In this document: one piece after another, positions 1 to 64,000 of the stretch | Numbering within the stretch: the stretch's first letter is position 1 | Layout of the letters: the number at the start of each line of letters is the position of its first letter | Origin: Thermodesulfobacteriota bacterium | GTDB taxonomy: Bacteria; Desulfobacterota; Desulfobacteria; Desulfobacterales; JARGFK01 | NCBI GenBank assembly: GCA_040757625.1 | Contig: JBFLWU010000007.1 | Coordinates: 1,110 to 65,109, forward strand | Direction of reading: 5' to 3' | DNA: 64,000 bases | Program-made: the position numbers and the translations under genes | The notes under the pieces: generated by a model | Told to the model about the DNA's origin: nothing | Database searches by the model: none | What the model saw: only the letters and a program-made list of their open reading frames with translations

Positions 1-59
1 TGTTTGGATAAATGTTTTTTTACGGGTTTTACAAGGTACCACAGGCTGGATGACGAATA

Positions 60-158
60 GCAGGGAGGTTGAGAAAAAAGGGCGCAAGGCTTGCGGCGCG
101 GGACGGAAGCAAAAGGTTGAGGCTAAGGGGGAGGCTAAGGTTGAGGTTGCGATTTAGA
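60..158. repeat. word-array arm (AAGGTTGAGG / GGCTAAGG words), left arm of an inverted pair around the four-helix-bundle gene
   Basis: The arm reads ...AAAAGGTTGAGGCTAAGGGGGAGGCTAAGGTTGAGGTTGCGATTTAGA. Its complement words lie at 577-645. Confidence 0.7.
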
Positions 159-165
159 CTCATTT

Positions 166-540
166 TCACCTTTTTTTATCAATTTTCTTTTTAAGCGCCA
201 CAATAACTCTATTGATGTCTTTCCAAATGGAATGGATTTGATCGTTTAACTCATTAAGCTTATCATCGCTAAAATATTTTATCCGATTTCCGTATATTAG
301 ATGAGATTTTGTTTCGGAAAGTGATCCTCTGGCATGATAATAAAAATTTAATTTGTCAAGGGTATGTTCCCTTCCAAACGACTCAGCAATATTGGCGGAA
401 ACTGATAATGCGGATCTTCTTATCTGCGAAGTAAGACCAAAATCTTCTGTTTTGGGGAGTTTCTCCGAAAGATCAAATATTCTAACTGCTAGATCCATAG
501 AACTTTTCCAAACCGGCATTTCTTCAAATGACTTATACAT
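166..540 (-). CDS. four-helix-bundle protein (23S rRNA intervening-sequence protein family, PF05635/TIGR02436-like)
   Basis: 124-aa ORF with ATG at 538-540. Family-typical helices are present: FEEMPVWKSSMDLAVRIFDLSEKLPK, QIRRSALSVSANIAESFGR and ARGSLSETKSHL. Confidence 0.85.
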   Translation of the reverse strand: MYKSFEEMPVWKSSMDLAVRIFDLSEKLPKTEDFGLTSQIRRSALSVSANIAESFGREHTLDKLNFYYHARGSLSETKSHLIYGNRIKYFSDDKLNELNDQIHSIWKDINRVIVALKKKIDKKR

Positions 541-576
541 TTTTTCACCAGTAACTCTTAAATCAGCAATCTTTTT

Positions 577-645
577 CTAAATCTCTCCTTCAACCTTTCC
601 CTTATTCTTCCATCCTTTCCTTAACCTTAGCCTTAACCTTTCCCT
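577..645. repeat. word-array arm (CCTTAACC / CCTTAGCC words), right arm of the inverted pair
   Basis: The arm reads TCTAAATCTCTCCTTCAACCTTTCCC...CCTTAACCTTAGCCTTAACCTTTCCC. Its inner end TCTAAATC mirrors GATTTAGA at 151-158. Confidence 0.7.
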
Positions 646-2864
646 TACTTATTGACGACTTTCTTAAGCACTTCGCTTTTTAACGTTTCATTGTCTTCGG
701 GCACGATTCCCAGGACCACGGCGTCGTCGGGATGATACTCCCACACCCGTTCCACGGCCTGCTGCCAGCGCCCGGGATTGAGGGCCAGCGAGCGCCGGAA
801 CAGGTCCTGGAATTTTCTGACAGCGGCCCTTTGGGTACGGACAGCCCCGGCAGGGGGCGGCTCGCCGCCATTGGCGTTTTCCGGCAGCATGCCGGCCCGC
901 CAGACCCAGTACCAGGCAATGTTGAAGAGGATGTTGGGATCATTGGGGGAACTTTTAACCGCCTGGTCGAAACAGGCCTCTGCCAGGGGCAGCCAGCGGT
1001 GAACATAATCGTAGGGATCGTAGCTGCGCAGGGAATAGCGCTGACCCAACTCGTACCAGTAGATTTCGCTGGCCGGGTTCAGGCGCACCGCCCCCTCCAG
1101 GGCTGAGATTGCCGCCTCGTTGTATTCGCGCCGCTCCATCTCATGGGCGGATTTTGCCCGCATGTACAGAGCGGCCTTTTTAAAATAATACTCGGCATTG
1201 GCCGGGTTGATTTCGATGGCCCGCTGCACCTCGATGAGCTGGGGGTCCCAGTTCAGGTTCAGGGTGGCGTTCCACTCGGTGGGGGCCTTGACCTCGGCCC
1301 TGAAATGCCGGACGCTGAAGACCATTGCGGCCGCCAGCGCAGCCAGCAGGACCCCCGCCGCAATATGGCGCTGCCGGGCGTTCAGGGCGATTTCCCGGGT
1401 CCGGTAAAAAAAGCGCTCCTTGATGCCGCGCCCCTCACGGTGCAGGACCGCATAGCCCAGGGCCAGGACCGCCGCCAGGGTCAGGGGATTGGCCGGTATG
1501 TGCATGTTCAGTTCGAAATAACTGTGAAAAGCAAGCGCCAGGAGCCCGGCCATCACGCCGGCCCCCACTCCCAGAGCATAGAGATCCCGCCGGTAGCGCC
1601 ACACCCGGATCATCCTGAAAAGAAATAAAATAAAGGCCGCCGCGATCAGGAAGCCGCCGGCCAGGCCCGCCTCGCTCAGGGCCTCGATCCAGTCGTTGTG
1701 GGCGTGACCGCTGGAGGATACCCGGTTGAAATCATCCGGGGAAAAGCGCGGGTATACATGGCGGAAGTTGCCCCAGCCCACCCCGGCCGCTTTATAGGCG
1801 TTCACCATGGGCACGATCGTGCGGGTGATGAACAGGCGCTCCTCCAGCCCCTGCACCTGTTCAAAGCGCTTGAGCGTCCGGTCAATGCCGATATGCACCC
1901 CGTAAAAGAGAGCCAAGACGCAGAACAGGACGGCCAGGCCGCCGTATTTGCGATACCCCTGCTTGCTGAAAAAAATGACGGCGATCCCCAGCATGGCCGC
2001 GCCCATGGCCAGGATGCCGCCCCGGGAGCCCGACATCAGGAGCGCCAAGGTCATCACGACGGCGGCAAAAAAGAAGAAAATCATGCGGGGGCTGGCCGAC
2101 TCCGGCGCGAACAGCCCCACCAGCCGCTGCAGAGCCGCCCGTCCGCCCCCCAGCCCGGAAACGATCCGGCCGCGGCGCCGGCGCTGGGCGATCATGAACC
2201 CGAACAGGAGCAGGACTGCCATCTCGAGATACCCGGCATAGTGGTTGGCCCCGGTAAAGGTGCCGCTGGCCCGTCCGCCGGCCACCGTCGGACTCAGCCA
2301 CCACCACACCCTGGGTTGGGCGCTGAACAGCTGGTAGATTCCGTACAGGGCTTCGAACAGCCCCATAAAAACCAGGACATAGATCAGGATGTCCATCCGC
2401 TTTTTGGAGCGCAGCGTGTTGAGCGTTAAAAAAAACATCCCCAGATAGGTGATCAGCTTAAGCCCCTGGATAATCACCGGGTGAAGAAAATACGCCAACG
2501 GCATCCAGCCGCCGGCCCCTGCGCCTGCCCGGGTGAGCACGTCATTGAGGACCTGCTTGTCCGCAAAGGTCCGGGGCGATAAAAAAGCCGCCCAGGAGGG
2601 CGGCAGCGGGACGAGCTGCAGGCCGATGAAACCGACCAGCAGGAGCAGAAACAGGTTGGCCGGGGTTTTTACCCACGCCGGACCGCCGCTTTTGGAAAAT
2701 ATGAAGCGGTCCAAGACCCACAGGCCCAGCAGGACGAACACCCCCAGCTCCACCAGGGTGTAGGCCCACACGTGCAGGGCGCCGAAGGCCAGCGGCGCAA
2801 AGACCAGCAGGGTGATGATCCCGGCGAAAATGATCCGGTCCGCTTTGCTTTGCTTTGGAATCAT
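645..2864 (-). CDS. O-antigen ligase-like (Wzy_C/WaaL family) polytopic membrane protein with C-terminal TPR-like domain
   Basis: Many TM helices; motifs SGSRGGILAMGAAML and GHAHNDWIEALSEAGLAG are typical of O-antigen ligase family proteins. The C-terminal ~250 aa is repeat-helical (AEYYFKKAALYMRA..., YWYELGQRY...). The ORF track starts at a GTG (2900) inside a repeat; I prefer the ATG at 2864 (MIPKQSK). Confidence 0.75.
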   Translation of the reverse strand: MIPKQSKADRIIFAGIITLLVFAPLAFGALHVWAYTLVELGVFVLLGLWVLDRFIFSKSGGPAWVKTPANLFLLLLVGFIGLQLVPLPPSWAAFLSPRTFADKQVLNDVLTRAGAGAGGWMPLAYFLHPVIIQGLKLITYLGMFFLTLNTLRSKKRMDILIYVLVFMGLFEALYGIYQLFSAQPRVWWWLSPTVAGGRASGTFTGANHYAGYLEMAVLLLFGFMIAQRRRRGRIVSGLGGGRAALQRLVGLFAPESASPRMIFFFFAAVVMTLALLMSGSRGGILAMGAAMLGIAVIFFSKQGYRKYGGLAVLFCVLALFYGVHIGIDRTLKRFEQVQGLEERLFITRTIVPMVNAYKAAGVGWGNFRHVYPRFSPDDFNRVSSSGHAHNDWIEALSEAGLAGGFLIAAAFILFLFRMIRVWRYRRDLYALGVGAGVMAGLLALAFHSYFELNMHIPANPLTLAAVLALGYAVLHREGRGIKERFFYRTREIALNARQRHIAAGVLLAALAAAMVFSVRHFRAEVKAPTEWNATLNLNWDPQLIEVQRAIEINPANAEYYFKKAALYMRAKSAHEMERREYNEAAISALEGAVRLNPASEIYWYELGQRYSLRSYDPYDYVHRWLPLAEACFDQAVKSSPNDPNILFNIAWYWVWRAGMLPENANGGEPPPAGAVRTQRAAVRKFQDLFRRSLALNPGRWQQAVERVWEYHPDDAVVLGIVPEDNETLKSEVLKKVVNK

Positions 2865-2894
2865 AATCTTTTTTTTGACAGGCAAATCATATCT

Positions 2895-3096
2895 CACCAC
2901 AGAGGCACAGAGGCCACGGAGAAGCTTTTCTTTTTGCCCATCGGGAGACGGCGATGGGCAAAAACTGCCTTATTAATCAAAGCATTGACGCCGCATAAGT
3001 TAATAGCAGCTACAGGACGCGTATTTAATCCGAACCGGCATCTCCCGGTTCAGATTAATAGATTCACCTCTCTGTGTCCTCTGTGCCTCTGTGGTG
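2895..3096. repeat. RE-A composite element (two inverted half-units)
   Basis: The left half is CACCACAGAGGCACAGAGGCCACGGAG plus hairpin TTTTGCCCATCG-GGAGACGG-CGATGGGCAAAA. The right half is hairpin (C)TGAACCGG-CATCTC-CCGGTTCAG plus CTCTGTGTCCTCTGTGCCTCTGTGGTG. Confidence 0.85.
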
Positions 3097-3101
3097 AAAA
3101 T

Positions 3102-3296
3102 TCAGTTTGCCAGGCGTTTTATGCCCTCTTTCAGCACATGCACATTAAAAATGATCAACAGGCCATGCTTTATACCGGCAATCTTTAGATAGGTCAGCAG
3201 CTGAGCCTCGTGAATCGGCGATATCTGCTCACAGGCCTTCAGTTCGATATTGGCAACATTTCCAAGCTGAGCAGGATTCTTTTCTTCAGCCGGCAT
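3102..3296 (-). pseudogene. truncated duplicate of the GxxExxY gene (C-terminal ~50 codons only)
   Basis: Positions 3101-3253 are near-identical at the DNA level to 3356-3508, the 3' end of the intact gene. The peptide [40 protein letters not shown] is retained. The N-terminal part is replaced by an RE-A half element. Confidence 0.8.
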
Positions 3297-3350
3297 CTCC
3301 CGACTGAAGAAAATATAATCTATCCTCTGTGTCCTCTGTGCCTCTGTGGT
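3271..3350. repeat. RE-A solo half-unit (CAGCCGG-stem subtype)
   Basis: The unit reads GCAGGATTCTTTTCTTCAGCCGG-CATCTC-CCGACTGAAGAAAA...CCTCTGTGTCCTCTGTGCCTCTGTGGT and ends 6 nt from the GxxExxY stop codon. Confidence 0.85.
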
Positions 3351-3356
3351 AAAAAT

Positions 3357-3740
3357 TCAGTTTGCCAGGCGTTTTATGCCCTCTTTCAGCACAGGCACAT
3401 TAAAATTGATCAACAGGCCATGCTTTATACCGGCAATCTTTAGATAGGTCAGCAGCTGAGCCTCGTGAATCGGCGATATCTGCTCACAGGCCTTCAGTTC
3501 GACAATCAGTTTGTCCGCAACAACCAGGTCCAGCCTGTAGCCGCAATCAACCTTCAAGCCTTTATATTCCACGGGCAACTCTTTTTGGCTGACAAAGGGA
3601 ATTTTTCTTAAATCAAGTTCCAGGCAAAGGCAGCGCTCGTAAGCGTTTTCAAGCAAGCCCGGCCCCAAAATCTTGTGGACTTCAATGGCGGCCCCGATTA
3701 CATCGCCGGTCAATTGGTTAATATCGCTATAGCTTTTCAA
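3357..3740 (-). CDS. GxxExxY protein (PD-(D/E)XK nuclease-fold family, TIGR04256/PF13366-like)
   Basis: 127 aa. GxxExxY motif GLLENAY; PD-(D/E)XK-like core [20 protein letters not shown] start 7 nt from a repeat terminus. Confidence 0.85.
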
Positions 3741-3747
3741 ATATAAT

Positions 3748-4126
3748 CACCACAGAGGCACGGAGAACACAGAGGGTACGCTTGTTTATTCGATCGGGAG
3801 ATGCCGATCGAATAAAAATCTGTCCGCTTATGAAAAATACCCTTAGATTTCCTCAGATCTCGATTATTCTTCTTTCAAATATTCAGGAACCGGATTTTGT
3901 TTATATTAAAACAGGATATGTGTTTTATCTGAACCGGCATCTCCCGGTTTAGACTAATAAATTTATCTCTCTGTGCCTTTGTGGTGAAATTATATTGGGC
4001 TGGTTTAAAGAACGCTTTGGGAATTGACAGTTATCAAGTTTTTCCAGGCAGGATCTTTTCTTCAGCCGGCATCTCCCGGCTGAAGAAAATCATTCTATCC
4101 TCCGTGACCTCTGTGTCTCCGTGGTG
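3748..4126. repeat. RE-A composite unit U1 (paired element 3748-3986 plus solo half 4045-4126)
   Basis: CACCACAGAGGCACGGAGAACACAGAGG plus hairpin TTTATTCGATCGG-GAGATG-CCGATCGAATAAA. Next comes hairpin TTATCTGAACCGG-CATCTC-CCGGTTTAGAC and ...CTCTGTGCCTTTGTGGTG. Then 14-bp stem TTTTCTTCAGCCGG-CATCTC-CCGGCTGAAGAAAA and ...CTCTGTGTCTCCGTGGTG. Confidence 0.85.
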
Positions 4127-4137
4127 AATTTAAGAGC

Positions 4138-4809
4138 CTAAATCGAAAACAGCGCCCTTATCTGCTTCACCAGCTTTAAATCGCTCAGGCTCTTTTGCGG
4201 AACGCCGCCCGCCGCCTTGCAGTACAATAACTCGGACAGGCTGCCCCAGAAGCGAACCATCTCCCGGTGGATCAGCTTGCGCCCGCCGGATGAAATCCAC
4301 AGTTTGCCCCGGTCCGCCGGCGGGCTGTATACCTGCACCTTGACGTTCTGACCCAGCAACTGCGCCTTGCACAAAAACAGGGAACGGGGCAGATGATACA
4401 GGGAGGTCACGAGAATGATGGAGCGAAACTGCCTGTCCTTTATGATTTTCCCGGCATAAAAGGCGTTTTCAAAGGTGGTCCGGGCCTTGTCCTCCTTCAC
4501 GACGGTTACGGTGTCCGGCAGCCCATACCGGCGCCGGTAGTTCGCCAGATGGTAGGAATCGGCCTGGGTGACCACCAGGTTGGGGGCATACCCCCGGCCG
4601 GCCAGGTTATAACCGGCTTCCACCCGTTCCCGGAACCCGTTGAATACAACAATGGCATCGGCGTTCGTGAGGCTGGGTTCTTTTTGAATGACGCGATAAA
4701 AATAAATTCCTTCGATGATGAACAGCAGTACGACCGCCGAAGCCGCGTAGAGGCAATATTTAATGATCTTTTTGGCGAGAGTCATGCGTTTACCGCAGAG
4801 AGGCCTCAC
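4138..4809 (-). CDS. DUF218 / YdcF-ElyC-SanA family protein with N-terminal membrane anchor
   Basis: 223 aa with an N-terminal TM helix. DAIVVFNG...GYAPNLVV...TTFENA...ILVTSLYHLPRS is typical of DUF218. An alternative ATG lies at 4785. Confidence 0.75.
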   Translation of the reverse strand: MRPLCGKRMTLAKKIIKYCLYAASAVVLLFIIEGIYFYRVIQKEPSLTNADAIVVFNGFRERVEAGYNLAGRGYAPNLVVTQADSYHLANYRRRYGLPDTVTVVKEDKARTTFENAFYAGKIIKDRQFRSIILVTSLYHLPRSLFLCKAQLLGQNVKVQVYSPPADRGKLWISSGGRKLIHREMVRFWGSLSELLYCKAAGGVPQKSLSDLKLVKQIRALFSI

Positions 4810-4865
4810 GTACTCAGAGGTGATTCATTTCCTAATCGATGGACAGATTCAGAAAAGTGTTTCTT

Positions 4866-5215
4866 ACCGCAGAGGCACAGAGAACGCAGAGGGTACGCTT
4901 GTTTATTCGATCGGGAGATGCCGATCGAATAAAAGCCCTTTCTCTGGATAGCATACGTTTTAACTGAAACGGAATCTCCCTGCTGATGAAAATCATACTC
5001 CCCTCTGTGCCCTCTGTGCCCTCTGTGCCTCTGTGGTGAAATTATATTGGTTAGATTTAAAGAACGCTCTCGGAGTCCTACGCACTGCATTCCAACACAA
5101 TCTCCTTGAGCTTAACAGGGATGATCAATTTTCAGGCAGGATCTATTTCAACAGCCGGCATCTCCCGGCTGATGAAAATTATTCTCCCCTCTGTGCCCTC
5201 TGTGTCTCTGTGGTG
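4866..5215. repeat. RE-A composite unit U2 (homologous to U1, same orientation)
   Basis: It has the same module order as U1, including GGTGAAATTATATTGG...TTTAAAGAACGCT and CAGGCAGGATCT. The terminal octamer CCCTCTGTG occurs three times at 4991-5038. Confidence 0.85.
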
Positions 5216-5338
5216 CATTACAATTTGGAATGTGGATCAGCGGCCGGAGCCGGTCAGGACCCCGCCGGCGGTTTTGAAAAAAATTTTGAAATCGAGTTAC
5301 AATGACTACTTGTAGCTGGAATTAGCAATGTAAATTTG

Positions 5339-6940
5339 TTAGTTGGTGTGAGAGTCTGTGTTGCTGTAGCTTCCGTTATTTCTCAGCTTGCCCGCTTTTT
5401 CCAATTTCTCAAACGCACCGATCATGGATCGGCGCAGGCTCTCGATGCGCTTTAAGGTGAAATTGTCCATGGCGCTGCGCTCAAGATCCTTTAACAGCAG
5501 CAGGGTGCCGTAATTTTTTTTGTCTTTGACGAATAACTGCATCTCCAGCCGGAACAGGCACCGGCTGCACAACTGCTCCGCGTCCGTTATGGGTTCAAGT
5601 GAGCACACCCAGTCGGGCGGCTCCCTGCGCATGCTGACGCTGGACATGGACACCGGCGTTTTGCGGCGCTCAGCGCTGTGCCCTTCGACATAACCGTTTG
5701 CCCCATTATTCTTTAACGTGTTTAAATATAGCGCGGCAAAATCAAAATCGAGCAGCCTCAACGCCTGACACACATTGTCCCACATGTTCTTCATGCTTTT
5801 GGAGTGGCCGATCTCGATCTGGATGCTCAGAAAGGTCCTGCGCTCATGACTGAACCCTGCTTCATCGGTCAGGTCCCTGAACCAGCCGTATATCTTGTCC
5901 GTGGCAAAATATTCGAAGTAGCCCAGCTTTCTAATAAATATGACAACGCCGGCGCCTAAAACAATCAGAAAAAGGCCGGCGCGTTCGTCCCGGATGTTCA
6001 CCAGAACCACCGCTACGACGCACAAAAAAAGCGTCATCAGATAGATAAAAAGGACCGCCTTTTTCGTTGTCAGGCCCATGGCCAGCAAGCGGTGATGCAC
6101 ATGGCCGTTGTCCGGCGCAAACATATTTTTCCCACGGATAAAACGACGCACCGGCGCCAGGATCGTATCAAAAATTGGTACTCCCAAAGCCAGGAGCGGT
6201 ATCAATAAAATAACACTTAACTGGCTCTTAAAAGAACCGATAATCGAAAGACCGGCAATGGCATATCCCAGAAAATAGCTCCCGCCGTCGCCCAAAAAGA
6301 TTGAAGCCGGATTAAAGTTGTATCGTAGAAACCCCAGCACGCTGCCGCCAAGGGCTGCAAACATCATGGCTGTAAAAAAATCATTCTTTAATACAGAAAA
6401 AATAACCATAACCACAGACGCAAATACCACAATACCACCAGCCAGACCATCCAGACCATCCACCAGGTTAATTGCATTAATTAAAAGTACAAACCAGAAG
6501 ATCGTCAGGACATAGCTTAAAATTCCAAACTCGATACTTAAACCCAAAATACGGAACCCTTCAATACGCACCCCACCCCAAAAAGCCAGACTGGCCGCCA
6601 GAATCTGAACAGCAAATTTCAACATATGACTTTGCCTCTTGAAATCATCCAAAAGGCCGATCATAAAAATAACTAAAGAACCGATAAAAAATAAAATATT
6701 TAAATGAGTTATTTCAATGCGGTTAACAACAGTCGTGTTAAAGAGTTTACTTATAATGAGCGCTAAGAAAAACGTGATAAAAACAGCCAAGCCGCCAGTT
6801 CTTGGAATTGGACGGTTGTGGACCTTTCTCGCATCAGGATTATCTAAAGCCCCCAATTTTATACCCAACCGTCGGGCAACTGGTGTTAGTAATAGCGAAA
6901 GAATCAATGTAAGTATAAATATCGTAAGAACCGTGGTCAT
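5339..6940 (-). CDS. undecaprenyl-phosphate HexNAc-1-phosphate transferase (MraY/WecA/WbpL family, GT4) with ~190-aa C-terminal extension
   Basis: 533 aa. DNPDARKVHNRPIPRTGGLAVF, NLVDGLDGLAGG and FLGDGGSYFLGY are motifs of polyprenyl-phosphate N-acetylhexosamine-1-P transferases. Residues ~345-533 are soluble and unassigned. Confidence 0.85.
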   Translation of the reverse strand: MTTVLTIFILTLILSLLLTPVARRLGIKLGALDNPDARKVHNRPIPRTGGLAVFITFFLALIISKLFNTTVVNRIEITHLNILFFIGSLVIFMIGLLDDFKRQSHMLKFAVQILAASLAFWGGVRIEGFRILGLSIEFGILSYVLTIFWFVLLINAINLVDGLDGLAGGIVVFASVVMVIFSVLKNDFFTAMMFAALGGSVLGFLRYNFNPASIFLGDGGSYFLGYAIAGLSIIGSFKSQLSVILLIPLLALGVPIFDTILAPVRRFIRGKNMFAPDNGHVHHRLLAMGLTTKKAVLFIYLMTLFLCVVAVVLVNIRDERAGLFLIVLGAGVVIFIRKLGYFEYFATDKIYGWFRDLTDEAGFSHERRTFLSIQIEIGHSKSMKNMWDNVCQALRLLDFDFAALYLNTLKNNGANGYVEGHSAERRKTPVSMSSVSMRREPPDWVCSLEPITDAEQLCSRCLFRLEMQLFVKDKKNYGTLLLLKDLERSAMDNFTLKRIESLRRSMIGAFEKLEKAGKLRNNGSYSNTDSHTN

Positions 6941-6949
6941 GATATAAGG

Positions 6950-7723
6950 CTAAATATTGGCGGGTTTATCAATGAATTGAGAGATTTTACGTAACGGTTT
7001 AAATATAAATGTCCAAGGATAAGGTTGAAGATTATTCACATTCCATGCCAGTTTGTCATTGCGGTTAGCCCTGTAACGATTCATAAAAGATGCATTGCTC
7101 TTTCCGCCCGTGCGCATCTTTACCAGCACTTTTGGAATATAAGCAGTTGAAATCATATTTTTCAACAAAAAACGAAGCATCAATTCATAATCCGCAGCTG
7201 ACCCCAGATCTAAATTGAAAAGGCCATATTTTTCATAAACGTTTCGTCTAACAAAAAAAGTCGGATGAGGAGGCATCCAGCCCCAATAAAATCGCTTCGC
7301 ATCATAATCCCCTGCCCTCCAGTAACGGACTGCTCGGTCTGTATTCTCCGGATCGACATAAACTAGGTCGCCGTAACAGGAATCGATCGATGGATCTTCA
7401 AACACCCCAGCCACACTTTCCAGAACATTCGGCGTGGGGTAAAAGTCATCGGCATTTAGTATGCCAATCACATTGCCTGACGCCATCGTAATGCCCTTGT
7501 TCATAGCGTCATATATACCCCCATCTGGTTCTGAAATAACCCGGTCGAAACAGTTTCTAAATTTTTCTAGTATGACAAGCGTTCCGTCTGTGGATGCGCC
7601 ATCAACAACGATGTGCTCTATTTCCCCCGCAGGATAAGACTGATTTTGCACACTTTCGATACAATTGCCAATCGTAAAGGCAGCATCTCGAACAACGGTA
7701 ATAATTGAAAACAATGCATTCAA
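6950..7723 (-). CDS. glycosyltransferase family 2
   Basis: 257 aa with a GT-A N-terminus (FSIITVVRDAAFTIGNCIESVQNQSYP...HIVVDGASTDGT) and NADDFY (DxD-like). Confidence 0.85.
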   Translation of the reverse strand: MNALFSIITVVRDAAFTIGNCIESVQNQSYPAGEIEHIVVDGASTDGTLVILEKFRNCFDRVISEPDGGIYDAMNKGITMASGNVIGILNADDFYPTPNVLESVAGVFEDPSIDSCYGDLVYVDPENTDRAVRYWRAGDYDAKRFYWGWMPPHPTFFVRRNVYEKYGLFNLDLGSAADYELMLRFLLKNMISTAYIPKVLVKMRTGGKSNASFMNRYRANRNDKLAWNVNNLQPYPWTFIFKPLRKISQFIDKPANI

Positions 7724-7726
7724 TCT

Positions 7727-8557
7727 TTAAAAAGGCAATCCCTTTTGTCGCTGACTGTTCTCTTGAAGTTTAAGATCAATCATCTTTTCATAGATAAAAC
7801 GCAGGTAGCTGTAGGTCAACCCTGGCCTTCCATCCAGAAAGCCGAGTCGAAAAAAATAGAGGTAAAAAAAGACTGCCAGCGGTCGCCCCGGCAGCTTATA
7901 AGCAAGCTGCTTCATACTTCTGCGCCGGATAGCTGGGTCATTTGAAAGCAGTTCACGGGCATTAAACCTATGCCGGGATTCTCCAGCAAGCAGAGCTGCC
8001 TCCATGCTAGAATATCGGTTATGTCGTTCGAACCAGTGATCAATGCCCTTATTGAAGGGATAATGAATCAAATGCTCCTGAAGATAACCAACGTGCCCAT
8101 CAGTATGATACTCCTCATTGATCTCCCTTAGTACCCTGACACGACCCTTACGAATCAACCGCCCAAACCAGGTAGGATACCCGCTGCTTCGACGAAGCCA
8201 TCTTCCCATAAACATGTCTTTGCGGCGGACACGAAGCAACGAAGTCTCATCGTCAACCCCACAGAATTTATTTTCAATCTCGATCTGCAATTCAGGTGAA
8301 ACACGCTCATCAGCATCCAACATCAGTATCCAATCATGTTTATAACTAACCTCATTGAGCGATGCATTTCTCTGCGCTGCATAATTATCAAACCTGCGCT
8401 GCACAACCTTTGCCCCAGCTGTTTTGGCGATTTCAACCGTGCGATCTGTGCTATAAGAGTCAAACACAACCATGTCATCACACCATTTAACTGAATCCAG
8501 GCAATCACTGAGGTTCACCTCCTCGTTGAGCGTTAGAATTACTATGGAAACGGTCAT
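7727..8557 (-). CDS. glycosyltransferase family 2
   Basis: 276 aa with VSIVILTLNEEVNLSDCLDSV...VVFDSYSTDRTVEIA and LMLDADERV (DxD). Confidence 0.8.
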   Translation of the reverse strand: MTVSIVILTLNEEVNLSDCLDSVKWCDDMVVFDSYSTDRTVEIAKTAGAKVVQRRFDNYAAQRNASLNEVSYKHDWILMLDADERVSPELQIEIENKFCGVDDETSLLRVRRKDMFMGRWLRRSSGYPTWFGRLIRKGRVRVLREINEEYHTDGHVGYLQEHLIHYPFNKGIDHWFERHNRYSSMEAALLAGESRHRFNARELLSNDPAIRRRSMKQLAYKLPGRPLAVFFYLYFFRLGFLDGRPGLTYSYLRFIYEKMIDLKLQENSQRQKGLPF

Positions 8558-9195
8558 GTCTTTCCTTTATTTGCCACGGCAATCATAGACTTTGCCAGAA
8601 TAGGTATTCTGCCAACGCGTAGGAACCGGATATCAGCAAACCCCACCTCATTAAGTAATTGTCGTAAGGTTTTTTTCGACCAAAATTTAATGTGGCCATA
8701 ATCCCAAAGAGCAGTAAAATGATCGTCCATCTTTCCTGTTATAGATAAAGCTACATTCTTCAGGTATCCATGATAGGGTGTAGATATAATTGCACTTCCA
8801 CCATCCTTCAGTAGATCAAAAACACAAGCAGCATATTTATGTGGTTCAAAAACGTGCTCGATGACTTCTAAGCTTATTACAGCGTTAAATTGACCGTAAT
8901 TTTTCTGTAGATCATCATAACATGAGCCTAATTTTAAATTGATATGTGGGAATTTTTTGTTTGCAATCACAATCCCTTCTTTTGATGGATCGACACCAGT
9001 TACTTTATAACCCTTGTTATATAAAAAGTTGGCAACAGAGCCATTACCACAGCCCAATTCAAAAATATTCTTATCTTTATCAAACTTTACTTCATTCAGT
9101 ATTTTAATTAACTTTGGCAGCAAGTATTTGTGGGCACAGTTATGTTCAGCGGTTCTATACTTAAACTCGCTTATTCCAATCATAAATTTATCCAC
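8554..9195 (-). CDS. class I SAM-dependent methyltransferase
   Basis: 213 aa. SAM motif I is IFELGCGNGSV, followed by VTGVDPS and VISLEVIEHV. It overlaps the downstream gene by 4 nt. Confidence 0.8.
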   Translation of the reverse strand: MDKFMIGISEFKYRTAEHNCAHKYLLPKLIKILNEVKFDKDKNIFELGCGNGSVANFLYNKGYKVTGVDPSKEGIVIANKKFPHINLKLGSCYDDLQKNYGQFNAVISLEVIEHVFEPHKYAACVFDLLKDGGSAIISTPYHGYLKNVALSITGKMDDHFTALWDYGHIKFWSKKTLRQLLNEVGFADIRFLRVGRIPILAKSMIAVANKGKT

Positions 9196-9209
9196 AGCAA
9201 GAAAGGGGG

Positions 9210-10958
9210 CTAAATATCATTTTTATTTATTACAAAGTTCCCAAGGCACAACACATCCATATCTGTCCTCAAGAAACAATCCATCGCCTGTTCAGGTGTA
9301 TCTACAATCGGCTCATTCTCATTGAAGCTCGTATTCAGTAAAACCCCCACCCCGGTTTTTCTTCGAAAAGTTTCTATAAGGTCATAGTACCGAGCATTTT
9401 CCTGACGCTTCACGGATTGTAGACGTCCGGTACCGTCGACATGGGTGACAGCCTGCAGCTTCGAGCGCCATTCTGGCCGGATTTTCACCACATGCATCAT
9501 AAAAGGGCTTTCAACATTTTGTTCAAAATACTCGCCCACATATTCTTTTAACACGCTTGGAGCAAAAGGACGAAAAGACTCCCGCCTTTTTATTTTTGAA
9601 TTAATTGTATCTTTCATGTCGGGCAGCATGGGATTAGCCAATATCGAACGGTTACCTAGCGCTCTCGGCCCCCACTCACTTCGGCCCTGATACCAGCCCA
9701 CGACCATACCTTTAACAAGATAATCGACAACTTTGTCCAAAAGGGATTCATCGTCATAATATTCCAACGGCAACCCACAGCTTTCTGCAACCTTTTTCAG
9801 GTGACTTTCAGAATATTCCGGCCCCCAAAACGGATGTGTCATCTGAAAGCGTTTGTTTTGACCAAGTATATGATGCCAGCAATAATAAGCCGCACCAATA
9901 CAAGTGCCATCATCAGATGCGGCACATTGAATATACTGGTTAGCAAAAGGGGTATCTCGTAAGATCCTTGCATTGGTAACGCCATTTAAGGAGCAACCTC
10001 CGGCCATAACAAGTTTTTCCGTAGGGATTTCCTGATGAAGGTGATTCAGGCAATGAATCGCCACATCTTCAAACCTGATCTGGCAAGACTTTGCGATATC
10101 CATCTCACGCTTTTCAATAGGGTTTTTCCGATTTCGAGGCTTACCCAGACGTTTTTCCAGAAGCTTTGTATATAAACGGCCCATAATGATTCTATTGTTG
10201 CCATCGAGCGCACCGCTTTCACCGCCTTCATGCATGCCAAAAAATCGGGTATTTAATTTAAACCATCCATTGGATTCTGAACGGATCAGTTCATTCATTA
10301 GTTCATGGTAGTTATCTTCGCCATATGGAGCCAATCCCATGACCTTGTATTCTTCACCATATTCATCAAATCCAATAAATTGGCACAAAGCAGTGTAAAA
10401 GAAACCGAGACTGTGCGGCAGATGAACCCTATCTATTATTTCAATTCGATTACCCTCGCATCTTGCAGCCATTAGGCTTACGAAATCTCCTGAGGCGTCA
10501 TATGAAAATCCTGCGGTAATCGAATCGAATGGTGAAAGATAATATGCGCTGGCGATATGCGCTAGGTGGTGTTCAATATTTACTGTCTCAAAATGCGCTC
10601 TATCAGGATCGATATCACAAATCTCAGCCAACCTTTCGATCATGTTTTTTGTCTTTACATTTCGCTGTAAATGCTCAACTACAGCTCCGGCTGACTTTAT
10701 AGGGTTTCTTAGTACATATGCGGCCTTGGCTAAACGGTTTGATCTGGCAGCCCTAGCGATAGCGACATGCGTTATATCTTCAAGTGATATGCCTGAAATT
10801 TTAATCACCCTTCTTATGGCATTTTCAGGGAATCTTGGGGAATGCTTCAGTCTCTCTCCCAACCGTTCTTCGGAAATTGCTGATTGCAGCACGCCATCAA
10901 CTACCAAGCATGCTGCCGAGTCCGCATGAAAAGCATTGATCCCTAAAATGACGGCCAA
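9210..10958 (-). CDS. carbamoyltransferase (NodU/CmcH family)
   Basis: 582 aa. N-terminal ILGINAFHADSAACLVVDG and C-terminal LLNTSFNENEPIV are typical of NodU-type O-carbamoyltransferases. Confidence 0.85.
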   Translation of the reverse strand: MAVILGINAFHADSAACLVVDGVLQSAISEERLGERLKHSPRFPENAIRRVIKISGISLEDITHVAIARAARSNRLAKAAYVLRNPIKSAGAVVEHLQRNVKTKNMIERLAEICDIDPDRAHFETVNIEHHLAHIASAYYLSPFDSITAGFSYDASGDFVSLMAARCEGNRIEIIDRVHLPHSLGFFYTALCQFIGFDEYGEEYKVMGLAPYGEDNYHELMNELIRSESNGWFKLNTRFFGMHEGGESGALDGNNRIIMGRLYTKLLEKRLGKPRNRKNPIEKREMDIAKSCQIRFEDVAIHCLNHLHQEIPTEKLVMAGGCSLNGVTNARILRDTPFANQYIQCAASDDGTCIGAAYYCWHHILGQNKRFQMTHPFWGPEYSESHLKKVAESCGLPLEYYDDESLLDKVVDYLVKGMVVGWYQGRSEWGPRALGNRSILANPMLPDMKDTINSKIKRRESFRPFAPSVLKEYVGEYFEQNVESPFMMHVVKIRPEWRSKLQAVTHVDGTGRLQSVKRQENARYYDLIETFRRKTGVGVLLNTSFNENEPIVDTPEQAMDCFLRTDMDVLCLGNFVINKNDI

Positions 10959-11030
10959 ACTTCTAACCCCTCAACCCAAGTCGTGTAAATCTATTACAAA
11001 ATTCATTTGTAGGCCTGATCTGATGTTTTT

Positions 11031-12260
11031 TCAATCGAGACGAAGACAGGAAGGTATATTACTATCACCAATCATCCAGGTATAAACTTGCTCTAACTGC
11101 GTACTGATGCTTTCCCAGTTAAATCGATCACGCGCAAATACATAAGCCCGCTCACCCATTTTGTGAAGCTCACCTGGCGATAAAGAAAGCATCAGTCGAA
11201 GCCCTTCCTTAAGTCCTTCTTCACTCGAGTCAACTTCATATGCCGCATTAGCCAATACGGCCTCGGGTAGGCCACAAGCACATGTAATCAGGGCACCTTT
11301 ACTCTGTGCAAACCCTTCTAGGAGAGAAACTGGAAAAGCCTCACTATATGATGGCAATACACAGAACTCAGCTGCCCTCAACCAGGCGGTTTTGATATCC
11401 CCGGTCACAAATCCTACAAATAAAACATTCTGTTTTCCAGATCCTAATAGCTGCTCTAATGAAGAGACGTAGTCCGACTCTCCGCTCCCAGCTATAACCA
11501 ACAACCACTCATCAGAAGGACGTAATGCTGACCATGCACGCAATAGACGATCTACGCCTTTAATCGGGTGGAGTCGCCCAAGATAAAGGCAAATACGGCG
11601 ATCACGCACCCAAACTGGTAAGAGTGATAGGGGTTCGGGTATGATCTCTGATTTGACAAACTCAATTCCATTTCCAATCACACAGATGGGTTGACGGATA
11701 CCGAAATAACGTAGTGTCTGGTATTCTACTTCAGTAAGTGCATGATAGCATGTAACATGCTCGAATAATGTCCGCATGAAAGTCATACGAGCCAGCCACT
11801 TTTTCCAGGAAGACACCCTGAGTGCGGTCGGATTAAAATTGCCATGGGCTGTCACCATAAATGGTTTGTCGTGACGAATGCACCAATCGGCTACCACGCG
11901 ATTAGTATGCATCCACACACCATGCATACTGGCCAGGTCCCAGTTGCAATGTTCCTGCTTTAACCAACGGCTCAAGCCTGTTGTGTAGTGTAACGAGTAA
12001 GGTCCATATCGTTGAAAAGCCCGCGCTTCAACTACCCAGCGGTCAAGATCTTTATCACTTGGGCCTTTGGTTCCAACAACCGTTACCTGATGCCCACGTT
12101 TTTGCAACGTTTTAGCTGTCTGCTGCACTGTATGATAAGGTCCGCTGCTTTCGTTGAACAAGCAGCCAGTGACAAAAAGTATTGATTTGGTCCTAATCTT
12201 ATTCGATCTCGAATCGGACAGACATGTATGATTCGCTGCAGAATGTTCTATTACCATCAT
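11031..12260 (-). CDS. glycosyltransferase, GT-B fold (GT4-like)
   Basis: 409 aa. The C-terminal half carries an EX7E-like region (VLPSYSEAFPVSLLEGFA). Confidence 0.75.
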   Translation of the reverse strand: MMVIEHSAANHTCLSDSRSNKIRTKSILFVTGCLFNESSGPYHTVQQTAKTLQKRGHQVTVVGTKGPSDKDLDRWVVEARAFQRYGPYSLHYTTGLSRWLKQEHCNWDLASMHGVWMHTNRVVADWCIRHDKPFMVTAHGNFNPTALRVSSWKKWLARMTFMRTLFEHVTCYHALTEVEYQTLRYFGIRQPICVIGNGIEFVKSEIIPEPLSLLPVWVRDRRICLYLGRLHPIKGVDRLLRAWSALRPSDEWLLVIAGSGESDYVSSLEQLLGSGKQNVLFVGFVTGDIKTAWLRAAEFCVLPSYSEAFPVSLLEGFAQSKGALITCACGLPEAVLANAAYEVDSSEEGLKEGLRLMLSLSPGELHKMGERAYVFARDRFNWESISTQLEQVYTWMIGDSNIPSCLRLD

Positions 12261-12537
12261 ATCTCTTGGTACTTATTAAAGTTTATGCTGTTCTGCATGG
12301 CATTCAAATCAACTATCAAGCATCTTCTAGAGAATAGAGTTTTCAGGTCGGCTACTGTTTGTGACAGAAGATTTACTGCTTTAATGTTGCTCAACAATCT
12401 AAAATTATTCTATCCCATTTTTCAGTTTGACTTGCCAGCCCAATCTTATGTCCGAATGCCTTTCTGATGGCGCAACTCGATGTTCAAGAATAAAATGATA
12501 GGCACAAAAAATAATGGAGGTTTTTTACAAATCTTAT

Positions 12538-13722
12538 TCAGATAGGTGTCATAGTACTTATGAATCGATTGCTCGTAGTCTGAACAGCATTCATAAAACT
12601 CGCGGCCATATTCGGAAGATTGATCTGAGTACAAATAATTTCAAGTGAATTGGCTCCCATTTCCTGAATCTTTTTCGGATGATCAAGCATTTTTATAATG
12701 GCTGAACGCAGACTATTAACATCTCCAACTTTAAAAAATAATCCATTTATATTTTCCCGAACCAAATCAGCTTCCGTGCCATCACCGAAAGATACAATAA
12801 CCGGCTTACCGTAAGTCATAGCCTGATGTATTGCCAAGCCACCGGCACCTGGTAAAGCAAAAATATCCGAGCCCATAAAACATTTCGCAAGCGGTAATCC
12901 TGTTTGATGACCGGCAAAATGAATACATTTACCATACGGCGCAGCCATACTTTTAAGCTCACTTTGATATGGGCCGTCACCGACAATTAACAATTGACAG
13001 CGGTTAAACAAAGGCGCACAAGCCTCAATTATCAAATCAATTCTTTTTGAGGCTATTAAACGCCCAACAAAAAGGATAATCGGTAAATTAGGTTCGAAAC
13101 CCCGCTCTTTCCTCCAAGAATTGATCCACTGTGTATTTTGACTAAACTGTTGCATATATTGTGACGACTCAGAATCATCTATCGAATTATATGCGACAAA
13201 TACATTCTCTGGTTCCATCCCCGCTGCTATATAATCTTTTTTTGCTTTGCTGCTGTATGCAATAATTCCATTTGTTGCGGATATAACAAATTTCGCAATT
13301 CGACGGCGAATCCACTTTTGCAAAACCGGACCCGACCGCGCTTGTTCACCCAAACCCCATCCAAGAACCGGACGCTTCTTTCTTCTCATCCATGCAATAG
13401 CAATCCAACTGCTTAATATCCGTGGATTTATGTCAATAACCAGAATATCGGGGTCGGTCTGCCTCAGCCATGTAAGAATACCCGACTGCCAGAATATCAA
13501 GGGTAACGGGGACTGTGTATAGTAGTTTTTTCCAATGAATAATCTCGCACCGGTTACCGAATCTGCTGTTTTCAAAGTCTCGTCGGGCATAGGCTCGCCC
13601 GAATAAATATCTATGTCAGCGCTATAGATTTTAATGAGTTTCTCAAAAAAAGGTCGTCTGTATGACGCGAGAACTCGCTGGATTATAGCAATACGAAGTT
13701 TTTGTTTGTCTTCGCTGGCCAT
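12538..13722 (-). CDS. glycosyltransferase, GT-B fold (GT4-like)
   Basis: 394 aa with ILFVGRLIASKRIDLII and FALPGAGGLAIHQAMTYGKPVI. Confidence 0.75.
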   Translation of the reverse strand: MASEDKQKLRIAIIQRVLASYRRPFFEKLIKIYSADIDIYSGEPMPDETLKTADSVTGARLFIGKNYYTQSPLPLIFWQSGILTWLRQTDPDILVIDINPRILSSWIAIAWMRRKKRPVLGWGLGEQARSGPVLQKWIRRRIAKFVISATNGIIAYSSKAKKDYIAAGMEPENVFVAYNSIDDSESSQYMQQFSQNTQWINSWRKERGFEPNLPIILFVGRLIASKRIDLIIEACAPLFNRCQLLIVGDGPYQSELKSMAAPYGKCIHFAGHQTGLPLAKCFMGSDIFALPGAGGLAIHQAMTYGKPVIVSFGDGTEADLVRENINGLFFKVGDVNSLRSAIIKMLDHPKKIQEMGANSLEIICTQINLPNMAASFMNAVQTTSNRFISTMTPI

Positions 13723-13726
13723 AAGA

Positions 13727-14815
13727 TTATCTTTCTGTAAGGATATCCGCTATCCGCGAGGAAGCATGTCCATCCCATAACGGCGGCACCCGCCCTATTT
13801 TTTGATTTCCGTTTAAAATTATTGACACTTCATCCAACAGCCTGCCGGCATCCTGACCGACCAATATGTTTGTGCCCATACTGACTGTGACAGGCCTTTC
13901 AGTATTTGACCGCATTGTGAGGCAAGGAACTCCCAAAAAAGTCGTTTCTTCCTGTATACCTCCGGAATCGGTAATAACCACCTTCGCATACTGCTGCAAG
14001 GACAGAAATTCCAAATATCCAAGTGGTTTTGTAATTTGAAAATTTGAATTGGTTTGAATCACCGGACTTTTTTGAAACATTTTCTGTGTTCGTGGATGCA
14101 TAGGAAAAAGAACAGTTATATTTTGGCTGATTTCGGACAAGGCATTTATGATATTGTTCAGCAGTTTTGGATTATCCACATTTGAAGGACGGTGAAGAGT
14201 AACAAGTATATAACGGCCTTTATCTACATAAATTTCATTAAAACGGATTTTGCCTTCATTCCAGAAGTTCTCAGCCAAAGGCAATAAATGCACAAGGGTA
14301 TCGATCATTACATTGCCGACGCAAAATATTTTTTCTTCAGCAATACCTTCCCGCTTCAGATTTATGTCTCCATCTGTTGAAGTCGTAAAAAGAAAATCGG
14401 CAAGTTGGTCTGTAATAATCCGGTTGATCTCTTCCGGCATGGTGCGATCAAAAGATCTAAGTCCAGCTTCCACATGTCCAATCTTCACTCCAAGTTTGGC
14501 ACAAACAATAGATGCCGCTACGGTAGAATTAACGTCGCCATATACCAGAACCATATCCGGCTTTAAATTTAATAAAACCGGTTCAAGCTTCATCATGACC
14601 TGGGCTGTCTGAACAGCATGAGAGCCGGACCCTACATCTAGATCGAAATCAGGTTCCGGAAGACATAGTTGCTCGAAAAAAATATCCGACATCCGTGTGT
14701 CGTAATGCTGACCGGTATGAATCAATCTTTGGGGAATACCTCTGCTTTTCAAAGCTTGTATGACAGGTGCCGCTTTCATGAAATTCGGTCGAGCACCAAC
14801 AATATGACAGATCAT
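13727..14815 (-). CDS. wecB: UDP-N-acetylglucosamine 2-epimerase (non-hydrolysing)
   Basis: 362 aa with GARPNFMKAAPV, HTGQHYD..MS..FF, VYGDVNST and DSGGIQEETTFLGVPCLT. Confidence 0.9.
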   Translation of the reverse strand: MICHIVGARPNFMKAAPVIQALKSRGIPQRLIHTGQHYDTRMSDIFFEQLCLPEPDFDLDVGSGSHAVQTAQVMMKLEPVLLNLKPDMVLVYGDVNSTVAASIVCAKLGVKIGHVEAGLRSFDRTMPEEINRIITDQLADFLFTTSTDGDINLKREGIAEEKIFCVGNVMIDTLVHLLPLAENFWNEGKIRFNEIYVDKGRYILVTLHRPSNVDNPKLLNNIINALSEISQNITVLFPMHPRTQKMFQKSPVIQTNSNFQITKPLGYLEFLSLQQYAKVVITDSGGIQEETTFLGVPCLTMRSNTERPVTVSMGTNILVGQDAGRLLDEVSIILNGNQKIGRVPPLWDGHASSRIADILTER

Positions 14816-14839
14816 TCTATCCTTTCATAACCTAATATA

Positions 14840-15475
14840 TCAACACGGCTTTACCCATAACCTGGTTTTTTTTATACCATTTGTCGATACAATCGTCCGC
14901 CAGTTCTTTATTCTACCAAGCAAATCAAACCATTCAGTTTCAGTTTGATAATTTCCCTTTTCAAAATATGTACCAGAAGCGTCGCTTGGTACATAACGTT
15001 CGGAATCATCCAATACTACAATTCCGCCAATCCGAATTTTCGATAAAACATTTTTGAAACAAACATGTCTGATTTTACCATCCAACAATGCAAAATCAAA
15101 ATATTCATCCGGAAATTCGTTAACCACATCAGCATAAGATTGATTTTCACTGTAATTTTTTATTTTAGTATTAAGAGCAATAATCCGATAATCTACTTTG
15201 AAAGAAATGTTTTTTTCTTTTATAAGTTCAAGCGTTTTGTTATGCCAAACAGGATCGTGTTCAATACTAACTATGCGCCTGACACGTTCTGCAAACCAGA
15301 GTGTGCTTCTGCCTGACCCCCACTCAATTCCGATATCATCGGGAGTCAGCCAGTCTGCCAATATGCTTATAGCGCTGGATGTCAACCACGGATTATCAGG
15401 ATGTATCTTTTGGTATATGATATCCTTCGCTCTACTCAAAACATATTTTGGCGTCCAGTGTCGAAAAGATCTCAT
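14840..15475 (-). CDS. probable class I methyltransferase-fold protein
   Basis: 211 aa with IEWGSGRSTLWFAERVRRIVSIEHD and FALLDG...GGIVVLDD. This resembles SAM-MT fold proteins found in glycan loci, but the assignment is weak. Confidence 0.5.
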   Translation of the reverse strand: MRSFRHWTPKYVLSRAKDIIYQKIHPDNPWLTSSAISILADWLTPDDIGIEWGSGRSTLWFAERVRRIVSIEHDPVWHNKTLELIKEKNISFKVDYRIIALNTKIKNYSENQSYADVVNEFPDEYFDFALLDGKIRHVCFKNVLSKIRIGGIVVLDDSERYVPSDASGTYFEKGNYQTETEWFDLLGRIKNWRTIVSTNGIKKTRLWVKPC

Positions 15476-15500
15476 ATAAAATGTGTTAAAAATTTAAATG

Positions 15501-16235
15501 TTATCCAAGCTGGCTTTCGGCAAGTAGGCAACCCTGATAAGTAAAACTTGCTGATGCAACCCGTACAGACAGCCTAAGCAATGTTGTCTTGATTGCCCAG
15601 TGAAGCCAACCTTTCCAAAATGCTCTTTTATAGGTGAAGGTTTGCAGACTTGGACAGGTCAATTGTTCGGCAATTACTCTTAATCCTGATGATTCAACCA
15701 GATGTCGCAACAATAAAGGATTATAAAGGTTAATATGTCCTACGGAAGTCTTTTTAAAGTTATGTGGCGTTCGGTAATTTAATTCAAGAGGAACTTCAAC
15801 AAATACGTACTTGGCAATCCGTGCCGCTTCATCTAATAAATGTCTGGGACATTCCACATGCTCCAATACATGGCTGAATACTGCCAAATCAAAAGACTTA
15901 TCTCCAGCGGGGATACTACAGCCATCAAATAAAACAAAATTACATTGAGCTTTATATTTCCGCTTTCCGGCATTCGCCAAACCGGATTCGGATATCTCCA
16001 TGCCCGTATAAAATTTTGCGAAATTAAGACTATCCAATTCACCGACAAGTGCTCCGTCTCCACATCCAATATCAACCAGCGAAGGCCGCCCACCAACGCA
16101 TTTAGTCCAGAGATCTATTACATTTTTAGCTTTATCGCACGCCCCGATTTCCCGCCATACCCTAATGTTTGGATCGTTATAATACTCACGATAAAAGTCC
16201 CTGTTATTTTGTTCCATTTGCGTCTTGGCCATCAA
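15501..16235 (-). CDS. class I SAM-dependent methyltransferase
   Basis: 244 aa. Motif I is LVDIGCGDGALV, followed by FDLAVFSHVLEHV. Confidence 0.8.
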   Translation of the reverse strand: MMAKTQMEQNNRDFYREYYNDPNIRVWREIGACDKAKNVIDLWTKCVGGRPSLVDIGCGDGALVGELDSLNFAKFYTGMEISESGLANAGKRKYKAQCNFVLFDGCSIPAGDKSFDLAVFSHVLEHVECPRHLLDEAARIAKYVFVEVPLELNYRTPHNFKKTSVGHINLYNPLLLRHLVESSGLRVIAEQLTCPSLQTFTYKRAFWKGWLHWAIKTTLLRLSVRVASASFTYQGCLLAESQLG

Positions 16236-16244
16236 TACCCAGTC

Positions 16245-17249
16245 TCATTGAAACAGCACTTCCATGTATTGGTCCACCATGTGACTCAAATCATAACGAG
16301 ATTCAGCCAGTAGGCGTGCGCCATCTCTGAAACTATCCATTTTTTTAGTAATCAGCAAAACTGCATCGACTAACTCTTCAACGTTAACTAATGCATCCTG
16401 TTTCCATAGATCAGCTTTTGGCTTGACAAGAAAACCTGATTTATTAGTAAGGATTTCAGGTAGCACCCCTAATTTGTAGCCCAATACCGGTGTCCCACAT
16501 GATAGTGATTCAAGAACGCTATTAGGACATGCCGCAATAATATCTGTGGAAATAAATATGTTTGAACCACGATAATAATAAGGCAATTCCGAATTTGGCA
16601 CCAACCCTTTATAATCAACGAAAGGATATCTTGAAAAATGGTCTCCCACATTATTATGGGGATTACCAAAAAATAATAATTCAATTTTAAGACCACTCTC
16701 GATTAATTTTTTTGATAACCCAATTGCCATATTTGAATTTTCTACACTTTGGTTTCCTTCAACACTTATTAAACAAACATCTCCTTTGGATTGATACCTT
16801 TTCCCTATTGGGCTAAAATTATTAAGATCAACGCCATTATATATTATCGAAGCTGCGGATTTGGATTTTCCGCAATATGATATCCAACGTTCTTCCACAT
16901 ATTTACTTTGGTATATAACATGATCAGCTAATTTAGAACGTATAATTCGCATAATATAATTTCTAATCTCAGCCATAAAATAGTTTCTTAATTTACTCTT
17001 TTTAAATCGATGTTCGAAGTTGGGATTACCCAATCTCTGAACAACCCTGACACCCTTTTTTTTTAATTCAAACAATTTTTGAAGATTCTTCGTTCCATTT
17101 ATTACTAGAATAGAATCAAGCGAAGGTGTCTCAATATTATAAGTTACTTCAACACCATGGAATCTCAAACCAGCCGAAATTTTTTCTTCAAATGACGGAG
17201 GACCTCCAAACATTCCTCTCAAATCAGGGGTAATACAAATTTTTCTCAT
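16245..17249 (-). CDS. glycosyltransferase, GT-B fold
   Basis: 334 aa with a GT1/GT4-like C-terminal half (CPNSVLESLSCGTPVLG). It overlaps the upstream gene by 4 nt. Confidence 0.7.
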   Translation of the reverse strand: MRKICITPDLRGMFGGPPSFEEKISAGLRFHGVEVTYNIETPSLDSILVINGTKNLQKLFELKKKGVRVVQRLGNPNFEHRFKKSKLRNYFMAEIRNYIMRIIRSKLADHVIYQSKYVEERWISYCGKSKSAASIIYNGVDLNNFSPIGKRYQSKGDVCLISVEGNQSVENSNMAIGLSKKLIESGLKIELLFFGNPHNNVGDHFSRYPFVDYKGLVPNSELPYYYRGSNIFISTDIIAACPNSVLESLSCGTPVLGYKLGVLPEILTNKSGFLVKPKADLWKQDALVNVEELVDAVLLITKKMDSFRDGARLLAESRYDLSHMVDQYMEVLFQ

Positions 17250-18778
17250 AACGTATTCATCTCAGCAATCTTCTTGTTATCATAAGATTTTAGTTTAAGA
17301 GGCCCGGAATTTATAAGAACGCTAAGAGATAAGAAATAAATTATTGGAAGAGATCCGATTATTGCATACTTTAACATACCAAAATTAAAAACCAAAAATG
17401 TCATGCCTGTATCTCTGAAACTATAGTAGGATAATATCGCTACCATTTCAAAATAAAGCCAAAATTGTAACAATTTTGAATACTTTGATTTATTAACAAA
17501 TGATGCCATTAATGCAATCGGAACAAAAATATAAATTATGCTACCGAATGAATCTGCAAGTCGACTTTCCGTACTGAATAAGGTTATCCAAACATAAATT
17601 GTTAGGAGTTTCACAAACCAGTTATTTCTATTGCGGCGTTGCCACTCAAATACTATTCCAAACAACACGCCAATTGTGAAACTAAATAAAATAACAACCC
17701 AATATCCATTCCATGAATAAAGCTCAGCTGCTGTTGCATAATTTTCCCCACCTATTCCTCCGAAAGGATTATTTCCATAATAGAAAGTATTTACTATGGC
17801 CATCCACATATTAGATGTTCCAGGAATAGATATCGCAGGCAGAAAACGAATAATTGATCCCAAGATATTTATTGCACCCGTGTAAGGAACAAAATTAGGG
17901 AAATAATAATATACGAGAGCTGTTTGATCTAACCTGTGAGACATTAATATCCTTGCAAGTAGAGAGTATAACCCTTCACTTACTGAACCAACGCCAAAAC
18001 GCACAAAACTTATAAACAATAAAAACGATACCCCTAAAAGAATAAATTTGATTAACTGACTAAATTTTATGCTTTTAAAGCCATAATGATATGCCATCAC
18101 CATCATAATAACGCTAAATATTACACGAGCGCGGCCTCCATAAATGGCTTGAAAAAAAATAAATAAAACCATACCTGTTATTGCTATTTTTAAGCGCCAT
18201 GATTTTCCGTTCGAGAAATACATCATAGACAACGCACCGATTTGCATCAATACTGATAAAAGGCGAAAATAATGAAACTCAGTTGCAGATAATACCTCTA
18301 AATCCGAGTAAACAGCCCTTTCAGACATAATTCCAAGCAATGACCTGCCTGGTAATAGATAAGCAATTACCAAGATGTTGGCAATGAAACCAATCCAAAA
18401 GAACAAAACCGAGACTGTCCAACCATTTGAAATTTGAAATTGTGTGTATATTTGACTATTTCCTTTTTCTTCATAAAATACTGATTTATTCGGCCAGGCC
18501 ATTTTTGAAAAAATCATTCCGCTTACGATAGTAAAATATGTTAAAAAAATTAAAAAAATTGCGGGAATTCGTTCTGAAAATGTCGCTTTTGTATAAATAA
18601 AAGAGCTGAAAGGAATATCAAACCAAATATTAGCTAACGGACCGACACCGAGATCATGGGTTACAAGCAAACCTAACAATAACAAAGGCGAACCCAACCA
18701 ATTAGGCCATTTAGTCTTTGATAACTTTAAGCACAATAAAATTCCAATAGCTGAATTTATGTAAAAAATATATTCCAC
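17246..18778 (-). CDS. polytopic membrane protein, probable O-antigen/repeat-unit polymerase (Wzy-like)
   Basis: 510 aa, very AT-rich and hydrophobic throughout (more than 10 predicted TM helices). The call rests on its position among GT genes next to a Wzx-type locus, with no sequence motif to support it. Confidence 0.55.
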   Translation of the reverse strand: MEYIFYINSAIGILLCLKLSKTKWPNWLGSPLLLLGLLVTHDLGVGPLANIWFDIPFSSFIYTKATFSERIPAIFLIFLTYFTIVSGMIFSKMAWPNKSVFYEEKGNSQIYTQFQISNGWTVSVLFFWIGFIANILVIAYLLPGRSLLGIMSERAVYSDLEVLSATEFHYFRLLSVLMQIGALSMMYFSNGKSWRLKIAITGMVLFIFFQAIYGGRARVIFSVIMMVMAYHYGFKSIKFSQLIKFILLGVSFLLFISFVRFGVGSVSEGLYSLLARILMSHRLDQTALVYYYFPNFVPYTGAINILGSIIRFLPAISIPGTSNMWMAIVNTFYYGNNPFGGIGGENYATAAELYSWNGYWVVILFSFTIGVLFGIVFEWQRRNRNNWFVKLLTIYVWITLFSTESRLADSFGSIIYIFVPIALMASFVNKSKYSKLLQFWLYFEMVAILSYYSFRDTGMTFLVFNFGMLKYAIIGSLPIIYFLSLSVLINSGPLKLKSYDNKKIAEMNTL

Positions 18779-18797
18779 AACATTACTTTCTTCAACA

Positions 18798-19934
18798 TTA
18801 CTTCAAATTAACAGGCAGGCACTTTTTTACCCTCACCTGCCATGTATAATTTTCAACATCTAATCGTGATTGTCGCGTTAAACTTATACCCCACATTTTG
18901 CCCTTATAAGCGCGTTGAATGGCCTCCTGCCACTCAGTTAAATTTGCTGAATCGCATAAAACTGAATTATTCTCATTTAATATTTCGCACAACACTTCTA
19001 GATTGCTTGTGATAATTAATCGTTCAGATGCCATGTATTCAAACAGTTTTATAGGACTAAATACTTTTGAAGTATCGCCGCCGCCGCTGACTTCTATCTT
19101 TTTTTGATACGGCATCAACAGAACATTACATGCCGCTAAATATTGCGGAAGCTCTGTGTTTGAAATAAATCCGAAAAATATTAGATTATCAATTCCTCTC
19201 GCCACTGCTTGTTCTTTTCGTGATTCAACACTTCCTGGATCACCGCCCATAATCAAAAATTGAACTTCGGGAAGCACACCGGCAAGTTCCATGATCAATT
19301 CAACCCCACGACCTTCATACAAACTGCCGGAGTAACCGGCTGTATATTTTTGTGGCAGATTCAGCTTTGACCTTGCTTCTTCAGGCGATGGAAGATTGTC
19401 AAAACGTTCGAGATCCACTGCATCGTGAGCCACAAGAATCTCCTTATTCTTCAACCAGCCAGGATATTCCGAAAGCAAAGCCTGTTTAAGAGCATGGGTT
19501 ATAGCAACCAACCGCACAAAACCCTTTCCGGATACAATGAGCCTTAACCATGATGGTCCGATTCTTCCGCCCGGCACCTGGTGCAACTCATAAATAGTCG
19601 GATATCCGAATAAGCTCGAAAGGACGGCGGCAACTGCATTACGGGCAAAAACCATATCCACATTCTTTCTACGAGCATGGAGAAAAGAGGCGATTGCTAT
19701 ATCATACCCTTTCAAATAGGGACTGTTTTTCATCCTATGTATGTCAAATTTATTCCGTATGCCATAATGCCGCCAGATGTCTTTACTTAATCCTTCTAAT
19801 GAGTCATTTCCCTTAACCGCGTAAAGTATCGGCTCATGCCCGTTCTGGACCATGGCCTGGCACATTTTCATTACCTGAATGCTGTTTGCGGTAAGAGATG
19901 GGATTATTGAACCTGAAAAGTATGCAATTTTCAT
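18798..19934 (-). CDS. glycosyltransferase, GT-B fold (GT4-like)
   Basis: 378 aa with N-terminal MKIAYFSGS...ANSIQVMKMCQAM and C-terminal FSPIKLFEYMASERLII. Confidence 0.75.
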   Translation of the reverse strand: MKIAYFSGSIIPSLTANSIQVMKMCQAMVQNGHEPILYAVKGNDSLEGLSKDIWRHYGIRNKFDIHRMKNSPYLKGYDIAIASFLHARRKNVDMVFARNAVAAVLSSLFGYPTIYELHQVPGGRIGPSWLRLIVSGKGFVRLVAITHALKQALLSEYPGWLKNKEILVAHDAVDLERFDNLPSPEEARSKLNLPQKYTAGYSGSLYEGRGVELIMELAGVLPEVQFLIMGGDPGSVESRKEQAVARGIDNLIFFGFISNTELPQYLAACNVLLMPYQKKIEVSGGGDTSKVFSPIKLFEYMASERLIITSNLEVLCEILNENNSVLCDSANLTEWQEAIQRAYKGKMWGISLTRQSRLDVENYTWQVRVKKCLPVNLK

Positions 19935-20505
19935 CTTCTTTATTTAAGCCAATACAGATCCTGTCGAACTCCGCAAACGGCAACGGCTTTTGGACAAATT
20001 TTGGGATGAACGGCAACACCTCAAATGGGCTATCGATCCAGCCCCATAAATTCCTGTATGTAAACAGATTCCAACTGAGAAATGCCACCAGATTCGACAG
20101 CGACCAGCAAAACTTGGATTTAAACTGTAAAAACTTGACCAGCAAGATGTCGATTGATGCTGTCCAAATCTGGATTTTCACTAGTGCCGACGAAGGTTTT
20201 AACCTTCAGGTTTTGTTTAAGGGTTTAAAGAAAATTTCGATTTACCAGCGGTCTTTGCAAATAGCCGATAGGGTCGTTGCACCTAAGTCCAGATGGTTGG
20301 TCAATCTTTTTTCTGGTCTTTATCCAAGGCCACGACCTTTCTTAAGGGGTAGGGATATTTTTTATGTGAATAATATCCCGTCAAATGGGATGTCATTCCG
20401 GGAAACACCGATACGATGAAAGTTATACACAACAATCGGGGGGCCCTCTTTCCAGCCTGTAAAAAATCCCTTGAACATGACTTGAAATTCATTATCATTA
20501 ACAAA
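19935..20505. other. gene-free gap inside the operon, with multi-frame ORF fragments (possible decayed gene)
   Basis: The 571-bp gap has only short minus-strand pieces in three frames, for example 20362-20478 (MFKGFFTGWKEGPPIVVYNFHRIGVSRNDIPFDGILFT*), 20301-20504 and 19834-20181. A palindrome GAAGGTTTTAACCTTC lies at about 20192-20207. Confidence 0.4.
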
Positions 20506-21522
20506 TTAACTTAACTGAAAAATATCCGAACACACTGTTTTCCACAAATCGGCAGCAACGCGGAGGTGATAATTTTTGTTAACAAAAGCACGGCCGTTCT
20601 GGCCCATACGAATTCTCATCTCCGGTTCACCGGCAAGTATTTCCAAATATTTCTTCCAATCTTCCAATGTTTCGGCTAAAAAGCCGTTCCATCCGTGACG
20701 TACAATGTCTTTATTGACCCCGATAGGAGAAGCCACTACCGGTAAACCTGCTGCCATATATTGAAGCAACTTGAAACCAGCTTTCATTCTGGCCCGCTCA
20801 TTATTATTAGGTAAGTACATAATTCCAATATCAATTTCGTTGAAAACCGATGGTTCGAGGCTGATCTCCCAAAGGATAAAGCGTGATTTTACTTCGGGTT
20901 TCAGTTGAGGATCATTACCGGCAATAATTAGGGTTTCACAATTCCGATATTGAGACATGAAATGTAAAACAGATTCAAGAGGTTTCAGAAATAATTCAGA
21001 GAGGTTACTTCCGACCCACCCGATAACACAGCGACTATGATTCTTAGAATGGATATATTGATTAGTCTCGGTATCTACACATGTCGGAATAACATATACC
21101 CGATCATTCATCGAACTGAACCATTCACGCAACTCGTTACAACTGGCAACGATTGCATCCATAAGACCATACCATTGCCGTAGCCGTACCTGTACTTCGT
21201 CTGGATACCATGAACCATCAATTCTTTGAAAACTACCGTCATCTATATCCAAAACGCAGTTAGCGCCCATGTGTCGAGCCATGCTAACCAGAGAAAAAGC
21301 ATGGGTCTTCTGAAAGACCACTAAACGGGGTGTATAAATGAAGCGGAGTTGATCGAGTGCCAAGCGAAGCGTTGTAATATACTCCATTTTTGGATGAAAT
21401 CGCAAAACTCCAGCTTCAATACCAACTTTTTTAAGAAACGGAATCAACTTCAAAACCCGAAAACGATGACTTGCCACCTTCTCGTTTAAAACACTTATGA
21501 AAAGTAATCGACATAAGGGCAT
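20506..21522 (-). CDS. glycosyltransferase, GT-B fold
   Basis: C-terminal AAGLPVVASPIGVNKDIVRHGWNGFL. The track ORF (to 21624) overlaps the upstream MT, so I prefer the ATG at 21522 (MPLCRLLFISVL). Confidence 0.7.
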   Translation of the reverse strand: MPLCRLLFISVLNEKVASHRFRVLKLIPFLKKVGIEAGVLRFHPKMEYITTLRLALDQLRFIYTPRLVVFQKTHAFSLVSMARHMGANCVLDIDDGSFQRIDGSWYPDEVQVRLRQWYGLMDAIVASCNELREWFSSMNDRVYVIPTCVDTETNQYIHSKNHSRCVIGWVGSNLSELFLKPLESVLHFMSQYRNCETLIIAGNDPQLKPEVKSRFILWEISLEPSVFNEIDIGIMYLPNNNERARMKAGFKLLQYMAAGLPVVASPIGVNKDIVRHGWNGFLAETLEDWKKYLEILAGEPEMRIRMGQNGRAFVNKNYHLRVAADLWKTVCSDIFQLS

Positions 21523-21526
21523 TAGT

Positions 21527-22126
21527 CTATTTTTCCAACTCAACTTGCAAATCTCTTGCAGGAATAATTCTAAGTATTGACGACTCATACAAATACAGAA
21601 GATGCTGGCTCCGATTAACCACAATGGACATCAGGAGTGAAATTGGGCCCCGGCCAAACACAAGATGCCTTCTAGTGATGCGCTTGAAATATTTACGCTG
21701 ATACCAACCACCGACACTTGACTCATCGTTAATATAATACTCGAAAGTCCTTAAAGTAAAGAACCGGACATGGGTAGGATCTTGAAATGCTCGCAAGCAT
21801 CCTGCATATGGAAGAGTAATTTGCAGCTTGGCCCCTGGTTTCATAACCCTCGATATTTCATTCAAAACATTATCAAGATTTACAATATGCTCCAAAATAT
21901 GGCTTGCGTTTACTTCATCGAATATATTGGAAGTAAAAGGCAAATTACTATCTTCTAAATCACAAATTACATCGATTCCGCTCATAGGGAACCGATCTAT
22001 TCCGATGAAACCGATCCTCTTCCGTGGACCACAGCCAATATCGAGCCCAAGCTTATTAAATTGTGCAGGCGTATCACGTCCCCAAAGTCGTCCCTGAGCC
22101 TTCTGTATGTAGGACTGTAGATTCAT
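21527..22126 (-). CDS. class I SAM-dependent methyltransferase (Methyltransf_11-like)
   Basis: Motif I is GLDIGCGPRKRIGFIGID, followed by NASHILEHI. The start is uncertain (22126, 22183 or 22207). Confidence 0.75.
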   Translation of the reverse strand: MNLQSYIQKAQGRLWGRDTPAQFNKLGLDIGCGPRKRIGFIGIDRFPMSGIDVICDLEDSNLPFTSNIFDEVNASHILEHIVNLDNVLNEISRVMKPGAKLQITLPYAGCLRAFQDPTHVRFFTLRTFEYYINDESSVGGWYQRKYFKRITRRHLVFGRGPISLLMSIVVNRSQHLLYLYESSILRIIPARDLQVELEK

Positions 22127-22169
22127 ATAAAATCTGTGCAAAAAACTTCTTGTTTGCACTCCAAATAAG

Positions 22170-22793
22170 TTATTTTGAATCATCAGATATGTGCATCTCG
22201 CGAGCAAACTGGAAAAAAGCTTCTATATTGTCACCATTCAGCAGACTTATTGCAGACATAATATATTCAACTGGCCAATCCCACCAAGCTATTCTGAGCA
22301 GTTCGGTTATTTGGGCATCTGTAAACCTCTTACGTATTAAACTTGCAGGATTTCCTCCCACAATCGCATACGGCGGGACATTATTGGTCACTACAGAAGC
22401 AGCCGCAATAACGGCACCATGCCCCACTTCGACACCAGACAGAATGGTTGAACCCTTTCCTATCCACACATCGGAACCTATCAATACATCTCCCTTGGAG
22501 GTCGGATGCCCATCATTATATTTTCCAGGCAAATCGAATCGGGCACGGAATGGGTAGGTTGATATCCAATTTACCGGGTGGTTGCCACCCACAAAAATGG
22601 CAACTTCATCGGCGATTGAACAGAATTTGCCTATTAAAATGCGCCCTTTGTCGCCACGATACTTGATCACGTGTGGAATACCATAGGAGTGATCTCCCAT
22701 GGACAAAGTGCCATCCAAGAGATATCCATGTATTGGTCGATGCTGTTCAGCGAACAAAAGCAAGCGATATGCAATTTTACCAAGAATTGACAT
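22170..22793 (-). CDS. hexapeptide-repeat acetyltransferase (XAT/CatB-related O-acetyltransferase type)
   Basis: 207 aa with [14 protein letters not shown] and the hexapeptide run [31 protein letters not shown]. Confidence 0.85.
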
Positions 22794-22832
22794 CCCCCCC
22801 CTTGTATGTTTAAGAAAGAAACTAAAGGCAAC

Positions 22833-24212
22833 TCATCCTATGTGTGCACGTGACATACCATAATCTGAGTTTTTAGTTGCATTCAGTCTTCTGATAGAAC
22901 TCGGCAAGATGACAGCAACAGCCACGACAATACCGCCAAGTTTTGCCCAAGCTGCACCGCTTACTCCGGTCCTGGGCACTAACAGTAGCAAGAGTGTGCC
23001 TTGAATTAAAAGGCCAGCCAATCCAGATAACATAGCTGGCCATGCTTTTCCAGTAGCAATCTGCAGACTATTAAGTGGGCTTGTAGCTAAACCTACCATA
23101 CTCGCAAGAATCATAATCAAAAGTGGCTTCTTGGCAGGAAGGAATTCAGTCCCAAAAATAATCTGTATTATTAAATCTCCAAAAACAAACATTATAGCTG
23201 CCAAAACCCCAAAAATAGAAATCAGAGCAAATGTGAATCGAAGTACCAAGGTTTTCAATTGTCGCACTTCTCCATTGAACCACAGCCGACTATATTCTGG
23301 AGTTAAACTGGTCACAAGTGCTTGGGTTGGAATATCAAACAATCCTGTGAGTTGAGAAGCTGCGCGAAAGATGCCGACTGAGAATATATCGGTCAAAAAG
23401 CCGAGCAAAATGACGTCAAGGTACCGATATATAGTCTTGATGAATCCTGAACCGTATCCAATGGTCTGAAACACCCGGACATTTCGCGAAACTTGCCACC
23501 ACATTCTTTTCGGCCGAACGTCAATCTTCGATATATTCATAGCTTTCTTAGCAAGTAAGTAAATTAAAGCACCATCAAAGAGAGATAGAAACACAAGCAC
23601 CCAAACTACCTCCGACAGACCTGAATGATTAATATACAATACTGCTATAAAGGCCAGCTTAATCAAAGAATGAATTACAGATTGATAGAAAGCCCAGGAA
23701 AACTTATCCGCCACTCTTAGTAACGCAAGGGAAGTCGAATAGCACGATTGAAAAATCAATGTAAGCCCATAGATGATTTGGAGGTTTTCCTGCCCAGGGG
23801 ATAGGTTAAGGTACTGCGGTATCACCAATGAAAGAATTGTAACAATTGCAAAAGATAGTATCGACGACAACACGTCGATGCGATAGCAATACCGAATCAG
23901 ATGCCGGACTTGGGCTGTGTCACATTCTGTCAAGGCTTTTGTGACGTAAACCAAGGCAATCTGAGCGTTATTCAGCTTGAACAAACTGCTGACTATGGCA
24001 CAGGTGGCTACAAATAGTGCGATTGTCCCCATACCCCCTGGCCCAAGCATCCTCGCCATCATACCGGTCTGGATAATGCCCAACCCCACCGTGATGGGCG
24101 TTGCCCCCGAAGCCCAACCGGCATTGACCAGTACACGACCAGTCAAAGTGCCCTTGAGTCTGGCAAATGATACTCTCTGCAAGCCTTTAAACATCAGGAA
24201 AGCAGCCCTCAA
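22833..24212 (-). CDS. wzx: Wzx-type flippase (MOP/polysaccharide biosynthesis protein family)
   Basis: 459 aa with about 12 TM helices, in an O-antigen-type locus. An alternative ATG lies at 24194. Confidence 0.75.
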   Translation of the reverse strand: MRAAFLMFKGLQRVSFARLKGTLTGRVLVNAGWASGATPITVGLGIIQTGMMARMLGPGGMGTIALFVATCAIVSSLFKLNNAQIALVYVTKALTECDTAQVRHLIRYCYRIDVLSSILSFAIVTILSLVIPQYLNLSPGQENLQIIYGLTLIFQSCYSTSLALLRVADKFSWAFYQSVIHSLIKLAFIAVLYINHSGLSEVVWVLVFLSLFDGALIYLLAKKAMNISKIDVRPKRMWWQVSRNVRVFQTIGYGSGFIKTIYRYLDVILLGFLTDIFSVGIFRAASQLTGLFDIPTQALVTSLTPEYSRLWFNGEVRQLKTLVLRFTFALISIFGVLAAIMFVFGDLIIQIIFGTEFLPAKKPLLIMILASMVGLATSPLNSLQIATGKAWPAMLSGLAGLLIQGTLLLLLVPRTGVSGAAWAKLGGIVVAVAVILPSSIRRLNATKNSDYGMSRAHIG

Positions 24213-24417
24213 GCAAGCTTACGGGCGTCAAGGCCCGGAATACATGTCATGTACGTCAGATACTCAAGGCCCCAGGAAAGGCTATGGGGGATCGAAAAAT
24301 GGGCTCGAGATGAGATATTCATCAGATAATGATACGGAAAGGAATATTCATTGTCCTGCGCTGTAACACGTTCATAAACTGAATTTGTATGTATCAATAT
24401 GCAAACTCTTATAAAAT

Positions 24418-25059
24418 CTATACTGTTCTATATTTCTTCATCACTAATACAGTTCGTTCTTCAACATCTCCATATTCAGGTTTTGCAGGCTGCCATATAA
24501 TTTCATCATTTTTTCTATATTTGAAAAATGGAATCCACGATGTTTCTTTGAACCCGCATCGCTGATACATGGCCATTGCTTTGCTGTTTTCAGCAACGCA
24601 TTTAAGAAATATATATGGAACATCAAAATTGTTAAAAGTCCACTCACAAAGCAATAACAAAGCCTGCGTCATCCCCCCCTTACATCCCTCTTCAAATCGT
24701 ACAATTTGCCCTATTTCGAATGTTTTATCAATTGAATCAAATGTAATTCCAATGTGAGCAAAAGATATTTTTTTAAAATTTTCTACGCTAAACAATACCT
24801 GAAAAGGATTATTTTCAATTGTTTTTATCCATCGAAAGGTTCTATCTGTTGACGCATTAAATTCGGATAGGAATGCTTCTCTCCAGGTATTTCTTGCATG
24901 AGTGGCTTTGATGATAAATTCGTCGATTCTAGGCATCTTTGTGGATACAGCACGTATAAAAATCTCATCATTTCCGGAGAAGGTTTTTAACGTTCCTGTA
25001 TGAAGGTATAACCCTTTGTTTTTCAATTCATTAAATAAATACGTTGTTCGTGATTCCAT
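24418..25059 (-). CDS. GNAT-family N-acetyltransferase, probable amino-sugar N-acyltransferase
   Basis: 213 aa. The C-terminal half, FLKCVAENSKAMAMYQRCGFKE, is a GNAT acetyl-CoA motif. It lies immediately downstream of the DegT aminotransferase. Confidence 0.65.
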   Translation of the reverse strand: MESRTTYLFNELKNKGLYLHTGTLKTFSGNDEIFIRAVSTKMPRIDEFIIKATHARNTWREAFLSEFNASTDRTFRWIKTIENNPFQVLFSVENFKKISFAHIGITFDSIDKTFEIGQIVRFEEGCKGGMTQALLLLCEWTFNNFDVPYIFLKCVAENSKAMAMYQRCGFKETSWIPFFKYRKNDEIIWQPAKPEYGDVEERTVLVMKKYRTV

Positions 25060-25068
25060 AAAATCGGT

Positions 25069-26196
25069 TCACGGATCAGATAATATTTCTTTCAATTTAT
25101 CGCAAACAAAAGTGACCTTCTCTCGAGTCATATGAAAACTACTTGGCAGATTAACGCCGTATTGACTGATTTGATAGGCAATGGTATTTTTTCCCCTTGC
25201 CTGCTCAGCTGCCGTACAACCTGAATATGCCGGCAGAGAACTTAAAGGGTAAAAAAACGGGCGGCAGTCAATGCCTCTTTCAGACATCGCTTTAATAATA
25301 TCCTCTTTTGTGAGTCGAAACCGTGGTTCAGGAATAATGGTCACCATCCAGTATGTATTTTTTACATCATATGGTTCATAATTCAGCATTAATCCTTCAA
25401 TATTTGCAAGCTCCTTGTAATACCATGAGAATATTTCTCTTTTTCTTTCTATAAGTTCCTCTATTCTTTCTAATTGAGCCAATCCCAATGCCGCTTGCAT
25501 ATTCGACATTCTGTATTTATAACCTATTTCCGTATTCCAAAACATTTTTCCCCCGGCTTTGCGGCCATGATCCCGCAAAAACTGACACCGGTTAAACATG
25601 GTTTCATCATCCGTGAGAAGCATTCCGCCTTCACCTGTAGTCAATGTTTTTGTGCCGTGAAAGCTGAAGGTGCTTGCCAATCCGAAGCTACCCGCTTTTT
25701 TCTTTTTGTATTCCGCTCCCAGTGATTGCGCCGCATCTTCAATGACTGCGATACCGTGCCGAGAAGCCGTCTCGAGAATTCCATCCATGTCCGGCATATT
25801 CCCGTAAAGATCCACCAGGATCACAGCTCTTGTTTTAGGTGTTATACTGCCTATTAAAGACTGAACAGATAAACACCATGTTTTGGAGTCAATATCAGCG
25901 AATACGGTTTTGGCATTTACATATGAAATTGGCGCAGAGCTTGCAATCCATGTTATTTCAGGAACGATAATCTCATCATCAGGTTTCAGGTCAAGGCTTG
26001 CCAATGAAAGATGGAGCGCAGAGGTGCACGAAGGAAGCGCCATAGCGTATTTTCTTCCGACATATGCCGCAAATGCTGCTTCGAACCGGTTATGATATAT
26101 ACTGTTATTCTCGTACCAGGCATTTCTCACAGCATCAGCTACATAAGAAACTTCTTTTTCGGTAATCCAGGGACCGGCTACTGGAATGCGTTCCAT
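25069..26196 (-). CDS. DegT/DnrJ/EryC1/StrS-family sugar aminotransferase
   Basis: 375 aa. SFHGTKTLTTGEGGML retains the PLP lysine, so this looks like a true aminotransferase and not an E1-type 3-dehydrase. Confidence 0.9.
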   Translation of the reverse strand: MERIPVAGPWITEKEVSYVADAVRNAWYENNSIYHNRFEAAFAAYVGRKYAMALPSCTSALHLSLASLDLKPDDEIIVPEITWIASSAPISYVNAKTVFADIDSKTWCLSVQSLIGSITPKTRAVILVDLYGNMPDMDGILETASRHGIAVIEDAAQSLGAEYKKKKAGSFGLASTFSFHGTKTLTTGEGGMLLTDDETMFNRCQFLRDHGRKAGGKMFWNTEIGYKYRMSNMQAALGLAQLERIEELIERKREIFSWYYKELANIEGLMLNYEPYDVKNTYWMVTIIPEPRFRLTKEDIIKAMSERGIDCRPFFYPLSSLPAYSGCTAAEQARGKNTIAYQISQYGVNLPSSFHMTREKVTFVCDKLKEILSDP

Positions 26197-26230
26197 TATT
26201 TTAATTTCCTACTTATTATTTTTGAAGATC

Positions 26231-27481
26231 TCAATGAAGCAATTTCAAATAAGGTAACGGAATAATAAATTCTCCGCCTCTGTTTCGATGAGATGTCAAC
26301 TGGCTGATAATTTCATCAGCATAATTCCATGCGGTAAGAAGTATGATATCGGGCTTATCAATTTCAATCTGCTCAACCGGATAAATCTTTAAATTTGTTC
26401 CAGGAATAATATAGCCCTGTTTTTGTTGATTTCTATCTACCACATACTCGAATGTTTCAGAGCCAAGCCCAAAATAATTGAATAAAACTGTAGCTTTTGC
26501 AGCAGCACCATAGGCAATTATTTTCTTCCCCTCATTTTTCAACTGCTCCAGCATGCTACAAAGATCTTTTTTTAATTTCATAACTCGGTTAGCAAATTCG
26601 GTATAAAACTGGTCTTTACCAATCCCCTCTTGCTGTTCTTTTTCTTGAAAATCATTTAACCTGTCCGTCTTCTCATGTTCGCTAGGATGTCCTGCAAATA
26701 TCCGAAGGCTACCGCCCTGTGCGGGTATGTATTGAACATCGAAAATTTCAAGGTTATGCTTTTTAAACAGCAAGTTCAAACACCGCAATGAATAGTAACA
26801 CAGATGCTCATGATAGATTAAATCAAACGCACCAACATCGATCATATATTTGACATAAGCTGCTTCTACAGAAATTACCCCGGAAGGAGACAGCAGGATT
26901 TTCATTCCCCCGACAAATTCATGGAGATTTGCAACATGCGCTAAAACATTATTGGCATGAATTACCGATGGAGCTTTATATCTCTGTCTAATGCGTTTGG
27001 CCAGCTCTTCACCAAAGAATTCAACAACCGTCCGGATATTTCTTTTTTCCTGGGCTATTTTTGCAACATTCGCCGCAGGTTCAATTCCTAATACCGGAAT
27101 TCCGGCTTTTTGATAAAATTGGAGAAGATAGCCGTCATTACTTGCTATTTCGACAACAAGGTCACTTTTACCGAGGCGATATTTTTCTATAAGTTGATTC
27201 GCAAGATTGTCTGCTCCCGATACGAGCGTATCCGCACAGGATGAAAGATACATATAATTGCTGAATAATACTTCTGGTGAAATTGTCTCTCGTATCTGAA
27301 GCAACCCGCACCTATTACATTTTACAAGTGTCAACGGATATTTATCAACGCGTTCGTTAAATTTTGTCTCAGGAATCAAGTTGTTTGCCAGAGGTTGCAG
27401 CCCGAGGTCAAGAATAGTTAATAAATCATTACCGTTACAGATTCGACAATTTTTTTCTAAGGTCAGATAAGATCTTGCCAT
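26231..27481 (-). CDS. NDP-hexose C-methyltransferase (TylCIII-like; zinc-binding N-terminus, SAM-MT domain and C-methyltransferase C-terminal domain)
   Basis: 416 aa with CRICNGNDLLTILDLGLQPLANNL...CNRCGLLQ and VVEIASNDGYLL. Confidence 0.8.
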   Translation of the reverse strand: MARSYLTLEKNCRICNGNDLLTILDLGLQPLANNLIPETKFNERVDKYPLTLVKCNRCGLLQIRETISPEVLFSNYMYLSSCADTLVSGADNLANQLIEKYRLGKSDLVVEIASNDGYLLQFYQKAGIPVLGIEPAANVAKIAQEKRNIRTVVEFFGEELAKRIRQRYKAPSVIHANNVLAHVANLHEFVGGMKILLSPSGVISVEAAYVKYMIDVGAFDLIYHEHLCYYSLRCLNLLFKKHNLEIFDVQYIPAQGGSLRIFAGHPSEHEKTDRLNDFQEKEQQEGIGKDQFYTEFANRVMKLKKDLCSMLEQLKNEGKKIIAYGAAAKATVLFNYFGLGSETFEYVVDRNQQKQGYIIPGTNLKIYPVEQIEIDKPDIILLTAWNYADEIISQLTSHRNRGGEFIIPLPYLKLLH

Positions 27482-27514
27482 TTAATTCTCTTATTATACA
27501 GAACAACCAAATTG

Positions 27515-28651
27515 TTAATTCCATTCAATTCTGGCATATTTTGGAAGGAAACGATCTTGTCTCTGATAAAGAGATTTAATATCCAAAGGTTCTTTTGAAT
27601 CATCACCTATTATAACCCACTTCTGATTTTCCTGCACAGACGGAAATGCGCTGAACTTAAACATCATATCTTTCATTTTATGATTATATTTGCATATAAA
27701 ATAACGGACTGAATCAACAGAATCCGGGTGGTTAGACATGTTCCCCATCATTTCAGAATTATAATATTGTTCGATAACGTTTCTGATTTCAGGTAGATGT
27801 GGTTTCATTACTTCTTGCGCCTTTGGCAGTATTTTGGCCCCTTTCGACAATCTGTTTTCAACTATAAACAAATTACCGCTCTTTGGGGCTTTTTTCCCGT
27901 AACGAACAGTAAAAACATTATGGAATTCATTCAATTTAGATAATAGCTGTTCCATGCTGAAAAAATAATGTCCATACACCACGCAAGACAAACCACAGGT
28001 TTTTGTAATTTGAATCCGTTCCCCATAAAAAGATTTTTTTACGATATTTGATACAGGATCATAAAATCGAGTCTGCTGCTGAAAATAAATCGGGGCATCC
28101 GAGGGATAATTTTGTTTTTTACTAATCCCAAAACCAAATAGACTCTGTTCGTTTCTTAATTTTTTTAGATTTAACGCATAACCTGACATGGGAGAAGACA
28201 AAATCTGACCCTCCCTCGATAATTTAAATCTTTTATAGATTACACCGTACTCGTCATGATTCTCTGCAAGGACTTGACGGATATTCGCAGTGGTGGAAAA
28301 ATCAAGAATATAGTCGGAATTTATTACAAACCCCCAATCTGTTTCAAGTTTTTGCAAACCTTCGGTTGCATTGATTGTCCATTGTGAACCATGCCATCGT
28401 CCATCTGGTCCCCAAAAAGTTTGTGGAGAATTGTATACCATCCAATTCTTTGCGCTTGTCCAGCTTTTTAATATATCGTAGGATTCATCTGTTGTTCCAC
28501 CATCCACGATCACAATCTGGTCTGCAAATTTGCCCCATGAATCTATACAGGCAAGATAAGCGAGATAGCCTCTTGAGAATGAATTTGTTGAAGTTGTAAT
28601 CACCCCGATGGAAGGCAAAGAACTCATTTGCCTCCCCCATGATACGTGCAT
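27515..28651 (-). CDS. hypothetical protein, possibly GT-A-like glycosyltransferase
   Basis: 378 aa. The N-terminal IGVITTSTNS...IVIVDGGTTDES resembles GT2, and the rest is unassigned. An alternative ATG lies at 28627. Confidence 0.45.
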   Translation of the reverse strand: MHVSWGRQMSSLPSIGVITTSTNSFSRGYLAYLACIDSWGKFADQIVIVDGGTTDESYDILKSWTSAKNWMVYNSPQTFWGPDGRWHGSQWTINATEGLQKLETDWGFVINSDYILDFSTTANIRQVLAENHDEYGVIYKRFKLSREGQILSSPMSGYALNLKKLRNEQSLFGFGISKKQNYPSDAPIYFQQQTRFYDPVSNIVKKSFYGERIQITKTCGLSCVVYGHYFFSMEQLLSKLNEFHNVFTVRYGKKAPKSGNLFIVENRLSKGAKILPKAQEVMKPHLPEIRNVIEQYYNSEMMGNMSNHPDSVDSVRYFICKYNHKMKDMMFKFSAFPSVQENQKWVIIGDDSKEPLDIKSLYQRQDRFLPKYARIEWN

Positions 28652-28710
28652 AGCCTCATCTTATTATTTTTCACCATTGTATTTTGATAACACAATATTT
28701 ATTGCAGTTA

Positions 28711-29829
28711 TCAAACCCATAACATATTTTTATTTCTTGCCTCTAAAATGAAGAATTTAAGATTTTCTATACTTAACACATTATTTGATTCATAGAATTT
28801 TTTATACCATTCTATAGTCAACACAATAGCAGTTTCAACATCCCAGACAGTATTCCATTTCAACTTTAGCCGTGCTTTTGAACTGTCAAGTTTTAACATA
28901 CCCGCTTCATGTGGATAGTCAGTTTTTTGTTGTATTTCATAATTAACTTCCGGCCATGCTCTTTTAACTAATCCCACAACCTCTCCCACAGAAAGATTCT
29001 TGTCATCAGAGGGTCCAAAATTCCATGCCTTGGCACATTCTTTTTGTCCTTCTAAAAGCTTCTGTCCAAGTAGCAGATATCCACTTAATGGTTCAAGAAC
29101 ATGCTGCCATGGCCTGATAGATTCCGGGTTTCTAATCTGAACCTTCTCATTGCGGCTCACTGCGCGAACCATATCAGGAATTAGTCTATCAGGAGCCCAA
29201 TCACCACCACCAATTACATTTCCTGCACGAGCACTAGCTATCAATGTACTATTAGCACTTAAATGTTTTGAACTATTAAAAAAAGAGTGGCGCCAGCAAT
29301 TGGTGATGATTTCAGCGCATCCTTTCGATGCGCTATATGGATCATAGCCACCTACTGGATCAATCTCTCGATAACCCCAAGGCCATTCCTTGTTTTCATA
29401 ACACTTATCACTTGTAACATTGACTATTGCTTTGACAGAATCGCAGTTTCTTACCGCTTCAAAAACATTAATGGTTCCCATAACGTTGCTGGTAAATGTT
29501 TCAACCGGATCCTTATAAGAAGCTCTAACGATAGCCTGCGCAGCAAGATGAAAGACAATTTCAGGTTGTTGTTCTTTGAATGTGTATTTGACATTTTCTG
29601 CATCACGAATATCGCCGATAATAGAGTTTATACCCAGATCTAGCAAATTAAAGTGGTTAGGTTCGGTTGCTGGTTTTAGGGAGTACCCTGTAACCTTTGC
29701 ACCCATCTGTGATAGCCATAGTGTCAGCCATGACCCTTTAAAACCTGTATGGCCTGTAACTAAGACTCGCCGGCCTTGATATATTCGATTAAATAAACTT
29801 TGAAATCGACTTATTTCCAAATTTTCCAT
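28711..29829 (-). CDS. rfbG: CDP-glucose 4,6-dehydratase
   Basis: 372 aa with VLVTGHTGFKGSWLTLWL, a YSASKGCAE catalytic motif, and adjacency to rfbF. Confidence 0.9.
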   Translation of the reverse strand: MENLEISRFQSLFNRIYQGRRVLVTGHTGFKGSWLTLWLSQMGAKVTGYSLKPATEPNHFNLLDLGINSIIGDIRDAENVKYTFKEQQPEIVFHLAAQAIVRASYKDPVETFTSNVMGTINVFEAVRNCDSVKAIVNVTSDKCYENKEWPWGYREIDPVGGYDPYSASKGCAEIITNCWRHSFFNSSKHLSANSTLIASARAGNVIGGGDWAPDRLIPDMVRAVSRNEKVQIRNPESIRPWQHVLEPLSGYLLLGQKLLEGQKECAKAWNFGPSDDKNLSVGEVVGLVKRAWPEVNYEIQQKTDYPHEAGMLKLDSSKARLKLKWNTVWDVETAIVLTIEWYKKFYESNNVLSIENLKFFILEARNKNMLWV

Positions 29830-30590
29830 TTTGCTTGGCCTTTTTCCCAGAGTTTATTTAAATATTCCATATCTCTCATGGTGTCCATGCAGGCCCAGAA
29901 CCCCTGATGTTTGTAAACCATCAGTTGTCCTTCTTTAGCAATCTGTTCTAGCAACCCGATCTCCAAATCGCATTCATCATCTTCAGAAAGATAGTCGAAG
30001 ACTTTTCTGTTAAATACAAAAAACCCCCCATTGACAACAGCTAATCCTTTTTCAGGTTTCTCCATGAATGCTTCTACATTATCGCCGTCTATCTTTAACT
30101 CACCGAAACGCGATGTGGGATTTATTCCGGTCACTGTCGCCAACTTTCCGTGGCTTAGATGAAATGAAACGAGCTTATTAATATCTACGTTCCCAACCCC
30201 ATCTCCATATGTAAGCATAAAAGTTTCTTCGTCTATATATTTTTGGACTTTCTTTATTCTTGCGCCCTTCAACGATTTCTCTCCGGTATCTGAAAGGGTG
30301 ATGCGCCATCCTTTTTCACCATAAGTTTTGTGAACGCAGAGTTTTTCCGGCTGGCCCAGTTCGATACTGATATCGCTATTCATCAGTTCATAATGGCAGA
30401 AATAGTCTTTTATCATTTCGCCTTTATAACCCAGAGCAAGGACAAAATCTTTAAATCCGTAATGTGAATAAATCTTCATGATGTGCCATAGAACTGGACG
30501 GTTACCGATTTTTACCATTGGCTTGGGACGAAATTCAGTTTCTTCACGGAGCCGTGTACCAAGGCCTCCGCATAAAATAACAACTTTCAT
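29811..30590 (-). CDS. rfbF: glucose-1-phosphate cytidylyltransferase
   Basis: 259 aa with MKVVILCGGLGTRLREETEFRPKPMVKIGNRPVLWHIMK. Confidence 0.9.
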   Translation of the reverse strand: MKVVILCGGLGTRLREETEFRPKPMVKIGNRPVLWHIMKIYSHYGFKDFVLALGYKGEMIKDYFCHYELMNSDISIELGQPEKLCVHKTYGEKGWRITLSDTGEKSLKGARIKKVQKYIDEETFMLTYGDGVGNVDINKLVSFHLSHGKLATVTGINPTSRFGELKIDGDNVEAFMEKPEKGLAVVNGGFFVFNRKVFDYLSEDDECDLEIGLLEQIAKEGQLMVYKHQGFWACMDTMRDMEYLNKLWEKGQAKWKIWK

Positions 30591-30631
30591 GGTTTATTCC
30601 TCAATGTTTAACGGGACGTTTAACGGTAGCC

Positions 30632-31504
30632 TTATTTAATAGCAACAGCATAAATGTTTGCATCAAGAACATAACTGGATTTTTTCTGACGATTTACGAA
30701 AATATCAATTATAAATAAAGGCAATAAAATCCAATTTATTGGAACAGCTAAAATATATCGCAAATATTTATTTCCAAATGATAAACTATTGCTTACGTAA
30801 TGAATGAGAAAGATACCGAGTGCATGAAGAGGGCCATCAAGAGAACCAATTTCTATAATGCCAAACTGATTACATAGTATTCTTAAACCTTCTTCTGAAA
30901 AGCGATAATTATCTCCGCCATGATAGGGATATACCCAAGGGGATGACACATAAAGCATGCCACCCTTTTTAAGTATTCTATATGATTCCTCAATGACTTT
31001 GAAAGGGTAACTTGTATGCTCGATTACACCAGATATAACTATCAGATCAAAAGAATTATTCGGGAAAGGTATATATTCACCCTGCGAAACGACATCCACA
31101 TGTTCTTTGGGAACTACCTCGAGTTCGATAATATTCTTCCGGTATTTGTCTTCAAATGGCTGGTTGTATCCGATATACAACGCCTTATAAAAAGAGTTGT
31201 TTTGAGCAAGCGAATGGAGCAAACTTAAATGGCTGAATCTACGTTTTGATTTTATCCGTGGCGCTTTTAATATCAAATATAACTTTTCGAGTGTTTTCCA
31301 TCTTTTTTTTTTAAATTTTTCATAAGGCTCGGCCCAAACCGAGACCGATTTTTTATCCAGAAAACACGGCTTGCCGTCCCATTCATTGTACTGACGTTTA
31401 CACACCGGACAAATGAACAACCTGTGTTCTAGTATATATTCCACAGGTGGATGAGCATCACAATACGGACAGGTCAACTGAACACCGTTAATTGTTGATT
31501 CCAT
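30632..31504 (-). CDS. SAM-dependent methyltransferase with N-terminal zinc-ribbon and C-terminal membrane helices
   Basis: 290 aa with CPYC...CPVC, a Methyltransf_11-like FDLIVISGVIEHT...LKKGGMLYV, and a hydrophobic tail. It is the first gene of the island operon. Confidence 0.7.
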   Translation of the reverse strand: MESTINGVQLTCPYCDAHPPVEYILEHRLFICPVCKRQYNEWDGKPCFLDKKSVSVWAEPYEKFKKKRWKTLEKLYLILKAPRIKSKRRFSHLSLLHSLAQNNSFYKALYIGYNQPFEDKYRKNIIELEVVPKEHVDVVSQGEYIPFPNNSFDLIVISGVIEHTSYPFKVIEESYRILKKGGMLYVSSPWVYPYHGGDNYRFSEEGLRILCNQFGIIEIGSLDGPLHALGIFLIHYVSNSLSFGNKYLRYILAVPINWILLPLFIIDIFVNRQKKSSYVLDANIYAVAIK

Positions 31505-31787
31505 ATCTTTTAAACATCCAGCGTCGAAGGATAATCCCCATTCGAAGTAATTTTTTTTTAACAGAGTAATTTCAAAAAGTTATGGTTTCCCCCAATAGTT
31601 TAACGGGACGTCGGTGAAGAGAATGCACGGCGAAAAAAGCTGTTAAGCTGATAAAAGAAAACAGGTTAAGATTGAAATGCGGCTGACGGCGCAGGGCGCA
31701 CGGCTCACGGTGCAAAAACAGGGGAAGGCCAAGTACATATTTTCATAAATACGGTTATCTCATTGCCCGTTCGCTGCACTCATTCGA

Positions 31788-32272
31788 GACACAGAGGTCA
31801 CGGAGAAACCTTTCTTTTTGCCCATCGGGAGATGACGATGCATGAAAAAGCCTGAGCCTTCGGTATACTTTTTAGGTTCTTCTCCCAACTAGTTGGGAGA
31901 AAGGATTCCAGGATTCAAGGGGTCCAGGGGCCAAGTGTTTGTTTTCAATCAGTTATTAAATTCCAAGTGCATTTTTCGTCATTATTGCAACAAAAAAAAC
32001 TAAAGGATTTGAAATTCAAGAGCATTTCACTTGAACCCTTGAATCCTCGGCCCCTTGAACCCTTGGGATTCATGTCCAACATTCTTAAAGATGATTTTAC
32101 TCATTTTGCAGAATTAACTACAACTAATCCGGAGATGATACACTTTTTATTATCACCGCATAGACACCGTGTATGCTTATGCGACAAGCGGATATGTGTT
32201 TTTATCTGAACCGGCATCTCCCGGTTCAGATAAACTGATTCACCCCTCTGTGCCCTCTGTGGCTCTGTGGTG
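31788..32272. repeat. RE-A composite element with nested inverted word arms
   Basis: The left half is GACACAGAGGTCACGGAG plus a degenerate hairpin. The interior has palindrome TTCTCCCAAC-TA-GTTGGGAGAA (31879-31900) and CAAGGGG/CCCCTTG word arms (31901-31936 versus 32028-32071). The right half is TTATCTGAACCGG-CATCTC-CCGGTTCAGATAA plus CCCTCTGTGCCCTCTGTGGCTCTGTGGTG. Confidence 0.8.
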
Positions 32273-32433
32273 AAAAACACGTTAGGATATTTCCAAAACA
32301 GAGCATTAAGTATATAGATTTAAAAGAAACAAGTGCAGCGTCTTTATACAGCTCCGCCTTCTGAGTTCCATGAGCAAACCCGGCTTAATATACCAACATT
32401 ATTATATATTTTTAATTAAAATGGAGTTGATGC

Positions 32434-32820
32434 TTAAAACACACGGCCGATTTCATCGGCCGCTTCGTCCTGGGTCAGATCCGCCGGCTCTGCGACATTG
32501 GCCTCCCGGGCCAGCTCGCGGATCTGCTTTTTGATCTCATTGTATTCAAACAGCTTGCGCCTTAAAAAGCTTACGGTCAGGCCGGCCTTGGCCTCCAGGC
32601 CGCTGGGCGTCAGCTTATAAATATACTGCAGTTTATTTTCGGAATCCTTGAAGCGGTTGATTTTAACCAGTCCTTTTTTCGTCAGTTCGGAGAGACAGTA
32701 GTTGACCTTGCCCAGGCTGATGCCCATTTCCCGGGCCATTTCCCGCTGGGTGAAGTCGGGGTTGCGGCTTAGAATCTTGAGCAGCCGGTAGCGGATTTCC
32801 TGCTGGTAATCTGCGTTCAT
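32434..32820 (-). CDS. MarR-family, EPS-associated transcriptional regulator (TIGR04176-like)
   Basis: 128 aa with a winged helix, RYRLLKILSRNPDFTQREMAREMGISLGKVNYCLSELTKKGLVK. Confidence 0.8.
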   Translation of the reverse strand: MNADYQQEIRYRLLKILSRNPDFTQREMAREMGISLGKVNYCLSELTKKGLVKINRFKDSENKLQYIYKLTPSGLEAKAGLTVSFLRRKLFEYNEIKKQIRELAREANVAEPADLTQDEAADEIGRVF

Positions 32821-33118
32821 GACATGAACACTTAAAATAATTAGGGGGTTATGTCAAGGAAAATAAGGCTGAAGGTTGAAGACTCAAGGCCGAAGGAGGA
32901 GTGAACTAATTGCTGATAAGCTGTTAAGCCATAAGGGCCGAGGGTCTAGGACTGAGTTACGAATAAAAGATGATAAAAACACGGCTTACGGCGTACGGCA
33001 AAGGGCAAATGATAAGCTGTTGAGCTGATGAGCCGGTAAGCAAATGGTTCAGGGCTCACAGCTCAGGCCGAATGAAACATGTAAAAAAGCAAGAAAGCTT
33101 GGAGGCTTTAAGGGATTG

Positions 33119-33325
33119 TATTGAACCGCAGAGACGCAAAGGTCGCCGAGTTTCTTATTGTTGCTTTTCGTTGAGAGGACGAAAAGCAAGCAGCTGAAAG
33201 CTCTTTTCATTGCCGGCCCCTCACCGGCAATGAAAATGAATCTTTCTTTGCGTTCTCTGCGTCTCGAGCGAAGCGGGCGGTGAACAAACCAAGGCGCCTC
33301 ACTTGTTACACCTGTCTCCCACCCT
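33119..33325 (+). repeat. RE-B element, long variant
   Basis: AACCGCAGAGACGCAAAGG, then hairpin TTGCTTTTCGT-TGAGAGG-ACGAAAAGCAA, the AGCTGAAAGC box and hairpin CATTGCCGG-CCCCTCA-CCGGCAATG. It ends with ...GCGTCTCGAGCGAAGCGGGCGGTGAA plus a CCTGTCTCCCACCCTTCC tail. Confidence 0.85.
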
Positions 33326-33338
33326 TCCAGCCTTAGCC

Positions 33339-34277
33339 TCAGCCTTGTTGGCCCCCAATCAGCGTTTCCAGGATGGCCTTGTGCATGTGCATCTTGTTTT
33401 CCGACTGGTCCCAGACAACCGAGGCCGGCCCCTCCAGGACCGAGTTGCTGATTTCTTCGCCGCGGTGCGCCGGAAGGCAGTGCATGACGATGGCCTCTTT
33501 GGGGGCTTTTTTCATGAGGGTGCTGTTGACCTGAAAGGCGCTGAAGGCGCGCTTGCGGGAAGCGGACTCGCTTTCCTTGCCCATGCTGGCCCAAACATCC
33601 GTATAGATCACGTCGGCATCCTTCACGGCCTTGACCGGATCGGAGATCACCCGGATCCGGCCGGTTTTAAGGGCCAGCGCCTTTTTCATGACGCTCTCGT
33701 CCGGATAGTACCCTTCCGGGCAGGCCAGGACCAGGTTCAGGTCCAGCACCGCCGCGGCGTTGATCCACGAGTGCGAGACATTGTTGCCGTCGCCGACCCA
33801 GACGAAGTTGATGCCGGCGTACCCTTTTTTATGTTCAATCACGGTCATCAGGTCGCTCAACACCTGACAGGGGTGATACATATCCGTCAGGGCGTTGATG
33901 ACCGGTATGGCGGAAAATTCGGCAAACTCCTGCAGCAGGTCCTGGGAATAGGTCCGGATCGCCAGGCAGTCCAGATATCGGGAAAGCACCCGGGCGGTGT
34001 CCCGCACCGGCTCGGCCCGGGCCATCTGGGTGTCCCTGGCGCTGATGAAAATCGAGCTGCCGCCCAGCTGGGCCATGGCCACTTCAAAGGACAGGCGCGT
34101 GCGGGTGGAGTGCTTGTCGAAGATGAGGCCGAGGGTTTTGCCTTTAAGGGGCATGTCCAGGCGCCCCTCCTTGTGATGCTTCTTTAATTCGGCCGCCCGT
34201 TTAAAGAGCCGATCGAAGTCTTTTTTTTCCAGATCCAGTAGGGTTAAAATGTCTTTTTTCAAAATCGCTTTCTCCAT
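33339..34277 (-). CDS. argF: ornithine carbamoyltransferase
   Basis: STRTRLSFE, HPCQ and HCLPA motifs. I prefer the ATG at 34277 (MEKAILKKDILTL), because the track start at 34319 is a TTG inside a repeat. Confidence 0.9.
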   Translation of the reverse strand: MEKAILKKDILTLLDLEKKDFDRLFKRAAELKKHHKEGRLDMPLKGKTLGLIFDKHSTRTRLSFEVAMAQLGGSSIFISARDTQMARAEPVRDTARVLSRYLDCLAIRTYSQDLLQEFAEFSAIPVINALTDMYHPCQVLSDLMTVIEHKKGYAGINFVWVGDGNNVSHSWINAAAVLDLNLVLACPEGYYPDESVMKKALALKTGRIRVISDPVKAVKDADVIYTDVWASMGKESESASRKRAFSAFQVNSTLMKKAPKEAIVMHCLPAHRGEEISNSVLEGPASVVWDQSENKMHMHKAILETLIGGQQG

Positions 34278-34290
34278 AAATGAAAAATAT

Positions 34291-34862
34291 ATTGCACCGC
34301 AAAGGCGCAAAGTTAGCAAAGATCATTTTCCTGTTGCTTTTCGCTGAGAAGGCGAAAAGCAATCGTCAACGCCCTTTCAGGGATATAAATTCCCACTGTC
34401 GAGCAAACACCCCTGATCAGAGAACGTGTTTGTTTAATAAAGCTGAAAGCTTTTTCCTTTGGCGTCCTCTCAACGGCAAAGGAAATTTCTTGGCGCCCTC
34501 AGCGTCTCGATCGCAGCGGGCGGTTGATTTCATGCTCTTCTTCAAAGCACTAGTTGGACCAGTATATCCATAGAACCGGCACCGCAAAGGCGCAAAGTTA
34601 GCAAAGATTATTTTCCTGTTGCTTTTCGCTGAGAAGGCGAAAAGCAAACGTCAACGCCCTTTCAGGGATATAAATTCCCACTGTCGAGCAAATGCACCTA
34701 ATACGAACATGTCCGTTTAATAAAGCTGAAAGCTTTTTCCTTTGGCGACCTCTCACCGGCAAAAGAAATTTCTTGGCGCCCTCTGCGTCCTGAGACTATC
34801 GAGCGGTTGATTTCATGCTCTTCTTCAAAACACCGGTTGGAACAGTATATCCATAGAACCGG
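34291..34862 (+). repeat. tandem duplication (periods 285 and 283 bp) of an expanded RE-B element
   Basis: CACCGCAAAGGCGCAAAGTT starts recur at 34295, 34580 and 34863. Each unit has hairpin TTGCTTTTCGC-TGAGAAG-GCGAAAAGCAA, a roughly 90-bp centre and a second hairpin of the type CCTTTGGCG(T)-CCTCTCA-(A)CGGCAAAGG. The array begins 14 nt upstream of the argF ATG. Confidence 0.9.
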
Positions 34863-35435
34863 CACCGCAAAGGCGCAAAGTTGGCAAAGATCATTTTCCT
34901 GTTGCTTTTCGCTGAGAAGGCGAAAAGCGAACATGATCACTTTATAACTTCAGAATCTTCAGGAAGTTCACGTACAACCCTAACGATTCCTTCCCGCATG
35001 AGCGCTACGTTAAAATTTAACAATAATCCCAACTGAAGACCGGACAATTTTAAATAGGTTAATAATTGGGCTTTATGAATCGGTTCGATTTCATTTACCG
35101 ATTTTAATTCAACAATTATTTGATCTTCAACAATGACATCCAACCGGTAACTACAGTCCAGTTTAATACCTTTATACTCAACAAATAACGGTTCCTGCCG
35201 TTTAAATTTTATACCCTTGAGGCTAAACTCACAGCAAAGACATTCCTCATACGTTGATTCAAGCAAACCGGGGCCAAGGTACTTATGAACTTCTATCGCC
35301 GACCCTATTATTTTATTGCTTAATTGATTGATATCCATTGTCAAGTCAATCGACAAGTTGAAAAGCTTTTTCCTTGACGGCCGCTCACCGTCAAGGAAAA
35401 AAATATTTCTCAGCGTCCTCGGCGCCTTTGCGGTG
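34863..35435 (+). mobile_element. RE-B element carrying a GxxExxY gene as cargo (candidate autonomous copy)
   Basis: Perfect 14-bp inverted termini, CACCGCAAAGGCGC (34863-34876) and GCGCCTTTGCGGTG (35422-35435). Hairpin 1 lies at 34904-34928. Hairpin 2, TTTTTCCTTGACGG-CCGCTCA-CCGTCAAGGAAAAA, lies at 35367-35401. Only the GxxExxY ORF lies between them. Mobility is an inference. Confidence 0.6.
34937..35356 (-). CDS. GxxExxY protein (PD-(D/E)XK nuclease-fold family)
   Basis: GLLESTY motif and [17 protein letters not shown] core. It is a paralogue of 3357-3740. The start is TTG 35356 or ATG 35338 (MDINQL). Confidence 0.85.
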
Positions 35436-35440
35436 AACCA

Positions 35441-36631
35441 TTATTTCATTTCGGAAAAAATGCCATCCAAACACTCCACCAGGGCGTCGACGGCGTCCTT
35501 CTCAATGATCAGCGGCGGAATGAACCGCAGGATCGTATCCTGAATGCAGTTGACCAGGAACCCTTTCTCCATGCACTTCGCGGCCACCGGGGCGCCGTCG
35601 ATCTTGAGCTTGATGCCCAGCAGCAGCCCCATCCCCCGTACATCCGCAATGACATCGTGTCGCTCCTTGAGGGTGTGGAGTTTTTCCTTGAAATAAACGC
35701 CCATCCGGGTGCAGTGCTCCAGGATTCCCTCCTCCGCAATGGTTTTGAGCACGGCCAGGGCCGCGGCCGTTACCAGGGGCGTGCCGCCGAACGTGGACGC
35801 GTGCGAACCCGGACCGAAGGCGGCCGCGACCGTTTCGGTGGCCAGCATGGCCCCGATGGGCAGGCCGTTGGCAAGGGCCTTGGCCAGGGTCATGATGTCC
35901 GGCCGAACCCCGAAATGTTCGTAGGCGAACAGCTTGCCGGTCCGCCCGATGCCGGTCTGGATCTCGTCGAAAATCAGGAGCGTGCCGGTCTCATCGCAGA
36001 GGCCGCGAACCGCCTTTAGATACTGCGGGTCCGGGCAGCGGATGCCGCCTTCGCCCTGGACCGGTTCGAGCATCACCGCGCAGGTGGTCGCGTCGACCCT
36101 GCTGCGCAGCGCCTCCAGATCATTGAACGGGACGAACTCAAACCCCTGCAGGACCGGATCGAAGCCCTTCTTGATCTTGTCCTGGCCCGTGGCCGACAGG
36201 GTCGCCATGGTGCGGCCGTGAAACGACTTTTCCATGGAAATGATGCGAAAGCGGTCGGCGGCGCCCTTTTCGCTGAAATACTTGCGGGCCAGTTTGATGG
36301 CCGCCTCGTTGGCCTCCGCCCCGCTGTTGCAGAAAAAGGCCCGGTCGGCGAAACTGTGCGCCGTCAGCCAGGAAGCCAGCTCCGTCTGGGGCCGGGTGTA
36401 GTAGAGGTTGGAGACGTGCCAGAGGATATCGGCCTGTCGGCAGAGCGCCTCGGCAATCCGCGGATGGGCATGGCCCAGATTGCACACGGCAATGCCGGAC
36501 ACAAAATCCGTATAGGCCTTGCCGGTTTCATCCCAGAGGGTGCATCCCCGCCCCCGCTCGAGGGCAATGGGGAAGCGTTTGTAGGTTTTGGCGATGACCG
36601 CGTCGGCGGTCTTGATGGTGTCTGTGTTCAT
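35441..36631 (-). CDS. argD: acetylornithine aminotransferase
   Basis: 396-aa class-III aminotransferase (FCNSGAEANEAAIKLAR, LIFDEIQTGIGRTG) in an arg gene context. Confidence 0.9.
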   Translation of the reverse strand: MNTDTIKTADAVIAKTYKRFPIALERGRGCTLWDETGKAYTDFVSGIAVCNLGHAHPRIAEALCRQADILWHVSNLYYTRPQTELASWLTAHSFADRAFFCNSGAEANEAAIKLARKYFSEKGAADRFRIISMEKSFHGRTMATLSATGQDKIKKGFDPVLQGFEFVPFNDLEALRSRVDATTCAVMLEPVQGEGGIRCPDPQYLKAVRGLCDETGTLLIFDEIQTGIGRTGKLFAYEHFGVRPDIMTLAKALANGLPIGAMLATETVAAAFGPGSHASTFGGTPLVTAAALAVLKTIAEEGILEHCTRMGVYFKEKLHTLKERHDVIADVRGMGLLLGIKLKIDGAPVAAKCMEKGFLVNCIQDTILRFIPPLIIEKDAVDALVECLDGIFSEMK

Positions 36632-36786
36632 TTTAATGCCTCATATTTTTCTGACAGGATTAACAGAAATGACTTGACGTTTCTGCCTGCCTGTTGTCCG
36701 CTTTGTTCAGGTATTCAGACTGAATTAAGTCCTGATCCCTTTTCTTTTTCCCTTCAGCCTATATCACTTCAGCCTTCGGTCTGCTG

Positions 36787-37662
36787 CTACCGCCGCACTT
36801 CCGTGCCGATGCCCTTGTCGGTAAAAAGCTCCAGCAGGAGCGCATGCCGCTTTTTGCCGTTGATGATGTGGACCTTTTCGACCCCGCATTTGACCGCTCC
36901 CAGGGCGCATTCAATTTTAGGAATCATCCCGCCGGTAATAATCGTTTTCCGGAGCATGTCTTCGGCGCCGGCGGCGTCCAGAGACGATATCAGCGCGCCT
37001 CCGGCGTCCAGGACGCCGTCCACATCCGTCATGAATATCAACCGGCCGGCGCTCAGGGACATGGCGATCCGGCTGGCCACCAGATCGGCGTTGATGTTAA
37101 AGGTTTCCCCGGCGCTGCCGGCGCCCACCGGTGCAATGATGGGAATGAATCCCTGCTGGGTCAGCGTATTGATGATCGCCGGGTTGACCTGGGTGACCTC
37201 GCCCACCAGCCCGGGATCGATAATTTCCGGCGGCTTGTCCTCTTCGGCCTGGTGGACGATATGCATCTTTTGGGCAAGGATCAGCCCCCCGTCCTTGCCG
37301 CTCAGGCCCACGGCCTTTCCGCCCTGCCGGTTGATCTGGGCCACGATGGCCTTGTTGATCTTGCCGCCCAGAACCATTTCCACCACGTCCATGGTGGGCT
37401 CGTCCGTGAGCCGCATGCCCCGCACGAATTTAGGGCTGATGCCCATCCGGTCCAGCACCTGGTTGATCTGGGGGCCGCCGCCATGAACCACCACGGGATT
37501 CAACCCGATGAATTTCATCAGGGTAACGTCCCGGGCAAAATCCTCCTTGAGCTGCTCGTCCACCATGGCATGCCCGCCGTATTTGATCACGATGGTCATG
37601 CCGGAAAAGCGGCGGATATACGGCAGCGCCTCGATGAGTATGTCGGCTACGTTGGGGGTCAT
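36787..37662 (-). CDS. argB: acetylglutamate kinase
   Basis: 291 aa with [20 protein letters not shown] and NINADLVA. Confidence 0.92.
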
Positions 37663-37747
37663 GTTTTTTCCTTAAAATACTGTCTGTCTTTTTACTGTTG
37701 CTGGTTGCTTATTCCCACCTCAAAACGTTGCGGTAACAAGAACGATT

Positions 37748-37863
37748 GGACCGCAGAGACGCAAAGGTCGCAGGGTTTCTTATGGTTGCTTTTCGTTGAG
37801 AGGACGAAAAGCAAGCAGCTGAAAGCCCTTTTCATTGCGTTCTCAGCGTCTTTGCGGTGAAAT
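37748..37863 (+). repeat. RE-B element, short copy lacking hairpin 2
   Basis: GACCGCAGAGACGCAAAGG, hairpin 1 and AGCTGAAAGCCCTTTTCATTGC, joined directly to GTTCTCAGCGTCTTTGCGGTGAA. It lies in the argB-hslU spacer. Confidence 0.85.
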
Positions 37864-37919
37864 TAACTTCAGCCTCAACCTTAACCTGTTCTTTCCTTGC
37901 TCCCCCGGCAACCGCTCCC

Positions 37920-39293
37920 TTACAATATATACCGGCTCAGGTCCTCGTCGTCCTTGATGTCCTTTAATTTAGCGTTCACATAGGCTGCGTCGATGACGAT
38001 TTTCTTTACGGCAATATCCGGCGCTTCGAACAGAATGTCCTCCAGCAGACACTCCATGATGGTGTGCAGCCGCCGCGCGCCGATATTTTCGGTGGCATTG
38101 TTGACCTCTTCGGCAATCGCCGCGATTTTTTCCACGGCGGCATCATCAAATTCCACATCGACGCCCTCGGTCCGGAGCAGCGCGATATACTGCAGCAGCA
38201 GCGCGTTTTTAGGTTCGGTCAAAATCCTGACAAAGTCCCGGCGGTCAAGGGAATCGAGCTCCACCCGAATGGGAAAGCGGCCCTGCAGCTCCGGTATCAG
38301 GTCCGAAGGCTTGGCGGCGTGAAAAGCGCCGGAAGCGATGAACAGGATGTGATCGGTCATGACCGGTCCGTACTTGGTGGTGACCGTGGAGCCTTCCACG
38401 ATGGGCAGCAGGTCCCGCTGGACCCCTTCGCGGGAAACGTCCGGGCCGTGCCCGCCGTTGCTGCCGGCGATCTTATCGATTTCATCCAGGAAGATGATCC
38501 CGGACTGCTCCACCTTTTCGATGGCCTGGCTGACGACCTTGTCCATGTCCACCAGGTTCTGGGATTCCTCCTGGGCCATGATCTCAAGGGCTTCGGGAAC
38601 CTTGACCTTGCGCTTCTTGGTGGTCTTGGGCATCAGGTTGCTGAACATGTCCTTGAAGTTGATCCCCATTTCCTCCATGCCGACATTTGAAAAAATTTCA
38701 ACCACCGGCATGGCCCGCTCGGACACTTCCAGGTCGACGTAGCGGTTCTCCAGTTTGCCGGCCCGCAGCATTTCACGCAGCTTTTCGCGGGTGGAGTGGG
38801 CGTCGTTTGGCGGCGGCAAGGCGGTTTCCACCGGCGTGCCGGCGGCTCCGTCCGGTTTGACCGCCCCGGCCGACGGCGTTTTGGGAAGCAGCAGGTCCAG
38901 CATTCTTTCCTCCGCAATCGTGCGGGCTTTGTCCTTGACCGCTTCCTGCTCCCTGGACTTGACCATGTTGACCGCCAGTTCAGTGAGGTCCCGGATCATG
39001 GATTCCACGTCGCGCCCCACATAGCCGACTTCGGTAAATTTTGAAGCTTCGATCTTGATAAAGGGCGCGTCCGCCAGGCGCGACAGGCGCCGGGAAATCT
39101 CGGTCTTGCCCACGCCGGTAGGGCCGATCAGGATAATGTTCTTGGGCGCAATTTCATCCCGCAGGTCCGGATCGACCTGCCGCCGGCGCCAGCGGTTGCG
39201 CAGCGCGATGGCAACCGAGCGTTTGGCCTTGTGCTGCCCGATGATATATTTGTCCAGTTCAATGACGATTTCAGATGGTTTCAGTTCGCTCAT
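37920..39293 (-). CDS. hslU: ATP-dependent protease ATPase subunit HslU
   Basis: 457 aa with [17 protein letters not shown], Walker [11 protein letters not shown] and [11 protein letters not shown]. Confidence 0.95.
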
Positions 39294-39357
39294 GATGTTC
39301 GCAGATCTTCACATATTATGGATTTGATGTTTCCTTATATTAAAAGCTTTTGGTTCC

Positions 39358-39513
39358 CACCGCAGAGGCGCAGAGGGCGCAAAGATTATTTTTTCTGTTG
39401 CCTTCTGCTGAGAGGCCGGAAGGCAAACAGGTAAAAGCTTTTTCATTGCCGGCCGCTCACCGGCAATGAAAAATACTATTTACCTCTGCGTTCTCAGCGC
39501 CTTTGCGGTTAAT
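39358..39513 (+). repeat. RE-B element
   Basis: CACCGCAGAGGCGCAGAGGGCGCAAAG, hairpin TTGCCTTC(T)G-CTGAGAGG-C(C)GGAAGGCAA and hairpin CATTGCCGG-CCGCTCA-CCGGCAATG, ending in CTCTGCGTTCTCAGCGCCTTTGCGGT. It lies in the hslU-hslV spacer. Confidence 0.85.
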
Positions 39514-39519
39514 CTTTCT

Positions 39520-40071
39520 CTACAGTTCCTCCACCGTAATCACATTGTTCGTATAGATGCACAGCGATGCCGCAATTTCCATGGCCTGGCGCGCAATATC
39601 GACCGCATCCAGGTCGGCGTATTTCATCAGGGCGGTTGCAGCGGCCTGGGCCGCCATGCCGCCCGAACCGATGGCGATGACATTTTCATCCGGTTCGATC
39701 ACATCGCCGTTGCCGGAAATCAAAAACGTGGCGGCGTGGTCCACGGCGATCATGATGGCCTCGAGCCGGCGCAGGTATTTGTCGGTGCGCCAGTCCCTGG
39801 CCAGCTCAACGGCGCTTCGGGTCAGGTTGCCGTTATAGCGCTCCAGCTTGGTTTCAAGGCGGTCAAAGAGATTGAGCGCGTCGGCGGTGGCCCCGGCAAA
39901 CCCCACGATTATTTTCTCGTTGTACAGCCGGCGGACTTTGCGGGCCTGATGTTTGATGACCGTGTTGTTGAGGGTCACCTGGCCGTCGCCGGCAACCACG
40001 ACCTTGCCCCGGTGCCGCAGCGCCAGGATCGTGGTGCCGTGAAAACTTGCATTATGTTGTTGGTTGCTCAT
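39520..40071 (-). CDS. hslV: ATP-dependent protease subunit HslV
   Basis: 183 aa with [10 protein letters not shown]...GDGQVT. It has a 12-residue extension before the TT catalytic position (see findings). Confidence 0.92.
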
Positions 40072-40127
40072 TATCTGAACCCCATAAGCAATTTTCGGAT
40101 CATGATTTTACAGTATATTACGTGTGC

Positions 40128-40412
40128 ATTTTGTCCGTTGTCTGTTGTACGCTGTCCATCGCCTCGCCGATCTCAAAAATAATTGAACCGCAGAGGCGCA
40201 AAGGTCGCCGAGTTTCTTCTTATGGTTGCTTTTCGTTGAGAGGACGAAAAGCAAGCAGCTGAAAGCCCTTTTCATTGCCGGCCTCTCACCGGCTATGAAA
40301 ATGAATCTTTCTTTGCGTTCTCTGCGTCTCGAGCGAAGCGGGCGGTGAACAAACCAAGGCGCCTCACTTGTCACACCTGTCTCCCGCCCTTCCCGCCTTA
40401 AGCCGTTAGCCT
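40128..40412 (+). repeat. RE-B element, long variant
   Basis: Near-identical to 53113-53388, including the left extension ...CGCCTCGCCGATCTCAAAAATAATTGAACC and the right tail ...CCTGTCTCCCGCCCTTCCCGCCTTAAGCCGTTAGCC. It lies in the hslV-xerC spacer. Confidence 0.85.
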
Positions 40413-40670
40413 TGCGCCGTGAGCCTTCTCTGCCTACTCCCTCCTTTTTCTCAACCTCAAAGCTGGCCTTTCGCCTTTTGCCGCTGATAAGCTGTTGAGC
40501 TGTTCAGGCTTGCAGGCTGAAGGCTGAAGGTTATATCAGTGCCGAGTGACAAAGAACAGAATATTTTGGAGAGATCTTAATATAAACTGTCCCTTGCCAT
40601 AGTCCTTGATCCCGTCTGTTGTTACCTTCAGTCTTTAGTCTATTTACCTTCAGCCTTTCTTTCCGATCCC

Positions 40671-41639
40671 TCACTTGCGCGGATGCGCCTTGTCGTATGT
40701 CTCCATCAGGCGATCGATGCTGACGTGCGTATATTTCTGGGTCGTGGACAGGCTCTTGTGTCCCAAGAGTTCCTGCACCACCCGCAAATCGGCGCCGGCA
40801 TCCAGCAGATGCGTCGCAAAGGAATGGCGCAGCGCGTGCGGCGACACCGGCGTGGCGATGCCGCACGCCAGCCCCGTTTTATCCAGTATCCGCGCAATGG
40901 ACCGGGCCGTCAGCCGGCCGAAGTTTTTATTCATGAACAGGGGGCCGTCATTTTTCAGGCGGCCTCTGCCGGACTTTGCGTTGGTTTCGGCGTCAAGCCG
41001 GTCCCGATAGGAGCGGATGGACGCCACGGCTTTTTGCCCGATGGGGACGATCCGCTCCTTGCTTCCCTTGCCCAAGACGCGAACGACACCCGCGCCGAAG
41101 TCCACGTCCGAAAGATTCATGCCGGCGATCTCCGAAACCCGCAGGCCGCATGAATAGAGCGTCTCAAAGATCGCGCGGTTTCTCAAGCCCAGGAGGCTCT
41201 TGGTATCAATGGAATCCAGCAGGCGGAACATATCGTCCACCGGCAGATACGTCGGTAGGGTTTTGTCCTGTTTCGGCGTCAGGATCGCATCAACCGGATT
41301 CTCCTGCAAGGCGCCGTGTTTGACAAGATACCTGAAAAATGATCGAACGGCCGACAGCTTGCGCGCCACCGTGGCTTTTTGATTTTTCTTATGCAAAATC
41401 CCCAGAAACTCCCTGATCATCAAGCCGTCCACCCGGCAGACGCTGACATTGCCCTCCGCTCCATTCGCATGTCCGTCCAGGTGGCGTTTTTCGGAAACAA
41501 AGGCCGAAAACTCCTCTAGGTCGCGCAGGTAGGCCCGGCAGGTGTTTTCTGAATAGGCTTTTTCCGTGGAAAGCGACTCGACAAAAGACCGAATCAATGT
41601 GTTCAGGTGAGTTGCGCTCATTCGAACCCCGATTGCCAA
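40671..41639 (-). CDS. xerC: tyrosine recombinase XerC/XerD
   Basis: GLRVSE (catalytic R), HALRHSFATHLL (HxxR) and LGHKSLSTTQKYTHV (Y). The xerC-hslV-hslU order is conserved. An alternative ATG lies at 41621. Confidence 0.85.
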   Translation of the reverse strand: MAIGVRMSATHLNTLIRSFVESLSTEKAYSENTCRAYLRDLEEFSAFVSEKRHLDGHANGAEGNVSVCRVDGLMIREFLGILHKKNQKATVARKLSAVRSFFRYLVKHGALQENPVDAILTPKQDKTLPTYLPVDDMFRLLDSIDTKSLLGLRNRAIFETLYSCGLRVSEIAGMNLSDVDFGAGVVRVLGKGSKERIVPIGQKAVASIRSYRDRLDAETNAKSGRGRLKNDGPLFMNKNFGRLTARSIARILDKTGLACGIATPVSPHALRHSFATHLLDAGADLRVVQELLGHKSLSTTQKYTHVSIDRLMETYDKAHPRK

Positions 41640-42212
41640 TTAGAAATCGATCATTTCTTCAAGTTCCCGCCAGCTGCCGACCTCGGCGAAGGGATGCGCC
41701 TTTCGATTCCAGGGCCGCTTGAACAGAATCGGCGTTACCCCGGCAGCCTCAAGGGTGAAACAGGTTTCCAGCCTGTCTTCAACAAAATAGGAAATGTTCC
41801 GGTTTACCAGCACTTCCGCCTTGCCGTCGAACGTCCCGGTAGCTACGATATCGATGCTGCTCCGGTCCAGCGGCAGCGTTTTTTGGATCCAGCCTGAAAT
41901 GGAATCCAGGTTTGGACGGGCCGTGACAAACAGAAGCGGCCGCCGGTAATGGGCCAGCCGGGAAAGAACTTCCGGAGCGCCTGCCAGCGGCTGTAAGGGA
42001 ATTGAAAAATCACCGTCGATAATTCGACCGAATATGGTTTCCAAAACCCCCCTGTCGATATCGATGCAATCCTCCACCATGTAGCTGGTAATGTCCGCGT
42101 GCCGGAAACCGTCCAGGCGGTATTCATGCCGGGCGATCTCCAGGAAGAGTGACATGGTATCGGCCACGACGTCATCGATATCAAAGGCCACTTTGGATGG
42201 ATCGATCACCAT
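41640..42212 (-). CDS. HAD-superfamily hydrolase (5'(3')-nucleotidase-like)
   Basis: 190 aa with the N-terminal DxDxV motif (AFDIDDVVADT). Confidence 0.6.
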   Translation of the reverse strand: MVIDPSKVAFDIDDVVADTMSLFLEIARHEYRLDGFRHADITSYMVEDCIDIDRGVLETIFGRIIDGDFSIPLQPLAGAPEVLSRLAHYRRPLLFVTARPNLDSISGWIQKTLPLDRSSIDIVATGTFDGKAEVLVNRNISYFVEDRLETCFTLEAAGVTPILFKRPWNRKAHPFAEVGSWRELEEMIDF

Positions 42213-42431
42213 ATCCGGTTCCGTATCGGTTAAAATCTTTTCCTTAATTTACAGATAATAAGCTGTTAAACGATCAAGAACCGGCGCAAGATACTCGGCC
42301 CATGGCAGGCTAAGGTTCAGGTTAAGGTTTAGTCCCACTCTCAACCTCAACCTCAGCCTCAACTTTTTTTTCTGGCCCCCCGCTTTCTTTGCTGCCTACC
42401 GCTTATTGTCTACTGCTTAGTTTTCCCTGGC

Positions 42432-42610
42432 CGCGCCGATCTTAAAAATAATTGAACCGCAGAGGCGCAAAGGTCGCCGAGTTTCTTCTTATGGTTGCTT
42501 TTCGTTGAGAGGACGAAAAGCAAGCAGCTGAAAGCCCTTTTCATTGCCGGCCTCTCACCGGCAATGAAAATGAATCTTTCTTTGCGTTCTCAGCGTCTTT
42601 GCGGTGAAAT
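42432..42610 (+). repeat. RE-B element, canonical short form
   Basis: Terminus at 42456-42473, hairpin 1 at 42495-42523 (loop TGAGAGG), hairpin 2 at 42538-42570 (loop CCTCTCA), and right terminus ...GTTCTCAGCGTCTTTGCGGTGAA ending at 42608. Confidence 0.9.
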
Positions 42611-42691
42611 TAACCTCAGCCTTAACCTCAACCTTCTATTTCCTCACTCCCCGCTGCCCACCGCATAATTTTCCCTGGCTGCTGCTTTTGT

Positions 42692-43024
42692 TTACGCCGC
42701 CCGGCGGGTTTTTTTCTTGAGCCGGGAAATTCGCCGGCGGCAGATCACCGCCTTTTTGCGATCGTCGGCTTCAAGCGCACCCCGGCGCACGGCTTTCAGG
42801 GCCCGAATCTTCTTCTTGATATTACGAACCGAGGCGTCGGCCTTTGTTTTAGCCGGTTTTTCTGCGATCCCTTTTGCCTGGCAGACGGCACTGTACAACT
42901 CCGGCTTGTTCATTCCATGGACGCCGGTAATGCCGGCAATTTCCTTTGCAATTTCACGCAACTCCTTAACCGTCATTTTCTCCAAAGGTTTCTCGGCCCC
43001 TTCTTTTTTCTTCTTTTCAGCCAT
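42692..43024 (-). CDS. small basic protein with Rho-N/SAP-like helix-extended-helix motif
   Basis: The preferred start is ATG 43024 with AAGGAG 13 nt upstream. The peptide reads MAEKKKKEG...MTVKELREIAKEIAGITGVHGMNKPELYSAV with a Lys/Arg-rich tail. The longer track ORF start is unsupported. Confidence 0.5.
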   Translation of the reverse strand: MAEKKKKEGAEKPLEKMTVKELREIAKEIAGITGVHGMNKPELYSAVCQAKGIAEKPAKTKADASVRNIKKKIRALKAVRRGALEADDRKKAVICRRRISRLKKKTRRAA

Positions 43025-43097
43025 GTCCGATTGGTCTCCTTTCCGCGGGATTCGGATCGTCGGCAATTCCGGAAACGATCCCTGCCCTGATTTATCT

Positions 43098-43131
43098 AAA
43101 AAACACAAGCGGAGGCTATACAGCCGCCGCC
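43098..43131 (-). terminator. intrinsic-terminator-like hairpin (minus strand)
   Basis: The minus strand reads GGCGGCGGCT-GTAT-AGCCTCCGCT, pairing at 9 of 10 positions including one G-U wobble, with one mismatch. It is followed by TGTGTTTTTT. It lies between the SPFH gene and the small basic protein gene. Confidence 0.5.
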
Positions 43132-43403
43132 TTTTGTTGTAAACGCCCCACAACCATAACGGCCGGGGCATGTTTTTGAATGCCACTAAATGACGGACTT
43201 GTCAATATGAGACCTTTGCATCACACCCCCTTTCGCTCAATTTCGGCCTCAGGCTCAAATTTTAATCCTCGAAATACACCCGGTATTCCTGTGGTAAAAA
43301 TTTTCGCCTTCCTTGAGCTTGAACGAAATTTGGCGTTTCTCAAAGGCCTCAATCACGCAAGTACCCGCTTCAAGGCGCATGGCAGGAAAAGGCTGCTGTT
43401 GAA

Positions 43404-43510
43404 GAGCTGATAAGCTGTTAAGCTGTTAAGCTTTCTCAACCTCAGCATCAACCTTTATTTATTTCTGCCTACTGCCTACTGCTTACTCCCTACTCCCCAC
43501 TTTTTCCCAA
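43404..43510 (+). repeat. RE-D word-mosaic repeat
   Basis: GAGCTGATAAGCTGTTAAGCTGTTAAGCTTTCTCAACCTCAGCATCAACCTTTATTTATTTCTGCCTACTGCCTACTGCTTACTCCCTACTCC... Partial copies start at about 46185 and 50281, and an inverted copy lies at 56361-56470. Confidence 0.8.
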
Positions 43511-43588
43511 CCTCAGCCTCAACCTTAACCTGCCGTAGGCCTTGGCCGTGCGCCGCTTATTTCAACCCGCAATCCGCAACCTGCTCCC

Positions 43589-44344
43589 TTATTTTATCTT
43601 CTCGTCCATCAGTTTTACGAGCGGACGAAACAGGTCCATGGGAAAGGGAAAAATCGTGGTGGTATTTTTCTCGGATGACATTTCCCGCATGGTCTGCAGG
43701 TATCGAAGCTGCAGCGCCATGGGGTGCTCCCGGATAATTTCAGCGGCTTCCGCCAGTTTGCTGGCTGCCTGGTATTCACCCTCGGCATTGATCACCTTGG
43801 CCCGCCGTTCTCTTTCGGCCTCCGCCTGCTTGGCCATGGCCCGTTGCATTTCCTGGGGCAGGTCGATATGCTTGAGTTCCACCGTGGCAACCTTGATCCC
43901 CCAGGGATCGGTATGCATATCGAGAATCTCCTGGAGTTCGGCATTTATTTTTTCCCGGGCCGCCAGCAGTTCATCCAGCTCCGCCTGGCCGCATACGCTT
44001 CGCAGGGTCGTCTGGGCCAGCTGGGACATGGCATACTGATAATTTTCAACCTCGATCACGGCCTTGACCGAATCGACGACCCGGAAATAAATGACGGCGT
44101 TGACCTTTACGGACACATTGTCCCGCGTAATCACATCCTGTGGGTCCACATCCATGGCCACCAGACGCAAACTGACCTTGACGATCTTGTCGACCACCGG
44201 GATCAGAATAATCAACCCCGGACCTTTGGCCCTGATGACCCGGCCCAGCCTGAACACAACGCCGCGCTCATATTCGTTTAAAATCCGTATGGCCGACGAC
44301 AGAAACAGCGCAACCAGTATGACAATGGCTATGGCAGTGAACAT
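43589..44344 (-). CDS. SPFH/band-7 (stomatin-like, slipin) protein
   Basis: 251 aa with an N-terminal TM helix and [18 protein letters not shown]... Confidence 0.9.
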
Positions 44345-44560
44345 GGCAATCTCCTTTTCGAGGCCTTTGCAAAACGCCCCCTTTTTACAAAGGTCCTGCT
44401 ATCAGGTTGAAGGGGGAAATCCCCTGAAACAAATTCGGTGTATGACGGAGGACCGGAAAGCACGGTTTCCGTAAATGCCCTCGGTGAAATTCAAAATTCA
44501 ACTATCGAAATTCGAAACCCATTCAAACAACAACATGTCCCAATAATTCAAACCCTGCAA

Positions 44561-44668
44561 TGTCAGCCACACCGACTCTTTGGATCATTTGAATTTCGGT
44601 CATTCGGTATAGTTTCGGGTTTGCGGCTATCGCCTTGAAAAAAGACGGGATTCATGCTTCGGATTTAG
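44561..44668 (+). repeat. RE-C repeat, copy 1
   Basis: TGTCAG...TTTGGATCATTTGAATTTCGGTCATTCGGTATAGTTTCGGGTTTGCGGCTATCGCC..TTGAAAAAAGACGGG. By-eye identity to 48797-48905 is about 80%. Its 3' end overlaps the last codons of the NfeD gene. Confidence 0.75.
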
Positions 44669-45962
44669 AGTTTTTGGCTTCCAGCGGCGCGACCTCAATC
44701 ACCAGGTCCTTTACTTTGAGCACCCGTACTTTGGTGCCGACCTGCAGCGGCAGGGCCGAACGCGCGTTCCACAGCTCGCCGTGCACCTGGACCTTGCCCT
44801 CTGGCGCAAGCGCAACCTTGACCACGCCGGTTTCACCCACCAGTCCCTCGGCGCCGGTCCTCGGCCGCGATACCTGCGATTTGAAAACAAGTCCGGCCAC
44901 CACCACAAAAAATCCGCACACCAGCGCCAGAGTCGGCAGCATCACGCGCCAGGCCACCCGCACTTCAGGGCTGGCCCCTTCAAACAGCATAATGGATCCC
45001 AGCAGAAACGACAAGACGCCCGCCACGCTGAGAAGCCCGTAACTGGTGATTTTCATTTCCATGATAAAAAATACCACCGCCAGCAGGATTAAAAGAAATC
45101 CGGCATAGTTGACCGGAAGGGTCTGAAAAGCAAAAAAGGCCAACACCAGCGAAATCGCTCCGATAACTCCCGGAAATATCGCCCCGGGATGCGACAATTC
45201 AAAATAAATTCCGGCAATGCCGATCATCATCAGAATATAGGCGATATTGGGATCGCTGATGGTTTTCAGAATCTTTGTGCGCAGGCCTTCTTCCAGAACG
45301 GTCCGGGCGGCGCCGTCCAGCTTTAAAACCCCTTTGCCGGGAATCGTGCGCCCGTTGATCTGCCGGATGAGATCGTCCATGTCCGCGGCGACCACATCGA
45401 TAATCTTTTCCTTAAGCGCTTCGGTCTCCGTGGCCGACACGCTCTCCCGGATGGCTTTTTCAACCCAGGCCGCATTGCGGCCCCGTTTTTCAGCCACGCT
45501 TCTGGCGTGGGCCACCATGTCGTTGACCACCTTGTCCGACATGGTCTTATCGATTTTTTTGCCGCCGATCCCTACCGGGTGAGCCGCGCCGATATTGGTT
45601 CCCGGCGCCATGGCGGCAATATCGGCCGCCATGGTGATCATGACGCCGGCCGAAGCGGCCCTGGCGCCCGCCGGCGCCACATATACCGCCACCGGCACGG
45701 GACTGCCGAGAATGGCCATTTCAATCTGACGCATCGATTCCGCCAGGCCCCCGGGGGTGTCCAGCTCTACAACCACCAGGGCCGCCTGATCTTCGGCAGC
45801 CTGCTGAAGCCCTTTTTTGAGAAAATCGGCCGTGCCCGGGCTGATGGCGCTGGAAACGCGGATGATATAGATTTCCGACTCCCCTGCAGAAGCCGCGTAT
45901 AGTCCCCCTGTAAACAGCATAATAGCGGCAAAGACCATATATAAAATTTTAATCGGCTTCAT
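44652..45962 (-). CDS. NfeD-family membrane-bound serine protease (ClpP class)
   Basis: Signal-like N-terminus, VVELDTPGGL, central TM helices and a C-terminal OB-like domain, paired with the SPFH gene. I prefer the ATG at 45962. Confidence 0.85.
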   Translation of the reverse strand: MKPIKILYMVFAAIMLFTGGLYAASAGESEIYIIRVSSAISPGTADFLKKGLQQAAEDQAALVVVELDTPGGLAESMRQIEMAILGSPVPVAVYVAPAGARAASAGVMITMAADIAAMAPGTNIGAAHPVGIGGKKIDKTMSDKVVNDMVAHARSVAEKRGRNAAWVEKAIRESVSATETEALKEKIIDVVAADMDDLIRQINGRTIPGKGVLKLDGAARTVLEEGLRTKILKTISDPNIAYILMMIGIAGIYFELSHPGAIFPGVIGAISLVLAFFAFQTLPVNYAGFLLILLAVVFFIMEMKITSYGLLSVAGVLSFLLGSIMLFEGASPEVRVAWRVMLPTLALVCGFFVVVAGLVFKSQVSRPRTGAEGLVGETGVVKVALAPEGKVQVHGELWNARSALPLQVGTKVRVLKVKDLVIEVAPLEAKNSKSEA

Positions 45963-46014
45963 GGGGTTACTATAAACCTTATTTGATTTTTCAGCAAACA
46001 ATATTCAGAGGGCA

Positions 46015-46358
46015 GGCATATAGACTGAAGACTGAAGACCGAAGACTGAAGGCTAAAGGCATACGACACACGGCACATAAAAGCTGTTGAGCTGATAAGC
46101 TGTTAAGTAAACGGCTAACGGCTCACGGCGCAGGGCGGACGGTAAAGAAACAGGGCTGAGGGCAAAGGACTGAATAACGAATAAGAGCTGATAAGCTGTT
46201 TAGCATTCTCAACCTCAACCTTTTTCTTCAGCCGCGCGCCGTTTGCCGTGTGCCGTTTATTTATTTATTTCTTAGCCTTAGCCTCACCCTTAACCTCATC
46301 CTTTTATTATTGCCGACTGTCTGCCAACCTTCAGCCTTCAGCCCATTTACCTTCGGCC
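46015..46358. repeat. word-array mosaic forming a ~330-bp imperfect palindrome
   Basis: The left side has CTGAAG x4, GGCTAAAGG and ACGGCTCACGGCGCAGGGC. The right side has GCGCGCCGTTTGCCGTGTGCCGT, CCTTAGCC x2 and CTTCAGCC x2, in nested inverted order around position ~46205. Confidence 0.7.
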
Positions 46359-47099
46359 TTTTTCCCCGCCCATTTCCCGCATCAGTTTCTGGACATCCTC
46401 CCACACGTCCCGTTTCCGCTCCGGGTTCCGCAGCAGAAAAGCGGGGTGATAGGTCGGCAGGACCCTGACACCGCGAAAGGAATAAAACTGGCCCCGCAGC
46501 TTTGAAATAGGAGCGTTGGTCGCCAGCAGGGTTTGCGCGGCAAAGGTCCCCAGGGCGCAAATAAACCCGGGATTGATGGCCGCGATCTGGCGCTCCAAAA
46601 ACGGCGAACAGGCCGCGATTTCATCCGGGGCCGGATTGCGGTTGCCCGGTGGGCGGCACTTGACGATGTTGCAGATATAAACCTCGTCACGGCTGAGCTT
46701 CATGGCCTGGATGATCTTGGTCAAGAGCTGCCCGGCGGCACCCACAAAAGGCTGTCCCTGCTGGTCTTCCTCGTAACCGGGTCCTTCGCCCACAAATACC
46801 AGCCGGGCCCGGGGATTTCCCGAACCGAACACGATATGGGTGCGGCCGGCCGCCAGCCCGCAGCGCCGGCAGTCCCCCAGGTCCGCGCGGATGTCCGCGA
46901 GGCTCTCGCTGCGCCCGCCCGACGGTTGGCCCCAGGCGGCGACGACAGCCAGGCTCCGGGGGTCGCAGTCAAAACCGCGGCAGCCGCAATCGGCCATAAA
47001 CCGGAGGGTGTCGCTGATCTGCGCCAGGACGGCCTGCAGGTTTTCTTTATCTGTGCCGGATTCTGAATCCATGTTTTTGTTTCGCTGTTTCTCAACCAT
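46347..47099 (-). CDS. uracil-DNA glycosylase, family 4
   Basis: [32 protein letters not shown] and [13 protein letters not shown]. Confidence 0.85.
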
Positions 47100-47136
47100 G
47101 CCGCCAAGCTCAAAGACGGGGCGGCTCGATATCTGT

Positions 47137-47365
47137 ATTCACCGCAAAGACGCTAAGCACGCAAAGATTGTTTACGGTTGCTTTCCGCTGAGACGCCGGA
47201 AAGCAACTGACAGTCATCCTCCGAAAATGCAGACTGCTTCCAACCGAAATCGATTTTCGTGGTTAACAAAGCTGAACGTTTTTCCTTTGCCGCTCTCTCA
47301 ACGGCAAAGGAAATGAACATCCTTTTCTCTGCGACCTTTGCGCCTTGAGCTAAGCGGGCGGTGGG
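47137..47365 (+). repeat. RE-B element, expanded-centre variant
   Basis: TTCACCGCAAAGACGCTAAGCACGCAAAG, hairpin GTTGCTTTCCG-CTGAGACGC-CGGAAAGCAAC, a roughly 80-bp centre and hairpin TTTTTCCTTTGCCG-CTCTCTCA-ACGGCAAAGGAAA. It ends with ...CCTTTGCGCCTTGAGCTAAGCGGGCGGTG. It lies in the UDG-coaBC spacer. Confidence 0.8.
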
Positions 47366-47457
47366 TTTTTCGCATCTGTTCACAGCCAATCTATATCGGA
47401 TTGTCCCAACGCAATCGGTAGGGGCTAAGCGCTCACATACGATAATTTCAGGGAGTG

Positions 47458-48657
47458 TCAGAAAAAACGCTCCTTGATCCGGTCCAGCAGAATCCCGGCA
47501 ACCGATTCCTTTTCCATGACGTCAAGGGCTTCCGCGCTGCCGTCCTTAAAAAACAGGGTGACCTGGTTGGTATCGGACGCAAATCCGGAATCGGGTTTTC
47601 CCACCAGATTGCCCACGATGATATCGCAGTTTTTTTCTTTCAGTTTTTTTGCGGCATTCTTTTTAAGGTCTTCGGTTTCGGCCGCAAAGCCGATCAGAAC
47701 CTGCTTCTTTTTCCTTTTTCCCAGAGCGCCGAGAATGTCCTGGTTTTTTTTAAGGGTCAGCTGCAATTCTTCCTTGTCTTTTTTGATCTTGCTCGCCGCG
47801 GTCTCCAGGGGCCTGTAATCGGAAACAGCCGCCGCCTTGACGACGATGTCCATGCGGTCCGAACGCTCAAAAACCGCCGCTGCCATTTGGGCCGCCGATC
47901 GGACCCGGACCGTCGCGATGCCGGGAGGATCCGGCAAATGGGACGGTCCGCTGACAAGGGTCACCTCGGCCCCGCGCTGTTCGGCGGCCCGGGCGACGGC
48001 GTATCCCATTTTCCCCGAAGACGGGTTGCTGATAAACCGGACCGGGTCCATGGCCTCGTGGGTGGGTCCGGCGGTCACCAGCACCCGTTTTCCCTGAAAA
48101 TCCTTGGGCGTCAGGCCGCTGATCAGCCGGTCGAGAATCAGTTCCGGATCCGGCAGCCGCCCGGGTCCGGTGGTGCCGCAGGCCAGCTGTCCGCTGGACG
48201 GTTCCATAATGGTGTATCCCATCCCGGTGAGCCGTTCCAGGTTTGTCTGGACCGGCCGGCTTTCATACATATGCGTGTTCATGGACGGGCAGACAAAGAC
48301 CGGCGCCGTCACGGCCAGCATCAGGGTGCTGAGGGCATCGTCGGCAATGCCGTTGGCAAGCTTGGCGATGATATTGGCGGTTGCCGGCGCGATGACAACG
48401 GCATCCGCTTCCCGCGCCCAGTCGATGTGCCGGATGGAAGCATCCCCACCCCCATCAAACAGGTCGGTACAGACGGGCTGACCGGACAATGTTTTAAACG
48501 TGAGCGGCCCGACAAACCACTGGGCGTTGCGGGTCATCACCACCCGCACGGCCGCCCCCGCACCGGTCAGCAGCCGCAGCAACTCCACGCTCTTGTAAGC
48601 TGCGATCCCGCCGGAAACACCCAGAATGATCATTTTATTTTTAATTACGGTCTGCAT
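47458..48657 (-). CDS. coaBC: bifunctional phosphopantothenoylcysteine decarboxylase / phosphopantothenate-cysteine ligase
   Basis: 399 aa with [29 protein letters not shown] and [11 protein letters not shown]. Confidence 0.92.
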
Positions 48658-48796
48658 CGGAACACCGTCTCTTTTTATTTAACGCTTTGATTAAAGCCAT
48701 CCCGGCCCCGAGAACCAAGCCCAGAGAACATGATTTAAACAAACGCAATCGGCAAAATACGAAACCCGAAAATCGAAATTCGGAACAAATGGGCAC

Positions 48797-48905
48797 TGTC
48801 AGATAGGCACACTGTTTGGATCATTTGAATTTTGGCCGTTCGGCATTGTTTCGGATCTGCGGCTATCACCTCTTGAAAAAAAAGGGGTTGGTGCTTCGCA
48901 TTTAA
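48797..48905 (+). repeat. RE-C repeat, copy 2
   Basis: TGTCAG...TTTGGATCATTTGAATTTTGGCCGTTCGGCATTGTTTCGGATCTGCGGCTATCACC..TTGAAAAAAAAGGGG. It lies in the spacer upstream of coaBC. Confidence 0.75.
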
Positions 48906-48954
48906 CCTATATATAAGACAGAGCTTCCGAACGCTGCCCCATCCCGGGCTTTCC

Positions 48955-49458
48955 TTATTTCAACAGGCCGCTGCTGCCGACGCCGGTTCCCTTTCCGGTC
49001 GCACCTTCCATGGCGGTGGGAGAAACCCATATTTCCGCATAGGTCGTGAAATCTCCTTCCGTGATATTGATCGCACACCAGCGGTTTTCCTTGTTGAACA
49101 GCATCAGCGTCCGGCGGGATTTAAAATAACTGATCAGCTTCCAGTTATCCTTGCTCATGTTGTTGTAAAAAAAATCGATAAGGGAATTGACCTCCACCCT
49201 TCCGGTCAATGCCAGCACGCCGGCTGAATATCCCGGCGTCCGGAACACGAAAGAGGCGTCCTTATCAACTTTTAATTCGCTGGGCACCAGGACGTCGCCG
49301 AAATCATAGTACAGCGGCACCGGCCCATTGTCTTTCTGGGCGGATGGAGCGGACCCTTCCCCTTTAATCTTGGAACCGGCACAGCCTCCGATGACCAGCG
49401 CCATCACCGCCACCCCAATCCCCATCCATCGCCAATATTTGCGCCCTACTGGTTTCAT
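48955..49458 (-). CDS. lipoprotein of unknown function
   Basis: The preferred start MKPVGRKYWRWMGIGVAVMALVIGGCAGS gives a signal peptide plus lipobox. No family is assigned. Confidence 0.55.
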   Translation of the reverse strand: MKPVGRKYWRWMGIGVAVMALVIGGCAGSKIKGEGSAPSAQKDNGPVPLYYDFGDVLVPSELKVDKDASFVFRTPGYSAGVLALTGRVEVNSLIDFFYNNMSKDNWKLISYFKSRRTLMLFNKENRWCAINITEGDFTTYAEIWVSPTAMEGATGKGTGVGSSGLLK

Positions 49459-49560
49459 AATGCGTCCTCCTTCCGCAGGCCCCGATGGCAAAACCAAGGT
49501 CTCATGGCATGCCATCGCTAGGATTATCAACTATCCGGTAACACACAATAATTGTTTTAA

Positions 49561-49857
49561 TCATACACGCTTTTTGATCGGGTTTAAAGTTGTATTTTGG
49601 AGTTTTTTTAATTTTTGCAGATTGCGGTACTTCAGCAGAAGGCGCAGCCACGTTTCGAATAAAGCCGAAATATCCCGGGTGCGTGCGTTTTTTTCCGCTT
49701 CAAGTTTTTGCTCCACGTCACGCAGGGCTGCCTTGAAATCCAGCCGATCGGGCTCCCGTTCAATCAGGTGCCGGTAAATCCGGGCGGATTTTTCGAAATA
49801 CCCCTGGTCGGCATAAACTTTTGCCATGGTAGCGGTATAAAATGCGGTTTCATTCAT
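49561..49857 (-). CDS. small TPR-like protein
   Basis: 98 aa. AKVYADQGYFEKSARIYRHLIEREP is a single TPR-like unit. It overlaps the ftsB-like gene by 8 nt. Confidence 0.45.
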   Translation of the reverse strand: MNETAFYTATMAKVYADQGYFEKSARIYRHLIEREPDRLDFKAALRDVEQKLEAEKNARTRDISALFETWLRLLLKYRNLQKLKKLQNTTLNPIKKRV

Positions 49858-50158
49858 CCTTTTTGTCCTTTTCAGGCTTCTTTAGCTTGATAACGACCTC
49901 GTCTTTTCCCACCATTCCGAGTTCCTGGCGGGCGACGCTCTCGATAAATTTAAGATCGTTTTTCAACCGGTCGATCTGGCGGTACAGCGAAAGGTTTTCC
50001 TGCTCCAGCTGAGCATTTTTCTGCAGCAGCTGGTCACGCTCCTGCCTGAGCAGGCGCAGATCGGCCAGCCCGTATTCGTTAAACACGATAAACAGCAGCA
50101 GCGAAAACAGCGCCAGGATGGCCAATGACATTAAAATTTTATTGCGTGTATTCATCAA
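49850..50158 (-). CDS. ftsB: septum formation initiator (FtsB/DivIC family)
   Basis: 102 aa with an N-terminal TM helix plus a coiled coil (LRQERDQLLQKNAQLEQENLSLYRQIDRLKND...IESVARQELGM). Confidence 0.7.
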   Translation of the reverse strand: MMNTRNKILMSLAILALFSLLLFIVFNEYGLADLRLLRQERDQLLQKNAQLEQENLSLYRQIDRLKNDLKFIESVARQELGMVGKDEVVIKLKKPEKDKKDE

Positions 50159-50224
50159 TGTTACCGCCCGCTACGTCTCACCTGAGTCCTGACAACGGAC
50201 CGCGGACAATTAAACTTTAAAAAC

Positions 50225-50355
50225 GGCATACAACGCACGGCCGGTAAAGGTTGAGGTTAAGGTTAAGGTTAAGAAGCCGTTGAGCTGATAAGCTGTTAAG
50301 CTTTCTCAACCTCGGCCTCATCCTTAACCTCATCCTTTTATTATTGCCTACTGCT
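50225..50355 (+). repeat. word-array / RE-D partial copy
   Basis: AAGGTTGAGGTTAAGGTTAAGGTTAAG, then TTGAGCTGATAAGCTGTTAAGCTTTCTCAACCTCGGCCTCATCCTTAACCTCATCC...TGCCTACTGCTTAC. It abuts the murJ stop codon. Confidence 0.75.
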
Positions 50356-51965
50356 TACTTTCTTCCTACTTCTGTCTCCTGCTCCCCGTCCCCTGCTCCC
50401 TTTTTAGCGAAACGTTTTCCCAGCAGCGACAAGACCATTTCAAGTTCCGGAACCCGGGCCAGGTAGGAGAAAACGCCGTAGCTGACCAGGCCGGCGCCGA
50501 TGGTGACCACCAGGCCCGACAACAGGCGCAGGGCGCTGATATTTCCGCCCGGAATGGCCGCCAGCGCCACGCCCCAGACCGCCACCCCCATGGCCGCCGA
50601 ACATACGACGGTCTTGAGTATGGAATCCCGGGCGACTTCCCATCCCAGGCTCCCCAACCGGGCCCGCAAGACTTTGAGCAGGAGCACGAGATTTACCATG
50701 GCGGCCAGGGATGTCGCCAGGGCCAGGCCGCCATGCCGGAGCCACTGCATTAAAATAACGCTCAGGGCAACGTTGGCAGCCAGAGAAATTGCCGCCATGC
50801 GCACCGGCGTTTTGGTGTCCTTGAGGGCGTAAAAGGTGGACACCACGATTCTGACGGCTGAAATTGCCCATAACCCCACAGCATAATACAAAAGCGCCAT
50901 GGCCGTCATCCGGACGGTCTCCGCGTTAAACGCCCCCCGCTGAAACAGGAGGGCAACAATCGGCTGCCGCAGAACGATCAGGCCGACCATGGCCGGTATC
51001 GTGATATAGGATACCAGGTTCATGGCATATACAAAGGTGGTCCGCAGCGCCGCAAAATCCCGGGCGGCCGCCTGGCGCGAGAGGCTTGGTAAAACCGCCG
51101 TAGCCGTAGCGATGGCAAAAATACCCAGGGGAAATTCAACCAGCCGATCGGCATAATACAGATAGGAGACGCTCCCCTCTGGCAGCAGGGACGCCAGCAG
51201 GGTGCCGATCAGGATGTTGATCTGATAGACCGCAGCCCCGAAAACGGTGGGCAGCATCAACACGCCCACCTGCTTGAGCCCGGGATGATAGAAGCCGGCC
51301 TTTTGCCAGAAACGCAGCCCGTTGCGGATCAGAAACGGAACCTGCAGCAGCAGCTGCAGGGCGCCGCCGATGAGCACACCCACAGCAAGCCCGATGATCG
51401 GCTCGTCAAGATGGGGTGAAATCAGAAAGACCGACCCGATCATGGCGATATTTAAAAAAACCGGCGCCAGGGCCGGCGCGGCAAAGTGGCCGAGCACATT
51501 CAGGATGCCCATGGACAGGGCCACCAGCCCGATGAAAAAAATATACGGAAACATGATCCGGGTCAGGGTCACCGTGAGGGCCAGCTTTTCCGGCGATTCC
51601 GCGAACCCGACCCCGACGATACGGACGATCAGCGGGGACAGCAGGATCCCCAGAACGGCAACCACGGCCAGCAAAACGGAAATCAGCCGCAGCGCCGCCC
51701 GGGCCAGCAGGAAGGCTTCTTCTTTGCCGTTGCGGGCGAGATGGTCCGTAAAAACCGGAATAAAGGCGATGCTTAAGGAACCCTCGGCCAGGAGGCGCCG
51801 GAGCAGATTGGGTATGCGGAATGCCACAAAAAAGGCATCGGACGCCAGCCCGGCGCCGAAAAACCAGGCGACCACCACATCCCGGATAAAACCGAAAATC
51901 CGGCTGAGTAATGTGGCGCCCGCGACAACACCGGCAGCCTTGGTTACACGGATATTTTCAGACAT
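50355..51965 (-). CDS. murJ: lipid II flippase MurJ
   Basis: About 536 aa with LSRIFGFIRDVVVAWFFGAG...DAFFVAFRIPNLLRRLLAEG. I prefer the ATG at 51965. Confidence 0.9.
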   Translation of the reverse strand: MSENIRVTKAAGVVAGATLLSRIFGFIRDVVVAWFFGAGLASDAFFVAFRIPNLLRRLLAEGSLSIAFIPVFTDHLARNGKEEAFLLARAALRLISVLLAVVAVLGILLSPLIVRIVGVGFAESPEKLALTVTLTRIMFPYIFFIGLVALSMGILNVLGHFAAPALAPVFLNIAMIGSVFLISPHLDEPIIGLAVGVLIGGALQLLLQVPFLIRNGLRFWQKAGFYHPGLKQVGVLMLPTVFGAAVYQINILIGTLLASLLPEGSVSYLYYADRLVEFPLGIFAIATATAVLPSLSRQAAARDFAALRTTFVYAMNLVSYITIPAMVGLIVLRQPIVALLFQRGAFNAETVRMTAMALLYYAVGLWAISAVRIVVSTFYALKDTKTPVRMAAISLAANVALSVILMQWLRHGGLALATSLAAMVNLVLLLKVLRARLGSLGWEVARDSILKTVVCSAAMGVAVWGVALAAIPGGNISALRLLSGLVVTIGAGLVSYGVFSYLARVPELEMVLSLLGKRFAKKGAGDGEQETEVGRK

Positions 51966-52230
51966 AGCGATCCACAACGGTTATCCTACCGTTGATTCGG
52001 TTGAATTTCCAAAAACGCGTGAATTTAAGACATCCGTCACTTGGCGCACGGCTAACGGTGCAGGGCGCACAGGAACGACCCGTCCGCCTTTCCCAGAGCC
52101 GTAAGCCGCTTGCCTTATCCCGATTGCCCCCGACACCCTAATCTCAAAATATTCCTTGACATCGAAACCATAATAATTTAGTTAAAAAAATTCTGAAAAC
52201 ACATATTAACTATTTAAGGAGTTATCACCA

Positions 52231-52500
52231 TTGGCAAACCATAAATCCGAAATCAAACGTGCGCGTCAGAATGCCGATCGGCATGATCGTAACAAGGCGG
52301 TCAAAACCGGCGTCAAAAACATCACCAAAGCGGTTCGCCAGGCGGCTGCCGAGAAGTCTAAGGAAGAAGCGATCAAAGAACTGAACGCTGCAAAATCAAT
52401 CATCGACAAGGCGTCCAAGAAAAAGGTCATCCCCAAAAAAACGGCTGCCCGCAAAATTTCCCGCCTTGCCAAACGCGTCAACCGCATGACGACCAGCTAA
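52231..52500 (+). CDS. rpsT: 30S ribosomal protein S20
   Basis: 89 aa (ANHKSEIKRARQN...). TTG start with AAGGAG at 52216-52221. The 3' end overlaps lptE tail-to-tail by 4 nt. Confidence 0.92.
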   Translation: MANHKSEIKRARQNADRHDRNKAVKTGVKNITKAVRQAAAEKSKEEAIKELNAAKSIIDKASKKKVIPKKTAARKISRLAKRVNRMTTS

Positions 52501-53015
52501 AAATCCTCGGTCAACCGATAATAAATATTTTCAGCCAGCCGCTTGGAAAGCGCCGATACGGCTGCGCGTCTGTTGACGTCCGTCGCCTGGCTGTCGGACG
52601 CGACCCGATAGCTTTCACTGTCGGCGAGTCCCTGCAAAGACCACACCGCCCTGCCGTTCCGATCGGTCAGCTTCAAATCAACTGAGATGGTTACCCGTCT
52701 TTCCAGGGAGCTGTGCTGCCCGCTGCGCGATATGGTTTCCACCCGCAGTGATTTGACCGTACCGGAAAGAACGGCGTCGGCATCTTCGGGGGTCGCGCTG
52801 CGGTTATAGCGGATGAACTCATACCGGAGGTCGCCGGTGAGTGTGTTTTCCAAACCGGTTTCGGACGTGCGGTTGTCGAGCTGATGGATGAAAACCCGCT
52901 GGATTCCGGCGGGGAGACTCCCGCTGCCTGAAAAACGATAGCCGCAGCTCGATAAGAGCATGACGGCCGCCGCCAGTGCCCAGCTGATCCATCTGTTCTG
53001 AAAGCAATTAAACAT
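52497..53015 (-). CDS. lptE: LPS-assembly lipoprotein LptE
   Basis: 172 aa with lipobox LLSSCGYRF. It sits in the conserved position downstream of leuS. Confidence 0.7.
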   Translation of the reverse strand: MFNCFQNRWISWALAAAVMLLSSCGYRFSGSGSLPAGIQRVFIHQLDNRTSETGLENTLTGDLRYEFIRYNRSATPEDADAVLSGTVKSLRVETISRSGQHSSLERRVTISVDLKLTDRNGRAVWSLQGLADSESYRVASDSQATDVNRRAAVSALSKRLAENIYYRLTEDF

Positions 53016-53112
53016 AATTAAAACGCCTCTTTCGAAGGGGCCAGGGTTCAGGTTTCAGGGATCAGCTTTGAATGATTCGCTCACCGTTGTCCCTTTGTCG
53101 AGGCATCCTGTC

Positions 53113-53388
53113 GGTTACTTGTTGTCCGTTGTTCATTGCCTCGCCGATCTCAAAAATAATTGAACCGCAGAGGCGCAAAGGTCGCCGAGTTTCTTATGGT
53201 TGCTTTTCGTTGAGAGGACGAAAAGCAAGCAGCTGAAAGCCCTTTTCATTGCCGGCCTCTCACCGGCGATGAAAATAAATCTTTCTTTGCGTTCTCTGCG
53301 TCTCAAGCGAAGCGGGCGGTGAACAAACCAAGGCGCCTCACTTGTCACACCTGTCTTCCGCCCTTCCCGCATTAAGCCGTCAGCCTTT
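53113..53388 (+). repeat. RE-B element, long variant
   Basis: See 40128-40412. It lies in the leuS-lptE spacer. Confidence 0.85.
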
Positions 53389-53613
53389 TTCTGTCAACTG
53401 CTTACCCCCTACTGCTTACTCTCTGCCTACTTTTTTCCAACCTCAGCCTTAACCTTAATCTGTTCTTTGCCGTTTGCCCTGCGCCGCAAGCCGTGCGCCT
53501 TTATTGTCTACTCCCTACTTTTTCTCTACCTCAACCTCGCCTCAACCTTCTACCTATTATATTATATCTTCCCCTGCGTCTTAACCCGTTAGCCGTTCGC
53601 CGTAAGCCGGCAC

Positions 53614-56217
53614 TTATAGCACGATATTCACCAGCTTCTTTTGCACCACAATCACTTTTTTAACAGGGGCGTTTCCGATAAATTTCTGAACCCGCTCGTC
53701 CGCCAGCGCCAGATCCTGAATGGTTTTATCATCGGCATCCGCGCCCACCTGAAAACGGGAACGCAGCTTTCCATTTATCTGGACCACGATCAGCAGTTCG
53801 TCCTTCTGCAGGGCGTCCTGCCGGTAAGCCGGCCACTGCGCCGAAAAAATGCTGGTCGGATGCCCCAGGGCCGCCCAGATTTCCTCGGTGAAATGGGGGA
53901 TAATCGGCGACAGCAGCAGGACGGTCGATTCCAGTGCGAGCCGCATGACGCTCGCTTTTTCCGGCAGATCGCCCCCTTCTTCGATGGTGTACATGGCATT
54001 GACCAGTTCCATGACCGCACTGATGGCCGTGTTGAAATGAAACCGGTCTTCAATGTCGCCGGTTACCCGTCGGATGGTTTCATGGGTCTTTTTATACAGT
54101 CCTCGCAGAGGTTCGTCCAACGCTTCCGGATTGCCGTCAAACGCCGTCCGGTCCCTGACAACATCCATCCAGGCAAAAGCCAGGCGCCAGACCCGGTTTA
54201 AAAACCGGTAGCCGCCGTCCACCCCCTGTTCGCTCCATTCCAGGTCCCTTTCCGGCGGCGCCGCGAACAGGCAGAAGAGCCGGGTGGTGTCCGCGCCGTA
54301 TTTGTCCAGCAGCTGGTTGGGATCGATGACATTTTTTTTGGACTTGGACATCTTCTCGACCCGCCCCTCGATAGCGGCTTTGCCGCATTTGCTGCAGCGG
54401 CGCTCGCTGTCGCCGCCGGAAACCTCTCCGGGAAACAGAAAGCCGTGGTCGGGACAGGCAAGGGTTTCCTTGCAGACCATCCCCTGGGTGAGCAGCCGGG
54501 TAAAGGGCTCCTTGAACCCCACCAGCCCGAAGTCATGCAACACCCGGGTATAATAGCGGGAATAAAGCAGGTGCAGGATGGCGTGTTCAACCCCGCCGAT
54601 ATACTGATCCACCGGCATCCAGTAGTCCACCGCGCTTTTGGAAAACATCCCCCGGTCATACCGCGGGCTGCAGTAGCGTTCAAAATACCAGGAGGATTCC
54701 ACAAACGTGTCCATGGTGTCGGTCTCGCGCTTCGCATCGCTGCGGCCGCATTTCGGACAGGTCGTTTTCTGAAAATGTTCCAGGGCCGGCAGGGGCGACC
54801 GGCCGCCTTCCAGCAGGCTGGCGGACTCAGGCAATACCACCGGCAGTTCGTCCTCGGGCACCGGCACAATGCCGCAATCAGGGCAATGCACGACGGGAAT
54901 CGGCGCTCCCCAGTAGCGCTGTCTGGAAATCCCCCAGTCCTTTAACCTGAAGCTGACGGTTTTTTTTCCCAGCCCGTTGGCTTCGAGGTGGGCGGCGATC
55001 TCATCAAGGGCCTGAACATTTTTCAGGCCGTCGAAGCGGCCGGAATTCACCATGACGCCCTCGCCGGCGTAGGCTTCGGTCATGGCTGCCGGATCCAGAT
55101 CCCCGCCGGGAGGCTCTACCACCACGATGATGTCGAGGCCGTATTTTTTCGCAAAATCAAAATCGCGCTGGTCATGGGCGGGCACCGACATGACCGCGCC
55201 GGTGCCGTACTCCATCAGTGCAAAATTGGCGGTATAGATCGGCATCCGTCGTCCGCTGAGCGGATTGATGCAGTAAGCGCCGGTAAACACGCCTTCCTTT
55301 TCGTAGCTTTCCACCGCTTTGCTGGAACGGTCCGACAGGGCCATGCGTTCGATAAAGGCGCCGACGGCTTCTTCCTGGGCCGTCCCCCCGGCCAGCTGCG
55401 GCACCAGGGGGTGCTCCGGCGCCAGACACATGAAGGTGGCGCCGAACACCGTATCCTGACGGGTCGTAAAAACGGAGATGGTCCGGTCCGCGCCATTGGG
55501 CGGGTTTTCAATGGGAAAACGGATTTCGGCGCCGTGGCTCTTGCCGATCCAGTTTTTCTGCATGATAATGACCTTGTCGGGCCAGCCGGGCAGTTTATCG
55601 CAATGGACCAGCAGATCATCGGCATAGTCCGTAATGCGGAAAAACCACTGCCAGAGTTTTTTCTGGCGGACGGCCCGGCCGCAGCGCCAGCACATCCCGG
55701 CTTCGACCTGCTCGTTGGCAAGCACCGTCTGGCAGGAGTCGCACCAGTTCACAAAGGATTCCTTGCGGTACGCCATCCCCTTTTCAAACATCTTCAGAAA
55801 AAGCCACTGTTCCCAGCGGTAGTACTCGGGCTTGCATGTGGCGATTTCCCGGTCCCAGTCGTAGCTGAACCCCATCCGTTTGAGCTGCGCCCGCATGGTA
55901 TCAATATTGTCATAGGTCCAGTTGGCCGGGTGGGTATTGTTGGCGATGGCCGCGTTTTCCGCGGGCATGCCGAAAGCGTCCCAACCCATGGGATGCAGCA
56001 CATTAAACCCCCGCATATGTTTATAGCGCGCCACCACATCCCCGATGGTATAGTTGCGCACGTGCCCCATGTGGATTTTTCCGGATGGATACGGAAACAT
56101 TTCAAGCAGATAATATTTTTCCCGGTCCGGATCTTCCTTGACCCGGAACAGTCCGGTTTCTTCCCAGTAAGACTGCCATTTAGACTCAACCCGTTTCGGG
56201 TCGTACTTTTCATCCAT
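53614..56217 (-). CDS. leuS: leucine--tRNA ligase
   Basis: 867 aa with class I motifs ([19 protein letters not shown]) and an editing domain. Confidence 0.97.
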
Positions 56218-56360
56218 TCCTGATGTCCTCCAGAATCATTCGCAAATTGCTTCTATAACAGAATAAAATTACATGACACAATACCATCTAAATATCAAGT
56301 CAGTAGATTGAAGGAGATTACGGATTGCGGATTGAAATCAAAAACGGCGCAGGAACAGGT

Positions 56361-56470
56361 TGGAAAAAAGTAGGGAGCAGGGAGTAAGCAGTAGGCAGTA
56401 GGCAGAAATAAATAAAGGTTGATGCTGAGGTTGAGAAAGCTTAATAGCTTAACAGCTTATCAGCTCAACA
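56361..56470 (-). repeat. RE-D word-mosaic repeat (inverted copy)
   Basis: My hand alignment of its reverse complement to 43404-43510 shows only a few mismatches or indels over about 105 bp. Confidence 0.8.
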
Positions 56471-56682
56471 GCTTTTATGCGCCGTGAGCCGTGTGCCGTG
56501 CGCCGTGAACCCTGGGCCGCAAGCCCCATTGGCCCGCGCGGTGATAACGATTAATATCTTTGGGATATTACAGCAAAAATCATTTGACTTGTATAGGCTA
56601 ATTTCATATTTAGAATCCATGCTTTCCGGGATAATAGTTCCGGAAACGAACACCATCTTCAACGTTAAAGGCTTTAAATAAA

Positions 56683-58149
56683 ATGAGTTACAAGATACTG
56701 ATCAATGCCGTTGATCCCGAAGAATGCAGGATTGCCAGTGTAAAGGAAAGCAAACTGGAGCAGTTTCATATTGAAAGCGCCGCCAGGGAAATCATTCACG
56801 GCAATATCTATAAGGGAATCATATCCCGTGTTGAACCCAGCCTTCAGGCTGCGTTTGTCGATTACGGCACCGACCGGCACGGTTTTTTGCAGCTTCACGA
56901 AATTCACAGTGACTATTTTCAGGACATTGAGTCCGGCGATCGATCGATTCAAAAAATCGTGAAACGCGGCCAGGAACTGCTGGTACAGGTCACCAAGGAT
57001 CCGGTCATGAAAAAAGGGGCGATGCTGACCACTTTCATTTCACTGCCGGGCCGTTTCGTGGTGCTGATGCCGGGCAGCAAGACCCGCGGCATCTCCCGTA
57101 AAATCGAAGACGAATCCGAGCGCAGCCGCATCAAGGAGATGATCGACCGGTTGAAGCTGCCGGAGGGATTCGGCCTGATTGTCAGAACGGCCGGATCGGA
57201 CTGCACCAAAACGCTGCTGTCGAACGATCTGCACTATCTGTTGAGGCTCTGGAAAGACATCAAAAAGAAAGGACTAAACGAAAAGGCGCCCGCGCTGCTT
57301 TACAAAGAGAGAAATCTTTCCCTGCGGTCCATCCGGGACTACTTTCATCCGGACGTCACCGAAATTCTTATTGACGATCCGGGCATTTACCAGGAAATCA
57401 GGGACTTTGTTAAGCTCATATCCCCCAAGCACACCCAGATCGTCAAGCTCTATAAAGGGGACAAGCCGATTTTCACCAAGCATCAGCTCGAAGACCAGAT
57501 CGCCTCGATTTTTGAAAGCCGGGTCCAGTTAAAATCAGGGGGTTCCATTGTGATCCAGCAAACCGAAGCGCTGGTTTCCGTGGACGTCAATTCCGGTAAA
57601 TCCACCCATCAAAAAGGTATCGAGCAGACCGCTTTTCAGACAAATCTCGAAGCTGCCGAAGAAATTGCCCGGCAATTACGCTTGAGAGACTGGGGCGGAC
57701 TGATTGTGGTGGATTTTATCGATATGCGGGATTCAAAGCATAAGGCGGAGGTTGAACGCACTTTCAAAGAGCATTTAAAGGCCGATAAGGCCCGCACCAA
57801 AATCGGCAAGATCTCCAAGTTCGGCCTTCTGGAGATGTCCCGGCAGCGCATCCGGCCGTCCATCGAATTCGGCAGCCTGGAATCCTGCCGATATTGCCTG
57901 GGCAAGGGAATGACGCCTTCCATCGAAGCCTTGAGCCTGAACTTTTTGCGCAAACTGCGTCTGGAAACGTTTAAGGATAATATTTCCAGTGTCAGAGGAA
58001 TTGTGCCAACGGAGGTCGCCGGCTACCTGCTGAATAAAAAAAGAAAGGAAATACTGGATCTGGAGATCCGTCGGGATTTGAGCATCACCATCGAATCCGA
58101 CAGCTCCATGATACCGGGCAACAGCGAAATTATCTGCCAAAACAAATAA
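56683..58149 (+). CDS. rng: ribonuclease G / RNase E-family endoribonuclease
   Basis: 488 aa with an N-terminal S1 domain (GNIYKGIISRVEPSLQAAFVDYG) and the catalytic core VSVDVNSGK...GLIVVDFIDM. Confidence 0.88.
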   Translation: MSYKILINAVDPEECRIASVKESKLEQFHIESAAREIIHGNIYKGIISRVEPSLQAAFVDYGTDRHGFLQLHEIHSDYFQDIESGDRSIQKIVKRGQELLVQVTKDPVMKKGAMLTTFISLPGRFVVLMPGSKTRGISRKIEDESERSRIKEMIDRLKLPEGFGLIVRTAGSDCTKTLLSNDLHYLLRLWKDIKKKGLNEKAPALLYKERNLSLRSIRDYFHPDVTEILIDDPGIYQEIRDFVKLISPKHTQIVKLYKGDKPIFTKHQLEDQIASIFESRVQLKSGGSIVIQQTEALVSVDVNSGKSTHQKGIEQTAFQTNLEAAEEIARQLRLRDWGGLIVVDFIDMRDSKHKAEVERTFKEHLKADKARTKIGKISKFGLLEMSRQRIRPSIEFGSLESCRYCLGKGMTPSIEALSLNFLRKLRLETFKDNISSVRGIVPTEVAGYLLNKKRKEILDLEIRRDLSITIESDSSMIPGNSEIICQNK

Positions 58150-58164
58150 TTGCGGGGGACAGCC

Positions 58165-58920
58165 ATGAAATACATCGACCGGCTTGACAAGCTTATCGGA
58201 ATGGTGGTGATTTGCGTTGTTATCATTGCGGCACTCATCATCGGCATCCGTCTATGGCTCCAGAAAAAAGAAGTCCCCGTGGCCGGTCAGCCGCCCGCAC
58301 CGGCAGCAGTTGCGCCGCAGCCCCCGGCGGTTCTGGATTATTCCCGTCTCAATAAAGATGCCGAGCTCAAGGCGCTGATGCAGCAGCGCAAGGAAGCTTA
58401 CGGCATCAATAAGGGGCTGGACATGATTGCAAAGCCGGATGAATCGATTAAAATCGGCGATTCAACCGTTCCCATGCAGGAAATCGCGGACAAGATCAAA
58501 CTCGAACAGGGTAAAATCGTTGAAAAAGCAATCGACCGGCCCTCCGCAACCCCAATTGAAGATGCCTATGGAATTCATATTGTTCAGCCGGGCGACAATA
58601 TCTGGAACATTCACTTTCAGTTTCTGAAGGACTACTTCGATCGCAGGGGAATCGCCCTGTCGCCCCTGGCGGATGAACCCGATCGCAAGGGTCTCAGCTC
58701 CGGCGTGGGGAAACTCTTGAAATTTTCCGAAAACGTGGTCTACATCTATAATGTCCGGGAGCGCAAAATCGACGTTGACATCAACCTGATTCATCCCCTG
58801 AGCAAAATCGTCGTCTTTAAAATGAAACAGGTTTTCGCGCTGCTGGACGGGATCGATTACGAACGTGTCAACCGGATACAGTTTGACGGGGAAACACTCT
58901 GGATCCCGGCGAATCAATAG
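58165..58920 (+). CDS. membrane-anchored protein with LysM-like motif
   Basis: ATG at 58165 (MKYIDRLDKL), one TM helix, a Pro/Ala linker and YGIHIVQPGDNIWNIHFQFL (LysM-like). Confidence 0.5.
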   Translation: MKYIDRLDKLIGMVVICVVIIAALIIGIRLWLQKKEVPVAGQPPAPAAVAPQPPAVLDYSRLNKDAELKALMQQRKEAYGINKGLDMIAKPDESIKIGDSTVPMQEIADKIKLEQGKIVEKAIDRPSATPIEDAYGIHIVQPGDNIWNIHFQFLKDYFDRRGIALSPLADEPDRKGLSSGVGKLLKFSENVVYIYNVRERKIDVDINLIHPLSKIVVFKMKQVFALLDGIDYERVNRIQFDGETLWIPANQ

Positions 58921-59257
58921 ACCGGCGACCTGTCGGGGATCGGGGGATGAAGCCGGAGGCAGGCAAGAGAAAGAAAAAGGTTGAGGTTGAGACGGCACGC
59001 GGCTCACGGAGTAAGAGAAGGCTGAGGTTGAGGTTGATAAAGCTTAACAGCTCAATTGCTTTTTCTCAGTCCTCAGTTCTTTGAACTGGCTCTTTTTCAG
59101 TTCAACAGCTTCTCGGCCTTGACCTGTTTTTTGCCGTGCACCTGCGCCGTCTGCCGTGCGCCGTTTTAGTAACGGGCTGAAAACTGCAGGTATAATGGCC
59201 GTCAAAACAAAATATTTGACGTCCGTCGACATTTAAAGTATATCGTACCATTTTTAA

Positions 59258-59929
59258 ATGAGTTTTTTGAGCGTGAAACCAAAATTACCGGTGAAAATCG
59301 CGTGTTTCATAACCCTGCTGCTCTTGACGACCGGGTATGGATGCCGCTCCCTGCAGAACCTGGAGCAGGTTTATGATTCACAGGACCCTTATCTGGGCAG
59401 TCCTTACCCGGAAGCTTTGGACGGCTGGACCCGAAAGTGCCGGATCTACATGGGCGGGCTTGATCTGGAACTGGTTGCCGCGGCGACATTCAAGTCGCAC
59501 GCCTTCAGAGAGGCTTATACCGCCGAATATGCCCGCGCTTACAAACTCAGCCGGGCGGAACAGGAAAAAATGCTGGCGGATCAAACCGAAGCGGCAAACA
59601 TGTACAACGATTTTGTCGTTTCGGCTTATATCCCGGATAAGCGCTGGAACGACTTCGATACGAAGGAAACCATCTGGAAAGTGTATCTGAGCCGAGGCGA
59701 TGAGGTCCAAATCAAACCGGTGGAAGTTCGCCGGATCAAACCGGTGAATGCGGTCCTCACCCACTTTTTCCCCTACATCTCTCCGTGGGATGTGGTGTAT
59801 CTGCTCCGGTTTCCGGTTCTTGTGCCCGGGACAAATGATCCTGTCCCTGAAGGCGCTGCCGGGCCCGTCAAACTGCTGATAACCAGCGTGCGCGGGTCGG
59901 CGGAACTGTTCTGGGGCGAAAGGCCTTAG
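59258..59929 (+). CDS. lipoprotein of unknown function
   Basis: 223 aa with a signal peptide ending ...LLLLTTGYGC. Confidence 0.5.
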   Translation: MSFLSVKPKLPVKIACFITLLLLTTGYGCRSLQNLEQVYDSQDPYLGSPYPEALDGWTRKCRIYMGGLDLELVAAATFKSHAFREAYTAEYARAYKLSRAEQEKMLADQTEAANMYNDFVVSAYIPDKRWNDFDTKETIWKVYLSRGDEVQIKPVEVRRIKPVNAVLTHFFPYISPWDVVYLLRFPVLVPGTNDPVPEGAAGPVKLLITSVRGSAELFWGERP

Positions 59930-60015
59930 GTGTGGGAAGGTTTCACAGAGGGGCAAGACAGACCCTTTTGGTTGGATTATCATAAATTTTATTTTAAAGG
60001 ACAGGAGGTTATATT

Positions 60016-60381
60016 TTGACAGGAATCGCATACGCATTGGGTCAAGGTGGCGCCGCCGGCGGTCAGGGCGGTGGGTTTTCAGCTTTCATTCCGCTGATTC
60101 TGATGTTCGCCATATTTTACTTTCTGCTGATTCGACCCCAGCAGAAAAAGACAAAACAGCATCGCGAAATGATCGGCAACCTTAAAAAGGGAGACCGTAT
60201 TATTACCAGCGGCGGCCTTCACGGCCGCATCACCGGGACCTCCGACACGACCCTGACGGTGGAAATAGCCGAAAAAGTCCGCGTGAAAGTCAATCGCGCC
60301 AATGTGATGGCGCTGACACAGACGAGCGCGCAGCCGGCAGCCCCGAAAGAAGAGAAGCCCGAATCGGAAAAGACGAAATAA
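60016..60381 (+). CDS. yajC: preprotein translocase subunit YajC
   Basis: IRPQQKKTKQHREMIGNLKKGDRIITSGGLHGRI. TTG start with a GGAGG Shine-Dalgarno sequence about 7 nt upstream. Confidence 0.88.
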   Translation: MTGIAYALGQGGAAGGQGGGFSAFIPLILMFAIFYFLLIRPQQKKTKQHREMIGNLKKGDRIITSGGLHGRITGTSDTTLTVEIAEKVRVKVNRANVMALTQTSAQPAAPKEEKPESEKTK

Positions 60382-60471
60382 GCGTCGGAAGCCCCATGCA
60401 GCCGGTTGATTTTATTATCAATCAGATCCTCGCCGTCCCGGGGCTTTTATATATCAGAAAGGAACCGATCA

Positions 60472-62049
60472 TTGAAAAATATTTCGTGGAGAACGGTTTT
60501 AGTTCTCATCATCACCGTTGTTGCCGTTGTCTATACCCTGCCGACATTTAAGCCGGCTCTGTGGCCTCACAAAAAAATCAATCTGGGCCTGGATCTGCAG
60601 GGGGGCATGCACCTGGTTTTAGAGGTGGACACCATCAAAGCGGTGGAAAGCACCGTCGAGCGCATCGCCCAGGAGCTTCGCACCCGTCTCAGGGAAGAAC
60701 GCATTCACGCTGCGACGCTGGATCGGATCGGCGGCGTCAAGATCTCCGTTAAAATCAGCGGCCAGGACAATATTGAAAAGTTTCAGAAGCTGCTGGACAA
60801 GGATTTCAAGGATCTGCGCATCCTTTCTAAAACGGCCCAGGGCGATGGTCTGGACCTGGTTTTGGATCTTCCCAAAAAAGAGACCGACGCCATCCAGCGA
60901 CTGGCGGCCGAACAGGCCCTTGAAACCATCCGCAACCGCATCGATCAGTTCGGCGTCAGCGAACCCGATATCCGCAACCAGGGGGAAAATCGGATTCTGA
61001 TCCAGCTTCCCGGCATCCGGGACACCCAGCGGGCCAAGGAGCTTATCGGCAAAACCGCCCTGCTCGAGTTCAAACTCCTGGATGAAGGCCATGATGTCGA
61101 GGCTGCCTTAAAGGGGGATGTTCCTCCGGGGAGCGAGGTACTCTATCAGATCACGACCGACAAGGAGACCCGGCGGGAGATTAAAACACCTTACCTGATA
61201 AAAAAGCGAACCCTGCTGACCGGCTCCTATCTGACCGACGCCAAGGTGCAGATCGATTCCCAGTTCAATGAACCGTATGTCTCCATCGACTTCGACAAAA
61301 AAGGCGCCCGGATTTTCGAAAGAATCACCGAAGAAAATGTCAAACAGCGTCTGGCCATCATATTGGACAACAAGGTATACTCGGCTCCGGTCATTCAGGA
61401 AAAAATCAGCGGCGGCGCCGCCCGGATTACCGGCAACTTTACCGCCGAATCCGCCCGGGACCTGGCCATCGTCCTGAGGGCCGGCGCGCTGCCGGCGCCG
61501 GTAAACATCATCGAGGAGAGAACCGTCGGTCCTTCCCTCGGCACTGATTCCATCCGCAAGGGACTGATCGCCATGCTGATCGGCGGTCTGGTGGTGGTTC
61601 TTTTCATGGCGATTTACTACAAGGGCGCCGGCCTGATTGCCGATCTCGCCCTGCTGCTCAACATCCTGCTGATTGCCGGCGGGCTGGCCGCCTTTCAGGC
61701 CACGCTGACCCTGCCGGGCATGGCGGGCATCATCCTTACCATCGGCATGGCCGTGGATGCCAATGTGCTCATATTTGAACGCATTCGCGAAGAACTCGCT
61801 CTCGGCAAGACAGTGCGCACTGCGCTGGATGCGGGCTTTGACCGGGCCGCCCTGACGATTCTGGACGCCAATATCACCACCTTGATCGCCGCCCTGGTGC
61901 TGTTTCAGTTCGGCACCGGCCCGGTCAAGGGATTTGCCGTGACCCTCAGTCTGGGCGTGGTGTCAAGCGTTTTTACGGCGCTGGTCGTGTCCCGGCTGAT
62001 ATTTGACTATTTACTGATGAATCGAAAAGTCCATCAGTTAAGCATCTAA
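60472..62049 (+). CDS. secD: protein translocase subunit SecD
   Basis: The preferred TTG start at 60472 gives MKNISWRTVLVLIITVV. GLDLQGG and LGVVSSVFTALVVSR are present. The track start at 60406 is less likely. Confidence 0.92.
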   Translation: MKNISWRTVLVLIITVVAVVYTLPTFKPALWPHKKINLGLDLQGGMHLVLEVDTIKAVESTVERIAQELRTRLREERIHAATLDRIGGVKISVKISGQDNIEKFQKLLDKDFKDLRILSKTAQGDGLDLVLDLPKKETDAIQRLAAEQALETIRNRIDQFGVSEPDIRNQGENRILIQLPGIRDTQRAKELIGKTALLEFKLLDEGHDVEAALKGDVPPGSEVLYQITTDKETRREIKTPYLIKKRTLLTGSYLTDAKVQIDSQFNEPYVSIDFDKKGARIFERITEENVKQRLAIILDNKVYSAPVIQEKISGGAARITGNFTAESARDLAIVLRAGALPAPVNIIEERTVGPSLGTDSIRKGLIAMLIGGLVVVLFMAIYYKGAGLIADLALLLNILLIAGGLAAFQATLTLPGMAGIILTIGMAVDANVLIFERIREELALGKTVRTALDAGFDRAALTILDANITTLIAALVLFQFGTGPVKGFAVTLSLGVVSSVFTALVVSRLIFDYLLMNRKVHQLSI

Positions 62050-62102
62050 ATATTTCCCAAACATTTTCAAGTTTGCGAAAACATCAATTAAGGATTGAAT
62101 GC

Positions 62103-63143
62103 ATGCAGTTTATCAAATCTGACATCAACATCGACTTCGTCGGCAAAAGAACAATCGCCTACGGCCTGTCCCTGACGCTGATCCTGATCAGCATCGTCTC
62201 ACTGGTCCTGCACGGCGGTCCCAAGTTCGGCATTGATTTTGCCGGCGGCACGGTTATACAGGTTAAGTTTCAGTCACCGGTTCAAATCAAGGACATCAAA
62301 TCGGGCCTTGACAATATCGGCATCGGCACACCGTCGGTCCAGTCTTTTGGTGTTAAGCAGGACAATGAATATCTGGTTCGCACCGATCTGTCGGTGGCGA
62401 CAGACGAGGCGTTTTCCAATAAGGTTCAGAAAGTCCTAACGGACGCTACCGGCACCGCCGCCGAAATCCGTCGGGTGGAAATGGTGGGACCCCAGGTGGG
62501 CAAAGACCTTCGCCAGAAAGCGCTTTTTGCCATATTCTATGCGCTGCTGTTCATTGCAATCTATATCTCCGGCCGGTTTGAGTTCAAATGGATCCTCACC
62601 GGCATCATGGCCGCCGGCATAATGGGAGCGGTTTATTTTCTGTCCCTGTTCAAAGTCAGCACGCCGTTCCTCATCATCGCGGCCCTGGTGGTAACGCTCT
62701 TTTTCTTCTGGCTCTTTAATCTTAAATACGCCATGGGCGCCATCGTGGCCCTGATCCACGACGTCCTCATCACCGTCGGCATATTTTCAGTCACCGACAA
62801 GGAGTTTACCCTGCCGATTGTCGCGGCCGTTCTGACCATTATCGGTTATTCGCTGAACGACACCATTATCGTTTTTGACCGCATCCGTGAAAATTTAAGA
62901 AAACACAGCAAGAGCTCCATGCCTTTTATCATTAACCGCAGTGTCAATGAAACGCTCAGCCGGACCATCCTGACGTCTTTAACCACGCTGTTTGTCGTGA
63001 TTGCCCTGCTCGTATTGGGCGGCGGCATTATTCATGATTTTGCGTTCGCCATGACGGTCGGCATCGTGGTGGGGACCTACTCTTCGGTTTATGTGGCCAG
63101 CCCCATACTGATTGCCTGGCAGGAACGCACCAAAAAAAGATAA
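62103..63143 (+). CDS. secF: protein translocase subunit SecF
   Basis: ATG at 62103 (MQFIKSDINIDFVGKR), GIDFAGGT and YSLNDTIIVFDRIRE. Confidence 0.92.
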   Translation: MQFIKSDINIDFVGKRTIAYGLSLTLILISIVSLVLHGGPKFGIDFAGGTVIQVKFQSPVQIKDIKSGLDNIGIGTPSVQSFGVKQDNEYLVRTDLSVATDEAFSNKVQKVLTDATGTAAEIRRVEMVGPQVGKDLRQKALFAIFYALLFIAIYISGRFEFKWILTGIMAAGIMGAVYFLSLFKVSTPFLIIAALVVTLFFFWLFNLKYAMGAIVALIHDVLITVGIFSVTDKEFTLPIVAAVLTIIGYSLNDTIIVFDRIRENLRKHSKSSMPFIINRSVNETLSRTILTSLTTLFVVIALLVLGGGIIHDFAFAMTVGIVVGTYSSVYVASPILIAWQERTKKR

Positions 63144-63187
63144 TCCGTGAAATATCTACAACTGAGTTCCGGGCGAATAATTTTTTC

Positions 63188-64000
63188 ATGATGCATCAAC
63201 CCGAAAAAGTTCTGCCGTGGTTTGCACTCAAGAGTGTTGCGGGAATCGGAAACCTTATATGCAAGCGGCTGATCGACCGTTTCGGTTCACCCCAGCGGGT
63301 ATTTGAGGCGACATCGGAAGAATTGTTGCAGGTGGACGGCATGTCGCCCCGCTTGGTCCGGACCCTCCGGAGGCATAGACTGCCGGATTCGGCCCGGCGG
63401 GATCTTGATCTGGCGGAGGAAAAAGGCTTCAGCATCGTCACCCTGACCGACAGCGGCTATCCCCGCCTGCTGCGCGAAATCCCGGACCCGCCCCCTTTCC
63501 TGTTCGTCCTCGGCAGCCTGAAAGACGAACCCAAGCCCCTGGCTGTGGTCGGGTCCAGAAACGCCACTGTCTACGGGATATCCATCACCCAGCAGCTGTG
63601 CGCCGACCTGGCGTCGTTGGGGTTTAGCATTGTCAGCGGCATGGCCAAGGGGATTGACACGGCGGCGCATGAAGGCGCCCTGATGGGCGCAGGCAGAACC
63701 ATCGCGGTCCTGGGAAGCGGGCTTGAAAACATATACCCGCCTGAAAATCGAAAACTGGCCGACCGCATTGCCCAAAACGGTGCGGTCGTTTCGGAATTTT
63801 CTCCCCTGGCGGAGCCGGACGCACATCACTTTCCCGTGCGCAACCGGATTATCAGCGGAATCGCCTACGGCACGGTTATCGTGGAAGCGACCCGCAGAAG
63901 CGGATCGCTGATAACGGCGCGCCTAGCGGCCGAACAGGGCCGAGACGTATTTGCCGTGCCCGGAAGCATCCAGTCCTTTAAAAGCACCGGCACCCATGCA
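63188..64000 (+). CDS. dprA: DNA-processing protein DprA (3'-truncated by window end)
   Basis: My own translation gives MMHQPEKVLPWFALKSVAGIGN...AVVGSRNATVYG...GMAKGIDTAAHEGAL...FPVRNRIISG. There is no stop before 64000. This ORF is absent from the ORF track. Confidence 0.85.
   Translation, partial: MMHQPEKVLPWFALKSVAGIGNLICKRLIDRFGSPQRVFEATSEELLQVDGMSPRLVRTLRRHRLPDSARRDLDLAEEKGFSIVTLTDSGYPRLLREIPDPPPFLFVLGSLKDEPKPLAVVGSRNATVYGISITQQLCADLASLGFSIVSGMAKGIDTAAHEGALMGAGRTIAVLGSGLENIYPPENRKLADRIAQNGAVVSEFSPLAEPDAHHFPVRNRIISGIAYGTVIVEATRRSGSLITARLAAEQGRDVFAVPGSIQSFKSTGTHA

Follow-up and report, generated by a model that had tools for sequence, protein, structure and literature searches.

The RE-B repeats of a Thermodesulfobacteriota bacterium, an uncultured sulfate-reducer relative, were found to share one polarity relative to the co-directional housekeeping genes around them. 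This polarity is real and gives no evidence that the repeats serve the host as a signal; it is probably a consequence of how a cassette parasitises host transcription and not of a benefit to the host. In the explanation that we prefer, and to which we give roughly an even chance, RE-B is the gene-less form of a selfish cassette resembling the intervening sequences (IVSs) of 23S rRNA; it would be co-transcribed with host genes, and its polarity would derive from the sense orientation of its cargo gene, by descent or by filtering. The polarity matches this sense orientation, which offers a simpler cause than a function at the RNA level.

The window, i.e., the whole stretch of DNA analysed, comprised 64,000 nt (JBFLWU010000007.1, positions 1,110–65,109). 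Ten RE-B copies were located in it, occupying all eight spacers named in an earlier reading made from the letters only (the sequence-only reading). Re-annotation agreed with that reading on the identities and the minus strand of the flanking genes, which were argF, argD, argB, hslU, hslV, a XerC/D-family recombinase gene, an NT5C/HAD nucleotidase gene, a UDG family 4 gene, coaBC, lptE, and leuS. The spacers, given there as 230–1160 bp, measured 226–1163 nt. RE-B copies abut stop and start codons within co-directional gene clusters, and all lie between protein-coding genes, no rRNA being found within the window. The plus-strand gene block at 56.7–64 kb contained no RE-B copy in an nhmmer search of the window, as had been remarked earlier.

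All 10 copies were assigned to the plus strand. The whole argD/argF spacer is taken up by a tandem array of three units with a period of 283–285 nt, which begins 3 nt past the argD stop codon and finishes 18 nt short of the argF start codon; it consists of two long forms (34296–34527 and 34581–34810) and the copy with cargo (34864–35437). Short forms were found downstream of argF (33125–33284, with the right end in the extended form ...CTCGAGCGAAGCGGGCGGTGAA), in the xerC/hslV spacer (40187–40349, where the left terminal repeat begins 115 nt upstream of hslV), in the leuS/lptE spacer (53164–53323), and between the NT5C/HAD gene and a small Rho_N-like gene (42456–42608, used as reference). The short form in the hslU/argB spacer (37750–37861) has hairpin 2 deleted. 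Another one, in the hslV/hslU spacer (39359–39512), begins 7 nt past the hslV stop codon, finishes 65 nt before the hslU start codon and belongs to a separate subfamily with the hairpin 1 stem GCCTTCTG/CCGGAAGGC. The coaBC/UDG spacer holds a divergent long form (47138–47364). At least three RE-B subfamilies are present in the window.

RE-B is a MITE-like element of 112–230 nt without cargo and 574 nt with cargo: short, non-coding, present in 10 copies, and ending on both sides in terminal inverted repeats (TIRs) of about 26 nt, each consisting of three CGCAGAGG-like octamers. The interior holds two hairpins with conserved loops that are complementary to each other. In the reference copy, the left TIR (42456–42481) is followed by hairpin 1 (42495–42523; loop TGAGAGG at 42506–42512), the linker AGCTGAAAGCC, hairpin 2 (42538–42570; loop CCTCTCA at 42551–42557), and the right TIR (42578–42608). 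The two ends are two-fold equivalent, since a TIR and a sub-terminal hairpin with a TGAGAGG loop are met reading inward from either end, and RE-B and its reverse complement are 67% identical. The TGAGAGG loop was common to 28 different stems, and compensatory changes were seen in 12 of 13 pairs, the hairpins in this count having been pre-selected for pairing of the inner 9 pairs. Five near-identical short forms have the same internal junction and therefore spread as short forms. Comparison of the flanks of 20 copies, 10 from the window and 10 from other genomes, showed no common direct target-site duplication. No transposase was found between any TIR pair; the coding forms carry a GxxExxY gene (PF13366) or, in sister families, a PF05635 gene. 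The TIR superfamily to which RE-B belongs is widespread.

The cargo gene (34937–35338, minus strand) encodes a 133-aa protein matching the GxxExxY profiles TIGR04256 and PF13366 (PDDEXK_3) with 153 bits (cut-off 35) and 148 bits (cut-off 22), respectively, and 100% identical to the protein P0121. The left TIR and hairpin 1 of this copy (34864–34930) precede the gene, whose 3′ end adjoins hairpin 1, and hairpin 2 and the right TIR (35361–35437) follow it. The GxxExxY columns E27/Y30/E31, D67, and E77-L78-K79, taken as the PD-(D/E)XK catalytic residues, were invariant across 35 sequences. An AlphaFold2 model (pLDDT 83.6) gave PD-(D/E)XK nucleases as the sole structural matches, and weak ones; by its profiles the cargo is a GxxExxY family member, and by the model it has a PD-(D/E)XK fold and is predicted to be nuclease-like. 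The gene is promoter-less and sense with argD and argF. The same layout, with the cargo inside the element, was also found at two loci in other genomes (L004 and L007). At every independent locus examined (two window genes, L004, L006, L007, and three loci in polysaccharide clusters) the GxxExxY gene was co-oriented with both neighbours. The linkers of the gene-less long forms contained no detectable GxxExxY remnant.

Full-length comparison showed all window copies to be mutually direct repeats, which upholds the earlier statement that they have one polarity. In nhmmer searches the copies scored 104–181 bits forward vs. 17–52 bits in reverse, except for the copy at 47138, which is the weakest orientation call (38 + 32 bits forward vs. 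39 bits reverse). The criterion used earlier, a TGAGAGG loop towards low coordinates, cannot tell orientation because the reverse complement of this loop, CCTCTCA, forms the loop of hairpin 2. The earlier chance figure of 0.8% for eight independent loci was also invalid as computed, since the loci are partly non-independent and all copies belong to a single co-directional block. The sequence shared by the copies at 40187 and 53164 extends about 60 nt beyond the left end and about 50 nt beyond the right end, the copy at 42456 has the same left flank, and the copy at 33125 has the same right flank. The left flank module (GTCCGTTGTC...AAAAATAATTGA; 40126–40186, 42395–42455, and 53103–53163, plus strand) had no instance in the window without an adjoining RE-B, and the right flank module (CAAACCAAGGCGCCTCACTTGT...; 40350–40400, 33285–33335, and 53324–53374, plus strand) was exclusively RE-B-adjacent.

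Such flanks, common beyond the TIRs, would also be expected if there were no polarity rule, i.e., if the window copies had arisen by local duplication of composite blocks with the orientation retained, and if the concordance at other loci were due to chance or sampling. The confinement of all window copies to one 20-kb co-directional block points the same way, and about 70% of neighbouring gene pairs are co-directional in any case. We nevertheless regard this as very improbable, given that the three or more subfamilies and a separate family, RE-A, all point in the same direction, that every cargo gene examined is sense with both neighbours, and that other organisms agree. Among 14 loci outside the window, obtained from genome and metagenome scans and oriented by the hairpin 1 stem GTTGCTTTTCG, this marker lay on the downstream side of the flanking gene at 8–9 independent loci from other metagenomes vs. 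1 discordant locus. The concordant gene-less loci were L002, L013b, the L001 group, L012, the L003 group, L008, and L015. The discordant one (L010) is situated 24 nt upstream of a start codon, maybe in untranscribed DNA.

The sequence-only reading had taken the polarity as a sign of selection at the RNA level. Its account of a position inside operons stands, and the RNA is strongly structured. RNA folding of either RE-B strand predicted a Y shape with a terminal stem of about 17–26 bp (z = −5.4 to −7.7), and a terminator scan confirmed that the RE-B spacers lack canonical terminators on either strand, save that hairpin 2 of the copy at 39359 was flagged on both strands. With no canonical terminators, co-transcription of RE-B with the host genes would be the natural expectation, and it is plausible from the predicted fold that the TIR stem could act as a substrate for RNase III processing. 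On the view of the sequence-only reading, the host has recruited RE-B copies as RNA signals between cistrons (serving RNase III processing, 3′-end stabilisation, or cistron decoupling), and selection on the RNA keeps their polarity. Besides position and structure, this is favoured by the compensatory changes in the hairpins and by precedents such as RNase III-cut Correia elements and orientation-dependent ERIC effects (PMC3049150, PMC2229807). In addition, the more diverged copies fold better on the sense strand (by 9–22 kcal/mol in 7 copies), and a relative with 79% identical HslU (L008) has a complete RE-B in the hslU/argB spacer, as in the window.

The polarity itself, however, does not speak for such a role, and we consider host recruitment unlikely. 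The two-fold equivalent ends make the RNA nearly alike in both orientations. Wobble pairs numbered 86 G.T on the forward strand vs. 91 on the gene-sense strand, so that RNA-level selection for polarity is unsupported by any G.U strand asymmetry in the stems. Fold energies did not consistently favour either strand, recent copies folding better as antisense, and hairpin 2 is dispensable, as seen at 37750. A search of Rfam with RE-B gave no match. Occupancy of the spacers is furthermore a matter of quick turnover between related genomes and not of conservation: genomes with 92% identical HslU have other elements in the same spacers, and a relative with 85% HslU identity has spacers of 74–285 nt without these elements. 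At L015, a different element was found at the same position as the copy at 40187, 115 nt upstream of hslV, and RE-B was also found in the coaBC/UDG spacer, as in the window. Comparison of the window with its relatives showed that cassette interiors are exchanged while the TIR position stays fixed.

At almost all loci the direction of transcription is confounded with that of replication, and the polarity could in principle come from strand-specific DNA insertion linked to replication, with hairpins forming on the lagging-strand template as for IS200/IS605 and REP/RAYT, and with genes and elements sharing the direction of the replichore. The sub-terminal hairpins with conserved loops at the ends would fit this, GC skew was negative on the forward-element strand in the window and at most loci, and for most flanking genes the direction is probably that of replication. 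But both strands show the same order of hairpins and loops, so that a single-strand mechanism has no obvious means of distinguishing them; TIRs are present, unlike in IS200/IS605; nor was any Y1 or RAYT transposase seen. The element at L012 follows the minus-strand gene next to it, despite 9 of the 13 ORFs there being on the plus strand, and sister RE-C modules reverse their orientation where the genes reverse inside the window, in which nothing indicated a switch of replichore. This makes replication-linked insertion quite improbable. An IS200/IS605-type derivative was rejected on the TIRs, the equal hairpin order of both strands, and a polarity that follows the gene (L012 and RE-C).

Small promoter-less genes co-oriented with their neighbours between imperfect palindromes, interior exchange at a fixed TIR position, and a tyrosine recombinase gene within the block (40671–41639) might together suggest integron-like sites, at which such a recombinase exchanges interiors at folded palindromes in a fixed orientation. 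This seems extremely improbable: the recombinase scored 329.5 bits as XerC and 304.7 bits as XerD, and 131 bits as integron integrase against a cut-off of 265, and the elements are scattered with no array beside an integrase. An identity as integron gene cassettes or attC sites was rejected on the same two grounds. The gene lies in xerC-hslVU, which is a usual gene arrangement and was also common to the relatives.

The 23S rRNA IVSs of Leptospira and Coxiella consist of a small S23p/PF05635 ORF enclosed by terminal repeats that pair in a stem of about 28 bp. They are transcribed in sense within the host transcript and excised by RNase III, occur sporadically, move horizontally, and are considered selfish (PMC4990558). 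The earlier likening of RE-B to IVSs was apt: the predicted RE-B fold has the long stem of complementary termini typical of IVSs, the full form carries a small GxxExxY ORF within its inverted termini, and sister elements nearby carry PF05635 (23S_rRNA_IVP) genes. PF05635 genes with analogous inverted arms were found at 166–540 of the window and in spacers of relatives, including the argD/argF spacer of L015. In the preferred explanation, the RE-B superfamily also includes the 23S_rRNA_IVP cassettes and is to be seen as the operon-spacer counterpart of 23S rRNA IVSs. RE-B differs in lying between protein-coding genes and not in 23S helix 9, 25, or 45, in having PF13366 rather than PF05635 cargo, and in the abundance of gene-less copies; RNase III, which excises the IVSs, may also cut RE-B transcripts.

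In the preferred explanation, the full-form cassette would carry a promoter-less GxxExxY gene between two equivalent ends, host RNA polymerase would read through it from co-directional genes, and the terminal repeats would pair in the RNA as a 17–26 bp stem, a potential RNase III target. A sense orientation either needed for, or tolerated with, the promoter-less cargo would set the polarity, and gene-less descendants would retain it. This legacy would be insufficient by itself if the short forms spread by transposition with symmetric ends, as their orientation should then be random. Gene conversion among resident copies may homogenise orientation; the mosaic common flanks point to such conversion tracts and are its one source of evidence. 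Insertions in which hairpin 2 and a T-rich tract face the operon polymerase may also be purged. On the antisense strand both inner flanks are rich in T, with 5–7 T in the 12 nt past hairpin 2 vs. 1–3 past the last hairpin on the sense strand; the asymmetry is modest, hairpin 2′ on the sense strand being followed by 4–6 T.

A wider and rather doubtful possibility is that RE-B and its relatives form one undescribed class of transcript-parasitic cassettes of which the 23S rRNA IVSs are just the best-known case. The class would be defined by TIRs of tandem 6–8-mers, loop-conserved hairpins, and a small PD-(D/E)XK or four-helix-bundle gene, and its members would enter any well-transcribed unit in the sense direction. 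Cleavage of the TIR stem by RNase III would free a stem-capped cargo mRNA, and the GxxExxY nuclease would recognise the TGAGAGG-loop hairpins at both ends and drive exchange between resident sites.

Other known repeats were also compared. Correia/NEMIS elements of Neisseria resemble RE-B in size (100–160 nt, with a longer variant containing an internal insert), in TIRs of about 24–26 nt, and in having many dispersed copies near genes, and once transcribed they form long stem-loops for which cleavage by RNase III has been proposed or shown (PMC2229807, PMC3049150). Unlike Correia elements, RE-B has no visible TA target duplication, TIRs of three tandem octamers, two sub-terminal hairpins with conserved complementary loops, a strong gene-relative polarity, and a coding relative with a PD-(D/E)XK-fold gene instead of a transposase. 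REP/BIME elements, some of which are attenuators or mRNA stabilisers (PMC3049150), share with RE-B the mosaics of hairpin units and other short motifs in extragenic DNA; RE-B has long TIRs, a protein-coding full-length form, and no GTAG-type head or RAYT gene that could be seen. Identity with REP/BIME was rejected, as a conserved loop takes the place of the head and the window and loci showed no RAYT-like ORF. ERIC/IRU elements of enterobacteria have TIRs of 7 bp, lack a form with cargo, and are unrelated to RE-B in sequence, but are likewise imperfect palindromes co-transcribed within operons.

The region from 33 to 56 kb of the window was found to be a block of housekeeping genes that all lie on the minus strand, in the order argF, argD, argB, hslU, hslV, genes for a XerC/D-family recombinase and an NT5C/HAD nucleotidase, genes for a small Rho_N-like protein, a Band-7 protein and NfeD, a family 4 UDG gene, coaBC, a gene for an FtsB-like protein, murJ, lptE and leuS. 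The sequence-only reading had placed RE-B, a small palindromic repeat, in eight spacers among these genes (518, about 1160, 257, 226, 599, 479, 358, and 598 nt), and this was confirmed: 10 copies were found, at least one in each of these spacers, with minus-strand housekeeping genes around them. Three of the 10 copies form a tandem array with a period of 283–285 nt that fills the argD/argF spacer.

The short form of RE-B (152–163 nt) was shown to consist of a left terminal inverted repeat (TIR-L; ACCGCAGAGGCGCAAAGGTCGCCGAG, three 8-mers), hairpin 1 (GTTGCTTTTCG, loop TGAGAGG, CGAAAAGCAAC), a linker of 11 nt, hairpin 2 (CATTGCCGG, loop CCTCTCA, CCGGCAATG) and a right terminal inverted repeat (TIR-R; ...CTTTGCGGTGAA). 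The arm type of these cassettes can be written as (CGCAGAGG)3, and an extended TIR (CGAGCGAAGCGGGCGG) was found at one end or the other, depending on the subfamily. In the window and related loci, the same loop was present on 28 different stems and compensatory changes were seen in 12 of 13 stem pairs, a count that carries the caveat that hairpins were chosen for this comparison by the requirement that their inner nine pairs pair. RE-B showed no match in Rfam, either at gathering thresholds or at E<=1. The two loops of each element are exact complements (UGAGAGG/CCUCUCA in RE-B, at 42506–42512 and 42551–42557 and in all other copies; GGGAGAU/AUCUCCC in the sister family RE-A, at 3790–3796 and 3939–3945), and judged from the sequence they could form a 7-bp kissing interaction. 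The loop sequences are also similar to Shine-Dalgarno and anti-Shine-Dalgarno cores.

All copies had been assigned one polarity because the TGAGAGG loop lies towards lower coordinates. This criterion was found to be uninformative, since the two ends of RE-B are equivalent: going inwards, each presents on its own strand a TIR and then a TGAGAGG-loop hairpin. TGAGAGG lies on the plus strand at hairpin 1 and, 45 nt further on, on the minus strand at hairpin 2, so that the loop of hairpin 2 is its reverse complement. RE-B shows 67% identity to its own reverse complement. Orientation can be called from the linker and the differing stems, and on this basis the uniform polarity in the window was upheld: the copies are without exception direct repeats of each other, with forward scores far above reverse scores except for the old, divergent copy at 47138. 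The chance figure put forward for this polarity (2 x 0.5^8) overstates the case on the window evidence alone, because the eight loci are not independent; the copies share flanks and all lie within one co-directional block. Both flanks beyond the TIRs are common to copies 40187 and 53164; of these flanks, the left one is also shared by copy 42456 and the right one by copy 33125. A duplication artefact, which such shared flanks would favour, was given lower weight as the source of the direct repeats.

A two-strand scan of public collections for the hairpin 1 pattern gave one locus in genome_contigs and 13 in metagenome_contigs, and flanking genes were checked with Pfam. Hairpin 1 was found on the downstream side of the adjacent gene at L002 (NiFeSe hydrogenase to HycI), L004 (epimerase to cargo to HAD), L006 (co-directional with its neighbours), L007 (two elements), L013b (Nuo51-like to Fer2), the L001/L009/L013a group (20 nt past a DUF294 gene), L012 (40 nt past a histidine kinase gene, in a convergent pair), L003/L011 (17 nt before kdtA), and L008 and L015 (the spacers of window copies 37750 and 47138). 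The sole discordant locus was L010: here the start codon of a radical-SAM gene follows 24 nt downstream of the element, and the DNA beyond the element is apparently non-coding. GxxExxY genes, the cargo of full-length elements, that were found by protein identity were all co-oriented with both neighbours, at three further independent polysaccharide loci. Modules of another sister family, RE-C, have a single polarity relative to transcription as RE-B has, and they flip exactly where the genes turn to the plus strand (56.3–56.5 and 58.9–59.2 kb). Thus, the outside loci, the co-orientation of GxxExxY genes and the RE-C flips show that the polarity rule is real and general, though not absolute. Orientation calls by nhmmer for the distant members L028 and L029 were dropped as unreliable. 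An insertion mechanism linked to replication was given lower weight as an explanation of the rule; GC skew of the loci was tried for telling replication from transcription, and the two were found to be confounded.

In unit 3 of the argD/argF array, the space between the two hairpins holds a 133-aa ORF (34937–35338, minus strand). Its product is a GxxExxY protein (TIGR04256, 153 bits; PF13366, 148 bits), and a protein with 100% identity (P0121) was found on a 141-kb contig. The PD-(D/E)XK residues were invariant among 35 homologues. A sequence search against solved structures gave no match, and the AlphaFold2 model (pLDDT 83.6) showed fold matches to PD-(D/E)XK nucleases only, all of them weak (Cas4 SSO0001, lambda exonuclease, and Hjc). 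The gene runs in the same direction as argD and argF, its 3′ end adjoins hairpin 1, and the same layout of cargo between hairpins was present in the metagenome loci L004 and L007. A tblastn search (E<=1) of gene-less long forms detected no GxxExxY remnants in their linkers and thus gives no support to decay of cargo in situ. Most of about 8000 close GxxExxY homologues were found on contigs of 0.5–3 kb, so the cassette repeats probably break assemblies; the pattern is consistent with multi-copy cassettes doing so in metagenomes.

The polarity had been tentatively attributed to selection at the RNA level, which our comparisons did not bear out. A Y-shaped fold was predicted for both strands of RE-B. 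On the forward strand, 86 G.T and 91 A.C pairs were counted in the stems, the latter corresponding to G.U on gene-sense RNA, so these counts carry no strand signal; likewise, folding energies showed no consistent asymmetry, being better on the antisense strand for recent copies and on the sense strand for older ones. The two-fold symmetry of the short form is clearly broken in one respect only: on the antisense strand, both inner flanks are rich in T. Polymerase running antisense to the observed orientation would thus meet hairpin 2 and then 5–7 T in 12 nt, as against 1–3 T after the last hairpin in the observed orientation. This T-tract asymmetry is a modest, non-canonical terminator-like feature, and because of it insertions in the opposite orientation could be polar and so be purged. 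The hairpins themselves were rejected as terminators, since only the copies at 39359 and 35367 passed a consensus scan, of which one did so on either strand.

The relatives L015, L017, and L019 (HslU 92% identical, gene order as in the window) were shown to contain RE-B only in the coaBC/UDG spacer, the other spacers being without it. Their spacers hold other elements, named RE-D, which share the TIR type of RE-B and have different interiors (L015: 8602–8983, 9533–10000, 12632–12952, and 15584–15909; L019: 11375–11752 and 14166–14438). RE-D is about 270 nt long and has the TIR ACCGCAAAGGCGCAAAGG as in RE-B and a hairpin CTTCCGGATCG...CGATCCGGAAG. The argD/argF spacer of L015 is occupied by a 23S_rRNA_IVP gene whose arms consist of AGCTGTTG repeats. 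In the window and L015 alike, TIR-L of the xerC/hslV spacer has its start 115–116 nt upstream of hslV; the two sequences can be aligned as far as the inner end of the TIR, past which their interiors differ, as if cassettes had been exchanged at a resident site. In the 85% relative L016, the spacers are 74–285 nt long and contain no RE-B. A conserved host signal is disfavoured by these other elements in the 92% relatives, by the short spacers of the 85% relative and by the one window copy that has lost hairpin 2; host function, as earlier suggested, was given lower weight. Empty target sites and target duplications were looked for and none was found, the flank modules occurring only attached to RE-B. 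An integron-like system was also given lower weight as the basis of the exchange. The RE-D copies in the 92% relatives occupy the spacers of RE-B in a single orientation throughout, and part of the RE-D interior (AACGCCCTnnnnGGG) is similar to the linker of the long-form RE-B of the window. About 65 nt directly upstream of hslU (window 39294–39358; L015 9533–9600, reverse strand) are shared in conserved form by the window and the 92% relatives; since this stretch has a sigma-70-like match (TTAATA-17-CATAAT, minus strand 39343–39315), hslU may be served by a promoter of its own, located downstream of the inserted element.

A search with the TIR pattern CACCGCARAGRCGCARAGR alone detected 88 IMG/VR contigs, which bear a viral label (L031–L110), with 20 distinct TIR-bounded elements of 61–415 nt, for example L065 1368–1533, L078 3236–3298, and L040 7862–7976. 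Their interiors are unrelated, with TGAGAGG/CCTCTCA hairpins in one family; the hairpin 1 pattern was absent from these contigs, and the TIR-pattern loci had no GxxExxY or IVP genes. We interpret RE-B as a new family within a widespread superfamily. RE-A (2894–5219 and 31780–32276; TIRs ACCACAGAGGCACAGAGG, loops GGGAGAT/ATCTCCC) is present only as direct repeats among minus-strand genes and carries a second GxxExxY gene (3357–3740, minus strand). This gene sits between one TIR-R and the next TIR-L, not within one element, and a duplicate of its 3′ fragment lies at 3105–3248. A 23S_rRNA_IVP gene (PF05635; 166–540, minus strand), not located in any rRNA, is flanked by inverted arms (74–127 and 564–646) of AACCTY-type hexamer repeats (AAGGTTGAGGCTAAG/CTTAGCCTTAACCTT). 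Pieces of these arms make up RE-C, which occupies most of the other spacers of the window and is composed of AGCTGTTAAGC octamers, AACCTC hexamers and GCCGTG heptamers. RE-C modules among minus-strand genes (43404–43560, 46163–46320, and 50254–50353) are pyrimidine-rich on the plus strand, and those among plus-strand genes (56357–56511 and 58960–59170) are inverted.

Functionally, RE-B is nearest to Correia/NEMIS elements, ERIC elements and intervening sequences (IVSs). The IVSs of 23S rRNA have a 28-bp terminal stem, RNase III excision and an S23p ORF, and the origin, mobility and function of these IVSs and their ORFs have been unsettled since about 1990 (PMC4990558). RE-B differs from MITEs in having neither a target duplication nor a transposase parent, and from IVSs in its location outside rRNA; it was therefore filed as a palindromic intergenic repeat of no named family. 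Literature searches on the TIR sequences and the family accessions turned up neither a description of the elements nor a paper tying GxxExxY or PF05635 genes to such repeats. Coding members of the superfamily bear small promoter-less genes, placed in sense within host transcription units, which is also how 23S rRNA IVSs are built. We propose that the polarity would arise mainly from the sense orientation of the cargo together with purging of polar insertions, that conversion among resident copies would give near-identical short forms and mosaic flanks, and that RE-B would be co-transcribed with host genes, its transcripts being putative substrates of RNase III. IVS-type cassettes with both ORF families are present here in ordinary operons, where they leave gene-less derivatives, which bears on the origin of IVSs. 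Cassette turnover was seen between genomes only 8% apart in HslU, and the comparable filled, exchanged and short orthologous spacers make a tractable system for cassette movement. The analysis also raises the hypotheses that the GxxExxY nuclease recognises TGAGAGG-loop hairpins and that the cassette has orientation-dependent polarity in operons. For annotation, the long “intergenic regions” of these Desulfobacterales MAGs are repeat fill and not regulatory DNA.

An RNase E/G family gene (PF10150; 56683–58149, plus strand) directly adjoins the repeat-rich block across a divergent spacer packed with inverted RE-C modules; this closeness is probably a coincidence. Between the RE-A and RE-B clusters, a polysaccharide-biosynthesis island of low GC (0.34–0.45) was found at 6000–31000, with no RE-A or RE-B copies in it. 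Elsewhere, GxxExxY and IVP genes were typically located inside polysaccharide clusters (L004, L007, and L020–L029).

Follow-up and report, generated by a model that had tools for sequence, protein, structure and literature searches.

The closest described counterparts of the locus reported here fall into four groups. In REP/REPIN–RAYT systems and BIMEs, a small nuclease gene is flanked by inverted, hairpin-containing repeats, the same repeat is dispersed as gene-less inverted doublets in intergenic spacers, tandem doublet arrays occur, and target-site duplications are absent. Homing endonuclease genes are small selfish nuclease genes present or absent at one site between conserved boundaries; they too leave no target-site duplication, and I-Ssp6803I is a homing endonuclease of the PD-(D/E)XK type. 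The Correia/NEMIS, ERIC and Chunjie MITEs are 115–220 bp elements with terminal inverted repeats (TIRs) in intergenic or operon spacers, variable in size, subject to nesting, polymorphic between relatives and probably co-transcribed with their neighbours. Finally, the intervening sequences (IVS) of 23S rRNA that carry S23p/23S_rRNA_IVP ORFs, known from Leptospira and Coxiella, have inverted arms of tandem heptamers or octamers that enclose an optional ORF of approximately 120–130 aa, exist in ORF-bearing and ORF-less versions, and show a sporadic distribution suggesting horizontal transfer. IVS stems are cut by RNase III; in Coxiella, the 5′ end of the IVS carries the heptamer GACAGAT three times in tandem, and the cut falls at the first repeat (PMC4990558).

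A GxxExxY gene and its surroundings in a 64-kb stretch of Thermodesulfobacteriota DNA (the window) share the above traits with each of these systems and depart from each in other respects. The GxxExxY fold is PD-(D/E)XK (PF13366), whereas RAYTs are HUH/Y1 transposases; the half-site of the repeat family, RE-B, adds an arm of ~27 nt with three octamers to the hairpin and lacks the GTAG tetranucleotide; and the GxxExxY unit occurs across phyla of both bacteria and archaea and shows signs of horizontal transfer. An action of GxxExxY on the repeat is putative. Unlike bacterial MITEs, RE-B has a dedicated coding version with a protein outside the known transposase families, arms of tandem octamers, and no detected target-site duplication. 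In comparison with homing endonuclease genes, what would be invaded as the ‘allele’ is a dispersed repeat instead of a single gene, the repeat itself would supply the homology of the flanks, and cleavage of the gene-less copies is putative. Unlike the rRNA IVS, the GxxExxY element lies in mRNA spacers (argD/argF) and not in a 23S rRNA helix, its ORF encodes a PF13366 nuclease instead of a PF05635 four-helix bundle, the RE-B lineage has additional inner hairpins with a conserved loop, and the statistics given below favour DNA-level over RNA-level constraint. A search of the literature outside subscription journals and database family notes returned no description of an association between GxxExxY and a repeat, and the element is apparently an undescribed, widespread selfish DNA element.

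The gene-bearing element is located between argD and argF. The original prediction, made from the sequence alone, had proposed a 573-bp segment bounded by perfect inverted repeats of 14 nt, with a hairpin just inside each end and a GxxExxY gene as the sole ORF between the hairpins. All of these were present at the predicted positions (Table 1), and the gene is intact. The termini (CACCGCAAAGGCGC and GCGCCTTTGCGGTG) are 100% complementary. They are part of longer arms of ~27 nt each, built of three tandem octamers, which refines the predicted 14-bp termini; several right arms contain an inserted CGAGCGAAGCGGG. The loop of hairpin 2, CCGCTCA (the reverse complement of TGAGCGG), corresponds to the reverse complement of the hairpin 1 loop, so the element is two-fold symmetric. 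The GC content of the GxxExxY gene is ~37%, compared with ~60% in the flanking genes. Scanning the window for Rfam families and tRNAs gave no match, and there was no rRNA.

Table 1. Features of the 64-kb window, with positions counted from its first nucleotide
Feature	Position	Strand	Remarks
PF05635 gene with its own arms	166–540
RE-A cluster	2893–5217	.	complete elements 2893–3098, 3746–3988, 4863–5040; solo halves 3280–3353, 4056–4128, 5145–5217
Duplicated 3′ fragment of GxxExxY	3102–3248		inside the RE-A cluster
Second GxxExxY paralogue	3357–3740	-	61% identical to the first
Gene-less copy downstream of argF	33122–33272	.	94% identical over 216 nt to the copy at 53159; 85% identity to the copy at 40185
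Two tandem gene-less copies	34293–34794 (34293–34511, 34578–34794)	.	~85-nt centre each, shared ~55-nt linker; mutual identity 95%
Gene-bearing element	34863–35435		34861–35437 in the covariance model
Left arm, 3′ side of the gene	34861–34889	+	GGCACCGCAAAGGCGCAAAGTTGGCAAAG, CACC plus three tandem octamers; 34863–34876 is the perfect 14-nt terminus
Hairpin 1	34904–34928	+	GCTTTTCGC-TGAGAAG-GCGAAAAGC; 9-bp stem; class of the conserved TGAGAGG-loop palindromes
ORF between the hairpins	34937–35356	-
GxxExxY/PDDEXK_3 gene, 133 aa	34937–35338	-	ATG at 35338, stop 34937–34939; same call by NCBI (P0121)
Box AAAAGCTTTTTCC and hairpin 2	35360–35401	+	hairpin 35367–35401, 14-bp stem, loop CCGCTCA
Right arm, 5′ side of the gene	35409–35437	-	minus strand TTCACCGCAAAGGCGCCGAGGACGCTGAG; perfect 14-nt terminus 35422–35435
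Short gene-less copy between hslU and argB	37747–37861	.	hairpin 2 mostly missing
Minimal gene-less copy between hslV and hslU	39356–39512	.	covariance model
Gene-less copy between xerC and hslV	40184–40337	.	covariance model
Gene-less copy	42453–42608	.	covariance model
Gene-less copy with a different ~70-nt centre	47138–47349	.	covariance model
Gene-less copy	53161–53311	.	covariance model

The 133-aa protein matched PF13366 (E=2.3e-43, 147.7 bits against a cut-off of 22) and TIGR04256 (E=3.1e-45, 153.3 bits against a cut-off of 35); apart from PF13366, its only Pfam match was a sub-threshold one to Cas4. The protein retains its catalytic residues (D67, E77 and K79) as well as the G24xxE27xxY30 motif, and D67, E77, K79 and Q91 are invariant among 31 homologues. 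The AlphaFold2 model was confident (pLDDT 90), with a core resembling Cas4 and lambda exonuclease. Foldseek gave only distant matches to these two (TM ~0.45), and a sequence search of the PDB found no solved relative. Searches with PADLOC and PHROGs returned weak Cas4-like matches only, which leaves the protein without a link to a known defence system, and a scan of viral contigs found no close relative. The best matches in the representative library were fused two-domain GxxExxY proteins, suggesting a dimeric working unit. On the reading favoured below, GxxExxY is a minimal PD-(D/E)XK nuclease that probably works as a dimer. The closest non-orthologous homologue is only ~76–78% identical, so that nothing points to a recent multiplication of the gene.

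RE-B copies in the window were located with a covariance model built for one half of the element (arm plus hairpin). The model identified 10 complete plus/minus pairs, nine of them gene-less and one gene-bearing. The predicted recurrence of the module without a gene was thereby borne out, but three of the starts originally proposed (40128, 42432 and 53113) included shared flank that lies outside the element. The terminus motif ACCGCARAGRCGC occurred 16 times in the window, compared with 0.37 occurrences expected by chance. As single-stranded DNA, the minimal copy between hslV and hslU is predicted to fold into an arm-closed stem with two inner hairpins (dG -48.4 kcal/mol, z -8). Gene-less copies at unlinked sites are 85–94% identical to each other, and the half of the tandem copies that comprises the arm and hairpin 1 shares 94–97% identity with the same half of the gene-bearing copy. 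The central slot of the elements is nearly empty, holds short unrelated filler, or holds one GxxExxY gene. When the ~85-nt centre of the tandem copies was considered as a remnant of a gene deletion, its resemblance to the gene-bearing copy was not convincing except in the two end modules; the status of the gene-less copies as internal deletion derivatives is thus unsupported.

The second GxxExxY paralogue in the window is associated with RE-A, a sister repeat family with CACCACAGAGG arms and GGAGATG-loop hairpins. It is flanked by complete RE-A copies, and the outer ends of their arms abut the gene. Within the 64 kb, paralogue 1 is paired with nine gene-less RE-B copies and paralogue 2 with RE-A copies, an arrangement that resembles the cognate repeat family of each paralogue in REP/REPIN–RAYT systems. 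The second paralogue lies between elements and not inside one, as do the genes in two Desulfosarcina genomes.

We examined 80 homologous loci spread over a wide range of phyla of bacteria and archaea, in which 76 genes were testable, by aligning the flanks of each gene in search of inverted arms; the threshold was the 99th percentile of 375 same-locus controls. The results showed that inverted arms above this threshold flank the gene at 61 of the 76 loci, with a median arm score of 21.25 compared with 8.5 in the controls. Flanking by the same kind of module is therefore not peculiar to the window, as had been anticipated. The arms are nearly always of the type ‘CACC + three tandem CRCRRAG octamers’, with a consensus (NACC-RC-RRAG x three) common to hosts that include Desulfobacterota, Methanoperedens, Planctomycetes and Bacteroidales, and their orientation is strongly biased: CACC is outermost, as in the topology originally described, at 47 loci, innermost at six, and mixed at seven. 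The Desulfobacterota relatives have retained the TGAGAGG hairpins. In the smallest gene-bearing versions (~430 bp), the arms touch the start and stop codons.

The class of the arms tracks the clade of the protein, even within one genome. The clade of paralogue 1 has GCAGAG/GCAAAG arms and TGAGAGG loops, that of paralogue 2 has ACAGAG/ACGGAG arms, and further paralogues in three loci (L002, L030 and L073) each have an arm motif of their own. Element doublets form tandem arrays in Desulfosarcina variabilis, which together with D. widdelii is a cultured host with a complete genome carrying the system. The gene and its arms behave as a single travelling unit in bacteria and archaea alike.

The original prediction had also held that copies would be polymorphic at orthologous spacers, and relatives were indeed element-free, gene-less or rearranged at such sites. 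In a relative whose argD is 82% identical and whose genes are in the same order, the spacers were short and element-free at all five sites compared; loci L082–84 have empty spacers at five sites, and the half-element model gave no matches there. The argD–argF spacer resembles the site of a homing endonuclease gene, with the gene present in the window and in L089 and L090 and a gene-less element in L081, L086 and L087. In the last three, the interior is unrelated to that in the window. The gene in L089 and L090 is an orthologue (84% identity) and is arranged differently. In all of these cases the outer boundaries are the same, 4–5 nt after the argD stop codon and ~27 nt before the argF start. 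Conversely, L088 has an element between argB and argD, where the window has none. On the basis of the comparative data, we rejected both simple terminators and an association by chance. Thus, since the flanking modules are general and the copies are not fixed at orthologous sites, the view of RE-B as a mobile or propagated family with an element-encoded GxxExxY is supported.

For the way in which the family spreads, we give about an even chance to a nuclease that is paired with its own repeat family and acts at the DNA level. The element is composed of two inverted half-sites, each consisting of CACC and three CGCAGAG-type octamers followed by a perfectly paired TGAGAGG-loop hairpin. GxxExxY would recognize the octamer arms, the hairpins or both, either extruded or in single-stranded form, and would cleave at these sites. 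Repair and recombination at the cuts would copy the gene into gene-less copies in a homing-like manner, and the same repair would duplicate, disperse and reshuffle the gene-less copies, analogous to the relation between RAYT and REP/REPIN. We infer that it would be the binding or cutting of arms or hairpins by the protein that drives the spread. Several observations count against this reading: the low identity of the closest non-orthologous homologue, the position of the second paralogue and of the Desulfosarcina genes between elements, the non-nuclease genes found between similar arms, the terminator-like hairpin 2, the stem that the arms could close in a transcript, and a search that revealed neither a target-site duplication nor a defined cleavage point.

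We regard it as rather unlikely that the element acts at the RNA level, like the rRNA IVS or the Correia element. It would then be co-transcribed with its neighbours, RNase III would cut the arm stem, and the insert would be removed; a ribosome-binding site would perhaps be hidden in the stem, GxxExxY would be a passenger, and spread at the DNA level would take place by an unrelated route. This explanation draws on the IVS architecture, including the Coxiella precedent, and on the cleavage of Correia element TIRs by RNase III (PMC10969869). Genes for 23S_rRNA_IVP (PF05635), one of them in the window, have the same layout in these genomes, with tandem-oligomer inverted arms of other sequence. 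The class to which RE-B belongs as a single lineage is much broader and also carries these non-nuclease genes, and as the four-helix-bundle proteins occupy the same position between arms, the cargo need not be a mobility enzyme. Moreover, RE-B elements occupy spacers between co-directional genes, their arms could close a predicted stem of ~14–20 bp in the transcript, and the sense RNA has a predicted fold in which the arms form the closing stem (z -5.3). The arms also contain Shine-Dalgarno-like GAGG/GGAG/AAGG, which abut the ATG in minimal versions.

The pairing statistics speak against an RNA stem. Mismatches between the two arms had no G:U-compatible bias on either strand (116 vs 116), and beyond the outer ~14–20 nt the arms are often poorly complementary; both match the cross-phylum sequence motif, which goes beyond mere mutual pairing. 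Among 35 distinct hairpins, 97.6% of the pairs were Watson-Crick and ~1% were G:U, each of the 12 stem pairs showed compensatory changes, and the TGAGAGG loop was conserved. The absence of wobble bias in the arms and the strict Watson-Crick pairing in the hairpins fit DNA palindromes or sequence-specific sites better than an RNA stem. As single-stranded DNA, the minimal copy between hslV and hslU is predicted to fold into an arm-closed stem with two inner hairpins (dG -48.4 kcal/mol, z -8). In addition, an RNA-level function leaves unexplained both the match between arm class and protein clade and the arrival of elements at new sites.

It is improbable that the elements are ordinary MITEs moved by a transposase in trans or by host recombination, with GxxExxY as a captured passenger that has an unrelated cellular role. 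The gene-less copies are MITE-like in their TIRs, their size (115–220 bp), their intergenic location and their polymorphism between relatives, and the central slot accepts unrelated filler and was found to host even another nested palindromic element; in one case (locus L053), an HEPN gene lies between arm-like motifs. However, the arm-bounded genes in the ~1.2 Mb surveyed are almost only GxxExxY, and a gene–arm linkage with tight junctions kept across domains of life is not expected of a random passenger. Of the marks of a classical IS/MITE pair, only the TIRs are present: neither the window nor 90 loci (~1.2 Mb) contained a transposase gene bounded by these arms or a master copy with a transposase from a known family. 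Target-site duplications were not visible at the 10 window copies, and a screen of 51 loci (offsets 0–8, lengths 2–6) revealed no excess of direct repeats, a weak negative since the exact ends are uncertain. That the elements are static terminator or insulator palindromes arisen in place, beside which the gene sits by coincidence, is extremely improbable: hairpin 2 copies, with weak and interrupted T-tracts, were terminator-like on both strands in a scan that left hairpin 1 unflagged, and the elements lie between genes of conserved operons, but hairpin 1 has no T-tract, unlinked copies are 85–94% identical, the same arms occur in unrelated phyla, and presence varies at orthologous spacers.

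A DNA-level pairing of nuclease and repeat bears on the standing of the protein family. GxxExxY/PDDEXK_3 is a very large orphan family (22,733 cluster representatives at 50% identity in the library searched), and it was entered as ‘Unknown’ in the main survey of the PD-(D/E)XK superfamily (PMC3424549). The CACC-octamer arms, and in this lineage also the TGAGAGG hairpins, are its candidate nucleic-acid partner. Should the nuclease act on its own repeats, the REPIN/RAYT lifestyle would have been invented a second time, independently and with another enzyme fold, and there would be a concrete hypothesis for the spread of rRNA intervening sequences and of many ‘orphan’ bacterial MITE-like repeats. 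We tentatively extend this reading further: GxxExxY elements may form a new class of autonomous mobile or homing elements, which at ~430–580 bp would be the smallest known, made up solely of the gene for a ~125-aa nuclease and its two arms of three tandem octamers. By cutting its own arms or hairpins, the nuclease would propagate both the gene and large gene-less families of palindromic repeats in bacteria and archaea, and ORF-bearing 23S IVS may fall into the same ‘tandem-oligomer-armed’ super-class.

The elements also have practical consequences. They remodel operon spacers: that between argD and argF measures ~100 bp in one relative but 1.1 kb in the window. Their arms break metagenome assemblies: many homologues are found on contigs shorter than 2 kb, and contig L088 ends inside an arm. 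The arms further yield spurious ORFs with ‘TAEAQRAQR’-type peptides.

The 34863-35435 segment of the palindromic repeat family RE-B, which carries the first GxxExxY gene (PDDEXK_3 family), was found to be laid out as the original prediction described, coordinates included. The single ORF between the hairpins proved to be its sole cargo, as claimed (minus strand, 34937-35338 counted from ATG). An identical 133-aa product is annotated by NCBI in a Thermodesulfobacteriota MAG (P0121), and family profile matches identified it as a full-length GxxExxY/PDDEXK_3 protein. The GC content of the gene is ~37%, compared with ~60% around it. Since the loops of the two hairpins are reverse complements of each other, the element consists of two inverted half-sites (arm, spacer, and hairpin) with a central slot between them.

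In the window, 16 occurrences of the terminus motif were counted where chance predicts 0.37, and a covariance model of the half-site detected 20 RE-B halves, which form exactly 10 plus/minus pairs. One of the pairs is the gene-bearing copy; the other nine (115-220 bp) are the gene-less copies that had been proposed, and those at unlinked sites share 85-94% identity over 216 nt. On the minus strand, the host genes follow the order xerC, hslV, hslU, argB, argD, argF, and a MarR-like gene, and RE-B copies occupy the xerC-hslV, hslV-hslU, hslU-argB, and argD-argF spacers and the region downstream of argF. A recurrent arm variant, conserved across genomes, has an insert of ~13-16 nt (CCCGCTTCGCTCGAG) that separates CACCG from the first octamer. 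Translated arms also yield spurious ORFs (peptides TTEPQRAQRGE and LTAEAQRTQR, for example), from which annotations are likely to pick up false gene calls and wrongly extended N-termini.

Coordinates of repeat features and associated genes (window positions unless a locus from another genome is named)
Feature	Position	Strand	Description
Left terminus	34863-34876		CACCGCAAAGGCGC; outer 14 nt of ~27-nt arm
Right terminus	35422-35435		exact reverse complement of CACCGCAAAGGCGC; outer 14 nt of ~27-nt arm
Hairpin 1	34904-34928		inside left arm; 9-bp stem, loop TGAGAAG
Box			AAAAGCTTTTTCC; inside right arm, with hairpin 2
Hairpin 2	35367-35401		inside right arm; 14-bp stem, loop CCGCTCA
23S_rRNA_IVP-type (Avd-like) four-helix-bundle gene	166-540	-	inverted arms in flanks 100-165, 575-650
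Nested arms in RE-A copy 31783-32274	~31905-31935; ~32030-32075		GGATTCAAGGGGTCCAGGGG; CCTTGAATCCTCGGCCCCTTGAACC, respectively
Further tandem-octamer families	32912-33040, 40483-40515, 43398-43438, 46075-46211, 50268-50308; also 42321-42372, 43493-43532, 53423-53550		including GCTGATAA/GCTGTTGA, CTCAACCT/CTCAGCCT, CCTACTGCTTACT, GGCTGAAG/CTTCAGCC
CCCGCTTCGCTCGAG-insert arm variant	33243-33282, 40308-40347, 47324-47363, 53282-53321		also in L040, L024, L060
Spurious arm-derived ORFs	32101-32280	-	
	2812-2976, 4839-4967	+	
Two tandem arrays, Desulfosarcina variabilis	L024 6964-7842, 9248-9991		units 83-90% identical, each with CCCGCTTCGCTCGAG-insert arm

The sister family RE-A, which has the same grammar with arms CACCACAGAGG and hairpin loop GGAGATG, surrounds a second GxxExxY paralogue (3357-3740, 61% identity to the first) and a duplicated 3' fragment of that paralogue (3102-3248). 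Complete gene-less RE-A elements flank the paralogue, so that the arms turn their outer ends towards the gene. The partial tandem duplication (3102-3248 and 3062-3353) took in the last ~48 codons along with the neighbouring arm and hairpin; thus, the 3' end of the gene and the arm were copied in one piece. The gene at 166-540 lies in a cassette of the same grammar with a third oligomer type (GGTTGAGG/GGCTAAGG octamers). One RE-A copy has a ~350-nt centre containing another, nested palindromic element, and no ORF of a known family was seen in this centre. Further tandem-octamer families, often as inverted pairs, occur in many spacers of the window, and related motifs are found in the relatives L085 and L088.

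To examine whether other GxxExxY genes carry such modules, we collected 80 loci encoding relatives of the element protein (53-76% identity) from bacteria (Desulfobacterota, Nitrospira, Planctomycetes, Acidobacteria, Bacteroidales, Verrucomicrobia, Gammaproteobacteria, and WOR-3) and archaea (Methanoperedens, Methanosarcinales, and Methanothrix). For each gene, the 250-nt upstream flank was aligned to the reverse-complemented downstream flank of equal length, with 375 random positions in the same loci as controls. The median score was 21.25 at GxxExxY genes and 8.5 in controls, and in 61 of 76 loci the score lay above the controls' 99th percentile. The arms nearly always consist of (T)TCACC followed by three tandem CGCAGAG, CGCAAAG, CACAGAG, CACGGAG, CACAAAG, or CACAGAT units. 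The nearest arms point at the gene, with CACC outermost, in 47 loci (opposite in 6, mixed in 7). In minimal versions of ~430 bp in total, found in archaea and several bacteria, the arms abut the ATG and the stop codon; the inner hairpins are also conserved in Desulfobacterota. The arm class goes with the protein clade and not with the host: GCAGAG/GCAAAG arms and TGAGAGG loops belong to proteins closer to paralogue 1, and ACAGAG/ACGGAG arms to those closer to paralogue 2. Each extra paralogue in three loci (L002, L030, and L073) has a CAC-type arm motif of its own. Metagenome contigs often end in or beside arms (e.g. L088 4239-4276), and many homologue contigs are <2 kb, suggesting that the repeats break assemblies.

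The mobility proposed for RE-B implied insertion polymorphism, and relatives whose loci were obtained via argD homologues did differ in the presence and content of elements at orthologous spacers. One relative with the same gene order (L082-84, 82% argD identity) had short spacers at all five sites compared, its argD-argF spacer measuring ~100 bp (window: 1,121 bp), and gave no covariance-model match. In L081, L086, and L087 (87% identity), this spacer holds one gene-less element with the same boundaries as in the window (4-5 nt past the argD stop and ~27 nt before the argF start) and an unrelated interior. L089 and L090 have an orthologous GxxExxY gene (84% identity) there, arranged as complete gene-less element, 60 nt, gene, and hairpin 1 plus arm. 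In L088, an L081-type element occupies the argB-argD spacer, a spacer that contains no element in the window, and the L088 contig ends within an arm just past argD. D. variabilis has tandem arrays of six to seven ~125-bp gene-less elements just upstream of a GxxExxY gene, and in this species and D. widdelii the gene lies tightly between elements. Together with the window copies, these findings indicate that copies have been gained, lost, tandem-amplified, and swapped between fixed boundaries. No target-site duplications were detected.

Across 31 homologues, seven residues of the protein do not vary (G24, E27, Y30, D67, E77, K79, and Q91). AlphaFold2 gives a confident model (pLDDT 90.4) with a minimal PD-(D/E)XK core, the nearest solved relatives of which are, with low TM-scores, Cas4 and lambda-type exonucleases; no known defence-system model matches the protein. 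Clustering at 50% leaves 22,733 representatives of the family. The relatives with the highest scores (P0241-P0251 and others) are 260-295 aa long with two tandem GxxExxY domains, i.e. fused dimers, which hints at a dimer.

We favour, with roughly even confidence, the view that nuclease and repeat family form a pair. In DNA, GxxExxY would target the arms that flank it, the hairpins, or both, and recombination among copies would mend the breaks that follow; the steps from an intact, arm-linked nuclease to arm cutting and driven spread are what we infer. Such a pairing would explain the fixed gene-arm linkage, the match of arm class to protein clade, the interiors swapped between fixed boundaries (gene-less copies being converted in a homing-like way), the tandem arrays, the permuted arrangements, and the lack of target duplications. 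The logic resembles that of REPIN/RAYT, but the fold is different.

The strongest argument against this pairing is the occurrence of non-nuclease PF05635 (23S_rRNA_IVP) genes in the same kind of cassette. When every ATG-ORF between 70 and 450 aa long, from the window as well as the loci, was screened for flanking inverted repeats, the genes returned besides the target genes were three more PF13366 (GxxExxY) genes, five PF05635 genes, and a few host genes merely lying between neighbouring elements. The PF05635 arms are also tandem oligomers, of varied sequence, which links the GxxExxY finding to rRNA intervening sequences (IVSs). In Coxiella, three tandem GACAGAT heptamers precede the S23p ORF of the IVS, and the first repeat is the RNase III cut site; how IVSs arose and move still lacks an explanation (PMC4990558). 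23S_rRNA_IVP genes have also been observed wedged among cas genes (PMC3936711) and in rRNA insertions of CPR bacteria (PMC11270868). The main rival, which we consider rather unlikely, is an RNA-level life resembling that of an IVS or a Correia element, with processing by RNase III and the gene as a passenger; this rival and the favoured pairing are not mutually exclusive.

The element is predicted to fold well both as DNA and as RNA (copy at 39356, 159 nt, as single-stranded DNA: dG -48.4 kcal/mol, z -8; 579-nt sense RNA closed by the arms: z -5.3). G:U-compatible arm mismatches number 116 in both the sense and the antisense transcript, both arms fit a conserved sequence motif across phyla, and the arm pair of one element is only moderately more alike than arms of different elements. 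Among 35 distinct hairpins, compensatory changes were seen at 12 of 12 stem pairs, the outer six of which played no part in hairpin selection; 97.6% of pairs are Watson-Crick and G:U is almost absent. These statistics favour DNA-level constraint, and hairpins or cruciforms read by a protein would be expected to be strictly palindromic, with an asymmetric loop that is conserved and keeps one orientation to the arm, as these are. Two further explanations fit the data poorly: a passenger gene in ordinary MITEs, which is unlikely, and static terminators, which are hardly credible.

A PD-(D/E)XK survey lists GxxExxY as 'Unknown' with 'multiple transfers' (PMC3424549). Full-text searches outside database family notes and subscription journals turned up essentially nothing else on it, and a GxxExxY-repeat link is absent from a 2024 review of prokaryotic MITEs. 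The GxxExxY elements are akin to the known nuclease-plus-repeat systems and IVS-like cassettes. Apart from the repeats, the window contains a long AT-rich block at ~5300-31750 (GC 0.29-0.40 vs 0.55-0.65 at 33-56 kb) with co-directional minus-strand genes, which is probably a horizontally acquired biosynthetic island.

Follow-up and report, generated by a model that had tools for sequence, protein, structure and literature searches.

What kind of element is a mosaic of short tandem words that stands in one intergenic spacer of a bacterial chromosome and recurs almost unchanged, in inverted orientation, 13 kb away? Tandem repeats with units of 6–9 nt, on record in cyanobacteria since 1990, are among the least understood forms of bacterial non-coding DNA, and the locus described here offers three testable handles on them: a strict polarity that holds in several phyla, whereby a G-rich array precedes its C-rich partner (G-first), the replacement, at the level of a population, of whole hairpins that stand between a stop codon and the ribosome-binding site after it, and the copying of multi-word blocks from one spacer to another. 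Were the polarity to reflect avoidance of Rho loading, it would amount to a design rule that applies generally to long intergenic RNA; were it to reflect the mode of array synthesis, it would point to an undescribed DNA-writing process. The tracts are also hypervariable markers, and a hazard for assembly and for operon and promoter prediction in Desulfobacterales metagenome-assembled genomes (MAGs). Here, we focus on the composition, distribution and variation of these words, and on what they suggest about origin and role.

The window and its spacer words

The window (the whole stretch of 64,000 nucleotides analysed) is a segment of bacterial chromosome with the housekeeping genes argF/D/B, hslUV, xerC, coaBC, murJ, lptE, leuS, rng and secDF, encoded on the minus strand up to 56217 and mostly on the plus strand after 56683. 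Its RNase G shows 72–78% identity to that of Desulfonema/Desulfobacteraceae MAGs and 86–95% identity to sediment metagenome proteins; judged by sequence, Desulfonema and Desulfobacteraceae are the closest relatives that bear a name.

Degenerate tandem words make up much of almost every native spacer at 1–5.3 kb and beyond 31.5 kb. A listing of the spacers agrees with the original prediction of words in nearly all spacers past 31.6 kb and at 60–645, the latter stretch now reaching from 1 to 645. Word tracts are absent from the spacers of the low-GC polysaccharide island at 5.3–31.5 kb. Throughout the window spacers, TRF detects many tracts of period 6–9 with 2.5–6 copies each, at a density of 20.5 bp/kb over the whole window. 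The vocabulary comprises RAGCTGWT (period 8), ARCCTY (period 6), the 7-mers CTACTSC, GCCGTKN, AGRCTGA and CGCAAYC, and the further words CCTCTGTG and CGCAGAGG (periods 8–9); within the window GCTGWTRAGCTGWTRAGC occurs nine times against 0.00 expected. The orientation of the 8-mers tracks gene direction (nine on the plus strand, two on the minus strand). A reading of them as KOPS-like strand-oriented octamers that track the direction of replication was rejected, because they are confined to tandem clusters in spacers. Word-bearing spacers and parts of spacers include the following.

1–165, plus strand: G-rich tracts (GGTTGAGG, GGCTAAGG) on one side of the 23S-rRNA-IVP gene; 74–127 is an inverted relative of 46208–46261
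541–644, plus strand: C-rich tracts (CCTTAA, CCTTTCC) on the other side of the 23S-rRNA-IVP gene
32865–33040, plus strand: words G-rich on this strand (AAGGCTG, ACGGCGT) and 8-mer tracts, left side of the HTH|argF spacer
40400–40530, plus strand: C-rich words, 8-mer words (40483–40507) and AGGCTGA words, in that order
42306–42363, unstranded: short word hairpin, (AGGTTA)n then (CTCAAC)n, then T8
46002–46346, unstranded: 345-nt spacer with nested tracts AGACTGA, ACGGC, 8-mers, GCCGT, CTTAGCC/AACCTC and CCTTCAG
50243–50354, unstranded: complete word hairpin with a G-rich arm (GGTTAA)n at 50243–50273, apical 8-mer words at 50274–50302 and a C-rich arm at 50302–50331, then a TTTTATTATT linker and CTACTGC; contains a copy of the core described below
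53384–53613, plus strand: one-sided mosaic, C-rich on this strand; 53423–53462 is related to the right end of copy 1 (below)
58985–59164, unstranded: spacer mosaic within the plus-strand gene block that runs from GGTTGAGG and ACGGC words through an inverted core to CTCAGTC and GCCGTGC words

The PDDEXK_3 and IVP genes of the window, together with gene-less relatives of 216 nt, are framed by inverted word tracts, and at one locus elsewhere (L116) a gene of IVP/PDDEXK_3 type is likewise framed by word tracts.

A long inverted pair and its relatives

The mosaic from which the question arose, predicted to span about 105 bp with an inverted copy 13 kb away, was recovered by direct comparison: copy 1 (43404–43513) and the reverse complement of copy 2 (56357–56466) are identical at 106 of 110 positions (96%) without a gap, a match that is beyond the reach of chance. 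The pair is real, and the homology is longer than had been noted. Past 43513 a gapped alignment resumes after a whole-word indel of 27 nt, which consists of a 6-mer tract and GCCGT words and is present in copy 1 only, and it reaches 43585 and 56312; since both copies share ATTTCAAYCCGCAATCCGYAAYC as their continuation beyond this indel, the copied stretch measures about 182 nt (43404–43585) against about 155 nt (56312–56466).

43404–43513, plus strand: copy 1 of the 110-nt composite (direct comparison, TRF, alignment)
43404–43432, within copy 1: 8-mer words RAGCTGWT
43433–43455, within copy 1: TTCTC and 6-mer words AACCTC/AGCATC/AACCTT
43456–43464, within copy 1: T-rich linker
43465–43501, within copy 1: 7-mer words CTGCCTA/CTACTCC, followed by TTTTCCCAACCT
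43514–43585, plus strand: continuation of copy 1, with the 6-mer tract (43508–43531) and GCCGT words (43532–43558)
43563–43581, plus strand: CGCAAYC 7-mers of the continuation, where the block is homologous to copy 2 again
56312–56356, minus strand: continuation of copy 2, GCGCCGT then CAATCCGCAATCCGTAATC, lacking the 27-nt word block
56357–56466, minus strand: copy 2, inverted
56467–56519, plus strand: one further 8-mer word, then a GCCGTGN 7-mer tract (56481–56519)

On the plus strand copy 1 is C-rich and G-poor (36 C and 12 G in 110 nt). Its spacer extends from the stop codon of the Band7 gene (43589) to the start of a gene with a Rho_N domain (43186), both on the minus strand. Copy 2 is situated in the leuS|rng spacer, which is divergent, and downstream of it lies a promoter-proximal block shared with three relatives (L120, L121 and L122); G-rich words fill the left side of this spacer, and 56467–56519 forms its C-rich right side. 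A start codon follows each copy at a distance of about 217 nt, and relative to the gene that begins there both copies point the same way.

Partial copies had been predicted in three further spacers. They exist, at 46185–46228, at 50282–50325 and, inverted, at 59018–59061, but what they share is mainly a core of about 45 nt, GAGCTGATAAGCTGTTAAGC-TTTCTC-AACCTCAGCCTCA, made up of two or three 8-mer words, TTTCTC and 6-mers of AACCTC type. The junction 16-mer AAGCTTTCTCAACCTC occurs five times in the window at up to two mismatches, against 0.07 expected, and the right part of copy 1 (43493–43532) has a relative of 88% identity at 53423–53462. The fetched loci L026 and L113, which represent a second genome, show a conserved composite particular to that genome that draws on the same 8-mer words. 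Since blocks of several words recur with their junctions conserved, the long pair does not stand alone as a segmental duplication; at least five copies share the junction, and within a family of at least five related composites those at 43404 and 56466 are the youngest. The view that the tracts are not random low complexity, and that they are modular and dispersed, is supported.

A fixed grammar of word order is a different matter, and none was found beyond the core of about 45 nt and the general polarity rule (G-rich left, C-rich right). In the window spacers word order otherwise varies, the recurring elements being the AAGCTTTCTCAACCTC junction and T-rich linkers. Identity between composite copies decays word by word, and their ends are ragged at the level of the word; an alignment of the copies reveals no terminal inverted repeats, target-site duplication or constant ends.

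Folding of the piece and of whole spacers

On either strand the 110-nt piece folds no better than its dinucleotide shuffles (z −0.5 to −1.1). A search of Rfam was negative for it, both at the gathering threshold and at E≤1, and no predicted promoter or terminator frames it; a reading as a known RNA family or small RNA was rejected on these grounds. The suggestion that G-rich versions of the words could form quadruplexes received no support. The G-rich strand does carry GG-N4-GG runs, with which only two-tetrad quadruplexes are possible, and ViennaRNA run with G4 energies on the G-rich strands places no meaningful quadruplex in an optimal fold; the only one that it places, at 113–149, gains 0.1 kcal/mol.

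Some whole spacers, in which C-rich tracts lie opposite G-rich ones with complementary words, fold well for that reason, with z-scores against shuffles of −5.2/−6.0 for 46002–46346, −3.9/−5.5 for 50225–50354 and −1.3/−3.5 for 42290–42450. Word tracts make up almost the whole of 46002–46346, which folds as a long imperfect hairpin; at 50225–50354, (GGTTAA)n pairs with an arm of AACCTC type and the 8-mer words occupy the apex. The shared core corresponds to the apical 8-mers and the C-rich 3′ arm of a hairpin such as 50243–50331, so that the two long copies, both of which lack the partner arm, are half-hairpins. One-sided C-rich mosaics, at 53340–53613 (z +1.4/+2.2) and 541–644, are less structured than shuffles. 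The sense RNA tends to be more stable than the antisense (22 against 14 hairpins, 207 against 149 G–U pairs), a trend with p = 0.06.

Inverted pairing and G-first polarity

Adjacent tracts of equal period no more than 400 nt apart were counted as pairs. In the window and its relatives 29 such pairs are inverted complements and 3 are direct; at 119 loci from other phyla, selected with the 8-mer pattern among the matches listed, the numbers are 34 and 15. All loci together thus give 63 inverted against 18 direct pairs, with the other-phyla part drawn from the matches listed. A clear G/C skew is present in 57 of the inverted pairs; the G-rich array leads in 53 of them and follows in 4 (binomial p = 6e-12; other-phyla loci among the matches listed), and because this property is identical on either strand it is not an artefact of the orientation in which a locus is read. 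The first arm contains 34.5% G and 11.8% C, the second 13.7% G and 31.8% C, and A and T are equal.

The same order is seen on the sense strand of co-directional spacers, where the first third is G-rich by 54:7 and the last third C-rich by 30:6, and where G-then-C occurs 48 times and C-then-G four times; a further 63 co-directional spacers have G-rich tracts only and 33 have C-rich tracts only. Tracts start a median of 47 nt after the upstream stop codon. The window fits the rule: copy 1 is C-rich and occupies the right part of its spacer, and copy 2 is a G-rich block in the left part of its own, followed by GCCGTG words. The few clear inverted pairs in divergent spacers are G-first by 5:0, which is not predicted by selection tied to transcription through the spacer. 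A restriction of the polarity to spacers that transcription crosses was considered as well: at the level of single tracts, conformity is lower in divergent spacers, at 61% against 77% (p = 0.05).

A stop-codon trap, in which words of period 7 or 8 would present TGA or TAA in all three frames, was considered and rejected, with stops in 37 of 63 first arms against 34.5 expected from composition; an excess of TGA is confounded, because many loci were selected with a pattern able to contain TGA.

Location and hypervariability in relatives

Tract location was scored over the window, over its relatives and over loci that surround rng. Tracts are at least tenfold denser in spacers (40–63 bp/kb) than in ORFs (4.1 bp/kb), and are found in 28% of co-directional, 23% of divergent and 23% of convergent spacers. 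A scan anchored on the NfeD protein yielded 80 related loci, with densities of period-6–9 tracts from 0 to 75 bp/kb (against 20.5 bp/kb for the window) and with a vocabulary peculiar to each organism (ATTGAAG, ATGGAATG, ATTGAGGA, AACCGGCA and others).

The orthologous leuS|rng spacer was compared in the three relatives, whose RNase G is 95% (L120), 88% (L121) and 77% (L122) identical to that of the window. The promoter-proximal block (…CAGCAAAAAT..TTTGACTTGTA…) is kept in L120 and L121 and the words are entirely different: AGGAGYCAGAAG, ACGGCTNA and GCCGTG in L120, GCGGGKT and GCAACCC in L121. The spacer of L122 has no tracts, and the 110-nt element is absent from that of L120 despite the 95% identity of its RNase G. 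Between two loci of 91% identity (L169 and L178) the alignment breaks at the tract spacers, and one tract has 22 copies in L169 against about five in L178.

Variation extends to the population. Among five contigs with 99.8% identity over as much as 12 kb, the spacer that separates the NfeD stop codon from the Band7 ribosome-binding site comes in four alleles. Two alleles are unrelated word hairpins (GGCTGAAGGTTGAAGACTGAAGG… and GTTCGGTTGTCGGTT…AACCGTGAACCGTG); the other two are word-number variants of these, one of them also differing in sequence, such that one variant lacks a single 7-nt word and another is altered in both arms. The NfeD stop codon itself lies inside the variable part. Replacement of a whole allele with exact boundaries in strains of 99.8% identity looks cassette-like. 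Phase-variation contingency loci were rejected as a general role, as the flanking genes are housekeeping genes.

Not all words are private to a lineage. AGRCTGA and RCCGTGA are common to the window and loci L195/L196, and among the matches listed the GCTGWTRA family of 8-mers also occurs in Thermoanaerobaculia, Bacteroidota, Fermentibacteria and others, a recurrence for which slippage alone is an insufficient explanation.

Origin and role of the word arrays

The elements are hypervariable, spacer-restricted tandem words of 6–9 nt that mostly form G-first imperfect hairpins, and blocks of them are occasionally copied between spacers. The mosaic is one block of this lineage-wide, STRR-like system of simple sequence repeats (SSRs). 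On balance, we lean towards the reading that the system has grown by slippage, has been copied from spacer to spacer and provides hairpins that punctuate transcripts. Word number would change through replication slippage, as suggested by whole-word changes seen directly, namely the NfeD|Band7 allele short of one word and the 27-nt indel between copies 1 and 2. Ectopic recombination, gene conversion or template switching, and not a transposase, could carry multi-word blocks from spacer to spacer. In transcripts, paired arrays would fold as long imperfect hairpins that separate or stabilize neighbouring messages.

This last step, punctuation at the level of RNA, is proposed with moderate confidence, less firmly than the identity of the repeats. 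REP/BIME elements likewise give mRNA hairpins with a proposed role in the punctuation or stabilization of transcripts, and unpaired RNA that is rich in C and poor in G is an established signature of Rho loading sites. The G-first rule might then reflect selection against exposing unpaired C-rich, G-poor RNA before its partner has been made. Read on the sense strand of the gene or genes that they flank, both long copies are rich in G; on the antisense strand they are C-rich and unstructured, and could for that reason stop antisense transcripts. Several observations count against the favoured account: the G-first order also holds in the few clear pairs of divergent spacers; the 110-nt piece has neither a partner arm nor a significant fold; the difference in stability between sense and antisense RNA is only a trend; the recurrence of one 8-mer family in several phyla is more than slippage alone explains; and the exact-boundary replacement of alleles looks cassette-like.

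That replacement also speaks for mobility, namely for composites that are non-autonomous elements of MITE or REPIN type and for word hairpins that serve as cassettes, shifted or exchanged by a trans-acting enzyme, as do further observations: a hairpin has been swapped exactly between stop codon and ribosome-binding site, at least five copies share a conserved junction and one pair of them is 96% identical, the PDDEXK_3 and IVP genes and their gene-less relatives sit between inverted tracts, and another MAG has a conserved composite of its own. We nevertheless consider mobility unlikely, given the word-by-word decay of identity and copies that have no terminal inverted repeats, target-site duplication or constant ends. 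Among the 35 window ORFs scanned against Pfam there is no transposase or RAYT, and the sole integrase is xerC, which adjoins hslVU. Elsewhere the genes between tract pairs are ordinary housekeeping genes, and an IVP or PDDEXK_3 gene was present at only three of the 119 pattern-selected loci (among the matches listed); a general link between the words and 23S-rRNA-IVP/PDDEXK_3 cassettes was rejected on the same evidence. The arrays might alternatively serve as multi-site platforms for a DNA- or RNA-binding protein, such as a nucleoid protein, a global regulator, S1, Csp or CsrA. Words shared between the window and L195/L196, the spread of GCTGWTRA across phyla (among the matches listed) and like proposals for Beggiatoaceae (PMC4679880), where S1, Csp or CsrA were put forward as binders of TAACTGA repeats, Geobacter (PMC2700814) and Nostoc (bioRxiv 10.1101/2022.06.06.494920) all accord with such a function. 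A platform of this kind is nonetheless decidedly improbable as the explanation, since vocabularies differ wholly between close relatives and even between alleles of one spacer, several unrelated words stand side by side, periods of 6, 7, 8 and 9 nt share no helical phase, and tracts turn up about as often in one type of spacer as in another, whether co-directional, divergent or convergent. SD-like or CsrA-type GGA motifs, which were also considered for the G-rich arms in their own right and rejected, are not enriched beyond composition.

We would give little credence to the idea that the arrays are written by DNA synthesis at free 3′ ends in non-coding DNA, although it would accommodate several of the observations at once. 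Healing of a break or extension of a stalled end would reiterate a short G-rich unit, followed by snap-back or rejoining; parallels might be telomere-like addition of a G-strand and templated insertion of the polymerase-theta or reverse-transcriptase kind. Such a process would be expected to give G-first arrays on both strands (53:4, among the matches listed) irrespective of transcription, divergent spacers included, as well as exact-boundary replacement of hairpins in strains of 99.8% identity and the same words in distant phyla. Least probable of all, to the point of being scarcely credible, are small-RNA genes or G-quadruplex elements in the 110-nt copies themselves. Their near identity, their common distance of about 217 nt and common orientation relative to a start codon, and the GG-N4-GG spacing on the G-rich strand would suit them; Rfam is negative at the gathering threshold and at E≤1, folding is at shuffle level (z −0.5 to −1.1), no flanking promoter or terminator is predicted, optimal folds contain no meaningful quadruplex, and the element is missing from the orthologous spacer of the relative with a 95% identical RNase G.

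Comparison with known repeat systems

Bacterial interspersed mosaic elements, with which the repeats were at first compared, share with them an extragenic location, as do REP and REPIN sequences; all are mosaics of short modules in both orientations, give mRNA hairpins and are dispersed over many spacers. The window elements are, however, not members of the REP/BIME class. In place of an imperfect palindrome of about 35–40 nt they have tandem 6–9-mers (6–8-mers in the composites), the 110-nt piece (fold z −0.5 to −1.1) contains no palindrome, and instead of alternating units with conserved linkers only the AAGCTTTCTCAACCTC junction and T-rich linkers recur. Moreover, no RAYT (Y1 transposase) was found among the 35 window ORFs scanned against Pfam, and content is not conserved within the lineage. 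MITEs differ too: where these have terminal inverted repeats and target-site duplications, the composites have ragged, word-level ends.

Cyanobacterial STRR and other long SSRs offer a closer parallel; apart from host and, probably, words, the window elements fit their description. Where these repeats have three or more head-to-tail copies of a 5–11-nt unit, TRF finds 2.5–6 copies with periods of 6–9 nt, the tracts are intergenic and dispersed (40–63 against 4.1 bp/kb), and inverted arrays face each other (63 against 18 pairs, among the matches listed), the 110-nt piece being an exception in this last respect. The host, a relative of Desulfobacterales, is not a cyanobacterium, and the words (RAGCTGWT, ARCCTY, CTACTSC, GCCGTKN and AGRCTGA) are probably different from the classical STRR heptamers. 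STRRs resemble the present repeats in having tandem short units, typically of 7 nt, that are dispersed in intergenic DNA and can form hairpins from facing inverted arrays; such hairpins were reported between hupS and hupL, where they are proposed to act on the stability of transcripts or on the coupling of translation (PMC2670836). They differ in that here, in Desulfobacterales, families of period 6, 7, 8 and 9 are concatenated within a spacer and blocks are copied between spacers.

Repeats with units of 5–11 nt are sporadic and mostly intergenic according to the survey of Mrazek (2007), as summarized in PMC4679880; their sporadic phylogeny, the predominance of heptanucleotides and slippage as the proposed generator all recall the present case, whereas the survey, as far as that summary goes, concerns single arrays and not mosaics of arrays with inverted partners and a polarity rule. 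The TAACTGA repeats of Beggiatoaceae, cyanobacteria and Bacteroidetes (MacGregor 2015, PMC4679880) are again abundant intergenic tandem heptamers, with one word in distant phyla and no evident mechanism of transfer. They consist of a single word, almost always in direct orientation and just upstream of start codons (PMC4679880); here there are many words, mostly in inverted pairs and a median of 47 nt after the upstream stop codon. No array of TAACTGA was found in the window at up to two mismatches. Geobacter metallireducens, a genome of deltaproteobacterial type, has families of four to five tandem heptanucleotides (GGGACCG; MTYCTGA) at many intergenic sites, interpreted as regulatory (Aklujkar 2009, PMC2700814); those are conserved families of fixed length, some of them intragenic, in contrast to the hypervariable number and identity of the words described here.

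In the literature searched we found no description of several word families concatenated in one spacer, of a G-first rule that holds across phyla or of the replacement of whole hairpins within a population of 99.8% identity. The kind of repeat is known; the polarity rule and the replacement of alleles may be new.

Word tracts within the window and in other genomes

Tandem arrays of degenerate 6–9-nt words (word tracts) are absent from the spacers of one part of the window, a tightly packed polysaccharide/glycosyltransferase gene island of low GC content (35–45%) at positions 5339–31504. This lack of word tracts suggests that the island is foreign or recently acquired DNA. At 42295–42375, T8 follows a hairpin of (AGGTTA)n/(CTCAAC)n words on the + strand; the hairpin for this reason looks like an intrinsic terminator for transcripts that run antisense to the genes of that region. 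The 3′ end of murJ (50355–50400) consists of word-like repeats with a period of 14, GTCCCCTGCTCCCC, and the stop codon falls within a CTGCTTAC word. A word tract seems to have extended the murJ reading frame, since MurJ is 540 aa long in the window versus 524 aa in the relative at locus L121. A 95-nt repeat with no relation to the word tracts occurs near Band7 and coaBC, in the spacer upstream of each gene; its two copies (44557–44649 and 48793–48887) are 79% identical.

Among loci fetched from other genomes, L026 (4089–4107, + strand; 504–521, − strand) and L113 (2831–2849, + strand) carry a conserved composite that is particular to an uncultured Thermodesulfobacteriota MAG, in which 8-mer words (GCTGWTAAGC) are followed by AAAGACAYAAAAGCTAAAGCTTTTTCTTG and then by further words. 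That this MAG has a composite of its own shows that genome-specific multi-word blocks also exist outside the window. The Thermoanaerobaculia MAG SMAG_U3429 (L002, L025, L086, L108 and L118) contains a repeated element comprising an 8-mer array (AGCTGTTG/AGCTGCTC), a similar centre of approximately 35 nt (GAGRGA…TTCAAA…CTCTC) and the 8-mer array in inverted form. The element amounts to a hairpin family with arms of tandem words in a phylum other than that of the window.

Framed genes and a dispersed element

Inverted blocks flank each of two PDDEXK_3 (GxxExxY-type) genes, one 48-aa PDDEXK_3 fragment and one 23S-rRNA-IVP gene, the last encoding a four-helix-bundle protein.

166–540, 3105–3248, 3357–3740, 34937–35356: PDDEXK_3 genes, 48-aa fragment and IVP gene
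2891–3356, 3741–4137, 34862–35440: flanks of these framed genes
33120–33335, 40185–40400, 42454–42669, 53159–53374: dispersed element, family D1
37737–37838, 39359–39512, 47138–47363, 34294–34932: also family D1

The blocks framing the PDDEXK_3 copies (approx. 70 nt) combine a word tract (CACAGAGG- or CGCAAAGG-type) with a hairpin whose loop is of GGGAGATGCC-type or TGAGAAGG-type (GAGAGG-like), while the frame of the IVP gene consists of GGTTGAGG/CCTTAACC word tracts only.

The D1 element is 216 nt long, and its copies are 62–94% identical to the reference copy. It contains two hairpins with mutually complementary loops (TGAGAGG/CCTCTCA), flanked by inverted word tracts of CGCAGAGG-type; at 34294–34932 it is present as a 283-nt version in 2.2 tandem copies. 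D1 appears to be the PDDEXK_3 cassette in gene-less form. The framed PDDEXK_3 and IVP genes themselves look like cassettes, and are reminiscent of rRNA intervening sequences.
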